Shown: in pieces, positions 1 through 64,000 of the stretch
Numbering within the stretch: position 1 is the first letter of the stretch
Layout: every line of letters starts with the position of its first letter
Assembly (NCBI RefSeq): GCF_001447785.1
Contig: NW_015167538.1
Span: 740,511 to 804,510, forward strand
From: Gekko japonicus
Taxonomy: Eukaryota
DNA: 64,000 nt
Direction of reading: 5' to 3'
Translations under genes and position numbers: made by a program
The notes under the pieces: generated by a model
Told to the model about the DNA's origin: nothing
Databases searched by the model: none
What the model saw: only the letters and a program-made list of their open reading frames with translations

Positions 1-49
1 ATTAAGAATATGGTTTCAGTGCAGAAATAGAACAAGTCCGCCAACCTTG

Positions 50-830
50 CCATTGACATCTCCAACTGATGCCTATTGACATTAGTAAAATAAATAAAAT
101 TGACTGTATAAATTATGAGCATATGATAGATAAACAAAGAAAAATAAAATCTTGGCAAGAAATTCAAGACGAAGGAAAAAACATTCTGTGCTTGTTGTAT
201 TACCAAATGGTCTCTAAATTCAAAGAACGAATAGTCAAAGAAGGGGGCCAGTTAAGAGAGAAAACCGCTTTTTAACAATTAATCACTGGAGATTCAAAGC
301 ACCTATGAAGAAAAATTTACAATATTGCAATATCATACAGAAACAGAGCAAGTAAAAAACTGTATGATAAAATAGATGCAAAGTTTTTGAGAAAATATAT
401 GCGTGAGCCAGTGGGAAAACCTGTGGACTAAAGAAATTACATTTACTGAATGTCAAATATTAAGGGAGAATTGGTATAAAATGTTTTTAAATGGTGTATT
501 ACTCCCAAAGACATTGCAAAAACTAATAAAGAGTACAATGGAAAGTGCTGGAAATGTCAGAATACAGATGCAACATTTTACCATAAGTGGTGGACATGTA
601 AAAAACCAAGAAAATATTGGAAAGAAGTACATGAAGAAATGCAAAAGATATTAAAATTTAAGTTTGTGATGGACCCCAAAAATATGTTATTAAATATCTT
701 ACTTAGCAATATTACAAAAACACATAGTGAATTTTTAAGTACATGGTGATGGCGGCAAGTAATATTTGCAGCAAATGGAAGGCAGAAAGATGTCCAGATC
801 TCAAGGAATGGAAGAACAAATTATATGAGG
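50..830 (+). mobile_element. Degraded L1/Tx1-type LINE, ORF2 C-terminal (CCHC) region
   Basis: Frameshifted pieces read ENLWTKEITFTECQILRENWYKMF and KCWKCQNTDATFYHKWWTCKK..YWKEVHEEMQKIL, the typical L1-clade C-terminal Cys/His motif; A-rich. Confidence 0.75.
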
Positions 831-1059
831 TAAGCATTTTTCAAATATATAACTGAAAATTAAGAATAAATTTAAATTCAAATTAAAACAGAAAAAGATT
901 GGCAATATATGTTCCTAATAAAATCATTATTAGATATGAAGATAATTTAGAAGATTCTGCCTATACTATATTTATGACTTTAATGTATGACTTAGATGAC
1001 TGTAGACCATTGGAGTTATGTATGATTTAGATGAATGTACGATTGTAGTTCAAGTTTTA

Positions 1060-1610
1060 TGTCAGTTTCTTAACTGAATTATTTATGGACTAAGTTATCT
1101 CTGAGGAGTAGAAATCCCTGGTCTGGTGTGATTAGAAACTATCAGTAGAGTCTGCCAGTAGAGACCGTAAAAGTCAGTAAAGACCTCAAGAAGAGCACTG
1201 GTGTTCCAAGAGAAAGGGTTTGGGTACTGATAAGAGGGTTACCAGCCTTCTGGGCACCAAAAGAGTTAGCAGTTATACAAATAAAGTGTGCAGGAGTGTT
1301 AGGGAAAACATAGGAACAATAGTATCTCAATATAAAGATTTAAAGTATGAATGATTTAAGAAGCTCTCTTCAGCCTAATATATATATACAAAATATATAC
1401 AAAAGTCTTTGCTTGTACTAACTTTTACCTCAGTATTTTCAACCCCTGATTTCACCTGACCTTCCCCCTTGATGTTAAATAAAACCTTTTGTTATTTTTG
1501 AATTTTAAAGCATCTCAAGTACCATTTTTAGTGGTTTTCTGTTAAGGGGTGACCCTAAACCTTCCCTCGGGTTCCTGGGCTGAGCGAATAGCCAATATAT
1601 ATCACTGACA
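1060..1610 (+). mobile_element. Solo-LTR-like element (551 bp)
   Basis: TG...CA ends with a 7-bp inverted repeat (tgtcagt ... actgaca), TATA-like tataaa ~1331 and aataaa ~1478; no target-site duplication found. Confidence 0.5.
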
Positions 1611-1920
1611 CAGGGTGGGACCGCAAACGTTTCTTTTAAGGAGAAAGCAACACGATACCAGGGCAGCTCAGTCAGTGGAAGGAAAATAGAAACAGAGCGA
1701 AAATCTAGCCTCTGAGTGAGAGAAATGGAAGGGGGACTTCATATGAGGACTCTTAAGATAACATGCCTCTTAGTGGGGAGTTGATAACACTGTTATGGGG
1801 AAGGGGGGATGCCATCCCAGGTTGCATTTCCAACTGCCATGCCTCTGCCACCCTCCCTCTTCCGCCAGCACTGAGAAGACTCCCCCTGCCTCCCCATCCC
1901 TGACCTGTCACATAACATAC

Positions 1921-2083
1921 TTGCGGTTCCGCTCTTTCACCACCATGCGGGTCATGCTCTGGATGCACTGTGCCCGGTAGTTTTCGTAATGTGTTTCCCG
2001 TGTCACATCCTTCAGGTCCTGCATGTGGGTCCTCACCAGCATGGTGCGTAGCTTGACAAAGTCGCAGTGTGCGGGGTTCTCCA
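1921..2083 (-). CDS. SEPTIN4: Septin-4 exon ([54 protein letters not shown]); last exon in window
   Basis: Septin unique element near-identical to SEPT4; cag| acceptor, |gtatgt donor, 163 nt, phase 1-2. Confidence 0.95.
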
Positions 2084-2632
2084 CTGGCCAGGGGAAGACA
2101 GAGTCAGCAGGGTCATCAGGGATGGGGAAGCAAGGACGCTAGGGCAGAGCACCCGCATTGCCAGATGCAGCAGGTCCCAGGCTTGGTTTCTGTCTAGTTA
2201 TGACTGGAGATGCTGGGGATTGAATCTGAGACTTCCTGTATGGCAAGCAGATGCTCTACTACTGAGCTACGGCCACTCCCCTGACATTGGGGCCACTGGC
2301 CTTGCTATCTGTGAATGCTCCATTGGGTCAGAGCTAGTAAATACAGTACAATCCTTCTCAAATCCAGCATCTTTCCTCTTTTGAACATCCTGGGTTGGAT
2401 CCACGGGAAAACTAAATGAAAGCGGTAAATGGAGCAGATCTCTCGCCACTTTCCCATCCCCCAAGCAGCCCATAATTTGCTCTCAGAATCCTCTCGGAAG
2501 GCCCTGAGAATCTTGAGAACAAAATGCAGTCCATCCTTCTGCCCCCTGCAACTTGTGGGCAAAGCTCACATTTCTGCTGCAAGACACCTGCACCAAGCCA
2601 CAAGCCGGGAATGGGAATGAGCTCTCAGTTAC

Positions 2633-2729
2633 CTTCCACGATGCCCCACGGGTAAAGCCTCCCGCGAACCCGTCTGCCTTTGGCCTCCACCACTGTGTTG
2701 CTTCCAATCACAGCAAAAGGGATGCTCTC
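2633..2729 (-). CDS. SEPTIN4: Septin-4 exon ([32 protein letters not shown])
   Basis: Septin GRxYPWG motif; cag|...|gtaact; 97 nt, phase 0-1. Confidence 0.95.
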
Positions 2730-3227
2730 CTGGAAGAGAACAGCACTGTCAGAGGCACACCTGCTGGGTAGCAGCATCTCCTGTGGTTATTTTAGAGGTC
2801 TACAGGCCACCAGTCCATGAACCTGCTCAACACAGATCATGCTGCAAAAGCAATACCCCAATATAAACACAGTCAACAGTAAAGCCAGCCCCCCTCCACA
2901 CAAAAAAACCAGAAGGAAAGAACCTGCTAGGGGTGTAAAGACAAAAACCATACCCATAAAACAGCCCAGGGGCAGATCATAAGATTGGTAACAAAGATTG
3001 ACCCCTTCACTGAAAGGCCCAGGTAAACAGAAATGATACGGCCTGTGACCTGATGAAAAGGACAGTGAAGTAGATGACAGGTTAGTCTCAATGGGGGAGG
3101 CATTCCAAAGGTGAGGTGCCACCAATGAAAACATCCCATCCCTCGTCATAGTATCCACCACACCTTTGCAGGCAGGGGCACTAAGAGGTGGGATTGGGAA
3201 GAGGATATTAATTGGTGGGCTGAAGAG

Positions 3228-3569
3228 CAGGGGTCATTTCATAGAAAAAGAGGTGCAGGAGCTCATTAGCGTAACTCATTAGCATAACTTATTTGCATAT
3301 GCCACACACCCCTGACATCACCGGAAGTGTGTCCGAAGGCAACACCCACCTCTCAGGCTCCACTGGACTGTTTTGGATTGCTAGCTATGGGGGGCGGGAG
3401 AACGTGCAGATCTGTCATCGCAGATGAGGGAGAGCTTGTACCTGAAGGCGGGCCGGGGGGGGGGACTCTGCAACTTACCTGGGGGGTGGGGCTTGTTGCA
3501 TGTGCCCGCCCCCTGGCTCTTTACTGCCGGAGCTCCGCTCCTGTGCGCTCCTGCAGGAAATGACCCCTG
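3228..3569. mobile_element. hAT-type MITE, family A
   Basis: TIR caggggtcatttc / gaaatgacccctg and 8-bp TSD ctgaagag; related copies at 15166 and 61087. Confidence 0.9.
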
Positions 3570-4191
3570 CTGAAGAGTATGGGAAGGGATGGTCCTTCAG
3601 GTACCCTGGCCCCAAACTATTTAGAGCCTTCAATTGTAAGAACTTTGCATTGTCCCTGGAAACAAACAGGTAAATCGATGCAGGTCTATTTTTACTGCCC
3701 ACAGAGTCCAAAGGAACTGTATAGAATACTGGAAGAGAAATCATCTTGGGTACCACCTGTCTACTTGCGAAGGTGGGTGGTCCGTTACAGTTTCTAGAGA
3801 CAACTGGCAATACTCTCCTGACATTTCTTCCCCGAGCACTGGTAGCCCACGTGGAGAAATGTGTTGTACTTTGGAGCCTTGGACAGTACAAGACCTTCAC
3901 CTTGAGTTTTTAAAGGTTTTCCTCTCTCTTAGCAGAGCAGGAAGTGTGTGTGTGGGGTAGTCAATTGCTCTCCAGCTTCACCCAGCCAGACTTTAGAAAC
4001 GCTAATTGCTGCCTGACTGAATACAATGAGATGGTCAAGTCACACGGCAGCTAGAAGACAATGACACCTAGCAGGAAAGAAGCTTGGGGGGTTTAATTGC
4101 TGCCAATTACCGGGAAGGCTTTTTTGATACACAAAGAGAGCTAATAAAACCCTTTGGCACATAGGGGAAGGTCTCTTTTTTGCTGATTCCT

Positions 4192-4243
4192 NNNNNNNNN
4201 NNNNNNNNNNNNNNNNNNNNNNNNNNNNNNNNNNNNNNNNNNN
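4192..4243. other. Assembly gap (52 N)
   Basis: Run of N. Confidence 1.
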
Positions 4244-4730
4244 NGTGGGGGAAAGCAGGCAAACAAAGACTCCAATGTAGCGGAAACCTTAGAAACTTTG
4301 TAACTTCTACATTAATGATCTTGCCTTAGAATAACATCAACTAGGGCATGTATAGAATCAGGGACAGTGGAACGGCATGTTTATACTTTTCTTTTGGATC
4401 CTTTGCTCAGTCTGTTATTGTGCTTGAGAATATGTGTATGGGCATTTTCTTTTTAATAAATGTCTTATAATTTTTAATGTTTGTTGTTGTTCTCCACCAT
4501 TCAAACATGCTGCTTGAAACAGCCACCAATTGCTTCCATATTCACCACTTTGTCTGGAATTGCCCTGATTTGCTCACTCAATTTTACAGAGAATCCAGAC
4601 ACCACCATTGGCAATCTTTTGCCTTTCTCTGTTTTACTGCTTGTTCTTACTATTTTTTTTAGACCAGGTTTGTGGCCATTTTTTACAGTTTAATTTCAAC
4701 ACAGGGTGTCCAGGCTCCCCCCATCCTCAC

Positions 4731-4832
4731 CTTAAGGGCCAGATCCTGCGTCTTAAAATCATCATCTTCATCTGAATCACATTCTGGGAACTGGTAGATC
4801 CGGATTCCAAATTGCTCAATTTCATCACGGAT
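4731..4832 (-). CDS. SEPTIN4: Septin-4 exon ([34 protein letters not shown])
   Basis: SEPT2-group motif YQFPxCDSDED; cag|...|gtgagg; 102 nt, phase 0-0. Confidence 0.95.
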
Positions 4833-5017
4833 CTGGAAGGGGAAAATGATGCCTGAAACTGACAAAGCTTGATCATGGCTTGTTCCACATTTGCTGCAGG
4901 CTGAGGGCTCAATGCCACATGACTTAAAAGGATCCACACCAAAAGCAGCAGCGATGTGTCTAATTTGCCTCATCTTGGGAGAAGGCACCCACGTTTGTTC
5001 TCATGGCCTCTCCTCAC

Positions 5018-5135
5018 CTTGGTTTTCATCCGATCCACCTCAAAGGGTGTCAGGGTGTCAGCTTTGGCCAGGACTGGAACGATGTTCACACGCTGATGGA
5101 GAGCTTTCATGCATTCGATGTCCAGGGGCCGCAAC
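5018..5135 (-). CDS. SEPTIN4: Septin-4 exon with G4 motif ([39 protein letters not shown])
   Basis: AKAD G4 motif; cag|...|gtgagg; 118 nt, phase 2-0. Confidence 0.95.
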
Positions 5136-6919
5136 CTGCCAAGAGATGCAGTTAAGCACGCTGCGCATATCAGAAACTGGTCCTCCCCATACACACACAG
5201 AGCCTAAAAGTTAGGTTGTTCAAGACAGCCTTGTTCTGTTGTTCCAGTCAAGAAACATAAAGGCCATGGAGGACAGGCAAGAATTTGATGCTTGGCAATC
5301 ATTTTTCATTTGCACTGGGATTGTATTTTAGTAAGTTATCAATTACGTTCAATAAGTTTACTAGGCACATGTTAGGGGCTAACTATACATTACATGATCC
5401 TGAGTCCAACACAAGGACTTTCAATCTGACATTCCTTGAATGTTCAGCACTCAGACCCTATTCCCAAGCAGGTGGGGAAGGCCAATTTGGATCAGGGCCA
5501 CGACACAGAGGGAGAGGGAACTTAAGCCATTTCGTATGCACTGTTTTCCTGACCTGAAGTGGCCCTGGAAAACTGCTTTTTGCCCTGCTAGGGAAACCTA
5601 CTTGTACTGCACTGATGGTTACATATGGGTTTCCCCAGAAAAGCAACAAGCAACTCCCTGGGTCTGTTTCCGGTTGGGCAAATGGTGGGCAGTGAAGGCT
5701 GACACCACCTCTCTCAATTCAAACTGGTCCCAATCTGAACTAGGCCTCTACATGACTAGAATTTGAGTCTGAATCACAGAACACATTCTAGCTGAAAATC
5801 CTTGTGACGAATCCGGAAAGGACACTAAGATAGTGCAATGTTTATTTAGGCACTTCAAGACAAGCTACACAGATGCTGGGGATTCCCAGAGTAGGGCAGG
5901 CATGTAGACTGGTGCTGTGGTGCAAGAATTACTACCTTTCCACAGGGCATGTAAGGCAGAGATGTTCCACCAGGCATTTGGTTGAGGACAGCAACGGGAC
6001 CATATGACATCTGGCAATCTCATATACTCTACCCAACCCTTGCAACTCCCCCCCACCCCCCGCAAAGGCTGGGGAGCTGAATTTTCCCCACCATCTTGGA
6101 CTGAATATTGTTTTATTAATTGATTTGTTTCTAGGTAGTCTTAATGTTGGTTTTAATTTAAATTATTTATTGTATTCTATTCTGTTGTAAGCCACCCTGA
6201 GCCCTACTTGTAGGGAAGAGCAGCCTAGTAAATCTTTTAATTAATAAATAAATAAGTGGGGGGGGGGGAATCCCTAACTCTAACTCCAATTTAAAATGTC
6301 ATGTTTCAGTGGAGGAAACAGCATAGGGGGTGTTAAAATCCTTGATCCTCCATGCCACAGGCCCAATTCGTATCAGTCACCTCCCCCCCCCCCCACACAC
6401 ACATATATATCCCTGCTTTTTAAATATCAGGGGCTTCAACAGCAGATCCCCAATGTCACATATTGCTGGCCATGTAAATTCAAGTTGTTTATTCTGTTTT
6501 GCATTGGCTCATGATAACCTTCCCCAGTTATCTCCCAAGCATGAGCTCTGCCTCCAGGCCTGACCTGGCAAAACCATACCACAGGCTGAAACAAGAGGAA
6601 CATCCATGCCTTCTTCCTAGAGACCCTGGAAATTGTGAGGAAACAGAGGAAGGGATCTCTAACAGAGACCGTTCTTCCCCAAACCCCAAACTCAGGATTC
6701 TTTGGGTGAAGCTAAGGCAATTACAGTGGTATATGAGGGATACAGTGCTGTACTGCACACAGGGCCCCTATCAGCCAGCAGCTCACTAGGATGTCATACT
6801 GCAGCAAGGCTTGCTTGCCCGCTCACATAGCCCACAGCTTTTGGAACCAGCACTGTTATGCCCTGCTCCAAAAGTAAAGGCTGGCTTAGCTGGGCCTCAG
6901 TCCCCTCCACTTCCCCTAC

Positions 6920-7054
6920 CCGTGTCCGAAGGGTGAAATGAAGTAGAGGCAGCAGTGGATGCGGTTGTCCTGGATGTTCTTCCGGTTCAGGCCACTTTCG
7001 TCCCTGAAGTACTGTTCAAATTGCTGATCTATGTAGTCGGCCACAGGTTTCCAG
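6920..7054 (-). CDS. SEPTIN4: Septin-4 exon ([45 protein letters not shown])
   Basis: DxRxHCCLYFI septin motif; cag|...|gtaggg; 135 nt, phase 2-2. Confidence 0.95.
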
Positions 7055-7924
7055 CTGGGGAGGGAACAGAACAGGGGAGAAGAAGTTCTATAAAACAAGG
7101 TGGTAGGGTGCCAGCTCCAGGCCGGTGGCAGGGTGTGGCAGGGTCAGGGACCTGCCAAGGCCTGTGGGCTGGCAGAGGGCCTACCTCCACCTCCCCCCCC
7201 ACCACCCAGTGACTGGAGGCCCTTGACCTTCCATTTCCCAAATGAAAGCTACATCTGGAGGCGGTAGAAGAAGCAGAATGCAAGAGAATCGGACCCTGCT
7301 GCCTTCCCCAGGTCCGCCTTCCCCAAGCAGCCCAGAGGCCGTTCCGACCACACAGTGACTTTCTCTTATTCTTTTTTGACCAACCAGCAGTGATAGGGCT
7401 AAAAGGAGTGCAAGAAAAAGACAATTTTCATCCCACAGTGTAGCCACACTTGGATGGAGAAGGGAGCTGTGATGGGTGTGGGAAGGTGACCATGACCAGG
7501 GCTGTGAGATTAGAGCCGCGACTGGGCTGAGGAAGGAAGGCCTGGGAGAATGGAGCCACAGTAGACGGGTCTGTAAAAATGTGCAACCACTAAGAAGCCA
7601 GACCATAAATGTCTGCCAGCTGTGCACCAAATGCCTACTGGGCCGGGCAATGCCAGGTGAACATACTCCCCCTTCCTTCATCATCACCAGAAACTGAGGG
7701 ACACAGGAAGCTCTGCTGGGGTCAGTCTCATGTCTCCTCTCACGAGGATTTACCTGCCTGGCAGCCAGCTGGCTTTTGTCTCTAGCAGATTATTTTTATC
7801 CCAATTCTGGCTTCTATCCAGAAGTCAAACGGGCTCTCCAGGCAAGGCCTAATGGGATTCCCTGCCCAGGGCTCTGCCTGCTGCCAGGGCTAATTCCCCT
7901 CCTCTCTCCAAAGGGGAGACATAC

Positions 7925-8048
7925 CACTCTGTGTTGTTGACGGCGTCCCCAAAGCCCGGCGTGTCCACGATGGTAAGGCGGAGCTTCACGCCTTTCTCCT
8001 CAATGTCCACCACATGCTTCGTGATTTCTACCGTCTGCATGATCCGTT
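7925..8048 (-). CDS. SEPTIN4: Septin-4 exon with G3 motif ([41 protein letters not shown])
   Basis: DTPGFGD G3 motif; tag|...|gtatgt; 124 nt, phase 1-2. Confidence 0.95.
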
Positions 8049-8559
8049 CTAGACACAGGGAGAAAAGGACAGAAATGGGGTTTGTGGGGAAGCAGCACGC
8101 TAACAGGCAGGTGCAACGGCTACACAAACACCCCGACATACATCACAAAAGGCCAAAAATCCAGGCAGTGGCTTACTCCAGCATCCTGTTTCTGACAGTG
8201 GACAGCCAGATGCTTCTAACAGTCTTCCCTATTTTTGACCCCAGCATCTAAGAACAAGGTATACTGCCACTGAATATGGAGGCTCACAGCCAAATCTTCT
8301 CAAGCACCAATGTGGCAAACACAAGAGCCATCTCATAAAGGACAGAGAAATCTCTTGGCTCCTCCCAGGAGCCCATATTGAGAGGTACATTGCTTCTGTA
8401 CATGGAGGCTCCATTTAGCTATCATAGCTACCATTAAAAAGGGTATTTAATCTCTTTTTAATTAATTACTGATTACATAATAAATAAATAATTAAAACAG
8501 TTAAAAAGGCAGGAACGACACTAAATTCATAAGGGTCAACAATCCCAAATAGCTGGAAG

Positions 8560-9220
8560 CAACTAGGCCATAAGCCAAGAACAGGAAAAATCTTATACAC
8601 ATGGGCAGCATACGGTTGGAAAGCTACAGCAAGGGAGGCCAAATAATTGGGTGCAAGCCACCTCAACTGAAGGCCTGGTGGAACAGCTCCATTTTGCAGG
8701 CCCTGCAAAACTGTAATAGGTCTCACAGGGCCCTGATCTCAGATGGGAGCAAGTTCCACTAGGCTGGTCGAGGCTAAGCGGACGCCCTTTGGGTCGGAGA
8801 GAACCAGCAGATGATGTTCCGCCAAGCACAAGGCTCTCCAGAGCACATACAGTCTCCAGAGTAGTCCCTTCAATATGTCGGCCCCAGGCCACATAGGGCT
8901 TTACAGGTTAATACCAACACCTTGAAATGGATCCGGTACTCAATCGGTAGCCAGTGCAATTGGCACAGCACTGGCTGAATGCGAGCCCACACAGGCATTG
9001 CAGTCAGCAGGTGTGCCGCCGTATTTTGCACTAGCTGGAATTTCCAGATCAGCTTCAGGGGTAAGCCCGCATAAAGCAAGTTACAGTAATCAAGCCTGGA
9101 AGAGACCATTGCATGGGTCACTGTAGCCAAGTCCTGGGGGGAGAGACAGGAAACTAGTTGCCCGATCTGCCAAAGATGATAAAAGGCTAACCTGGCAACT
9201 GTGGTGACCACAGAGAGTGA
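8560..9220 (-). mobile_element. L2 LINE 3' fragment
   Basis: Translation HAMVSSRLDYCNLLYAGLP...QLVQNTAAHLLT...LHWLPIEYRIHFKVL is the L2/CR1-group ORF2 C-terminus. Confidence 0.85.
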
Positions 9221-9369
9221 GGATATCACAGCTGTCTTGCTCTATCAGACCAAAGCAAGGATATGTAGACCAGTATCCTGTTTCCAACAGACAGAGGCCA
9301 GCCTGAAAGTAAGCCTCCCTTGATGTTTGTCCTTATTAACTGCTTCTATACAGGGAGGCTCCATTTAAG

Positions 9370-9653
9370 GCCAGTTTGGTGTAGTGGTTAAGTGTGCGGA
9401 CTCTAATCTGGGAGAACCAGGTTTGATTCCCCACTCCTCCACTTGCAGCTGCTGGATGACCTTGGGCAAGCCATAGTTCTGGCACAGCTGTTCTTGAAAA
9501 AGAGCCATTTCTGTCAGAGCTCTCTCAGCCCCACCTACCTCACAGGGCGTCTGTTGTGGGGAGGGGAAGGGAAAGGAGTTTGTAAGCCGCTCTGAGACTC
9601 CTTTGGGTAGTGAAGGGCGGGGTATAAATCCCATCTCCTCTTCTTCTTCTTCT
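9370..9653 (+). mobile_element. Squam3-like tRNA-derived SINE
   Basis: tRNA-like head (tggtgtagtggtt A box; ggtttgattcc B box) and (TCT)n tail; near-identical copies at 23725-24059 (+) and 27416-27687 (-). Confidence 0.75.
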
Positions 9654-10012
9654 TAACTATCATGGCTAACAGCTGTTGATAAGACTCATCCTCTGTGATT
9701 TTGTCTAATCCTTTTTAAAATCTAATTTCATCTAATCTCTCTCTCCACTCTCCCCAGACCATTTATAATTGTATGTCCCGACCAATCTATAACCATTAAG
9801 GAATGAATTTCAAAATGCACTTTTGGAAGGGGGGGAGGAATGGAACTGGAGGAAGTGCCGTGCACTAGAAGGCTGGGCCAGGTCAGGGCTCTCTAGCCCA
9901 GGTCTTCTGCATCAAATTACCTCCCTTTTGGAAGTGAGGGGGTATCCCTCCTCCTCCAGCTTTCTCCTCTAAAAGGACAGAAGGAAAGGGCCATTCAGAA
10001 AAGCCGCCTTAC

Positions 10013-10099
10013 CTTCTGCATTTAGGAGTTTGCGATCCTTGTACAGGTCAGTGAGAAAAAGACTGTTTACAAGGGTGGACTTCCCCAGCCCGGCCTCTC
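10013..10099 (-). CDS. SEPTIN4: Septin-4 exon with P-loop ([29 protein letters not shown])
   Basis: GxxGxGKS G1 motif; cag|...|gtaagg; 87 nt, phase 1-1. Confidence 0.95.
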
Positions 10100-10259
10100 C
10101 TGGGAGAAAAACAGCAGCAAACACAATTCAGCAGAAAGAACAAAAGACAGAAGACAGGCAAACATCTTTCAAACAGTACTTTTATCCAGGGAACTAAATG
10201 TTACAGCCGGCACTGTGTACTACAAGGAGTGACAGTTAAAACTGACAACAAATCACTAC

Positions 10260-10950
10260 TAGGCAGTAAAAAGGGATCCAGTGCCCCTGTATAAATCTAT
10301 GGTGCAGCCTCATTTGGAACAGTTCTGGTCACCGCACCTCAAAAAAGATACTATAGCATTGTAGAAGGTACAGAAAAGGGCAACTAAAATAATTAAGGCG
10401 ATGTAACACCTTTCCTTTGAAGAAAGGTTAAAGAGGTTAGGGCTCTTTACCATGGAGAAAGGACAACCGAGGATTGAGGATAGAGATTTACAAAATTATG
10501 CATGGGATAGAGAAGATAGAAAAAGAAGTACTTTTCTCTCTTTCTCACAATATAAGAATTCGTGGGCACTCAATGGAATTGATGAGCAGTAGGTTTAGAA
10601 CAGATTAAAGGAAGTACTTCTTCACTCAAAGAATAATTCACATGTGGAATTCACTGCCACAGTTAAGTGGTGACTGCTACCAGCTTAGGCAGCTTCAAGA
10701 GGGGATTGGATAAACATATGGAATAGAGATCCATCAGTGGCTATTAGTCACAAGGTATAGATGGAACACTGTGTCTGGGGAAGTGATGCTCTGTATTCTT
10801 GGTGCCTGGGGGGCAACAGTGGGAGGACTTCTGGAATTCTGGCCCTGCTGGTGGACCTCCTGATGGCACCTGGGTTTTGGCCACTGTGTGACACAGTGCT
10901 GGACTGGATGGGCCACTGGCCTGATCCAACATAGCTTCTCTTATGTTCTT
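10260..10950 (+). mobile_element. CR1 LINE 3' fragment
   Basis: Matches the copy at 20790-21598 along its length; CR1 3' hairpin region and ttcttatg-type terminal repeat. Confidence 0.9.
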
Positions 10951-11588
10951 ATATCATTGGGCATAGGAAGGGGAAAGTAAGGAAGACCAGTTTAAGAACA
11001 TGGCTTTTGGAGAAACAGACACGCTGGAAGCCAAGGTTAGTGCCAAAGTCCATCGTTTTCGATGCAGGTAGAACACTGGCTGTGTCGATGCGCAGCTGAA
11101 TCCCAGGATCTTCACAGCACAGCAAAGAGTTTTGTGGCCATAAAGAAAGACTGCTTGACCGTGGCACTGATTGCCATGTGTTGGCACCTGCTAGGTCACG
11201 TTGATGGAGCCTTTATCCTCGTGGACATTACTGATTTGATTTATTTAAATATTTTTATACCCCAGCTGTCCGGATTCAGTCAAGGCAGCTTTCAGTAAAA
11301 CACAGAAAATCACAATAGAACAGGCAGGCTAATCAGCCTGGACACTGAAAAACATAAAGGGTCTTCGTCATAAATATCATTTCAAATTTGCATCTAATAA
11401 CAGCTTTCTCCTGATCTTTGCTGCCCCAACAGCAAAGGGTTTTCAGAGATATATTGCCCCTGAACATGGGGGTTCCATTTGTTTATGATGGCTAGCTGCT
11501 GTCGAAGAAGTATAATGAAAAAGGTGCAGCTTGCAACATTCGAGGGCATCAAAGGAAAGGAAAATCCCACACATACACGCACACATAC

Positions 11589-11682
11589 CTGCAACCATGA
11601 GTGTGAAATCAAAGCCTTTCTTCACAGACTTCCGGTGGACTTGATTGGGGAGCGTCGCAAACCCCACGTACTCCTTGTCATC
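11589..11682 (-). CDS. SEPTIN4: Septin-4 exon with polybasic region ([31 protein letters not shown])
   Basis: Identical to the recalled SEPT4 sequence; cag|...|gtatgt; 94 nt, phase 0-1. Confidence 0.95.
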
Positions 11683-11844
11683 CTGAAGACAGCAGAAAGA
11701 GGGAGACCAGGAGGAAGGGAAAGGAGAAATGCTCCTGTTATAGAAATCATGACATTCAGAGAGAAGCTGTATGACCCTGGCTTTTTCATGGGGGAAAGGT
11801 GTGTCAGTGGGTCTTGGGCAGGAGAACCATCAAATGGGCTAGGC

Positions 11845-12148
11845 CAGGGGTCCCCAACGTGGTGTTACTACTCCTGGTGCCTGCCTAGTGTTTTTAGAAA
11901 ATGAGCTGGGCCAGGTGGGGCATTTGCCCAACAAGGCTTCTCATTGGCTACTGGACAATTTCAAAAGCGCTGCTTTGGCAGCAGCTGTTACCACAGTTCA
12001 AAATTTCCACCGAGGGACTGAAGATAAACTGCAGCAGCCATTGCGTGGCTGGCTCCACCTCCTGTGGCAGCCATTTCGGGGCTGTGCCCACCATACTGTG
12101 TCCAGAATTCCAAAGGTGACCCAGGTCCAAAAAGGTTGGGGACCCCTG
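11845..12148. mobile_element. hAT-type MITE, family B
   Basis: TIR caggggtccccaac / gttggggacccctg; perfect 8-bp TSD ggctaggc. Confidence 0.9.
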
Positions 12149-14271
12149 GGCTAGGCCGTTTGATGGTTGCCATGTACAGTTCTGTATACAGTACGGTTCT
12201 GGGGGGGATCTGGAATAGATTAGCCGGGGAGACTCATCTGTGACTCGCACCACCCAACAAGTTAGTTCTGTAGAGAGAACAGAGTCTTGGGATTCTCACG
12301 TAGATCTTGTGGATTACACAACTCCTTTCTTCAATTAATTTGCATTTCGTATTCAGTAGCATGGCTCTTTACTGTCATATTTAAAACTATTATAAAATGT
12401 ACGCTGTCTATTAATATATTCCAGCCTCTTTGCTTCTGTCTTTTTTATTAACTGTAGTCTTCTCTTAATTGCTTTTGTTTTCAATCAAAAATCAGTGAAA
12501 GCATTTATTTCTGTAACCCTTTTTAGGCTGCCTTTCTCCACAAAAAGTGGACTTTAAAGCACTGTACATACGTAAGTGCCATCAAGTCGCAACTAACTTA
12601 CAGCAACCCCAGAAGGGCCTTTCCAGGCAAGTGAGAAGCAGAAGTGCTTTGCCCTGGCCTTCCTCTGCAGAGCCTTCCATCGTGGTCTCCCAGTCAAGCA
12701 CCGACCCTGCTGAGCTTCCAAGATCTGACAAGATCGGGTTCTATACCATACCGACTTCCCTCCTCAAAATACTTTACAAAACATAGAATACATGCTGGAA
12801 AAACAGAGACTCCTACCCTAGTTAAGAATAACATCAGCCAAATCTCTCTCTCGCAAGGGCAGTCTAAACAATAACACTGCAGAACTTGAACGCAAAGCCG
12901 AGCAGAAGAGGATGCCCTCCTTTTCTGAAAGTACCTCCTTGCAAATCATACAGAGTTGAGTCTAGGATGAGACCATTCTTACCTCCAGAGCTACCTAGTT
13001 CCCAAGCACTAGGGCACCCACGGTAAAAGCCCTGGAGCATTTTTTGCTATGGGAAGGGATGGAAAAGAGAGACTGCCTCAGTCAGAGGAGCTGGCATGTA
13101 GGGAGGGATGGTCCTTCACTTTTGTTGGTCCTAGGCCATGAAGGGCTTTCAAAGACAGCTAGCATACTGTAGACGGAGTGTCAGACTAAGATCCGGGAGA
13201 CCCAGGTTCGAATCCTCATTCTACCATGGAAACTTGCTGGGTGATCTAGGGCCAGTCACTCTCTTTCATCCTAAGCTACCCCACTGGGTGGTTGTGAGGA
13301 TAAAATGGACGACAGGAGAACTATGCAAACCACTTTGGATCCCCACTGGAGAGAATGGCGGGGTAGATTGGCTGCCGATATGTTTCTAGGCTCTGCTTTC
13401 AAAACTGTGTAATAAAACTGATATAACCGAGGAAAAGTTCTGAACCAACTTGAGTTTCTAGGCTTTCACGGCAGCTCTGTGCAAAGCTGTTGAAGTCATC
13501 TAGCCTTGAGGTTAGAGTGGTGTGGAAGGGAGCCTATCTGCATACCTGGAGGCACTGACAGAAAGCATTTCTAGCAATAAGACCCAGTCTGCCAATCCAT
13601 CAGCAGTGCTCCCCCAAGCTTTCTGCATATTCTGCCAACGACAGCATTACTTCCTCCAAAGTTAGCAACTCATCTGCTTCCCAGCCAGTAAGTTTTCCAA
13701 CCAGCTCCACTATTTTGCATGGCTTCAGCTTGTTTCTCCCCTTTGCCAGCAGACAATGGCAGAGAGGCAAACCCCAGGGCAGAGAGAGCTACTTCTGGAG
13801 TCCTAGTTAATGAAAGACAGATCTGGTTATCATCAGCATATTGATGACATCAAACCCAAAAGCTACAATCTCATTTAGTGGTTTAACATAGATATTAAAC
13901 AAGGCAGGTGAGAAGGCTGAACCCCCAGGGCACACCACATGTCAGTTACCAGGATGCTGCTTTGGAAATCTGCAAACCTTTGAGTCTAATGGGACAGAAA
14001 TGACCAAAAACATGGGAACCCCACTCCCCTCTTCTTTCCTTCTCCAAACCATTTAGCATAACAACGTGGTCCGCATTGACAAAAGCAGATGGCAGTCTTA
14101 ACAGAACCAGCAGAAAGGCATTGCCACTATCCCACTGAGACTGTCAACCAGGGCAACAAAGGGCCAATCTATGTGATATGTCTGACATGTATCAGGTCAT
14201 GGGTGTGCAATGGAACCTCTAGTCAAACATGCATTGGAGGAAATCACCTTAAAAAGAGCTTGCTCACTCAG

Positions 14272-14485
14272 GGGAAGGATTGTAGCTCAGTGGCAGAACC
14301 TCTACTTTGCATGCAGAAGGTCCTGGGTTCAATTCCTGGCATCTCCAGTTAAAAGGACCAGGCAGCAGGCGATGTGAAAGACCTTTGCCTGAGTCCCTAG
14401 AGAGCTGCTGCCAATCTGAGCAGACAATACTGACATTAATAGACCAATGGTCTGATTCAGTATATGGCAGCTTCATGCATTCATG
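14272..14485 (+). mobile_element. tRNA-derived SINE with CR1-like tail
   Basis: gtagctcagtgg (A box) and ggttcaattcc (B box); related copies at ~19765-19985 (+), 24745-24950 (-), 27220-27410 (-), 41650-41857 (+). Confidence 0.75.
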
Positions 14486-15165
14486 TGTCCTGCAAGGGGG
14501 GAGAAGGAGCTTCCAGTTTCCCTCCCACTCCACTTTTGCCAGTGGAAAGCACAGCGGAGGGGCTTTTTACACCTTCTTTCTGGCTCCACATGCAGCCCTT
14601 TCCACTGGCAAAAGTGGAGTGGGAGAGAAATCAGATGTTCTTCCCCCTCCCAGCATTCCCTCAAAGTGCTGAGTGAACAAGCACTTTTTAATGCAAGGTC
14701 CCCCCATATATATCTTAACTGGAAGTCTGGTCTCACACCTGTGACTTGATGTGTGTCAGGCATGTTGTGAAGCTACATTCTCATGCTTTGTCCATCCCAA
14801 AGATGGGCCAGAAGTCAAGTTGAAATGGATCAAAGACAGAGACATCATCCAGAAAACTTGGGACAGTTCTGCTACCACCTGCTCAAAACGTTCCTGCTAA
14901 AATGACAAAATTTGATATTGAACAAGTTGTACAGCCATATTAGTCCGCACAGAATCCAAAAACAAGAATGAGATTGGTCAATTGCCTTTATTATTAGGAC
15001 CAGCCAAATGGATGCAAAACATTGTGCAAGCTTTCAGGCTCACCAGAACTCTTCATCAGTCTGGATGTTATAAAATTTAAAATAGCAGAAGGGTGGAAAG
15101 CACAATGATAGACCTTACCATCATGGCCTGACAATTCTCCAGATCTTCTTTTTAATATGAAAGAC

Positions 15166-15505
15166 CAGGGGTCGTTTCATAGAAAAAGAACTAGGGGAAC
15201 TCATTAGCATAACTCATTAGCATATGCCACACCCCCTGACATCAGGGGCCCGGCGGTGGACCTGCAAGGCCGGCGGGAGTGCTAGGAAGCCCCGTGAAGG
15301 CCCTCCCTGGCCCCAGGCAGGCAGGGGTGGGGAGAGGCGGGGAGGAAGCAACTTACCCTCCCTCTTCTCCTGCCTCCTCCTGGCAGAATGAGGACCGGAA
15401 GCGGGGTGGCTGGAAGCAGGGGGCGGGGCTTCATCGTGTGCCCGCCCCACGCATCTCACCCGGGGGAACTGTGTTCCCCCGCGATACCCCCCGAAATGAC
15501 CTCTG
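15166..15505. mobile_element. hAT-type MITE, family A
   Basis: TIR caggggtcgtttc / gaaatgacctctg; perfect 8-bp TSD tgaaagac; highly similar to 61087-61426. Confidence 0.92.
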
Positions 15506-16176
15506 TGAAAGACTTTCTTATCATAACTCTACCAACAGCCTTCTTTAAAAGCCCAGGGAAATTTACTTACGTTAGGAACTCATTTACTATCTTACCAAGG
15601 GGGGACCCTAAGACAGGTGGGGCAAGTGGTGGCCTTTGCAACGCCAAGTACTCTGCCAACATCTGCCAGGAGGATCCATCCGAGTCTATCTATAAAAACC
15701 TGATTAGCCAGTGCTCCCAACATTGCTTCTGAAATGTGCAGCCAAACTGGAGTCTACTTCAAATTGCATCTGATTTTATTTGCAAAGAATCTTCCGAAAA
15801 AAATCACAGTTTACAAATAAATCCCTATTCACATCTGACTCCATACTGAGAATCTATCAACACGCTATCCTAAATAACTTTGCTGGATGAGATTCAGCAG
15901 ACACAATGGTAGCAAAGAAACTATCACCACCACCTCACGAGTTTTCAAATGACCTCTGTGTCATCTGATTCAGCATGAGTCTGCGGCCAGCAAGGCTTCC
16001 AACCCTCTTTATTTCCCTCCGCTCCTAAATAAAGCAAGGTTCCGTTTGAGAAACAAAAATAAGCACCAAAATGTTTTGAAGATTGCTGCCAACTCCATAC
16101 CCACATTCCAGAAGCGGTCACCAATAAGGAGCCCAACCCAGGAGTAGAAACAAGAGCCACTGGGGGAAGGGCTTAC

Positions 16177-16497
16177 CTCATCCGAGTCATAGGGGTCAAG
16201 CCTGCCCCAGGGGCTTCTGGGTCGAGAAGGGCTCGCCGGGGTCGGGGCAGCCATGTGCTGCTGTTGCAAGTCGAGGGGCTGCGGGCGATGGAAGGCCCTC
16301 TGCTCTTTTTCAACCATGGTGTCATCAGGGATGGTCCTGACCATGCTGGAAAACATCTTGGGCTCCGTATGGCCCAGACCTTCAGCCTTCTGGATCCCTT
16401 CCGATGGCACAAAGCGGAAGTACTCCTTGGAAGGGTAATCCTTGAGGAAGTGAACCAACTCAGCCTCTTCTGAGTCGTCCTTCAGAAAACGCTTTAT
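16177..16497 (-). CDS. SEPTIN4: Septin-4 N-terminal proline-rich exon (IKRFLKDDSEEAELVHFLKD...PRSPWGRLDPYDSDE)
   Basis: Start and end match SEPT4-specific IKRFLED..ELSKFVKD and RPRSPWGKLDPYDSSE, which distinguishes it from SEPT1/2/5; cag|...|gtaagc; 321 nt, phase 0-0. Confidence 0.93.
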
Positions 16498-16811
16498 CTG
16501 AGAAGGGAAAAGGTAATGACAGAGAGCAGGGTGAAGAGAAGAAGGACAGAAAAGAAACGGGATGCTATTAAACCAGTCTTCCTGCCAACAGCCTACTGAT
16601 TTTGGTTCAGTCCAAGTTGGTTCAGTCCAAGGCTGCCAACAGGCCTGGAGAGAGTCCTGTCCCTTCAATGAAGGTTTCATGTATAAAAACAGGCAGCTGA
16701 AACTTTTCATGGCCTGGAGGCAAATAATATCCATAAAGGGGTTTTTTTTTCCACGGCAACCCTACTTTCTACATGTTTTGAAGCCCTCAAAGTTGATTTG
16801 TATCACCACAT

Positions 16812-17127
16812 TCATAAGAATATAAGAGAAGCCATGCTGGATCAGGCCAATGGCTCATCCAATCCAACACCCTGTCACACAGTGGCCAGTATCCAGAGGT
16901 TCTCCAGTGGGGTCAGAACTCCAAAAGCCCTCCCACTGCTGCTCTGCAAGCACCAAGAATGCAAAGCATCACTGCCCCATCTACATCTTGGCTAATACCC
17001 ACAGATGGACCTCTGCTCCGTATGTTTATCTAATGCCCTCTTGAAGATGTCTATGATTGTAGCTGCCACCACTTTTTGCGGCAGCGAATTCCACATGTTA
17101 ATTACTCTTTGGGAGAAGAACTACTTC
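16812..17127 (-). mobile_element. CR1 LINE 3' end
   Basis: Reverse complement of the CR1 3' end seen at 21270-21598. Confidence 0.85.
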
Positions 17128-18395
17128 AGTGCTGCTGGAGAGAGAGGCGAGACTGACACTGTTGAGGGACCTTTCTTGTTAAGCTTTTTCCCATGATAAC
17201 TGTTACAAATGCTCCAATCCAAGCTTTGCTGTTAATTTATTGATTTATAAGATACGAGTATGCTCCAGTGGCAGTCCGAGACTCTGTATCCCTTGGTTAT
17301 GGATATTTATTTAGATATTTATACCCTGCTTATTTCCTTGATAAGGCTTACAGCAGCATTCACTATTCCTCCATTTTATTCTCACAACAACGACTTAGTG
17401 AGGTAATGAGGATTCAAAGTTATGTTTCCCACATCCTCATCTGATACTCCAACCATGACCCCATGCTGGCTTTGTGTTCTCAAGTGACCTTGGTGGGTTG
17501 GCTTCCCCCCTACCTCACCCACACACAGCACACACACAAAGCCACTGTCATGATTGTTTTGATCTAAATTTTAAACTGAAAAAGTACAGAAGTTATAAAG
17601 ACAAATCAATGGCTAATATCACTGCTCCTAAAGTAAGCTGTTTACGGGACATCTTGCTTTGATTGCACAAGATTTTGGCCTAAAAGATCGAACAAGGTCA
17701 AAATGGAATTCAAAATTAAACAGTCTAACAGAAAAATGTTCCTCGTTTCACTGCTGGCTAATTACAGTGGCTGTTAAAACATACTATAATTTGAGGGTCT
17801 TTTTTAGTTCCTTCTTCTTAATCAGAACTCAATGTTTTGGTAGTGCTTTCAATAGATCCCTGCCCTCCCCATAAGGCAGGTTACTCACATGCAGTCACAA
17901 TCTTTATTGACAGGGCTGAAACAACATCAGCTTTGCCCACTTAAGAGAGCAATCCTAAATAGATCTACTCAGACTGGGAGCTTTCACACAAACTAAATAA
18001 CATACTTTCAATCCACTTTCAATGCACTGGATTTTGCTTTGTGAAATGGCAAAATCCACTTGCAAACAGTCACTGAAGTGGACAGAAACTGCATTATTTA
18101 GATTGTGTGAAAGGGCCGAGAATCTTACTCAGGCCTATTAAGTGTTCTTAGACTTCACTTTCAGTCAGCCTCCCATTTCAACCACACCTGAACCATCCTT
18201 CATTTGGTGCACAAATATCATGGACATTTGTCAGTTTTTTTGTGATGCTCAGTTGCATGCGCAACTCAAGAACTTTGGGAAGATAAAGGACAGCAGAAGG
18301 AAAGAGCACCCAGCCTTTAGTCTAGAGGAATGTGGGTTGGGGGCCACAAAGGAAAGTACAGATGAAGCCTCATCTTCATGTGCCAAAGTTCTTAC

Positions 18396-18548
18396 TGTGT
18401 ATTCCCTTGGGATTCTGGCATGCTCTTCCGTCTCCCCCGGGGGGCAGGGATTGACACCCTCTGTCTGGGCACCAGCTAAGGGTACCTCTGCAGCACAGGG
18501 CTGGGTCTCTGTGGAGTCTTCTGGGGCTGTCCCTTCTGCCTCTGTTGC
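18396..18548 (-). CDS. Candidate SEPT4 cassette exon (ATEAEGTAPEDSTETQPCAAEVPLAGAQTEGVNPCPPGETEEHARIPREYT)
   Basis: ttctggtctcag| acceptor, aca|gtaaga donor, 153 nt, phase 0-0, open, acidic and protein-like, unique sequence. Confidence 0.5.
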
Positions 18549-20789
18549 CTGAGACCAGAATGTGGAGCAGGCCAGGGTGTGTGATGGGGAGGAGAGAGAA
18601 GGAATTAGGAGGATGGAGCAGAAAGACAGAAACCAAAAGACAGAGATAAGGCAAAAGCACCAATAGCAATGGAAACATTCAGGAGCAGATGATAGTCACA
18701 AAGGCATGTACCAGAATCCATCTGGGACCATGAAAGTGCACCCACACAACTGTAAGACCACCTATCCCAACAAGCTGTGCTGTTGTAAGCAAAGGCTTCT
18801 GAAGGTGCCACCCTGCAAAGATGTAAGATCAGTTGCTGCCCAAACTGAAGCACCCGCACTGGTGTAGCTCCCACCTGGGGGAATGGCCTGTCTGATGAGG
18901 TCAGGAAAGCTGCTGTCATTCCAAAGAAAACAGAACAGTTCAGGAGCATATTTTTTATAAACAGATGGGTGTGATTCTAAAAATTCTGGTTCAGTTCGGG
19001 GCAGTTCCCGAACCACACCCCAAACTGAATGGAGTCAAAAATGCCCTGAACTGAACTGGCCAGTTTGGATTCCCCTTTCTCCTGGCTGCAGCAAGCCATG
19101 GCCAGGAAAAGGGGGGGAGGATTGCCTGAGAAGGGTTAAATAGCTGGCAGCTCATCAGTTTCGCTTCCCCTGCTTCAAAGCAGAGGGGAGCAAAACTCAC
19201 AGATTTAATGGCTCACAGCCATTTAAACCTAACAGCTGATGGAAGGACCCACCCCACCGTTATGTTTAACAGGTGAGCTGCAGACCCACCCTGCCCCAGC
19301 TGTTAGGTTTAAATGGCTTGAACATTTGAATCAAACCAGACAAAAGTCTGGTAAATGTTCGAGGAAGGCGCCTTCTCCGAACATCGATTCAGGGCTCCAA
19401 ACTGGGCCAAGTTCATGCTGAAGTTTTGGTTTGCGAACCGGTTTGTGCCCATCCCTAGAAGGAACTGCTTTTCTAGTTTCTTCACTGCATATATTACACT
19501 GTTTGTATTGTATTTTGCTCTAATTTTGTAATCCAGTTTTGTTTCGTTGTTTGTTGTGTTCGTTATACTACTCTATTGTTATGCAACTCTATTATTTTGA
19601 GTGTGTGCATCTCTCATTTTGTAATCCAGTTTGGTAGCACCATAGGTTGTATTCGTATACTGCTGTTATCGCATTGTTTTCAGTTGTGTAATTTGCCTTG
19701 AGTTTCAGCAAGAAAGGCAGATGACAAATGAAGTACATAAGTAAGCAAGTCAGTGGCAGGAAATGGGCCATGGCTCAGGGGAAGGGCTCCTGCTTTGCAA
19801 GAAGATGCCGCTGGGTTCAGTCCCTGGCAGTACATCCAGCTAAAGGATCTCGGGTAGCCAGTGTTCAGAAAATGCCCTCTGCCTGAGAAGATCCCAGGAA
19901 GCCAGTGCCACTAGGGGCAGACAATACCAAGCATGACGAACCAATGGCCCGATTCAGTATAAGGCAAATGCATCAGTTCATAAGAGCACGTTTTTTCATC
20001 TGCACATGCAGTTTCCCATCAATTCATATGTTCCTCCCAGGCCCCAAATCTGAATACATGGTCTAGCATGAAAATATGGGACCTTTTTTTCCTTTTTCTT
20101 TTTTGCATTCTGCAGTTGGGCGCTGCTCTTGTTTCGATGCTGGCTTATGGGAGAGTGGCAGCTGTGACTGCCAGACAGGGCAGGGCCAAAATGGGGTCAT
20201 GGAGGCTCCCCTCCCCCAGCCACTGTGCACCATCTGCAGCAAGGCTTTGCTTTTCCATCCTAATCAATACGGCTCGTTATGTTTGTGTAATTGGCGCATC
20301 CCACATCCATGCGCTTTGCCACTTTTCGCAACTCCGACCTTGAAGAGGTCACTGAGCAGTTAACAGCTTTAGCAAGTCAAACGTCCCACAGATCCCAAAG
20401 TTCACTCCTCTGCTGTGGGCATGGCTTAGCTGGCCCTCTGCGATAACATCAAGCTCCTCGTCCTCTTTTTCAGAGTCTATCTCCCTGGCCTGCCCCTGGC
20501 CTGCCCCTCCTCCTGCCCTGCTTTCCTATTTCGCCCCTTGTGAAAAGCCGAGTTGCTAACTCTTGCCAGATACTTTCCCTATGGATACAACCTCCACATT
20601 CAGAGACAGCAGAGCTCTGAAATCCAGCCTCACCCAATGGAGAGAATTACCAGTCAGCTGAAAGGAAGTCAGGTCTGGTGGTGGAAAATGCCGTCAAGTC
20701 GCAGCCAAGTTTCCTTGGTGGTCTCCCATCCAAGTGCTAACCATAGCCAACCCTGCTTAGCTTCCAGGATCTGAACTGGCAGAGACTGA

Positions 20790-21598
20790 TCAAGAGAGAG
20801 ATCTTGGAGTTGTAGTAGATAACTCACTGAAAATGTTGAGACAGTGTGTGACTGCAATAAAAAAGGCCAATGCTATGCTGGGGATTATTAGGAAGGGTAT
20901 TGAAAACAGATCAGCCAATATCATAATGCCCCTATATAAATCAATGGTGCGACCTCATTTGGAATACTGTGTGCAGTTCTGGTCACCACACCTTAAAAAG
21001 GATATTATAGCTTTGGAAAAAGTGCAGAAAAGGGCAACTCGAATTATAAAAGGGTTGGAACACTTTCCCTATGAGGAAAGGTTAAAGCGCTTAGGGCTCT
21101 TTAGCTTGGACAAACGACGACTGAGAGATGACACGATTGAGGTTTATAAGATTATGCATGGGATAGAGCAGGTAGAGAAAGAGGTACTTTTCTCTCTTTC
21201 TCACAATACAAGAACTCGTGGGCACTCAATGAAATTGCTGAGTGGTCGGGTTAGAATGGATAAAAGGAAGTACTTCTTCACCCAAAGAGTGATTAACACA
21301 TGGAATTCACAACAGGAAGTGGCGGCGGCTACAAGCATGGACGGCTTCAAAAGGGAATTAGATAAGCATATGGAGCAGAGGTCCATCAGTGGCTATTAGG
21401 GGCTCTGGGGCAAGCGATGCTCTGTCTTCTTGGTGCTTGGGGGGGTCAACAGTGGGAGGGCTTCTAATGTCCTGGCCCCACTGTTGGATCTCCTGATGGC
21501 ACTGGTATTTCTGGCCACTGTGTGACACAGAGTGATGGGCTGGATGGGCCTTTGGCCTGATCCAACATTGGCATGTCTTATGTTCTTATGTTCTTATG
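20790..21598 (+). mobile_element. CR1 LINE 3' fragment (ORF2 C-terminus open)
   Basis: ORF 20833-21399 KKANAMLGII...LYKSMVRPHLEYCVQFWSP...TRGHSMKL; (ttcttatg)n tail. Confidence 0.95.
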
Positions 21599-22142
21599 AT
21601 CTGATGAGACTGGGCTGGCCTGAACCATTCAGGTCAAGTCCACTATGTTTATTTTCAATTATAGTTAAATGGAACATCCAAGTTCAGAGGCAGTATACCA
21701 CAGGGGCAAGCAACAGGGAAGGTTGATGCTTCTGAATGTCTCCCTGGGCATCTGACTGGCCACTGGTGGAGACAGAGCACTGGGTTACACAGCCCAAAAA
21801 TGTTCTGTGCCAATCAGTCTGCTTCTATGATTTTCCCCCACCAGCTGCACCTTCCACTTTGAGCACCAGGAGCAAGAGATGGGCAAGAGACAGAACCAGA
21901 AAGGCATTGGAGCAAGACGTTCTCTCGAATTCGGCACTTGGGACACTGCTGTATGTTACCCCACTGCTCTCTGATGCTGCAGTGCTGTTGCAACTCACAC
22001 ACTGATTGCTATGACTCTTGTTCTCAGGAGGGATCAGCCCATCTCTAATCCTCTCTGGACTAATCTTGTTAGCCTGCGGGTTGAACAAATGGCCATTTGC
22101 ACAGCCATTCCAGGCCATGTTCCAGTCCCTATGACAGAGTTA

Positions 22143-22273
22143 NNNNNNNNNNNNNNNNNNNNNNNNNNNNNNNNNNNNNNNNNNNNNNNNNNNNNNNNNN
22201 NNNNNNNNNNNNNNNNNNNNNNNNNNNNNNNNNNNNNNNNNNNNNNNNNNNNNNNNNNNNNNNNNNNNNNNNN
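22143..22273. other. Assembly gap (131 N)
   Basis: Run of N. Confidence 1.
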
Positions 22274-22886
22274 AAAGTGTTTGATCACCTATGATTATTC
22301 ACAATTCCTGTAGCATTTACTGGTTGTGCAAAGCATTTGTTCCCAATATCTGTCTCTTCCTCCTCGCTGGCCTTCCCTCCTGCCTCATCTCTGCTTTCTG
22401 GGAATTCAGATAATTCCTCCACAATTGCCAACCTCCAGGTGGTGGCTACAGATCTCCTGCTATTACAACTGATCTCCAGGCGACAGAGATCAGTTTACCT
22501 GGAGAAAACAGCTGTGTTTGGGAGGTAGACTCTATGGCATTATACCCCATTGAAGTCCCTCCCCCAACCTCAGACTCCGCCCCCAGAATCTCCAGGTATT
22601 TCCCAACCCAGAGCTGGCAACCCTAAACTCCTCTGCCTCTCTGAAGGCGACCGTGTTTACCCTTTTTATTTTGTGGGCTCTCTACCGTGCTTCTAGTCTG
22701 TGTTATAAATTCTCCATCACTTTGCAGCAGACTATTTCGACTTCGCAGCAGACTATTTCCCCTCCCGTGTCCCAAGCTGCCCTTTCCCATCCTGTACATC
22801 ATATGGGCAGTAAACCACAAATGGCCACCCCTTTTGCGTTAAAAAAAAAAGGAAGCAACCTTGATTCTCTAATTATACATGTGCTT

Positions 22887-23705
22887 GGGTGCGATCACGC
22901 GCACAATTAGCCGCGCCATAGGCACAAATGCTGGGCGGATTTAAAGGGCGCGATCAGACACAAACATCTGGGAAGTGCCCTGCACCCGTCAGCAACCCGT
23001 TTTGCTCCGCCCCAGAAGTGGAGTAAAAAGACACCGGGAATAGTCCGGTAGCAAACGGGTTGCTATGGGCCACGGACAGACTTTTCCCTCGATAAGCATA
23101 TGGAGCAGAGGTCCATCAGTGGCTATTAGCCACAAGGTATAGATAGGGACTCTGGGGCAAGTGATGCTCTGTCATCTTGGTGCTTGGGGGGGTCAACAGT
23201 GGGAGGGCTTCTAATGTCCTGGCCCCACTGGTGGACCTCCTGATGGCGCCACCTGGTATTTCTGGCCACTGTGTGACACAGAGTGTTGGACTAGATGGGC
23301 CTTTGGCCTGATCCAACATTGGCATCTCTTATGTTCTTATGTTCTTATGTTCCCTGTCTGATCACACCAGCGCGCTCTCATGGCATCGGGATGGTCTGAT
23401 CAGGCCATCCCAACTCCGTGCCATTGTTTCCCCCCCCCCCTTCTCAGTATGGACATCATCGCACACTCCATAGGGGGCCCTCAGTGCCGAGATGCGATTC
23501 ATCGATTCCCCGTTTAAGCGAATCGGAAACAAACAGCAAAAAAAACCAACAACCCTGACTCACCCACGGTTGGGTCTGATCACGCAGTGGCGGGCTGCCC
23601 CCGCAGCTTCAAAGGACTGTGTGATCACGCAACTGCGGGTCAAATTCCTCCAGAGGGAATAGCCTCACTTCCCCCCCGGTTTATCTTGTGCATGTGACTG
23701 CACCC
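22887..23705. mobile_element. Harbinger-like MITE interrupted by a CR1 3' end (~23090-23352)
   Basis: Imperfect TIR gggtgcgatcac / gtgactgcaccc with 3-bp TSD ctt; CpG-rich interior; CR1 tail with (ttcttatg)3 inside. Confidence 0.65.
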
Positions 23706-23989
23706 CTTGTGTCACTAACCACTACCAGTTTGGTGTAGTGGTTAAGTGTGTGGACTCTAATCTGGGAGAACCGGGTTTGATTCCCCTCTCCTCCACTTGC
23801 ACCTGCTGATGTGACCTTGGGTCAGTCACAAGCTCTGGCACAGCTGTCCTTGAAAAAGAGCAGTTTGTGTCAGAGCTCTCTCAGCCCCACCCACCTCACA
23901 GGGTGTCTGTTGTGGGGAGGGGGAGGGAAAGAAGTTTGTAAACCGCTCTGAGACACCTTTGGGTAGTGAAGGGCGGGGGATAAATCCAA

Positions 23990-24059
23990 TCTCTTCTTCT
24001 TCTTCTTCTTCTTCTTCTTCTTCTTCTTCTTCTTCTTCTTCTTCTTCTTCTTCTTCTTC
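23990..24059 (+). repeat. (TCT)n microsatellite, tail of a Squam3-like SINE
   Basis: More than 20 tandem TCT units; explains the poly-S and poly-K ORFs in the track. Confidence 0.98.
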
Positions 24060-27000
24060 ATTTCATGCACACACGCATGAATGCACATACACACACACTG
24101 GGCCACCATTAGGGCTGCCAGCTCTGGGTTGGGAAATTTTGGGAGTGGAGCCTGTGGAAGGCATGGTTTGGAGAGGGGAGAGACATCCGTGGGGCATATC
24201 ACCATAAAGTCCACTCTCCAAAGCAGCCATTTTATTCAGGTGGGGTTGTCAGCTTTGGGCTGGGAGATTCCTGGAGATCTAGGGGTGGAGCCTCGGAAGG
24301 ATGGGGTGTGGGAAGGGAAACCTCAGTGGGGATATTACCATACAGTCCAACTTCCAAAGAAGCCATTTTCTCCAGGGGAACTGATCTCTGTAACCTAAAA
24401 ACCAGTTGTAATTCTGGGCGCTCCAGCCACCACCTGGAGACTGGCAACCCTAGTCACCAGCTAGAAAACAGGTGATTGCCCTCTGTGCGCTCAGAACCTG
24501 CCCTGCCTCCAAGGTGCTTAGCACCACAGGCACAGTTGTCCCTCCCCAATGTATTTGATAACAGACCTGCAAAGTAGGTCATGCCAAGAGATAAAAGACT
24601 TGCCTGAGACCTAAGTAAATGTCATGACTGAGCCATGATTTCTATCTGGGTCTCCTTAGCCTTAATCTGACACTCTTATCGGACACGCCACACTGGTCAA
24701 GGTAATTTCTGTGTGTCATTTAGTGTGTCATGTAAAATCTTACGAACACATGAAGCTGCCTTATACTGAATCAGACCCTTGGTCCATCTAAGTCAGTATT
24801 GTCTACTCAGACCGGCAGCAGCTCTCCAGGGTCTCAGGCTGAGGTCTTTCACATCATCTGCTGCCTGGTCCTTGTAACTGGAGATGCTGGGGATTGAACC
24901 TGGGACCTCCTGCATGTCAAGCAGATGCTCTGCCACTGAGCCACAGCTTTGCTTCAGTTCTGTTTTTAGAATTTTGATGGGTTCTGCAACTCTAATCCTA
25001 TTGCATTGCTGTTGAATACCCCATCCTGTTAATTGTACTGACTCACTCTGTGTAATCCACCTTGAGTCCAAGTGAGAAAGGCAGACTATAAATGATGTAA
25101 ATAATTTTTTTTTTAATTAAAGATGCATGAATTAACAGCAGTAACATGTTAGTCCCATTTCACAGATAGGGAACTGAAGCCAAGAGAAAATGACCTGGTG
25201 CAGCCCCACATGACATTCGAACTCATGTCTGTCTCCTCGTACTCTGCCTTCACTAACAGTATGCAGTTACCCTAGCCTACGTCAATTGAAATCAGTAGAT
25301 TTAGGTTAGAGTAGCCTTGCATAGGATTTCACTGTAAGTCACTGTGCAATCGTAAACAGGTCTACTCAGAATCCTACTCCAGTCTACTCAGTGGGGCTTA
25401 CTCCCAGGAAAGTGTTCTCAGGATGGCACTATTAGGCTCCTACGGAAGCAGGCTCAGCCAAAGGCAATCTGGGCAAAAGCCTCAGTTTCAATAGTGGAAA
25501 ATAAAAATGTCCACTCCAGGAGATCAGCACATGGGAGATTCCCAGGCATCTGGGCCAGTGATTTGGATGCTGACCAAGCTGCAGCCATTGCTCAAAGCTA
25601 AGAAAGGAAGCATGAATCCTTCTTGTTGGAAATGAATGTGTTTACAAGGTCTGATGATTCAGTCATTATAGGGTTAACTTGTATTCCTAGTTTGCTATTG
25701 TTTAGACTGACCTGGAAGGGATACCTGGCACTAAGCCAATGGGGAATTAGCCCGGGAAAAGTAGCTTCTACTGTGATACAGATTGGTCATTTGTTTCAGG
25801 TGACTTCCTTTCTTGGGGTCAAGAAGAAGGAGAGATTCTCCATTATGTGTGTGCTAGGTTTGACTATAGGCAGCTTAGAAATGTAGCTCTTAGTGTTATG
25901 TTAATTTGTAGTAATCCCGTGAACCCTTTTTCCTTAGAAATAAAGGTTTTTTAAAGGCAAAGAAATCTCTTCTTTCCAATAGAGCAAGATTCATTAATAG
26001 TCCAAGTATTAAACACTTTTTGACTATTTTACAACACTTCTTAGATTAAAGAAGGGTCTTACACCCCTTTTCCCAAAAAGGATATTCAAAAAGTCAGAAG
26101 GATAACTTCAGATGGGCCACTTAAAATGCTTTTCGGTCCCACTCTCTGTACGCGTCTGTGTGTTTGCAGGCACATGCATGTGAGTGTTTGAAACAAAGCA
26201 CCTTTACATGTGGTTCTGCACATGCGAAAAGCAGAAAGGCAACTTTTAAATGCACTTATGAAAAAAGCATTAGCTTTAAATACACTTAACACACATGTGA
26301 AAACCAGAAACACAGCTTTAATTGTGCTCATGCACCACGTGAAAACCAGGAAAACGGTTCTAAATATACTTTTATCAGGTTTCTCAGTTGGGTTAATGGC
26401 TGCAAAAGAACGCTATCGAATAATCCCACTGCAGTTTTACCAGTCCAGAATTTTCAAAATGGCATGTGTGTGAATGAAACCTCACAGACTGATTTGGTTG
26501 TTGGAATAAATATCTGTGGCCGTGGCTTGCTTTTCTCAGTTGCTTGGAAGATAAAATGGTACTGAGGAGGTGTGTGAGTGGAGGGGGGAGGGACAAGTTA
26601 ACAAAGTAAATGAGGGCTGGGAAATACAGAGAACAGTAATGTGCAATGTGGAGACTGTGCCGTGTGCATGTTGACACCCCCAGACAAAAGTGATTATTGC
26701 CTGAAAATTCCAAGACATTGATCAATGTCTACAATACCCCAAAATGTCCCTTTCAGCCTCCAGTGGTAGATGTCCAAAAATGCAGGGAGGGAGAGATATC
26801 TGGTTTGGGATATTCATGAAATTCATCTGGGATTCGCATATGTCAGCATTTGACAAATTCTGGACATGCCCGCATCTGTTCCATGTCTGCATCTGCCAAC
26901 AGCAAGGATGCTTCTGCAGATACAAAGATCATTCTAGACATCTTTGCTGGCATCAGTGCATAAGCATGGGTCACAGTGCCAAAAATGCGGTCCTCAAGAG

Positions 27001-28374
27001 ATCTGCACTCACTCATGGCACTTATAATCAGGGGAGTTTCATCCCTTGCTACTGAGGCCTTTTGGGCCACCCAAAATAAGAACAGATTTAAAAAATCTCA
27101 CCGAGAGGTACATTAATTTGCAGCAAAAACTGGGCACTTCCAAGACTAAGCATTTTATTCCACCATCACCTACCACAGATTACAGCCCAGTTTAGTCAGA
27201 AACCTGCCTAAGCACACTTGAACTCACATGAAGCTTTCTTACACCAAATCAGACCATCAGTCCAACAAAGTCAATATTGTCTACTCAGACTGGCAGCAGC
27301 TCTCCCGGTTCTCAGGTCTTTTGCATCACCTACTGCCTGGTCCTTTTTAACTGGAGATGCCGGGGATTGAACCTGGGACGTTCTGCATGCAAAGCAGATG
27401 TTCTTCCATTGAAAGGAAGAAGAAGAGAAGAGATTGGATTTATATCCTGCCCTTCACTCAGAGTCTGAGTGGCTTACAAACTCCTTTCCCTTCTCCTCCC
27501 CACAACAGACACCCTGTGAGGTAGGTGGGGCTGAGAGAGCTCTGACAGAAACTGCTCTTTTTCAAGAACAGCTCTGACAGAACTATGGTTTGCCCAAGGT
27601 CATCCAGCAGCTGCAAGTGGAGGAGTGGGGAATCAAACCCAGTTCTCCCAGATTAGAGTCCACACATTTAACCACTACACCAAACTGAGCCACAGCCCCT
27701 CCATTCAATGGACTCGAAAGGGTATAACTCTGCTTAGGATTGCACAGCCGGCATAGGAAACTGGCCAAGGGATGTGTTGCGCTGTGTGCCAAATCAGCCG
27801 CTTGTGGCCCAAAATATACTGGGCTTTTGTGGAATAAATTTATCTCGGCATCATTCAATAAGCCTCTTTGTGTCGTACTCCCTTTGGAGAGCTTCCCCTG
27901 CACCAGCGATTGGTTCTTAACCAGCTCCTAAGGAGAAGAAGGCAAAGGAAGGAACTTCAAAAGATGCAGCCCAGCAGGCAGCGGGGAGAAAAGCACACCT
28001 GCCACAAATAGCCTCCTCTATCCAACTTCCAAAGAGATAGGAGAGCCCGGCTGTCCCCCTTTTCAGCAGGTCATTTACTTATGAGAGATGACTAGAAGTA
28101 ACCTTTACCCCCACCAGTAACCTCTAGCCAACGACCATCCCCTTTTCGCAGCCAGACTCCAGACAAAGCTGACAATGGAGTTGCTGTGCTACCACTTCTG
28201 TCTCTTTAAAGGTTTTGGAACAGGGAGTGGGTTGACCCCCATCTATAGAAGGAGGAAGCTTCCCCTGCTAATGCAGGAGCTACCTTTGGGTCCGGTAATG
28301 CCACCTGCTGCCCCAGAAACCAGGCTTCCTCTCCCTCCAGCCACCCACCCTGACCCCCAGTTTTGATACAGTAC

Positions 28375-28413
28375 CTTTGCCTTGTTCTCTGGCTCAGAGA
28401 TGTACGAAGCCAT
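28375..28413 (-). CDS. Candidate alternative first coding exon of SEPT4 (MASYISEPENKAK)
   Basis: aaaATGg Kozak context, aag|gtactg phase-0 donor compatible with downstream phase-0 acceptors. Confidence 0.35.
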
Positions 28414-30089
28414 TTTCCACTCTGAACTAAGCTGCAAATGGAATATTTTGCTACAGGGCTTGTAAATTAAAGGGAGGTAGGATGGAAGGGTGGGGGGAGA
28501 ACAGTCACTGATATTTGCATAACCACTCCCTCAGCCATTCCTGCATTTGCTCAGGCTGATGTTTTGACACAGACTGAGCTGGCAGGAAAGGGCTCTTGCT
28601 GCCCCCGAGAAAGATCCATTCATTCAGCTCTGCCTGCTCCAATATCTCAGGAGCGAGTTTTAATTTCAGCTAGACCTCTGACCCCCAACCCAGCTTGCAA
28701 AACAGTTCTCCCACATCTAAAGCAGAATGACTCTGAGCATGTGCAGAGTACCACTGCCAGGGAGTGTAAAATTTCTAAAGCAATAAATGCTGAAGTTCCA
28801 GATTGGGGAACATCCTTAATATCTACAGACTCATTCCCTGAATTAGTGATGCTTTGCGTATACCTTGAATTCACTTGTGAAGAAACTGAGGTCTTGCAAA
28901 GCTCTCAGCACAAAGTACTAAGCCATAAAGGGTAACTTAGTTGCGTACAACAGCATGGAGATGTTAATTGTATACCTCAAGCAATATGCTGCTTCCTGCT
29001 ATGGATGTAGATGTTCTCTCTCTCCATAAACTCTAATTTTGTGCTCCCTTGGCATAGCCAAGTGGCAAATAAACTAATAAAGAAACAAATGGCACTGCAA
29101 AACTTGTTCGACCAGAATAGCTAGAAGGAACGTCAACCAGTTAAAGGCCCTAGAGTCGATTCATCATGTGCTAGTTAATCAACTGATGACATATATTTTC
29201 CATACGACCAAAACCTCAATATAGATACCTTTCTGAGATAAGTATATACACCAGCTCTACTGGATCCATCCAAAGAACTATCTATTCCAGCATCTTCCTT
29301 CTAAGAGTACCTAACCACATGATTCTGAGAAGTCCACAAGAAGGCAGGATTGGAATGCACCACTGAAGGATATCCCTTGCACAAAGGGATGCAACAGAAA
29401 GAGAGGAGGATCCGCGCTCAGTGTATACACTTGCACAGAAATCCTAGCGGGTGAGCTTCATGAAGAGCATCAGGGTTTAAAAAAAAAAACACAGAGAAAG
29501 AATTCAAAATAACATTGCTGTTAGAGAATCCAACTGACCTCCAAGCTTTGCTGAAATACAGTACAGATATTTCAAAGAAGTGACAATCAGTAATCATGAG
29601 AGACTTCAAATCTCTGATAGTTGTTGGAAGACTCCGGGTTGAATCCAGATTAACTCTTCCACTTAACCAAGACACTTTTGTCAGTGGAACAGAATGTACC
29701 CCCCCATACACACACATTGCAGCCTACTGACCTCCCCAAAGTGCTGCTCCTGGGGGAGAGGGGACCCTCAGGAAGAGTATATGAGCCAAATCCAGGGTCT
29801 GCAGCAGGAATGGATTGGTGGAAATCACCCCACCCCTTCTGTTAACAGAAAATTTAATCTGTATCCAACCATCAGTGCAAACCTAAGCATAATTATCTCC
29901 TTGTAACCCAGTGAAGTAAACTCCCACTAAGTATGGAATTAAAATAAATTCCAGACTTGCATTTCTGACAACTTCTGTTTTCAGAACATAGAGGAAGGAA
30001 GAGGGGAACTGACACGCTTTGCCTTTGATCCTAGCCAACAGGGAAGACTTGGCTGATGAGGTCAAAGTGGTGGGAACTTTGGAGGGGAA

Positions 30090-30322
30090 AAGGGTAACGG
30101 TAAAGGTTCCCTTGCTCGAAAGCCAGTCGAATCCGACTCTAGGGTTGTGGTGCTCATCTCCGTTTCAAAGCCGAAGAGCCAGCGCTGTCTGAAGACGTTT
30201 CCGTGGTCATGTGGCCGGCATGACTAAACACCAAGGCGCACGGAACGCTGTTCACTGAAGTGGTACCTATTTATCTACTTGCAATTTCTTGCTTTCGAAC
30301 TGCTAGGTTGGCAGGAGCTGGA
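30090..30322 (-). mobile_element. Sauria SINE 3' part
   Basis: ggtaaaggtt...ggtgctcatctcc...ggtcatgtggccggcatgac...ttcgaactgctaggttggcag matches the recalled Sauria SINE consensus (ACCTTT-type tail in reverse). Confidence 0.75.
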
Positions 30323-30589
30323 AATTGACCTCCTAATGCTGAGATTCTTGGTCATGGAAAACTCATGGGGAAGGTAAATCGACAAGTACCTTGAGCTTCA
30401 GGAAAGTGGATTTAACAGGCACCAAAAAATGCTAGCTGATAAATCAGATAAAAGAATCCAAGGAGGGGATTTATTACAGATGGGACCTGCCCAAAAAAAG
30501 GAGTTAATAAAAGGACAGCTGTATACAATACCAACAAGAAAGAAAAGTGGGAGCTAACTTAAGAAGTGGCACTTTAACAGCTTGAAGTG

Positions 30590-31245
30590 GCAAAATTCAG
30601 TCCTTGGCCTTGTACTCTTTGACACTTTTCTCAGTGACTTGGATTAAAGGGTGGAGGTCATCTGGATGACGGGGTAGAGGCAATCCTTATCAAATTTACA
30701 GATGGCATAAAAGGTGGAGGGACACCTAACACTTTAGAAGACGGAAATGAAATTCCAAATGACCTTGGTATACTGGAAAGATTGGCTGAAACAAAGAAAA
30801 TGAAGCTCAGCAGTGATCAATGCCAAATTATGCATTTGGACAAAAATGATCAAATACATAAGTATGGGATGGGTGACACCTGGCTTGGCAGCAGTACCTG
30901 TGAAAAGGATTTGGGGGCTGCAGTCGATCCCAAGTCAAACATGAGCCCACAGAGGATGCCACTTTTTAAAAAGGCCAATGTTATTTTAGACTTCATTAAC
31001 AGAAGCAAAGTATCTAAGTCATGACTGGTACTAGTTCCACTTTACTCTGAGTTAGTCAGACCTCATATGGAGTACTATGTTCAGTTCTGAGAGTTGCACT
31101 GTAAGAACAATGTGGACAAACTGGAACAGGTTCTGAACAGGGTAACTGAAATGGGCAGAAGTCTGGAAAACAAGTCTTAGGAGGAAAGGTTGAAAGAACT
31201 GAGCATGTTTAACCACGAAAAGACAATACTCAGGGAGGACCATAT
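30590..31245 (+). mobile_element. Old CR1 LINE RT/C-terminal fragment
   Basis: WAETKKMK..DQCQIMHLDK..YGMGDTWLGSSTCEKDLG..KKANVILDFINR. Confidence 0.85.
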
Positions 31246-32089
31246 GTCAGGAATGGTCTAGTTTGGATTTCCTGCATGGACTTGCGGGACTAGATTACCC
31301 TTTATGGGTACCATTATGGATGCCATCCCACTCCAAGATTCTACGAAGGCAACAGTCCTCCTCCATTATTAGTCCACTAGAAATAAGGCCCGTTGTGGGA
31401 ATAAATACAACGAGATCTAGAAAGAGGCTCTGGGAGAGTGCTCTGGCTTTGGGCAAACAGTGTTAGTCTGCTTTTAAAACATGAACCTGGGACCTGCACA
31501 CCACCAGAATACAGCAGGTTCCATATGCAACTGACATTCCAACTGCCTTGCGGGGGGGGAGTTTGAGGTGTGGAATGGAGTGAAGTCCAATCAGCTTCCA
31601 TATGCAAAAAACCAGGTTGTCGCAGCAGTTGTGGTGTGGGCAGGACCCGGGCTTTGCCTTCTGATTGGTGGCGATATATGCTGAGGAGCAGTGCCATCAG
31701 CCATACACTAAGGGAGTGCATTTTAGAATTAGAACTTTGGCACCCACTATTATATAAGGAGAGATAGGATCTGATGCCTCTGAGAATAGAGGCTGCATTT
31801 CAGGATTGTCATTGGTGACGTCATGGTTCTCTTCTACACAAAAGTGTTCCGGCCAGATCAGACCAAGGTGGGTCCACCGTCCATCCAGCCCAACATCCTT
31901 TGGGAAGCCCATAAGTCAGGCATGAAAGTGATGCCCATCCCCTATTGTTTGTCCCAGCATCAGGTCTTCAAAGGACTTTGAAGCTCTCTTTATGGCAGTA
32001 GACTCTGACTCCACAAACATCTGAGTCAGTATCCCCTAACATTTCAGAAGAAAATCAACTTGTGTTTCACAGATGACAGCAAAGCTTTT

Positions 32090-32780
32090 CACTGTGTGGA
32101 TCATGAAAAGCTATGGTTGGTTTTAAAATAAATGTTTTGATGCACAACCTGTACTCCGGACAACAGGCTGCTGTTAGGACAGAATATGAAGAAACAGAAT
32201 GGTTTCCTACTGGCCAAAGCGTCAGATGTGTATGCATTTTATCACTGTATCTCTTCAATCTATATGCAGATCATAAGGAAAGCTAGATTAGATTGAAGGT
32301 GGAGGGAAAACTGGTGGGAGGAACGTTGTGATATGCAGATAACACCACATTACTAGCAGAAAATAATGAAGACTTGAAACAACTCCCTGCTGAATGTTAG
32401 AGTAGAAAGTGTCAGAGCAGAATTACAGCTGAATACCAAGAAGACAAAAGTAATGACTACTGGGGAATTACACAACTTTAAGGTTGACAATGAAGAAACT
32501 GAAATTGTTCAAGATTTTCTATTCCTTGGTCCCATTATCAACCAACTTTGGTCACATTATGAGAAGACAAGTCACTGGAAAAGACAATAATGCTAGGAAA
32601 AGTTGAAGGCAGCCGGAAAAGAGGAAGACCCAACATGAGATGGATTGATTCGATCAAGGAAGCCAGGGCCCTCAGTTTGCAAGACATAAGAATGGCTGTT
32701 ACAACAGGATGTGTTGACAAAGTAAATTCATAGGGTCACCATCAGTTGAAAGGGACTCGACGGCACTTAACAAACACACA
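32090..32780 (+). mobile_element. Degraded RTE-clade LINE with internal deletion and 3' end
   Basis: RT motifs (LSLYLFNLYA; YADNTTLLAE) and FGHIMR..SLEKTIMLGKVEGSRKRGRPNMRWID; ACA-type tail. Confidence 0.85.
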
Positions 32781-33947
32781 TCTAAGTGAGCGGCCAGCGC
32801 AACATCTTGTGGCCCTGGAGGGCATACAAGTTAAAATGTAATGAAAAGAAGCCGAGAATCTCAAAAAATGAAACCTGCTTAATCATCAATTTCACCAATT
32901 AATATTTTCACACAGGGTTTATAACTGACCCCCCCACACACACACTGATTAATCAGTTACTGCTATGGATGATTAATCTAACCAATCATCAAATTCATGC
33001 TTGAAGCCTTAACTGCTAGGCAGTTTAGATCTCGAGTTTTGCACATACACACTTTGGGAGAAAACTGAATAAATTACACATATCCAAAAGCTGTCAGATA
33101 TTTGTAATTTGGCCAGAAGTGCAGACTCTGGTGTCAAAGGAACGAAGACGCTCTGAGCATCAAACCCTCACAATGGCTATAGGCGGGTATGTTTCCAGAG
33201 CCATGGAGAGTGCTGGACATCCACATGTGGTGCCCAGATGTGTAATCCAGCTGCATAAGGGACTGGAACTAAAGCAAGCTGGCTCATGCATGGTACTTCC
33301 TGTTGCTGGGAAAGAAGTGTGTCAAGAAGTAAGGGGAACCAATCAGCATCTGGCCTTTGGAGAACGCATGGTCCCCTCCCAGCCGTGTGATGGTCTCAAA
33401 TAGCCAGCATCTGCCCTGATTTCAGAAAAACATAAGAAAAACCTTACTTCATCAGACTAAAGGTCCATTGGTCGAATCTCCTGTTCCTCACCCAGGCCAA
33501 GCAGTCCTTCCCCATCTGGAAGGTCCACAAGCAGGGCACAGATGCCACAGCCTTCCCCTGTTGTTGCCAAGCAACCAGTATTCAGAGGTACACTGCCTCT
33601 GAACATGGAGGTTCCATTTAGCCATCATGGACTTTGGCCAGTCCTTCATAGATCTGTCTGATTGTTCTTTAAAGCCGTCAAAGGTAGCAGCCATCTCTGT
33701 ATCTTGTGATGGGTCTACTAGACTTTCTACAGTCTTCCAGATGCAGACACTTCAAGGCGAAAAAGAAGCCTTAAACATCTTGGTCCCTGCTTGCTTTAGA
33801 GACAGCCATCCCCCCCAATTATGTCCCACCATCATCTCCAAGATCCACCAACAGCATGCCATTTAAATAATATCCTCATGCACTGCTTGAGCCAGGAAGG
33901 ACTGCTCCCCAGTTCTGGATCCTCCTCCCTTCTGGACTTATCGCAAT

Positions 33948-34153
33948 GAATGCTCCCTCTAGGCTGTGCAGTCTTGTGAGCAAAAACTCTTCTCTGTGAG
34001 CTACTGGCATTAAAGTTGTGAGCAAGTGATTTGGCTACTGCATAAATCAGTTTGCTCTGGAGCCATCCCTCCTGAGCCTAGACAAAAATGTGTGAGCCGG
34101 AGGCTAAAAAACTGTGAGCTAGCTCACACTAACACAGTTTAGAGGGAACACTG
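33948..34153. mobile_element. hAT-type MITE, family C
   Basis: Ends ...agagggaacactg; TSD atcgcaat/attgcaat; inverted related copy at 39307-39512. Confidence 0.75.
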
Positions 34154-34949
34154 ATTGCAATCCATCTTCCCAATCTAAAGCCCGGCTGCTATATTATGTT
34201 GCCTCTGCTGCCAACCTGAAAGTCATCATTATTCAACAAACAAACTTCAAAGGGGGACTCCATGTAAACTCTCCACCCAGTTAGAACTCATCAGGAAGCT
34301 TTTAACTCTCTCATTAAGCCTTGCTAAATACAATGGATTCCAGTCACACACTGCAGGTGTTATTATGAATTAGCTCAGCAAGTCTAGTGAGATTGGTTAC
34401 CGCCAATTAGCGCCGATGTGAAACTGCCACTCTGAGCATACGTTTGAGCTTTGCTTAGATGCTATCTCTTGCATTTCATTGACTTTTAAACCCACTATTT
34501 TGCATGTCCCGTATCTCTGTCAAGGGAGGACATACTGTCTGCATCTAATGAAGCCCACAAAAATCTCTGCCATCACTAAGCAGTAGTTTCTCTACAAGCA
34601 GCCTCTCTTGCTGTGTCTTGCGACATATCCTATGTTCCCCAATCATGCTTCTAATCAGCATTAATGAAAACTAGCCAAATGCCAGCTTTGACTTCACAAT
34701 CCTTAACATATATCATACATCTAAGTCTGGATCAGTTGTCACCTTTCAGCGTTTGAATCCTCCCAGTTCATACAATCCACAGTAAAGCAACTTCAGACAG
34801 AAAAAGATTCCTTTTTCCAGCTCTGATCTGCTTGCATTGCACCAGGGATATAAAGCCTATGAATTACATAGAAATGGCAGACCTTTCAGAGATGCTACCC
34901 AGAAACCATGCCTCTCCTTGTTGGCCACTGCCACTTAAAGAGCAGGGCA

Positions 34950-35504
34950 CAACCAATTAAAAGACGCCTGCTCCTTGGGAGGAAAGCGATGGCGAACCTA
35001 AACAGCATGATAAAAAGTAGAGACATCACCCTGCCAACAAAAGTCCGCATGGTCAAAGCAATGGTATTCTCAGTAGTCATGTATGGCTGCGAGAGTTGGA
35101 CTATAAGGAAGGCCGAGCGCCGAAGAATAGATTCTTTTGAACTATGGTGCTGGAGAAGACTCTTGAGAGTCCCTTGGACTGCAAGAAGATCAAATCAGTC
35201 AATCCTAAAAGAAATCAACCCTGACTGTTCCCTGGAAGGCCAGGTAATGAAACTGAAGCTCAAATACTTTGGCCACCCAATAAGAAGGGAGCACTCACTG
35301 GAGAAGACCCTGATGCTGGGAAAGACTGAAGGTCAAAGAAGACGGGGATGGCAAAGGATGAGATGGTTAGACAGTGTCATAGATGCAACGAACATGAAAT
35401 TGAGCAAACTTCAGAGGACGGCGGAAGACAGGAGGGCCTGGCGGGAGCTGGTCCATGGGGTCGCGAAGAGTCGGACTCGACTGTGCGACTGAACAACACA
35501 ACCA
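34950..35504 (+). mobile_element. BovB (RTE) LINE 3' end
   Basis: IKRRLLLGRKAMANL..KSRDITLPTKVRMVKAMVF..VMYGCESWTIRKAERRRIDSFELWCWRRLLRVPWTARRSNQSILKEI is diagnostic BovB; (ACA/AAC) tail. Confidence 0.95.
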
Positions 35505-37390
35505 ACAGCCACTGAAGTAATAATTCCCAAACTGTGGTCCACAAGGGACTTTTCATAAAATTCTATTCATAAAAATACAGCTCAAAGTTCCCGCCTGAGG
35601 CTAACTGCTGCATCTCTGCACCAGTTGTTGTCACTTTGGTCTTGCCTCTTGCCAACCAACCTCTGCTGGAGGTGAATAACTCTGTCATCCCCTCAGAAAT
35701 GGTTGGCAATGCAGAGATTCAGCAGGACATGCTCTCTTTAGCAGAATGAGGACTTATACAGAAACACGGTTGATAGACTCAGAAGGTGGGTCATTCTTAA
35801 GCATCCTCACGGTAAAGCTCTGCAGATATAATTCCCCCCCCCCAAAAAAAGATGCATCAGCTATCAGAAGTTTGGGAAACAATGAAAGGGACTAAGGATG
35901 TCCTGCCCTAACCTAGATGGCCCTGGCTAGCACAATCTCATCAGATCTCAGAAGCTAAGAAGAGTCAGTCCTGGGTTGCTATGCAGAGAAAGGCAGTGGC
36001 AAACCACCTCTGTACGTCTCGCGCCTTGAAAACCCTGTGGGGTCTCTGCAGGTCAACGGTGACTTGACAGCACTTTCCAACACCAAAGATGCCTTCTCTA
36101 GTCAATCTCAATCCTTTCCAATGCATGCCTAAAACCAAATTTTGCTGAGAGAGGAATGGGGCATTCATGGCCAGCTTGCCACAAGTGGATTGTCCATGAG
36201 GTCGTGGGCACAAAATAGGACTTAGCACAGCCCATTCGTGCAGAGGGTTTTTTTTAACCCATAGATTCATTTCCCCAGCAATATGCTTTTTTAAAAAAAG
36301 TATGATGGCATTATAATTATTTTAGTCTGAAATGTCCAATTGCAAAATTGTCAATTTTCATTCTCTCAATTCACCTTGGAAGGTTTCTTTTAAGACATGT
36401 TAAACCTTGCTAGTATATCTTCAAGGCAATAAATAATATTAATGATGAAGTTGACAATTGTTGCATGTTGCTGGGGAAGGTGGGTTTCCCATAAAGAGCA
36501 ATAGCAACAACATTGTAGGGGTTTTTTTTTGGGGGGGGGATCGCTATTTTTGCAAGAAAATTTCAGTTAAGCCTAGCTCATCACCTGTGCTCAGAAGTTC
36601 AACATTCTAGCCTTTCCCTTGGAATGCCTAACCCGTTATAGGGAGAATTAGAAAAATGTGACTATCCGGCAGTGGCTTCTGTCTATCGGAGTGGTTTGCA
36701 AATCTTGCTGGGGAGGGAAGAAGCAGCTGGTTAAAAACATACATTTGATTTCATGCAAAGAAAAAAAGGAAGATATTTTGCAGGGGAAAGTGACTGAAGC
36801 GCTGTCCACAGAGGCAGCAGAACTCTCCAGTGCTTCCAAAGATCTGCTTCATCCAAGTTCCAACCAGGAGAAGAGATCCTGAGATTCCTGGCCTATCAGA
36901 CTGCCTGATTTCTCTCTCTCTCTCTACACACACATATATATACATATATGTATATGTGTGTATAGCTGTCAAGTCACAGCTGACTTTTATGACCCCGTAG
37001 GATTTTCAAGGCAAAAGACATTCAGAGGTGGTTTGCCGTTGCCTGGCTCTGCATCATGACTCTGGTATTCCTTGGAGGTCTCACACCCAAATACTAGCCA
37101 GGGCCAACCCCAGTTAGTTTCCGAGATCTGGTGAGATCGGGCTAGCCTGTGTCATGCAGGTCAGGGTAATTTCAAAGATACCCTCCCCCAAAAAAAAATT
37201 CCAAGGAGGGCTGGCAACAGAACACAGGGAGTGGCTTATGCACTAGGCTGCCAAAAGGACTAGTATGGATCACCTGCATCACTGGAAGAGTGCCTAAAAG
37301 ACAACACTTGGAAAATTCACACTGTTTGGATGGTAAACCTCCCCCCCTACAAATCCAGGCACAGGGGGAAGGTCTGTCTGCCTGCACTGG

Positions 37391-38075
37391 TGTTGGGATT
37401 CTTTTTGAGTAAGTCAGGAGAGTATTAAGAGACTGAGTCCATGGTGTGTATTAAAAATATAAACGTTTCCTATAAACCTAACATGGGAAAAAGGTACACA
37501 GGATATAAAATAACAAAGAGCTAATATGTCTACATCCTTACAGCTAGAAGGTAAAACGGGAAGCGACGAATGGCGTCTCCTTCTCTAGTCAGAACAAAGA
37601 ACGGGAGGAGAAGCCAATATGCTAAATACTTGACACCTTGGTTTCCAATCAGACTAGCAAATTAGCTCCAAAGTTCCCGGGCATTCTGTTGTCTAAACAG
37701 ATTGGTTACAAACGAACATGTGACTTAATAAACATCATTTTTTTTCTTTATTTTATTTAAAAATATGAAAAATTTACATTAAAAATAACTTCAACAATCC
37801 CCCGGGTTCCCCTCACCCCCCCATAATTAAAAAAAGGTTCATATAAACTACTTTATAAAACAACGGTCTAACTCAATAAATTACTATAACTACACTCTAC
37901 AGAACAGACTGTAGACCTAACATGAGGCTAATCAGAGATTTATCAGGTCCAAATTATCGGCCGTAGCAGGAATCACAGCTTGCGACTTCAGGTAGTCTAG
38001 GATTGGTGCCCAAGACTTAATAAACATCATTAACCCTGTAAGGTACTGAAGTGTTTTGACTTGTAACACCCAACA
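37391..38075. mobile_element. Solo LTR with a nested L1 3' end (37740-38013)
   Basis: tgttggg...cccaaca ends, 5-bp TSD actgg; internal insert flanked by 18-bp duplication gacttaataaacatcatt. Confidence 0.85.
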
Positions 38076-38294
38076 ACTGGCCACCCCCAGTCCATGCAGC
38101 ATAGCCAGATGTTTAGTGTCAGCCTATAGAAACCCAAGTTCAAATCCTCACCATTGGTAGGCACGGGAGTTTGGGCTAGTCATTCTCAGCCTGCTCTACC
38201 TTACAAGGTTGTTGTGAGGTGAAAATGGAAGACAGGAGAACCACAAGTGCCACTCTAAGGTCCTTGGAAAAAGGGCAAGACAAAAATGTGAGAT

Positions 38295-38456
38295 CTAGAC
38301 TGAGATCTCAGAAGCTAAGCAGGGTCAGTCCTGGTTAGTATTTGGATGGGAGACCACCAAGGAAGTCCAGGGTCATTATGCAAAGGCAGGTAATGGCAAA
38401 CCACCTCTGAACGTCTCTTTCCTTGAAAACCCTACTTGATGGCACTTTCCACCACC
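38295..38456 (+). mobile_element. 5S rRNA-derived SINE (SINE3) with RTE-like tail
   Basis: gatctcagaagctaagcagggtcagtcctggttagtatttggatgggagacc matches the 5S rRNA internal control region; other copies ~12575-12755, 20680-20775, 35905-36085, 36965-37165, 39285-39700, 42300-44630, 52930-53130. Confidence 0.85.
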
Positions 38457-40149
38457 AGAAGGATAGATATATGGGGGGGCTTGCCCCTCTGCCTGCAGGT
38501 ATATGAGAGAAGGAGAAGCTCTTTGCACAGGGCCCAGGAGACAGCCAGCACAGCTGACCTTTAAACAAACCATAATAATAACGCTTAGCATGTTTATAGT
38601 GCTTCTGGAGTGTTCAAAGCGCTTCACGTCCACTCTCTCTGGCCTCCTCACAACGCCTTTCTAAAAGAAGCAGGCGTGTAGCAGTTTGCAGGAGCTCAGG
38701 GCAGTATGCCTGGCTCTCCCTTCCTCGTGCTATCATCACAATAGCCCTGTGAGGTAGATCAATGGTTCCCAACATTTTGGTATGGTGACATCCATGTCCA
38801 TAGTCGCTTGGTATGGTGACCCACTTTAAAAAAAAGAGCATGCACAAAGCAACAAAACTGCTAAAACCTGGGATTCATAGGCTTCATGACCCAGTTTTAG
38901 GTCGGGACCCACAGGTTGGGACACACCGAGAGAGATAATGGGGGAAAGGAGAGCCATGTGTGCCACTCTAAACTCCTCAAACCAAAGGAAGCATAAACAC
39001 GCAATAGTGAGATTACATTCCTCTCTGCCCTGTCCTCCCTCTAACTGAACTCAGGTTTTGCAGCAGGACGTTATTTCCATTTCTAGATTGTCAGTTCTGC
39101 TGCTGTTTGGAGGACGCTCCCAGTGCAATCCTGTGCAGAGTTTTTCTCCAGTCTTAGCCGATTGACATGAATGGGTTTAGGCCGAAGTAATTCCGCACAG
39201 GGTTGCATTCTCTGTGCTCCGTCTGGTGCACGCTTACTCAGATGTCAGCCACACGGGGTTCAAAGAGACTTGGTGATGGTGAAGGAAAGTGCTGTCAAGT
39301 CACAGCCAGTGTTCCCTCTAAGCTGAGTTAGTGTGAGCTAGCTCACAGTTTTTTAGCCTCCGGCTCACAGATTTTTGTCTTAGCTCAGGAAGGAGGGCTT
39401 CAGAGCAAACTAATTCATGCAGCAGCCAAATCACTCGCTCACAACTTTAATGCCAGGAGCTCACCAAGTAGAATTTTTGCTCATAGGACTCCACAGCTTA
39501 GAGGGAGCCTTGGAGCTGACAGTGACCCTATAGAGTTGTCAAGGCAGGAAACATTCAGAGGTGGTTCGCCATTGCCTGCCTCCGCACAGCGGCCCTGGGC
39601 TTCCTTGGCGGTCTGGTCTCCCATCCATGTGCTAAGGAGCGCTAACCCTGCTCAGTTTCCAAGATCTAACGAGATCAGGCTTGCCTTGACCATCCAGGGT
39701 AGGACTCACAGAGACTTCGGCTCAGTTAAAAGGTGCATCAGACTGCAGCTTCAGCACACAGCCCATCTCTGGATTGTTACTGATGCTAATGAGGCTGTGG
39801 TTTTATGTTCCCGACCAGCAGAACATGGCTTCATCTGATAGTTCCCAGAGATGTAAGCACTCAGTCATGAATGAAATACCAGGCCAGGGTCACCCCAGAT
39901 CCTTCTCAAGCACCTGGCACAGAATCTAATTCAATTTAAATGAAGTAATTTTGAGCATGTCTGACATAAATTAGATTGTTTTGCTGCTTCCAGCTGACTT
40001 ACAGCAGCAGCACCCCCCCCACACACACACACACAGAAATAAGTTTCTGGCTTAGAAGCCTCTCTGGCTCCCTTTACGCAGACTGCATTGGCACGACCAT
40101 GACAAGAAAGGCATTCTGCACATGCTCCGGGTCTCTTGCCATTGCAATG

Positions 40150-40830
40150 ACGATTTTTGCCCTCTGCCAGCGCCGGCGTTGCTGGGTCGAAGCCGGTTTC
40201 TCAGGGCGATGCGTTGCACCCTCTCCCTCCTGCCCCAGCGCGGCCTCTGCGGGCCAACCCGGGCAAGGGCCTGGCCGCCTCGGGGGCTGGAGTACCAGGT
40301 GGTGCAGGCGGGAGGCTCGGCGACGGCATCGTAGCCGCGTCGAGGCAGCGGGGAAGCGGCGCCACAGAACCCCGTCGCCCTCCCAAGTACTCCGCCCGTC
40401 CTTCGAAGGGCGCGCGTCTCCCTCCCGCGGAGCGCACCAGGCCGATCCCGGCGGCTCCGGAGTCACTCCGGTTCCTGCCCATCCCCTTACCCTCGCCCAG
40501 CGTTTGGCGGAGCTCCTGGCCGCGGCTTCCTCCGCCGCGTCGCCGGCGAGGTTCCTCCGGCGCCGCCGGAATAGGACAGCCGACCGAGGCTGCGGACAGA
40601 CAGGCGGGTAGGGCGCTCATGTGATCGGCGGAAGGCAGGGCGGGCGGAAGGCAGGGCGGGCGGGGGAGCAGCCGGCCCCGCAGCCCGGGACGGAGAGCAG
40701 CGTCGGTAGCGCGCCTGGCCCAGTGGGGCATGTGCAAAGTGCGGAGCGTCTCCCGCTTGGGACATCTACGCCCAGTGCCCCCTCCCCCGGGCATGTGCAG
40801 AGTGCAGAAGTGCAGACTTCTGAGTGGGCC
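40150..40830 (-). promoter_or_regulatory. CpG island; probable internal SEPT4 promoter and first exon (donor at 40491/40490)
   Basis: Very high GC and CpG density, duplicated GC boxes (ggaaggcagggcgggc x2, 40630-40661), strong minus-strand donor gagg|gtaagg. Confidence 0.7.
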
Positions 40831-41019
40831 CGTGGCTTTACATTTCTGTAACTGAAAGTGTTCTTGGGCATGTGCAAAGCGCATACTGTATCCTCTGAGC
40901 CAAGCTGAGGTTCAGAAATAAGCAGTTAGTGCCTCGGGGCATGCACAGTATATATAGAACAGAGAGCACCTCTGGCCATGTTCAGAGTGTAGAATATAAA
41001 CCAGGAATAGCCACTGATG

Positions 41020-41236
41020 GAGCAGAGGTCCATCAGTGGCTATTAGCCACGAGGTATAGATAGGAACTCTCCCTCTGGAGCAAGTGATTCACTGTATTCT
41101 CGGTGCTTGGGGGGGCAACAGTGGGAGGGCTTCTAGTGTCCTGGCCCCACTGATGGACCTCCTGATGGCACCTGGTATTTTTGGCCACCGTGTGACAGAG
41201 TGTTGGACTGGATGGGCCATTGGCCTGATCCAGCAT
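41020..41236 (+). mobile_element. CR1 LINE 3' end
   Basis: Same 3' UTR as 21370-21598 and 23090-23352. Confidence 0.85.
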
Positions 41237-42456
41237 TGGCTTCTCTTATGTTCTTAGGAACCAACTTCACTAATCATCAGCAAACAGTACCTCTGAGCTT
41301 ATGCAGAATGCATCCGCTGAGGTGGCTCCCAATTTGTAAGGAAGGAGGAAGAGCCTTTGGCCTCTGCACAGTCCCCCAGATTCAGAAATCTCCACAACTG
41401 GGTGCCTCTAGGCATGTACAGAGTGTGGTGCTTCCTTTAAACCAGTTCCTGGTTTCAGAAGTATGATGAATAGTGTGGAAGGAGGCAAATGCTGTCCTAG
41501 GTATATGCAAAAGACTGCCCTTAAATCTGAACTCAGGGCTAGATACACACAACCATTCGTTTTTAGCAGTGCATCAGGTTGGTGGGTGCAGTGCTGCTAT
41601 TGTTTACTAATAATCCTTAGCACTTGCATAGTTCTTACACATATTTGTTGGGGGGTGGCTGTGGCAAAGTGGTAAAGCATCTGCTTGGCATGCAGATTAG
41701 GTCCCAGGTTCAATCTCCAGTTAAAGAGGTCTGGCAATAGGTGATATGAAAGACTTCTGCGTGAGACCCTGGAGAGCCGCTGCCAGTCCAAGCAGACAAT
41801 CCTGATTTTGATGGACCAAACGTCTGATTCAGTATAAGGCAGTTTCATGTGTTCATATATTTCACAGGCATTATCTCTTAGTCCTTCTTACAACAGGCCT
41901 GGAAGGCAAGCTAGTATTATTGCAGATAAGTAGGGGGCTGGCTCTCAGTGGTTAGAGTGTGTAGTGGCAGAGGCAAAATTTAAATCACAGACTTCCTAAG
42001 GCATGGATAAAACCCTGAGCCACTGAGCTGTAACAGCTCAGAAACAATGGTGTATAAAGGGGGTGGGATTACCGGCTGTAGGCACTGCCAGCATGAATTA
42101 TAAATGGACCATTTTTATATGGACCCAGGAATCCTACAATGCTCTGTTCATGTGTGTGTGTGTGTGTTCTGATGTGCATGTTTAGTTTTAATTCTTAAAT
42201 TGTTTATGTTTGTCTATTTATGTTGTAATCCACTCTGAGCCCCATGATTGGGGGGGGGGGGACAACGGAATTGAAACGGAACAAAAAATAAATAATAAAG
42301 GTATCAAGTTGCAGCCAGATAGTGGCAACCCCTCATGGGGTTTCCAAGTCCAGAGATTAACAGAGGTGGTTTGCCATTGCCTTCTAACGCTATAGCAATC
42401 CTGGTCTTCCTTGGTGGTCTCCCATCCAAGTACCAACCAGGACCAATCCCACTTAG

Positions 42457-44573
42457 GTATAATTAACTCATTGGCTTCAGGGAAGTCACCTGGGGAAGAC
42501 CTGATTCCGTCAGACTTTTACAAAGCTTTTCCCACATGGTGGTCATCCGTGCTAGCTACGGTTTTCACACAAATTAATGGCACTGGTTTAATCCCTCCTG
42601 GTTGGAAGTTAAGTATTATTGTCCCCATTCACAAGAAAGGGGACAAAACAGACCCACGGAACTACAGACCAATAAGCCTGATAGATATAGCAGCTAAGGT
42701 TTATAGTAAATACCTGTTGTTCAAGTTGGATGCCTGGGTCTTTGAGAATCACATCATCCACCCCCATCAAGCAGGGTTTAGGAAAGGTCTTTCTACAATT
42801 GATCACTGCCTTACTCTTCACCAGCTGGCTTATGCAAGCTTAAATGGTCCCACTAAGTCTTTATACGTAACATTTGTAGACTTGGCTGCGGCGTTTGATT
42901 CCATCGATAGGAATAGCCTTTGGCAAAAATTGGCAGATCTGAATATTGATAAGCGGTTGTTATTCTTATTACGTGAACTACACACAGATATTAGTGCCCA
43001 GATTAGAGTGGGAACATCGGGGTCTCTAACTAACAAAATTCCAATCCATAAAGGAGTGAAACAGGGGTGTGTGCTGGCCCCTTTATTGTTTAACTTGTAT
43101 ATAAACAAAATTGTTGACAGGCTATCAGGTCCGCAATTCTTCCCACCTACCCTTGGGAAGCATAAAATTTCAATTTTACTTTATGCGGATGATATGGCCC
43201 TAATATCACTTACAAAAATCGGGATGAGAAGATTATTGCAGCAATTGGGAATGTACTGTAAGGAAGAGACCCTTAACATTAACTTTGATAAAACCAAAGT
43301 GATGGTCTTTAGAAAAAGAGCTCAAATTTCCTCCTGGAGCATTCTTGGCAATTCAATAAATCAGAGTAGTACCTTTAAGTATTTAGGGATTACATTTAGA
43401 GAGAATCTGAACTGGAACGCTCATATAGCCATAGTAAAAGCATCTGCGACGAGGATTGTGGGATCCATTTTGAAGTTCTATTATACCAAGGGAGGTTTTC
43501 TTATTGATCCTGTTATAAAATTATTTAAAAGTAAGGTCATTCCCCACCTCTTGTATGGTGCCGAGGTTTGGGGATGGAAAGAGGATATACTCACTAGTAT
43601 TGAAACAATCCAAAATCAGTTTTTAAGGCGCATCCTGGCTCTTCCTAAGGGAACACCAGTTGCCCTGATGAGAGCAGAAACTGGTCTGCCTTCTCTAAGG
43701 GCGAGGGTGTATCTTGCGATTCTAAAATCTTGGAAGAAAATCAGAGCTGCTAGCACTGATTCGTTCAGCCAACTGGCCTTTAATTCAATGCTATCTAAAG
43801 ACTTAGATCGTTCTTGCTTCCTCAATAACCTACTACTAAGATATTCCATTCCTGACGACCTCCTTAGCTCCTCAACAAATAACTTAGATCTCAGAGAATG
43901 GGTATTTAAGCATGATGCTCTGCTAGATAGACACTTCATTTTAAAAACACAGTCTGCTACCTGGTTTAAATCATTTAAGAATGATCATTTTAGATCACCT
44001 TATCTGGTTAATATAGATAATCATAACCTTAGAGCAGCTTTTACATCTTTGCGCTTTGAATCAATGCCTACGGCCGTGTTGGTCGGCCGTTACAACAGAA
44101 CACCCAAGGCACAGCGTTTATGTATTTGTGGCTCTTCTGCTGTTGAGGATCTCTCCCATTACATTTTTAATTGCTCATTGTACTCCCAGCCTAGGTCAAA
44201 ATTTTTATCTGGTATTTTATCAGTTTTAAGCTTTTATTCAGTCTCAGAGAAGATTATATTTTTGCTAGCCGATGCCAATGCTGATGTATCCCATAGAATG
44301 GCTTTATTTGCCTTGGCTGCAAGGAAAATACGGGCCAACGCTGCTCCTAGCTAATACTGATTTTAGTGGGTATGTTGTGAATTAATTAACTGTTCATAAC
44401 CTCGGTTTTAATTGTTCATAACCTCGGTTTTAACTGTTCATAACCTCGGTTTTATGGATTTATAATGTTGGACTGTATCTTATTTTATACAATTTTTGTG
44501 TTTTATTGTGCTCTTCTCTGTCTGTGGTTTGTAATGGCCTATGGCTAAATACAATAAAATCTTCTCTCTCTCT
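42457..44573 (+). mobile_element. 5'-truncated non-LTR retrotransposon (RTEX-like) with uninterrupted RT + CCHC ORF to 44354
   Basis: NYRPISL, QAGFR, FVDLAAAFDSI, GVKQGCVLAPLLF, YADD, YLG, LYGAEVWG, CxC...EDLSHYIFNC; aataaa then (ct)n tail; 7-bp TSD cacttag inside a 5S-SINE. Confidence 0.9.
44386..44453 (+). repeat. 22-bp tandem repeat x3 in the LINE 3' UTR
   Basis: taactgttcataacctcggttt repeated three times (one mismatch). Confidence 0.95.
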
Positions 44574-46395
44574 CACTTAGCAGCCAATCTCTGACAAGAT
44601 TGGGTTAGCCAGGGCTAACCAGGTCAGAGTATTCTACTAGGAGATTGAAGTTTTTTGCATTTTACTCTCTCTGTGCATCCTAAACTAAGTAGTTGGTAGG
44701 TATATGTCTTGCTGGGAAAGCCAATAATTAAAGGAGCAACTTCAGAGCCAGAAAAGAAGTGTCCCTATAACTGAGCTGCCATAGTCTGTTTTACAAAATT
44801 CTGGCCACCTGGCATCTCAAGTCTAGCAAATTATCATGACCTGCAAATAGACTGGGGTCTTACAAAGCTTGCTGACTAGCTTGAGATGTTTTGCAGACTC
44901 ATCTCCCTTGAACTGCAAGGGAAACAGGAAAGGCCAGTGCAAGAGGTGAAACAGAGAGATTGGAAAGGCAGGCGAGAGATGGCCTTCGAACTTGTGTGTC
45001 TCCCACCCGTAGAAATCCCAGATGAGGAGCAGGGAAGATTTCCTTGGGGGGGGGGGGGCGGTGTGTGGATGTCTAAATCTGTACTGTGTCCAGTGAATCT
45101 CAGGATTACTGAGGATTAGCCTCTGAGACCTTCCAAGAGACTGTATGCATTTTTCTGTGCCCTGCAGCAACAGTACCCAAGCATGCATCCTCTCTGGAAT
45201 ACCAAGGAAAACCCAGGATCAAGATATGACAGGAGGCAAGCACTGGGGTGGGGGGAGGGGCAAAGTGACCACAGTTTTGCATTGTTAATGCATGCGGACT
45301 TGGGAGATGTGACAGAGGAGAGAGATGCCCTTGCTTGGCATGGTCAGTCCAAGAATCTTTTGGTAGCTGAAGCAGCACCCCTGGTGAATGAACACAGGCT
45401 CCCCAGAAGGTCATCTTGTCCAGACCCCACACTGAAAGGATTAGGTCCTTCATGCTGTCCTCCCAAGCAAGGCCTAGGAGCCCAGGAGTTGGCTGTGTGA
45501 AGAGGCAGAGCGGGTTGGCATCTGCTGGGGATGCATCCTGCATTGAACCCATGGCCAATCCGTGGTGTTCTGTTGCTCTGTGCAAGATACACCCCCACCC
45601 CCCTCTTGCACTATCCCCAGCCACAATTCAGCCATCATCCCTGAATGCAAAGCCTGCATGGGGTAGTGGTTAGATTAGGATCTGGGAGACCCAGGTTCAA
45701 ATCCCCACTCTGCCCTGGAAGCTGACTGAGTGACCTTTGGCCCATTATTCTCTTTCAGCCTAAACGACCTCACAGTGGGGTTGTTATGGGGATAAAATGG
45801 AGGAGGATGAGGATGATGTTATAAGCAGCTTTGGAATCCCCATTGGACCCAAATAAATAAGAATTAAAAATCCCGCCTAGGGACAATATTGGCCCAGGAA
45901 GGGGGCCAGTCTTATGCTGCTGATGGCTGACAGCCAGCTGTGCTCCCTCCTCAATGGGCTGCCCCAGCAGCTGCTTGGGAGGGCTGGCTGGAGAGCCGGG
46001 CCTTGCTGAATGTGCCCAAGTGGGAGTCGGGTTGATGGCTTGCTCCTAAGAGGTTGTACAACTGGCAGAGGCCCTTGGGTGGTACACGGCCTGGCCCAGG
46101 TTGCTTGCAAGAGATGCCTCTGCTGGCAAGGTGGAGAGGGAGCAGGCAACTGGGGATGTTTGTCAAGAAAACATCAGAAGCCCACGTGGGATCAGAGCAG
46201 CAAATGGCAAAGGAAAGAGGTGAATCCTCATTGTGAATCCTCGTTGTGAATTAATATATTAATTAGAAACATTAGCAGCCATTCTACCATATGGGACTCA
46301 AGGAAACTTAAAAATAAATAAAACAACAATGATAAAAGTATATAAAACAGCACACTTTAAAATCTCAGTTAGGACTGCCAATGAATAAAAAGTAA

Positions 46396-46839
46396 GGCCC
46401 CGGTCACACCACAGGAAAAGCCGGGGCAGAAGTGCGGCTTTTTAGAGCCGCAGCAAAAGAGAAGCGCGGCAGCGGAATCAGACAGATACCCTGAGCCGCC
46501 GCACATATGCTCCCCAGCGTGATCAGATGCGAGGGGGAAGCCACGGACGGGAGAGTGAGGCGAGACAGCTACACATGTATGCGCCTGCGCAGTTCGCCAG
46601 GGGGCCTCGCATGCTGCAGGAGACGGATGCGTCAGCGATCACACGGCCGCCTGTGCCATAGATTTTCCGGTAGGTAGTAGTGTTTTGTGGGTTTATTTTA
46701 ACTCCGCATCTTCGGTCGGAAGAGACAGATTGGGGACGGGTGCGTGCCACTTCCCAGATGTTGCGGTGTGATCGCACCCGCTTGATGTGCTCCCAATCCG
46801 TCCCTCTTGCGGATCAAATCCTCCCGTGTGACCGGGGCC
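46396..46839. mobile_element. PIF/Harbinger-type MITE
   Basis: 14-bp perfect TIR ggccccggtcacac / gtgtgaccggggcc, 3-bp TSD TAA, CpG-rich. Confidence 0.88.
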
Positions 46840-47959
46840 TAAATTAGTCAAATGCAGTACCAAATAAAACGGTCTTCAGCTGCCTCCTGGAGACTGAAAG
46901 TAAGGGGTCCAGGCACACCTCCTTGGGGAGGATGTTCCGTACTCCTGGGGCTATATTAGAATATATAAAACTGCAGAAGAATAGCCCCCTTGGATCAGAT
47001 TTACAGCCCAGCATCCTGTTCCCAACAGGGGCCAGCCAGATGGAATTCTAGGAGCACAGAGGCAGAGCATGAAGAAGACGGTGGCTCTCTGTTTACAGCA
47101 GCTGCTACCTCTCAGAGGCGGACTGCCTCTGGCCATGGATGTTCCGTTGAGCTATTAGCTGCACAAGACTAATTCCGCCACAGATTCATATTTTTAAACC
47201 ATCTATACCAGTGGCCATCGTGCACTTAATTCCAAGAGCGCCAGAGTGTCCTTTCCCTTGCCTTTTTCCTCCCCAGCGTCCACCTTAGCCTCTTCCAGAA
47301 CCAGTACAGGATGCCAGAAAGAAGCCCAATTGGGAGGGGGAATGGCTTGCGGAAAAGTCACAGGAGGGGAAAAGCAGCTAGAGAAGCATTCTTCCCTGTT
47401 GCTTTTTCCTTGGAAGTTAACTCCCCCCCCCTCCAATTTGTGCATTTCTGTAATATTGCAAAAATAAGTTTGGGGAGCCCATGTCAGCCAGCGTCAGATC
47501 ATTCTAGCCCACAGACGGGGCTTCCCTTTCTCTTTGTAGCTGCCCGCACAAGAGAGTTTTTCCTCCCATCGCTACGCTGAACAGCAAGGGTGGGGGGGAC
47601 TGTCTTAGAATCCACAGGCAGACTCTGCATTTTAAAGATTAGGCTGGGCTGGGAGGACTCAGGCAGGACGATTCTCAAGCTGCAGCTTCCTGGGAAGGGG
47701 GAGGCTGTGGCCAGAAGCTACCAACAGAGAGCTATAATTATCCTTGGAGGCCACGTTTATTTTGGGAAGAGTCTGGCCCGATTCCCAAGGTTATTTTTTC
47801 CCCATCGTAGTCTAAATCAAGATGGGGTAGCCTGGCCCTAGCTGTAGTGCAGATTGCAGGTCAGAAGATTTCTTACTCACCACTCCGGGTGGCTGGGGAT
47901 TGCCCCTTCTGGTTTTTTCTTTGAACCTTAGGTTTCACTGGCCACGTCCCAGTAATTTT

Positions 47960-48425
47960 GCCTGAAATGTAGAAGGGGCCATACATAGACGCCATCTAGT
48001 TCAACTCCCTGATCAATTCAGGATCAGCCTCAAGCATCCCTGACAAGTGTTTGCCCAGCTGCTGCTTGAAGACTGTCCGTGAGGGGGAGCTCAGCACCTC
48101 CCTAGGCAGCCCATTCCACTGCTGAACTACTCTGACTGTATATACGTTTTTCCTAATATTCAGCCAGTATCTTTCTGCCCATAATTTAAACCCATTATTG
48201 CAAGTCCTATCCTCTGCTGCCCACAGGAACAGCTCCCTACCCTCCTCTAGGTGATAGCCTTTCAAATGCTTAAAGAGAGCAAACATGTCTCCCTTCAACC
48301 TCCCCTTCTTCAGACTGAACATTCCCAGTTCCCTCAGTCTTTCCTTGTAGGGCTTGGTCTCCAGGCCCCTGATCGTCCTCATCACTTTCCTCTGTACCCG
48401 CTCCATTACGTCCGCACCCTTTTTG
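47960..48425 (-). mobile_element. CR1 LINE 3' fragment
   Basis: ERVQRKVMRTIRGLETKPYKERLRELGMFSLKKGRLKGDM. Confidence 0.9.
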
Positions 48426-48869
48426 AATATTTATTTCTACAAAAAGCCTTCCTTTCTCAACAGCATTCAAAGCGGATTACAAGCACAATAGAACTGTTCA
48501 GTCGATCAGTAAGCCAATTACGAAACAGCCTGACATTTGAATGATAGCAACTTTTGAATCTACCAGCAAAGATTCCTAGTAAAATAAAGCTATTTGGTCA
48601 CTCAGCACGCAAATTACAAAATATGATAGCTTCTCCTGCTTAGAGAGAAGTAGTTGGGGGCGCACAGAATAAGGATGCAGCCATTTTTTAGGATTTTTTA
48701 AAAGCTTTGCTGATGGAGAAACCGTGAACAAAATGGGGGGAAGAACCTTGTTTAGGGTTACCATCCTCCAGATGGTAACTGGAGATTTCCTACTATTACA
48801 ATTGATATCCAGATGACCAAGATCAGTCCCCTTGCAGAAAATGGCTGCTATGGAGGGTGGACTCTATGG

Positions 48870-49290
48870 CAGGGGCGTCGAACTCATTTGTTATGAGGGC
48901 CGGATCTGACAGAAATGAGACCTTGTTGGACCGGGCCATGTGTGTCATAAAACGTAATGCCGGGTAGTAAAGATATAAACTTTATAAAGGACACAAACAC
49001 AAAGGGTTTTTAAAATTAAAATAAATGCTTAAAACATTAGCCCTCTTGCAGCATTTTGTTTATTTGTGTCTGATAACTGATACCTCTTGCTCTGAATTAT
49101 TGCATCAAAATATCTGTGCTGTTACACTCTTGGGTATGCTGTTCAGGTGTGTATCTGTAAGCTGCAAACCTGCGATGACGCAGCAGCAGCAGAACTGGAA
49201 GAAGGAGAAGACAGCCAGTTCCACTGCGGGCCTGATAGAAGCCCTCCGGGGGCCTGATCTGGCCCCCGGGCCACATGTTTGACACCCCTG
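48870..49290. mobile_element. hAT MITE nested in a tagggttgcca/tggcaacccta-family MITE (~48752-49398)
   Basis: TIR caggggcgtcgaac / gtttgacacccctg; perfect 8-bp TSD ctctatgg; host family also at ~22423-22625, 24110-24451, 53766-53952. Confidence 0.85.
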
Positions 49291-49997
49291 CTCTATGGCA
49301 TTATGCCCTGCTGAGGCCCCTTCTCTCCCCAAACCCCACCTCCCTGGGCTCCACCCCTAAAAATTCCAATATTTCTCATCCCAGAGCTGACAACCCTATC
49401 GTACAAAAGATTTCCTCTTTGAGAATAATTAGTGAAATGCTTTTGAGTGCATAGTCTTAAAATGTTTGGGCTGCTCTTTGCCTCCCCCCCCGCCACAATG
49501 ATTACTAATAGCTCATTAAAGCCATCTCCAGCATTAGGTAACTGCAATTCTGCCTCAGTGGCCCTGATGGGGCAGAAAGGCAAGATACAAATTCTGTAAA
49601 TAAATAGACAAATTCCTGTGAACCAGGGTAGGTAATCCCTGGCACTTGTGCCAGACAATAGCGCACCAAAGCACTTTGTTTAGCACACCAGGACCTGATC
49701 TCCACCCAAACAACTGAATTCACACATTACAGCTGCCATGGGTTCCATGCTTGAAACTTAATTCCCAGGCGCATACAGGCCCAATTCAGGTTAGAGCTGT
49801 GGCCAAGAAAGGATGACGGCATGTGCCGGGGGGGGGGTGCCCCATCACTGCTACCATTGCCACTGTCTAGTAGAGGAGCAGGCAGACAAATGAGCAAAGC
49901 AGCATCTACATGACAAAGCAGCCCTCCCTTGCTTACCCGCCTGTCAGACTGTCTCTGAGTGCTACAGGTACCCAGAGGAGGCAAATGAGAATGATTA

Positions 49998-50107
49998 CTT
50001 GAAGAAGTGAGCAGTGACTTACGAAAGCTCATACCCTGCCACAATTTGTGTTAGGCTCTAAGGTGCTACTGGACTCTACTGCCACAGACAGATTAACATG
50101 ACTACCA
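49998..50107 (+). mobile_element. Penelope-type terminal repeat remnant with a degenerate minimal hammerhead motif
   Basis: ttgaaga-a-gtgag-cagtga-cttac-gaaa-gctc followed by ...ttaggctctaaggtgctactggactc, resembling reptile Penelope termini. Confidence 0.6.
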
Positions 50108-50340
50108 ATCTTGATCTACTTGAAACTCCATTGGTGCACTCAGGGGTAACTAACTGCACTCTGCTACAACTCAACAAGAAGGGGAAGAAAGTCCCCAAAC
50201 GGATCCCCAGGGAAACAGGAAAGTGTGGCTCTTTCCTGATCTGTTAGTAGTACCAGTGATAATAAAACCTACCACATATGGATTACCAATTGGCTGGTTC
50301 TTCACAATCAAGACTATTTTTTCACTAGATGCCAGACCAG

Positions 50341-50859
50341 GGCCTCGGCCACACGGGCAGGAAAATGCGGGGGGGGGGAGGCGTGGCTGTTTGCCCCGGA
50401 GCAAACTAACACGCGACTGCGCGATCAGGCGTCGGGATGAGGTCCCGTCGAGCTCCCGTGGTTAGGGGGGAGGTGCCAATCACACGATGCGGCAAAGAAG
50501 CGGAGCGGTGCGGCAAACGGGGTTCTGTTTTTTTAAAAAAACCCTGAAATGTGCGCATGCTCCGTTGGGTGCTTGTGCGCATCCGTGGAGACTTGGGGAA
50601 AAAAACCGCTTTTTGCGAGGGGACATGGGCGGGCGCCGAAATTACCACCGGAAACGTGATCAGACGCCCGTCCTTGCCCCACGGTTTCTGGAAACTAGTA
50701 CCTCCGAGGTACTAGTTTTTTACCCCGCATCTTCGGCGGGAAGCCTCTGGTGCGCCACGGGAGCTCTACGCTTCCCAGATGTGGCGGTGAGATCGCGCCC
50801 GGAAAATCCACCTATCTTTCGTCTCTCTAGCGTGCCTAATGCTCCGTGTGACCGGGGCC
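50341..50859. mobile_element. PIF/Harbinger-type MITE
   Basis: TIR ggcctcggccacacgg / ccgtgtgaccggggcc; 3-bp TSD cag; same TIR family as 46396-46839. Confidence 0.82.
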
Positions 50860-52553
50860 CAGGATGGGTTTTTTTCCCCATATAATGGAGGAAATGAGAG
50901 AGTTCTTAAGGATAAAGGAGTTTGCTATCCTAAGCCATTAAGACTTTGGACACTTGAAACTTGCAGCCCATTTTAACTTGCATTTACAGGTCAGGCTTTT
51001 CTGTGCCTCAGCAACGGCTTCTCTAAACACTGTGGCTGTCTTTGGTTGCCTTTTCGGCTTCCCATTCCCTCATCTAGAGAGACAGACAGAAAGTGCAAGA
51101 GAGCGGTGTGCACTGCAGATTAATCAGTAGTTTCTTAGGGCTGTGCCTTTTGCCCAGTCCAGAGGCACACGGACCCCTCCACTTAACCCCACCCTTGGGT
51201 TGGGCTTTTCTAGATGTATGCCTCCTAAGAGTTGGTAAACTAGTCACCACTCCTTCTTCCGAGAGGAAAGAAAGCCAGCATGGTGTAGTGGTTTGAGTGT
51301 TGGACTAGGACCTGGGAGGCAAACAAATTAGAAGGCCCTGAAAGTCATCTTGCCCAGGGGCCCAAAAATCTGAAGCCAGCTCTGATTTTGGGGGGGTGGT
51401 ATCATCATCATCATCATCATCATTGCCTCAAACAGGACAGGACAGGGTATGGCCTGTTTCAGGGAAACAGGTATATTGTGCCAGAAATCCCAGTCCGACA
51501 AATCATCAGTCTGCAGAATCCCGACTAAGTGATAGCTAACTCAACAGTGCCACCTACAGTATGAACTCAGATTATCATGCTTACTAATACGATTGTCACA
51601 TGACCACAAAAAGCTGCCTTATGCAGAGTTGATTGGTCCATCCTGCTCTAGGAGCTGAGAAAAGTTCTTCCCAGCAGTACATGCATGAACAGAAGGGTTT
51701 CATGCCTTCTATGGTCCAGCCAGATCAACATTCTAGCTCACCTGCCCACCCTTGTTAAGAATCTGTGACCCAAGAGGGAAATAACTCTATTCACCACATA
51801 TGAGCAGGCAAGAGGGGCAATTTCCAAACCTGGCCTAATGCCCCGCTGGAATTCTGACATGTATACACACAACCCCCAAACCCAGAATAAAATGAAACAA
51901 AAATACAATAAAACAGATCTTCCGACCACAGGTTGGAGAGCAGAGATTTCTGCAACAGCTGTCTGTCTTTCCCAAGGTGTGCTATTTAGTAATATGATAT
52001 TGCGGGGGACCAGATAACCGAAATATGCATTCACTGAGAAACAAAAAATATGGCCTACATCTGTTAGGGTAACAATAAAAATGAATGAAAATGAACACCA
52101 TCCATTTAATTGATCTCCCTGGTGTTTGGCACTCTAGCTTAGAGAACACAAGAGACATGAAACTGACACTGGAACTTTCCAATCATCAGAGTCAAGCAGA
52201 CCATGCAACAGAAGGGATTAAGGGATTGTTTCTGAATGGATGAAGAAAAACAAAGAAAGCCCTGTGTGTTACATCTGTATAAATGGGAATAATCACAAAA
52301 ATAACAAAAGTGAGTCAACCACTTGAGCCAAAAACAAAACCTGTACCTCCCTAACAGGTCAGCCAGTCTGAAAACCACAACATGAATCACAAATGAAGCC
52401 AGAATTAGCCAATGCACTAATGCATCCCCTGAGATAAGAATAGCCCTTACCTCTTTGGGAGTGGAGGCAAGGGGAAAACCAATCCAGCACACTTTGGATG
52501 TCACTCAACTATTAAAATGCTTCAGATCGCATTGCATGGAGGGCTTCTCTTAC

Positions 52554-52561
52554 CTCTTCAT
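52554..52561 (-). CDS. SEPTIN4: 8-nt microexon (ATGAAGAG) of the long SEPT4 isoform, completing D-E-E
   Basis: cccttaaag|ATGAAGAG|gtaaga; converts phase 1 to phase 0 and yields LK-DEE-IKRFL as recalled for the human long isoform. Confidence 0.8.
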
Positions 52562-54889
52562 CTTTAAGGGGCAGGTCCCGGGGAGGAGCCATTCCCAGAG
52601 GGGATGAAGTCAGAGAGAGGAGCAGATAGAAGGCAAAAATCAGAAAGAGATGGAAACCAGTTAGAGTCACACCCCAAACAAGCAATTGATATCAGGGAGG
52701 GCTCAGTCTACTCTCCAAAGCTCCAATCACCAGGGCTGTTCTTGGAGGTCCTATTGTACCCACCAGAACATGTGAGTACCAAGCACCACTTGGACTCCAA
52801 ACACATGCATCCTAATCTATTGAATTATCATGGCTTTTTAAAAGAAGGGGGGTTCCAGTGCATACAGGGAACTCCACAGCCCCTAAGAAGCTTCCCTCTG
52901 TACTGTAACAGAAGCTCCCTGCTTTGTGTGTGTCAGGCGCCATCAAACCACAGCCAGTTTATGGTGCCCCATAGGTTTTTAGAGGCAAGAGATGAACAGA
53001 GGTGGTTTGCTATTGCCTGCCTCCACATAGCAACTCTACGGTTCTTTGGGGGTCTCCGATCCAAATACTAACCAGTGCCAACCCTGCTTAGGTTCCAAGA
53101 TCTGGCTAGCCTGGGCCATCCAAGTCAGGGCCTACAAATGCAAAACTGAAATTCCTCCCTTGAACCTGCTTCCGCAGCCTCTTGATTTTTTAGGGGCAGG
53201 GGTCTTTCATGGATGCCATTGATAAGGTTTCTGATGGCACTTTTAATAAGTGGATGCTTTAAACTTTTTTGCGATCTATATGTTTGTTTTTTAATCTGTT
53301 ACCTGCCTTGGGTAGGGTTGCCTCAGTACATACTAAATGGTGAATGTTGAGTGTTAACCACCTCCACTATTGTAGAAGCCTAATCGGCAGAAAGAGAACA
53401 TATCAGTGGAGCGAATAGAAAACTAGTGGAAGAAGAATTGTTGACACTTTATTTCATTTCACAGCTAAAGAGTATCAGCTATCTGAAGAAGCAGAACATG
53501 AATGCGGAAGTGAAGCCAGACGTGTATAGCTGCTGCTCATGGAAGATGCAGAACCTTTGTCCTCCTGAAGCTGTTTATACAAAGGATTTGTGGACTTCAT
53601 TTGAGTTTTCCCTTTGTATCAAGTACTTTTTGATCTTAGCTCTTTAAGAACATATAAGGGTTTGTGGAACTTGAATAAGGATTTAAAACTGTTTGAATTG
53701 TTTTGTACATTATAATCTTTCTGCTTTTGTTCGTAATTCATTCACGGAGTGTCTTTATATTGATACAGCCTCCAGGTGATGGCTGGAGATCTCCCGCTAG
53801 TACAACTGATCTCCAGGTGACAGAGATCAGTTAACCTGGAGAAAATGTTCCCTTTGGAAGTTGGATTCCATGGCATTATGCCCTGAACCCTGCCTTCCTC
53901 AGGCTCCACCCCCAAAACTCCAGGTATTTTCCAGCCTGGAGCTGGCAACCCTAGCCTTGGATCCCAGTTGACTGGGAGAAAGGCAGGCTTGAGATGGCTT
54001 AAATAAATTGATATACATAAATAGGATGGTTGTATGCATCTGAGTGTAATTAACATTGTACACACAGAAACAGTATGGTCAGTCTGCTCGGTCACAAGCT
54101 TTTGGTCAATTAATTAATCCCAGATAATTAATCAATAAAGCCAGATAATTAATCAATAAAACCAGCTTTTATCTCTTGACCAGCCTCCAAGCAATGAAAC
54201 TGCTTTTTGGGTCTGATATTTTGGGGGGTTAAAATGATCCATCCAGCTGACAAGGTAAAACAAGAAGGCAACAAATAATGACTCCAAAAATTCTAATTAA
54301 AATAAAAGCACAATGTGAGTTCTTGAGGGCTATTTAATATGTGACCTATAATTAAATACCCAGATGCTCGGGAAGCACATCTGGACTAACCTCTTCCCTG
54401 TTAGCAAGCACTTCAGGTATTTATCCTCCATAAAGTTATCTAGGCAACAGTTAAGATAATTCCCTCCCCCTCCTAAGTTTACTTGGAGAAGAAGCACAAC
54501 AGGCAAAAGGACAGTCGATCAAACCACAATGGGATCATTAAAAAGTCTCCCTAACCCTCGATGTCTTTGCTGGTTTATATCTCAGTCCAGGAGTACATAA
54601 TAATAAGGTTTGGCTCATCTATTGCATAAATGTATCTCACAGGTTGGCCGGACTTCAAAGTCATCCATCCCGTCTCTCCCTCCTCCCCCCCCCCCCCCCC
54701 CCCCCAACCAACAAACACTGCAAGAAAGAATCTCAGGAACGGACAAGCCATCAGCCAAGGAGAGTTTAAAGACAAGGTCTGGGGAACGGTGCCATGACCA
54801 AAGCTCAAAGAGGATTTCTCCCCTGCTTCTTAATTTCCCCTACTAGTCTTTCCATAGATTGAACTACACTTTCTACAAGAAACACCCAC

Positions 54890-54934
54890 CTTTAAGGCAC
54901 CAGAGAATGTTGCTGTACATCTCATCGGAGACAC
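54890..54934 (-). CDS. SEPTIN4: C17orf47-like / long SEPT4 exon 2 (GVSDEMYSNILWCLK)
   Basis: Matches human C17orf47 DVSEEMYNRVIWWLK; long pyrimidine tract ttccag|, donor aaag|gtgggt; 45 nt, phase 1-1. Confidence 0.88.
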
Positions 54935-56429
54935 CTGGAACAGAGAAGGGAAGAGAGAGAGAGAGACCCATGAGACACTGCAGTGCAGCACTGCGGGCGC
55001 AGGAGCAGAGCCAGACCACTGTTGTCTGCTCGAGGTATTGGCCAGGATTCTCAGATCAGGATGCAGGCAGGCTACTGGCACTGCTCAGCCTCCGTATCTT
55101 TCTTGGACTACCCTGGCAGGGGTCAAAACAGCCATGGAGTGGACCCCAGCTTGAAAATGGAGGGAAACGTAGCCTCCCTCTGGGCTTTCATCTCCAAAAA
55201 ACCATCTGGATCCTAAAACGACACAGTGATGACCCGACAGCTTCGCTCCAGGGGCCCTTCCTTGTTGGCTGTGGCCCAGCCCACACTTGGCCCTCCTAGG
55301 AGGTAGACTTCAGAGGCTGACCAAGATATTAGGAGGTGGTTAAATGACCAGCGGGGTGGGTTGTTGAATTAATTGGGAGATTTTTTAATAAGAGCAATAA
55401 GGAGGAGTGCCATTTGGATTTCGGATCAATCCTGGTCAGGTCAGATGTCCCAGCATGCTTTGCGCTCTGCAGTTCTTTGCACCTCACGGGCGGGAACTGA
55501 GCCCATTTGTCTGCTGTGAATCTGTTCAATTTCCAGCCAGTTGACATTCTGGAACCGCACAAAGGAGGTGAAACCAACGGCATTAGGTATTTGGGGCAGA
55601 ATGTCTCTGGACATGGAAGTTTCATTGAACTATCATGGCTAGGCAGGGCCATAGCTAACATGGGGCCCCTCCCCCTCCCGAATTCCCACATGCCCTGCAG
55701 CCGAATCCCACATGCCTTCTCCCAGTCCCCTCACACACCCACAGAGCATGTGGCACACAGAGGGAAGCACTGGAAGAAGACGAGGCGGGGAAAATCGGGC
55801 GAAGCCGCGGGTCAAAATGCGGCCATGTGGCTTCGAGTGGGAAATTGACCAATGGAAACGGGGCAAAGGGAGGCGTGACGGCGGCACAGCTCCTTGTGCG
55901 AAATCAGCCCATGCTGTTTTTTTTCTAATGGGGCAAACTGCTGCTCCCCATGGTCATTTCAGATAAGGAAAATAGCTCACAAGGGGGGGGAACCCTCCTC
56001 CTATACACTGTGGTCTCAATCCAAACTGAGATCCAAGCTGCCCCCACTCAGCTCACCGGAACAGCAAGTTTCCAGCAGGGAATCCCCAGCACACATCTAA
56101 TAGAAACATGTCTGGAGGCTCCTCTTCCCCTTATCTACAGACTTTGGGATTTTTAACCTGACTGTCGAATACCATGGAAGAAATGGAATTTGTTCATTCA
56201 ACATTATTCCCATTCATTTTCATCATCCTCATGGACATAATGAGTGGAGCTTTCAGTTATTTCGGAAACAAATTCCTATTGCAAATGCTGTCTTTGCACC
56301 CTTTTTGCCTCACTTTGCTCTGCACTGAACAGGAATTGGACACTTGCAAACACGATGGAGCCTTTCCACTGCTCAGGGAAAACACCCAGCCTATAGCTGG
56401 GAGAGACAACACAGATTCTCATAACATAC

Positions 56430-59304
56430 CCACAAAAAAAGCACTAAACTTCCCTCGGCATGACTTCATCAGGTCTTCAGTCTCGTGGGAGGGACCAGCA
56501 TGTTCTAGCCACTGGCCACCTTGCCCTGGATCTGCAGCTGTGGGCATCTGTTCCGGAGGTGCTTCCAACTTTAGCACATCTTGACATGGGATATCCATCC
56601 TCAAAGAATTCCAAGCAATCTTTGACTCTGCAGGAGAATCCAGCCTTCCTGCTATCTCTCCTGGAGGCTGCAGTGGGCTGATAGGCGTGCACCCCATCAT
56701 GTCCGTAACTGGTGGGTTGCTGGACTTGTGGCCCATGACTTCCTGAGGTGGCAGGCTGCTCAATTGGCTGTGAATCCATTCTGGAGCTGGTGGGCTGGTG
56801 GGCTTTTGCCACATCCATTCTGCAGGTAGAGGGCTGGTGTTTTGCTCTAGAACCAATGGGCTAGTGATCTTTCTGGTTATCTCTTGTGGATCTGGAGGAT
56901 GGGTATCTGTCTCTAGTAAGGACCACCAAGGGGACTGTGGCCCAAACTTAGCTAATGGCCTAGGAGGCATAATACCAGGGGGCAAGGCCACCTCTGTGCA
57001 TGGTGAGGCCCAGAGGCTTACATCTCTGTTTGGATAAAGACAGGGCCTGACAACTGGCTTGACTTCCATGCATGGTGACACAGAGAACAGTTCTGTTTGG
57101 GTTGACATGTTCTTTGAAGAATGGCAAGGCCTGTGGAAGTATTCCTGATTCAGCCCTGATGAAATCCCGAGAGACGTTTCAGTTTTCCTGGACAGTGAGC
57201 CTCTGTGGGGAATTTCAGACCCTAAAGAGAGGGTGTGTGGGCAGGTGTCCTCCATCTCTAGATTGAGAGGGCATCTGTACTCAGATTCACTTTCTGGGTG
57301 AAAAGCAGGCTTGTAGGCTGACCAGTTCTCTTTCTGAAGAGAACCCCTTTGGTTAAGAGGAGGCTCTGTTTGGAGGGAGCTCCTCCTCAACTCAGGCTCT
57401 GTGAGAAGGGAGGCCCTGTGAGCTGGATCAGACCCTTTTTTGAGGGAACCCCTTCTCAGTTCATTATCAGTAGACAGAGACCCTCTGTGAGGTAGTGCAG
57501 TTCCTGGAGAAAATGAATTCTTATGGGTTGCCTCCATCGCCTCATGGAGTGCGCACCTGTACTCAGACTCGCTTTCTGGGTGGAAAGCGGGTCTATATCT
57601 CAGTGTGATCTCCGGCTGAGGAGAAACCTCAATGGTGGCTGCAGGCAAGAGGAAAGTTTTACCAGCCCCCCTGGCTTCTGACTGAAGAGGTGCCTTGGCA
57701 GTTGTTAGCAACTGTGTCTGAGGAGGTTCACTTTTCGCAAAGGACAGCCTATAGATAGGTTCCGTTTGAGTGCATGCATCTTTCAGAACATGTCTGCGGA
57801 TGAGTTTTTGGGTTGGCTGAGGTAAATTTTGCTGCACTGATTCAGTCACCGGCATAAGAGAAGTCTTGGGGGCTTGCAGGAACTCTTTTCTCAGATCAGT
57901 CGTTTGGGTCGATTCATCTTTTGGGTTGGCAATGGGTCTTGTGAAGCGTTTTGTGGATGGCTGAGGGGCATCACGTTGTGGTGAGGATGAAAAAATTAAT
58001 TTGTTCTCCATTTGGGATTTTCCTGGCCTTGGTACCATTTCTGGTCCTGTCTGGTGTTTCTGGCACACTTCTTCCCTCTGGGAATTAAGGCCTTGCTGCA
58101 TTGCCAACAACGTCCGGCTGTGGGGCACTGAAAGCTGCCCTGGCTGGAGAGAATATCTTACACTCCGGTAGACCAGAATCCCTGGGGGTGAGATGTTTCT
58201 GTCTGTTAGCCGTCCTTGTTGAGGACTGTCGCTCTCTCGAGCACTGTGGGAGAGTCCACTCCCTTGCCTCGAGGGGTCACTTTCTCGACGGGACGAAGCA
58301 CTTGAAGGGACATCGCTTCTTCTCGGTGGAGAAGAATTCCGTGAAACGTTGCTCGGTTGCCTTTGGGACGGTGTCTGTGGAAAGTCACTCCCTCTTCGCA
58401 AAGTGGTATCCTGAGGGAGGTTGGCCCCTCGTGGAGAAGAATCTCTTCGAGCAGCCTCACTTCTTCTCTGAGGAGAAGCATTTTGGGAAAGATCACTGGC
58501 TTCCCTCAGAGAAGAAGCACCTTGAGAGAGCTCACTTCCTCTTCGGGAAGAGGTGCTTTGCCTGACTTCGTTTCCTCTCAGGGGTGAGGCACTTCGAACG
58601 CCATCATTTCCCCTCAGAGATGAGCCTCTTTGGGCACTATTTCCTCTTTGAGGTGAACCTCCTCGGCTACTGTCATTTCCTCTTGGGGGTGGGGCGGTTC
58701 TTGGGACCTCGCTTACTCTTGGGACTGAGGTGGGCTGCAAACTCATTCGATGGTGCTGAGTTCCAGTGGGAGATGGGTTGCTATTGGGAGGATCACTGCT
58801 TCTTCTAAAACCATCATTTCCCCTCAGGGATGAGCCTCTTTGAGCACTGTCATTTACCCTTGGAGCTGAACCTCCTCGGCTACTGTCGTTTCCTCTTGGG
58901 GGTGGGGTGGTTCTTGCGACCTCGCTTACTCTTGGGGGTGACGTGGACTGCAAGCTCATTCGATGGTGCTGAGTGCCAGCAGGAGATGGGTTGCTGTTGG
59001 GAGGATCACCGCTTCTTCGAAAACCATCATTTCCCCTCAGGGATGAGCCTCTTTGCGTAGTGTCATTTACTCTTGGAGCTGAACCTCCTCGGCTACTGTC
59101 GTTTCCTCTTGGGGCTGAGGTGGTTCTCTGGACCTCACTTACTCTTGGGAGTGAGGTGGGCTGCATGTTCATTCGATGGTGCTGAGTGCCAGCAGGAAAT
59201 GGGTTGCTTTTGGGAAGATCACTGCTTCTCCGGAATGACGAACTTCTATCGTAGCCCCGTTGGGATGGATGGCTCTGGGACAGCTGGCTTGCTGGTTGGC
59301 CCAT
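56430..59304 (-). CDS. SEPTIN4: C17orf47-like giant coding exon (958 codons) of the long SEPT4 isoform
   Basis: 961-aa ORF; motifs KDACTQTEPI, PPRPLAKFGPQSPWWSLL and KFSAFFV correspond to human C17orf47 KDEAVQTEPI, PPRSLPRYGPDSSWWPLL and RFTAFFL; phase-1 donor gtgg|gtatgt at the homologous position. Confidence 0.88.
58590..59235 (-). repeat. Coding tandem repeat, 213 bp (71 aa) x3
   Basis: aaaaccatcatttcccctcagggatgagcctctttg recurs at 58807 and 59020 (213 bp apart); the protein shows three GTQHHRM units. Confidence 0.95.
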
Positions 59305-59462
59305 GAGCCGAACATTTCACTGGAGTTCTGCAAGACTGCTCTAGAACAACCAGTTTTAAGAGCAGGAGATCTTTGCCCTTCTTAAGGGCTACATTTTCCC
59401 AAGAGCATAGCAGTGGCCTTTCTTGATTCTCTGTGCTCTGCACTGGCCTGGGTCAGCTAGCT

Positions 59463-59507
59463 CCCAATCACAAAGCTGTGATGTCACTCTATTAGACTGT
59501 GACATCA
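59463..59507. promoter_or_regulatory. Candidate promoter of the long isoform: CCAAT box plus two CRE-like sites
   Basis: cccaatca at 59463, TGATGTCA at 59479, TGACATCA at 59500; 160-200 bp upstream of the ATG. Confidence 0.45.
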
Positions 59508-61086
59508 TCAAAACAAACCATTGCAAGCATGTCTGCCCAAAGGCAGCAGGTCAGCTGGCTCCTGAATGCGCAAAACACTAAACTGATTTCCATCTTTAAA
59601 TACCTCAGATACTCCAAAGAATCTGTCAGTTTCCAAGACTTAAAAAGCAGAGCAAGCTTATAGAATGACACTCGAAAGAGATGAAATCTTTTTAACAAAA
59701 TCAATAAAAATAATTAAAATGGTGCTTTGCTTCAACTTAAGAATAGATTTTATTTCGCTCTCTGGCCCATTCTCTCTCTGGCTGAGCCTTCTTTCAGTCA
59801 GCCTTCTTTCATCAGCCACTGACTGCCATACAGGAGCCCTGCAGGGCCAAACCTGCCCTGAAAGGCTGCCTGTATACATTACAACACTTCCACAGCACAG
59901 TGGGGATTTGAACCCAAGTGTTTCACATCCGACTTCATACTAGTGTGAGCCAGACCTGAGTGGTGGAGAAGGTAACTGGGCCAGAGCCATAGACTGTGTC
60001 CACAACAGTGGGAAGACTCTAAATAAAAGCCTCCAAGATTTGTTTGCAACCAACACTGGCTCTGCCTCATCATTTTGCACTGCACAAACTCATCCATCAT
60101 CAACAGCTGAAGATGAAAAGTGTGCTGTCTTTAAAGATTATACCTTCAAATGCATCAATAGCATTTGCAACAACCCTGTCAGTTGGCCAGACCTGTTTTC
60201 TCTTCTTGGAAGGGAGACTGAGGGTTGAGGGAAGCATGCCTGAAAACACCTGGTGAATTCACAGTGCAGGTGCCAATCCTGGCTTGGGAAGTTCCCGGAG
60301 ATTTGAGGGCACTTCCTAAGGAGAACAGAGTTGCGGGGGGAGAATAGAGCTCAGCAGGGATGTGATATCACTCTCTGGGACTTCAATTTATTCTAGACTC
60401 TATGGTACCCATACAGTCCGCCCACTGAAGCTACCATGTCCTCCTGGTGGCATAGGCATTTATCTCTGTAGTCTAGAGAGGAGCAGTAATTTCAGGAGAA
60501 CTCCAGAGAGCACCTTGAGGTTGGCAACATTCATTCACAGTTGCAGTGAGTCTTGAACCAGGGATTCAACCATTGACACTCTCTTTGCTACTACCATTCA
60601 TAATTTGGCTCCTGGCTTGGGTACTCCTAAAAGCAGTCAAAGGTGGAATTATTCTGCATATGCTCTGGGGCATTCTTCTTTCTTACACATGCCCACATTT
60701 GTCACAAAGTTTTTCCATATGCTGCTAAACTACCACGTTACAACTCTAACCCACTGCAATGCTCAGAAAAGACAGGATAAAATTTCTCCGTCCTCAGATT
60801 CATAAGAACATCAGAAGAGCCCTGCTGGGTCAGACCAGTTGGCCATCTTTTCCAGCCTCCTGTTTCCCATTGTGGCCAACCAGGTATCTCTCAGCAACTG
60901 AGATAACAGAGATATACATACTACTTCACATGAGCCATTCTGACAGATAGATGTTGAAGACTGTATCCAAGTTGAAATAAGACCAAAGATCCCATCTATC
61001 CCAGCATCCAGTTTCCCACAGGGACCAAACAGATGCCTTCCAAGAGGGCCTGCCAGTACACCTCTCCTCCATGAAGCCCTCGAATC

Positions 61087-61426
61087 CAGGGGTCATGTCG
61101 TAGAAAAAGCTAGGGGAACTAATTAGCATAACTCATTAGCATATGCCACACCCCCTGACATCAGGGGCCCGGCGGTGGACCTGCAAGGCCGGCGGGAGTG
61201 CAAGGAAGCCCCGCCAAGGCCCTCCCTGGCCCCAGGCAGGCAGGGGTGGGGAGAGGCAGGGAGGAAGCAACTTACCCTCCCTCTTCTCCTGCCTCCTCCT
61301 GGCTGAATAAGGGCCGGAAGCAGGGCGGCCAGAAGAAGGGGGCGTGGCTTCATCATGTGCCCCGCCCCCCTGCACCTCACCCGGGGGAACTGCGTTCCCC
61401 CACGATCCCCCCCGAAATGACCTCTG
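61087..61426. mobile_element. hAT-type MITE, family A
   Basis: TIR caggggtcatgtc / gaaatgacctctg; TSD ctcgaatc/ctcaaatc. Confidence 0.9.
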
Positions 61427-63255
61427 CTCAAATCCCCTTTTCAAGCCATCCAAACATGAGTTCCAAATGTTAATCATGCATCTGTCCTCTTTGTCCGTCT
61501 TGTGTCTTTTGGCCATCAACTTCCTTAGGTGACCCTGAGCACTGATTTGAGAGAAGAAGAAAAAGTTTCCCCTCTCTCTCTTTCCGCATCTTGCATCATT
61601 TCGTAATCTTCCATCATGTCTCCCTGTAGTCATCCTTTTGTCTAAAGTCAAAATCCCCCAAATTTTCCCATTAGGGAAGATGTTGCAACACCTTGATCAT
61701 TTGCCCTCAAGACGAACTGACTCCTAAAAGTAGGATGCTTAGTGCATCAAATTCAGAGATCTGGGAGATTAAAGGGGTTAATGCTTCACTGTAAAGCTGT
61801 TTCATTGAGAGGCTGCTGCCTACTTGCACCCCTCTTTCTCTCTGATTGGTCAGCACCAGCTGAGGAGAGCTTTCAAAAGTCTTTTCAGAGGAGTTTGGAC
61901 TTTGGCTTGCCAACTGCCAGTCAGGAGGAGTGTATGTGTGTCAATTTGAGGGAAACAAACAAATTCACTTGGGAAGTGAAGGGACACAACTCCTAGCCCT
62001 TACTATGTACCAACACATTTGAGGAAAAGTTCAGAAATCAGAACGTAAAGTCTAAGTGTCAGCCCTAGCTGAATTCCATTTATTCACAGTCTCCAGAACT
62101 AGGGTTTAGGTTTGATAGAAGAGACTGGACAGGAGGTTGAAACTGGCAGCCTAGCGAAACAGAAAAGGATTATTGTTCCTAGAAAGAGGAAGGTATTTCT
62201 TACCCATTTATTCAGTGGGTTCAACCCAGAAGGGACCCCTGGTTTGTGTGAAAAGGGAAACCATTTTAGACTCCTCAAGAGTAAAAAGGGAAAGTCCCCA
62301 TAAGGGAAGTATTTAAATACAAGAAGAAAGTACTAACTTCCAGGAAACTCAGATAGTTATATGAGGCTATATTAAGACACATGGGTGCTGAAAGAAATCA
62401 CCAAGGCAAACAAACCTCTCACAGTTAAGAACTGAGTCTCTAAGAATATGAGCTTCAACTATACTCTGATGCCTGTTCAAAATAGTCATAATCCATATAA
62501 ACAACAAAATTCACATTTTCTCATTCCCTGCCATATTCCTAACCCAATTGTGTGTGTTCAATAAAGGCGGAATCTGCCTTTGTCTTTCCCACCAATGTCC
62601 CAGCCTTTTGACTCAGTCTTCAAAAAAGCTGTCTACATTTGGTGTCCTTTTCACACCTGAACAGTGCTAACATACAATACACCTGAACAGTGCTAACATA
62701 CTTTCGCAGGTCCACATATGTTTATCGTCCTTTCGGGGCAGCTCCACTGTCCTTGCACCTTTGCACTGCTTTAAAAGAATCTTCTCCAAACACCATTCAA
62801 ACAAGCATAGAGAAAGACGGCGTCACAGCAGCACGAAAATGATTTTAAAATGCAAATGCAGATTTGCCCAAAATCAACCTTTCTGTCTGACCTTTACTTC
62901 GTGTCAACTGCCATTTCCAAAGGGATTTATAAGAGGGCTCCTGCTTATAATCTCTGGCCAGGGCAAAAGCCAAATAACTTCTCTGTCACAGGGTGGGACA
63001 CGCAGAAAGTTATAACTCTATTATGAAGACACAGTACTAAGAGGCGGCTCAGTCAGAGTGGCGGACAGCGTTTTGGCTGGAACATCGACCTCATGGTGAA
63101 GAAGACGAAGCAGGGGTCAAGCACAGCGCAGCCCTTTCCCACAACATTCCAGCCTGCCTGAAGGCCACCCTCCTGACGATATGAGAGAAGGCCCTCTGCA
63201 CATGCCCAGGCGCACCCAAATTCACTTCGCAACTCCACAGCGGAAGCATCAGCAG

Positions 63256-63355
63256 NNNNNNNNNNNNNNNNNNNNNNNNNNNNNNNNNNNNNNNNNNNNN
63301 NNNNNNNNNNNNNNNNNNNNNNNNNNNNNNNNNNNNNNNNNNNNNNNNNNNNNNN
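63256..63355. other. Assembly gap (exactly 100 N, likely unknown size)
   Basis: Run of N. Confidence 1.
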
Positions 63356-63435
63356 GACGCTCCGACGGCTCCCCCTCCACACTGGAAGACAACCGAGCGT
63401 GGCGGCCCCTTTAAGAGCTGCGCCCGCGCCCTCTG

Positions 63436-63603
63436 GTGGCCCAAGGCGGCGACGCAGGTGCAGGTGCGAGATCGCCGTCCAGGTGCGGCCGCCCGTCTGC
63501 TCCGTCCTTGGCCCTGAGCTTCGGGGCGGTCAGTACGGCGCAGCTCCGCGCCCTGATGCGGGACGAGACGTGGCTGGAGCGCATCGTCAAGCTGAGCAGG
63601 AAG
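63436..63603 (+). CDS. VPS37D: VPS37D (ESCRT-I subunit) first conserved coding segment; start uncertain
   Basis: FGAVSTAQLRALMRDETWLERIVKLSRK aligns with human VPS37D FGILSTGQLRDLLQDEPKLDRIVRLSRK and ends at a phase-0 donor aag|gtaatc; lies in a CpG island. Confidence 0.82.
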
Positions 63604-64000
63604 GTAATCGCCGCCAGGATCGGGACCCGGGGGGAGGGGGAGCGGGGATAGGGCCCGCGAGGGGCATCGTCTCTCCCGAGCACGATCTTCGATCGCACGC
63701 TGGCTTTGCATGGCGCCCGTTTGCCCCCAAAGCGACCCTCCCCCTTTGCTTTCAGTGGCCTGAGGCGGAGAAACAAAGCAAAACAAGTCACCCTGGGCAT
63801 TCCGTGGGCAAGGCAGCCCCCCCCCCCCTTTGGCTGCCTGGAGGACCCTCTTCAACAAGAACTGCCTGGAGGACCCTCTTCAACCCACCTGCTTCTTTCT
63901 CCGACCTGGCATGGAGGATGCCAGGGCTCCCCACCCACCCACCCACTACCCCCCCAAAAGCAGGCTGCCCCAGTCTTGCCCTCCACCGCCTCTCCAATTC

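Follow-up and report, generated by a model that had tools for sequence, protein, structure and literature searches.

A predicted giant septin-4 and its open tandem duplicate in the gecko Gekko japonicus

Results

The stretch of Gekko japonicus DNA analysed here (64,000 nt; hereafter, the window) carries, on the reverse strand, a septin-4 gene (SEPT4 copy A) whose 3′ end, in the form of two coiled-coil exons or a short alternative last exon, lies to the left of the window (Table 1). The splice chain proposed in a first-pass annotation holds throughout: its 12 exons, from position 59304 to 1921, add up to 4169 nt (1389 codons + 2), free of stops and with AG/GT signals at all internal junctions, and the intron given as 36 kb measures 36,056 nt (52553-16498). 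The N-terminal arm, previously put at ~976 aa, is 976 aa long up to IKRFL, and the full model, with the two exons to the left of the window added, comprises 1442 aa with a predicted mass of 161 kDa, next to the ~160 kDa estimated earlier.

Table 1. Features of the SEPT4 locus and its duplicate (window numbering unless the contig is given)
Feature	Position	Strand	Remarks
Duplication unit A	contains whole window, 1..64000	-	
VPS37-family 5′ fragment	63440..63604	+	head-to-head, upstream of SEPT4; start codon removed by 38-nt deletion
Inverted pair of one-mismatch CRE-like sites	59479..59507	.	175-200 nt upstream of arm ATG; same sequence in both copies
Copy A arm exon, C17orf47-like	56430..59304	-	2875 nt, 958 codons + 1; rich in Ser, Pro and Arg
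Tandem repeat within arm exon, 3 x 213 nt	58592..59229	-	single in copy B and Paroedura
45-nt exon (VSDEMYSNILWCLK)	54890..54934	-	phase 1-1; conserved across amniote long isoforms
8-nt microexon (DEE)	52554..52561	-	restores phase 0
Internal CpG island	40100..41000	-	kept in both copies
Alternative first coding exon (MASYISEPENKAK)	28375..28413	-	copy A only
153-nt cassette exon (ATEAEG...EYT)	18396..18548	-	in frame, phase 0-0; copy A only
IKRFL exon	16177..16497	-	common to SEPT4 isoforms compared
Copy A GTPase exons (n=8)	11682-11589, 10099-10013, 8048-7925, 7054-6920, 5135-5018, 4832-4731, 2729-2633, 2083-1921	-	
Short alternative last exon, copy A	G000:C7828 733087-733036		outside window, left
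Coiled-coil terminal exons, copy A	G000:C7828 725583-725484 and 724275-724216		outside window, left
Duplication unit B	about G000:C7828 811750-878200		outside window, right; carries SEPT4 copy B
SEPT4 copy B	G000:C7828 866929-813555	-	13 exons; right of window
Copy B arm exon	G000:C7828 866929-864553		outside window

Copy A has the composition of a long SEPT4 isoform, with the arm, the 45-nt exon, the microexon and the IKRFL exon joined in frame, and with the C-terminal coiled-coil exons of the SEPT2 group. Its IKRFL exon ends with the signature of SEPT4 orthologues, PWG(R/K/Q)LDPY(D/E)S, present in 45 of the 91 candidates; those of the 45 that bear a name are models from amniotes, called septin-4, septin-5-like or hypothetical septin. 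Only 2 of 251 conserved GTPase columns differ from the orthologue consensus. The septin GTPase motifs G1, G3 (DTPG) and G4 (AKAD) and the septin-unique element are found both here and in a second copy (copy B) outside the window. The named model of copy B matches solved septins with E-values down to 1e-130, and the Gekko kuhli B protein scores 422 bits against PF00735 (cut-off 26.2), in a scan of the B-type protein.

The arm exon fills a 965-codon stop-to-stop frame, against 39 and 50 stops in the other two frames of the same strand, and is 65-75% identical to the four closest arms. Among the fetched models, a set to which the human protein does not belong, arms measure 810-976 aa in squamates versus 489-541 in mammals and 383-481 in birds; the length of the copy A arm is due in part to the 213-nt triplication, which is private to this copy and adds ~141 aa. 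The window arm exon alone gives no Pfam match at E<=0.1. The Paroedura, Crotalus and G. kuhli arms score 25.7, 30.9 and 12.2 bits against PF15548 (C17orf47/DUF4655; cut-off 27), the best stretches covering the last 24-54 profile positions with the 45-nt exon included, and when either of the two mammalian arms tried is the reference, copy A scores below Paroedura and Crotalus. Homology of the arm to C17orf47/DUF4655 is suggested by its position, by the exon phases and by three short motifs. One-mismatch CRE-like sites number 8 in the window versus 3.9 expected, with at least 8 in 6 of 100 shuffles; CREM may act at the inverted pair upstream of the arm.

The microexon is preceded by a 140-nt AG-free zone, a pyrimidine tract and a CTAAC branch-like site ~98 nt upstream. 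Read-through of the 45-nt exon would end, in both copies, at a tidy stop after GGCFL (WCLKGGCFL*), which lends some support to an alternative in which the arm is made only as a stand-alone C17orf47-like protein and the path to the GTPase exons is unused. In several lizard annotations (P0003, P0005, P0006, P0007) the arm does form a protein of its own, and the conserved arm end of copy A bears a 12-nt deletion and a D-to-G change. We nevertheless regard this scenario as improbable, given that the microexon, the branch-like site and the AG-free zone are all kept, that geckos through to mammals have retained the DEE-type junction and that a contig-derived protein (P0032) has the joined form.

Within the long intron, the internal CpG island likely serves as an alternative promoter. 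The alternative first coding exon shares 11 of 13 residues with Paroedura isoform X5, and the 184 kb examined contain no second copy of it. A candidate first exon for an 'M-IKRFL' form is the ATG-GT donor at 38154.

The giant septin-4 described in the first-pass annotation has counterparts in named models sharing its junction in gecko, snake, turtle, birds, rodents and koala, and is not new, being already annotated in squamates by RefSeq, whose long SEPT4 models are predictions. Septin-4 isoform X7 of Paroedura picta (XP_077167920.1, 1294 aa; junction WWLK-DEE-IKRFL) and isoform X2 of Crotalus tigris (XP_039202180.1, 1323 aa) have the same architecture and junction but not the triplication of copy A, and the joined form recurs in turtle, swan, guineafowl, vole, deer mouse and koala models besides P0032. 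Mammalian long SEPTIN4, which includes the former C17orf47/DUF4655 exon, consists of the same arm exon, 45-nt exon, DEE microexon, IKRFL exon and GTPase region, with the junction WWLKDEEIKRFL in vole and deer mouse. The mammalian arms share the motifs KD..TQTE and PPR.L.K.GP.S.WW.LL. with the gecko arm, which, however, is twice the mammalian length, aligns at short motifs only and has WCLK in place of WWLK. Because the junction is shared by named squamate, turtle, bird and mammalian models, presence of the giant form in the amniote ancestor, as proposed earlier, is likely. A profile of 7 squamate arms searched against 1.84 billion representatives gave 8 matches, with no full-length non-squamate or named older form among them.

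Just beyond the window, the SEPT4 locus is tandemly duplicated, the arm matching two places in the genome; where the exon-10 query matches a third time, on contig C1795, the sequence is a fragment of a repeat without a septin frame. The duplicated unit begins just past the short alternative last exon and ends midway through a VPS37-family gene, the fragment of which is a passenger of the duplication; in human, SEPT4 has MTMR4 and TEX14 as neighbours. We found no clear repeat pair that would explain the junction. Units A and B align in 49 collinear blocks with 8.5% non-coding mismatch over 28,994 nt, and the two copies share 50 identical tracts of 60-464 nt.

Could copy B be an assembly artefact, that is, a second haplotype placed in tandem? 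The region contains short gaps and a 6.3-kb N run, and gap filling could produce identical tracts. Yet the non-coding divergence is accompanied by private insertions, B-specific residues at 42 sites are common to another species, and there is no N run at the junction or at the expected places of the missing exons, all of which makes an artefact highly improbable.

The indels and residues common to A, B and G. kuhli B suggest that the duplication postdates the Paroedura split. G. kuhli carries an orthologue of copy B, the two proteins grouping together at 100/100. A GTPase tree of 11 rows does not resolve A as the sister of B. No B-type protein of P. picta or C. tigris was present among the protein-search matches, and none outside Gekko was evident by name among the 32 matches listed of 7969 candidates (302-963 aa; 90% clustering may hide some), new matches of the B-type GTPase search being judged from name and identity.

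The open frame of copy B encodes 1233 aa, or 1249 aa with a 56-nt microexon form, and consists of a ~800-aa arm, the GTPase region and the short conserved last exon, with a cysteine-rich short tail and no coiled coil. Since the unit starts just past the short last exon, copy B never received the coiled-coil exons of the SEPT2-group C-terminus, which are found a single time in those 184 kb, next to copy A only. Copy B further lacks the two alternative N-terminal exons (28413-28375; 18548-18396) and so can make only a coiled-coil-less, chiefly arm-bearing SEPT4. Turtle, lizards and birds have a conserved counterpart of the short last exon (...LCCSDCSME-type), and rodents have isoforms with a short C-terminus in ...KDRSRN. 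The exon is present in both gecko copies, but it is the only spliced end found for copy B: elsewhere the short C-terminus is a splice option of one gene, whereas in the gecko a separate gene is fixed to it. Long isoforms of other species end in either C-terminus, so that the short end is not testis-diagnostic.

Under neutrality, copy B would be expected to have accumulated 9-14 frameshifts and about 7 stops, but its frame is open, as expected of a functional paralogue under purifying selection, with gene conversion as a caveat. Coding indels between A and B are all multiples of 3 (8/8) versus 58 of 284 in non-coding DNA (P about 3e-6), and dN/dS is 0.41 overall and 0.31 in the GTPase exons. 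Nevertheless, 25 of the 31 polarised GTPase changes fall in B and 6 in A (p = 0.0009), and B differs at 14 of 251 near-invariant columns (e.g., AKADT to AKADA, YQFP to YQFL). A competing view is that copy A makes the giant form while copy B decays slowly, its frame still open through chance and through conversion by A. The 14 near-invariant changes also fit decay; conversion could account for the 13 identical tracts of at least 200 nt and for the derived residues, at 16 sites, that are common to A and B but absent from G. kuhli B; and no B-specific read was seen. Conversely, 9.4 frameshifts are expected even without the identical coding tracts and none is seen, dN is well below dS, all 12 B introns are GT-AG, and the two new AGs before the B microexon are both in frame. 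Furthermore, 18 of the 25 B changes are common to G. kuhli, whose predicted B is open from mid-arm to the end of the GTPase region. We consider such decay unlikely, and selection on copy B appears to have been purifying, though relaxed, from a time before the G. kuhli split.

Read data came from 4 of 15 runs, aligned to the arm and small-exon side only. Arm depth was 0-2.3, the 45-nt and 8-nt exons were covered by no read or contig, nearly all aligned records were repeats and the listed joints touch no exon. Two of the four arm pieces listed are A-specific and two lie where A and B are identical.

Discussion

The reading that best accommodates these data, and which we hold to be probable, is that a giant SEPT4 of 157-161 kDa is likely spliced and likely serves the sperm annulus, with a second open copy in tandem. 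The sequence itself shows the frames and splice signals, and also the duplication with its ends. A germ-cell promoter upstream of the arm would drive the long form, internal first exons would yield the ordinary 470-530-aa SEPT4, copy A would retain all isoforms, and copy B is probably a partial duplicate locked into a single isoform, most likely with a germ-cell bias. Because it retains the internal CpG island, copy B need not be testis-only.

In human, the annulus is lost with either of two nonsense alleles of exon 1, p.R69* and p.R241* (PMC11648301), and a lizard has an annulus as well (PMC3364797). By analogy with human and mouse (PMC11648301), the giant gecko septin-4 likely serves this structure, and copy B may be a sperm-specialised duplicate.

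More tentatively, Gekko might have split SEPT4 between copy A, active in all tissues, and copy B, a dedicated germ-cell septin that would alter filament pairing, filament ending or membrane binding at the annulus. In copy B, the last helix is changed (R to E, S to W, K to T, R to W), as is the helix-2 region (E to K, S to C), both being parts that form the filament NC interface. If this split is real, it constitutes a natural experiment in which a splice isoform became a sperm gene in its own right that evolves faster.

Across amniotes, the number of septins is generally very stable. The giant isoform merely adds one gecko to a known, clinically relevant sperm-annulus isoform, so that the duplicate is the more important finding; a tandem SEPT4 duplicate was not found in the published literature searched, the coverage of which excludes subscription journals. 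A partial duplicate that is fixed to one isoform and has since changed at near-invariant residues offers a clean test of the roles of the arm, the coiled coil and the cysteine-rich tail. Finally, two automatic gene models are corrected and a conserved alternative last exon is revealed: G. japonicus XP_015269023.1 (septin-5-like) is a model of copy B without the arm and the short last exon, and G. kuhli KAL8198714.1 is a model of a B-type copy with the short last exon unused, neither name signalling a duplicate fixed to one isoform.

Structure and relatives of the giant septin-4

The 12-exon minus-strand model of copy A, the SEPT4 gene that ends to the left of the window, holds. As the first-pass annotation had it, a C17orf47-like, low-complexity N-terminal arm can be joined in frame to the GTPase exons across an intron of ~36 kb (36,056 nt by our measure); the chain of 4169 nt (1389 codons + 2 nt) contains zero stops, with AG/GT throughout. 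With the two coiled-coil exons located in the flanking sequence, copy A totals 1442 aa (161 kDa), and with an alternative 52-nt last exon, also in the flank, 1406 aa (157 kDa). The 8-nt exon encoding DEE looks like a genuine microexon, judging from its strong donor and, on the upstream side, an AG-free stretch of 140 nt, a pyrimidine tract and a CTAAC at a distance of ~98 nt.

The architecture was correctly recognized, but it is already annotated in RefSeq squamates: a look-up of 10 clusters returned giant SEPT4 proteins, with arm and GTPase joined, from Paroedura picta (1294 aa; junction WWLK-DEE-IKRFL) and Crotalus tigris (1323 aa; WWLK-DEE-IKQFL). The arm search recovered 7 relatives among 7990 candidates, every named one squamate, and 45 of 91 longer proteins matched the IKRFL exon. 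Among 13 proteins chosen for length or junction, all giant models being predictions, 9 (gecko, snake, turtle, two rodents, koala, swan, guineafowl and one further protein) carry the peptide of the 45-nt exon together with a microexon of three residues and IKxFL; in 2 birds the arm runs into DEE without the 45-nt peptide, the microexon of the G. kuhli protein is longer, and the path of the Sceloporus model includes the cassette exon. The turtle model is partly retroelement.

Arm length is 810-976 aa for squamates, 489-541 aa for the mammalian proteins compared and 383-481 aa for birds. The excess in copy A consists of a 213-nt unit present three times, leaving a 423-nt in-frame gap in the alignment with copy B, the second SEPT4 to the right of the window. 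There is little resemblance to C17orf47: no Pfam family matches the arm exon by itself, and squamate scores fall on both sides of the DUF4655 cut-off, the best stretches being on the last 24-54 profile positions. The low-complexity arm is probably disordered.

Four sequencing runs over window 52200-58550 cover neither small exon and reach an arm depth of only about 2. Four short read pieces with 0-1 differences are listed on the arm, from two runs whose RNA origin is our guess; two derive from copy A, because B differs there by 12%, and two fall in tracts where A and B are identical. We consider it very probable that copy A makes the giant form. A promoter ahead of the arm would drive this form in spermatids, as faintly hinted by a conserved pair of CRE-like sites, and the arm may help to build or place the annulus. 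Stop codons in human exon 1 lead to annulus loss (PMC11648301), and an annulus is present in a lizard (PMC3364797).

A partial tandem duplicate

An exon-10 query located a second locus 78 kb away (92%), and the arm matches two places in the assembly. Unit A measures about 79 kb and unit B about 66 kb; 49 blocks align collinearly between them, and their non-coding sequence differs by 8.5% mismatch over 28,994 nt. Copy B has 12 of 12 exons, with GT-AG sites, and its frame stays open for 1233 aa into a short last exon of its own; a new AG upstream of its microexon creates a potential 56-nt in-frame microexon (1249 aa), the same form as in the G. kuhli model. The coiled-coil exons, the alternative first exon and the 153-nt in-frame cassette are single, in A, with no B counterpart in the 184 kb examined, and no N run stands where they would lie. 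The breakpoints of the duplicated unit explain the missing tail.

At its far end, the unit interrupts a head-to-head VPS37-family gene, presumably most like VPS37D. The fragment beside A lost its ATG to a 38-nt deletion and the counterpart beside B retains it; this passenger has decayed and copy B has not. The Euleptes model takes the opposite strand of the fragment region as the first exon of the arm, probably wrongly. The literature searched yielded no partial SEPT4 tandem duplicate, and in the database records seen it is present only as a mis-modelled gene.

Possible gene conversion, and selection on copy B

Copies A and B share 50 identical tracts of at least 60 nt (60-464 nt), 13 of them at least 200 nt (4e-5 expected), in a patchwork that spans exons and introns as well as the internal CpG island; elsewhere, the copies are about 10-15% apart. 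Together with 16 derived residues common to A and B and missing from G. kuhli B, these tracts point to gene conversion. The tracts may instead be an assembly error, although 4 of the 16 shared residues fall outside the long tracts.

Between A and B, dN = 0.051 and dS = 0.125 (ratio 0.41; GTPase 0.31, arm 0.44), and indels are multiples of three in 8/8 coding versus 58/284 non-coding cases. Assuming that half of the divergence fell on B, neutrality predicts about 7 stops in B and 14 frameshifts, of which 9 would fall outside identical tracts. With Paroedura as outgroup, B has 25 GTPase changes and A has 6 (p = 0.0009), and G. kuhli shares 18 of those on B; in the arm, B has 40 changes and A 27 (p = 0.14). 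By these sequence counts, copy B is evolving faster than A. At the 251 of 306 columns at least 95% conserved across 33 distinct orthologue cores, B shows 14 departures, compared with 12 for G. kuhli B, 2 for A and 0-7 for the others, which themselves set the consensus. A septin-4-like protein of Hemicordylus capensis (P0012) departs at 7 near-invariant columns.

By our presumed placement on the gecko sequence, several B changes fall where helix 2 ends and within the last helix, and the Glu/Arg pairs that we take to be canonical salt bridges are kept. These two segments form the septin NC interface (PMC7201284), and coiled coils mediate filament pairing (PMC9802686). Beyond frames, exon content, breakpoints and rates, which are observed directly, copy B would provide an arm-bearing septin without the coiled coil, under relaxed constraint. 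That it is functional is likely; for germ-cell bias the chances are about even, and altered filament behaviour is rather doubtful.

Gene ends and intronic features

Feature positions in the window and in genome-contig coordinates (G000:C7828)
Feature	Position	Remark
Copy A exon model	window 59304 to 1921	minus strand
Copy A alternative first exon	window 28413	
Copy A cassette exon	window 18548	
Copy B unit	G000:C7828 about 811750-878200	
Decayed 5' fragment of VPS37-family gene	window 63440-63604 and G000:C7828 807512-807709	head-to-head with SEPT4
PF07200	G000:C7828 807512 and 875739	
Later VPS37-family exon	G000:C7828 880829 only	weak match
Short alternative last exon (KTEPSTLRLCCSDCSTE*)	G000:C7828 733087-733036 (A), 813606-813555 (B)	conserved in turtle, lizards, birds
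Lost first-ATG region	window 59304-59316 (A); G000:C7828 about 866960 (B)	
Second donor below microexon	window 52504-52451	
ATG-GT(A/G)AG donor	window 38154	
Reverse transcriptase frame	window 42396-44354 (+)	RVT_1, E 7e-37

The short last exon lies in 289 nt without difference between the copies, and its Cys cluster could be a candidate lipid-attachment site. The first ATG found in other squamates (MGSNE...) is gone from both: A has a 33-nt deletion there, and B reads CTG. The predicted start of either copy is MGQP. About 100 nt below the microexon lies a second donor that corresponds to the first exon of Paroedura isoform X4, but copy A has not kept the ATG of that exon. In the long intron, a single ATG-GT(A/G)AG donor was detected; missing from the collinear blocks of copy B, it is a candidate end of the exon starting an 'M-IKRFL' isoform. 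Copy B also lacks a 652-codon reverse transcriptase frame of a non-LTR retroelement.
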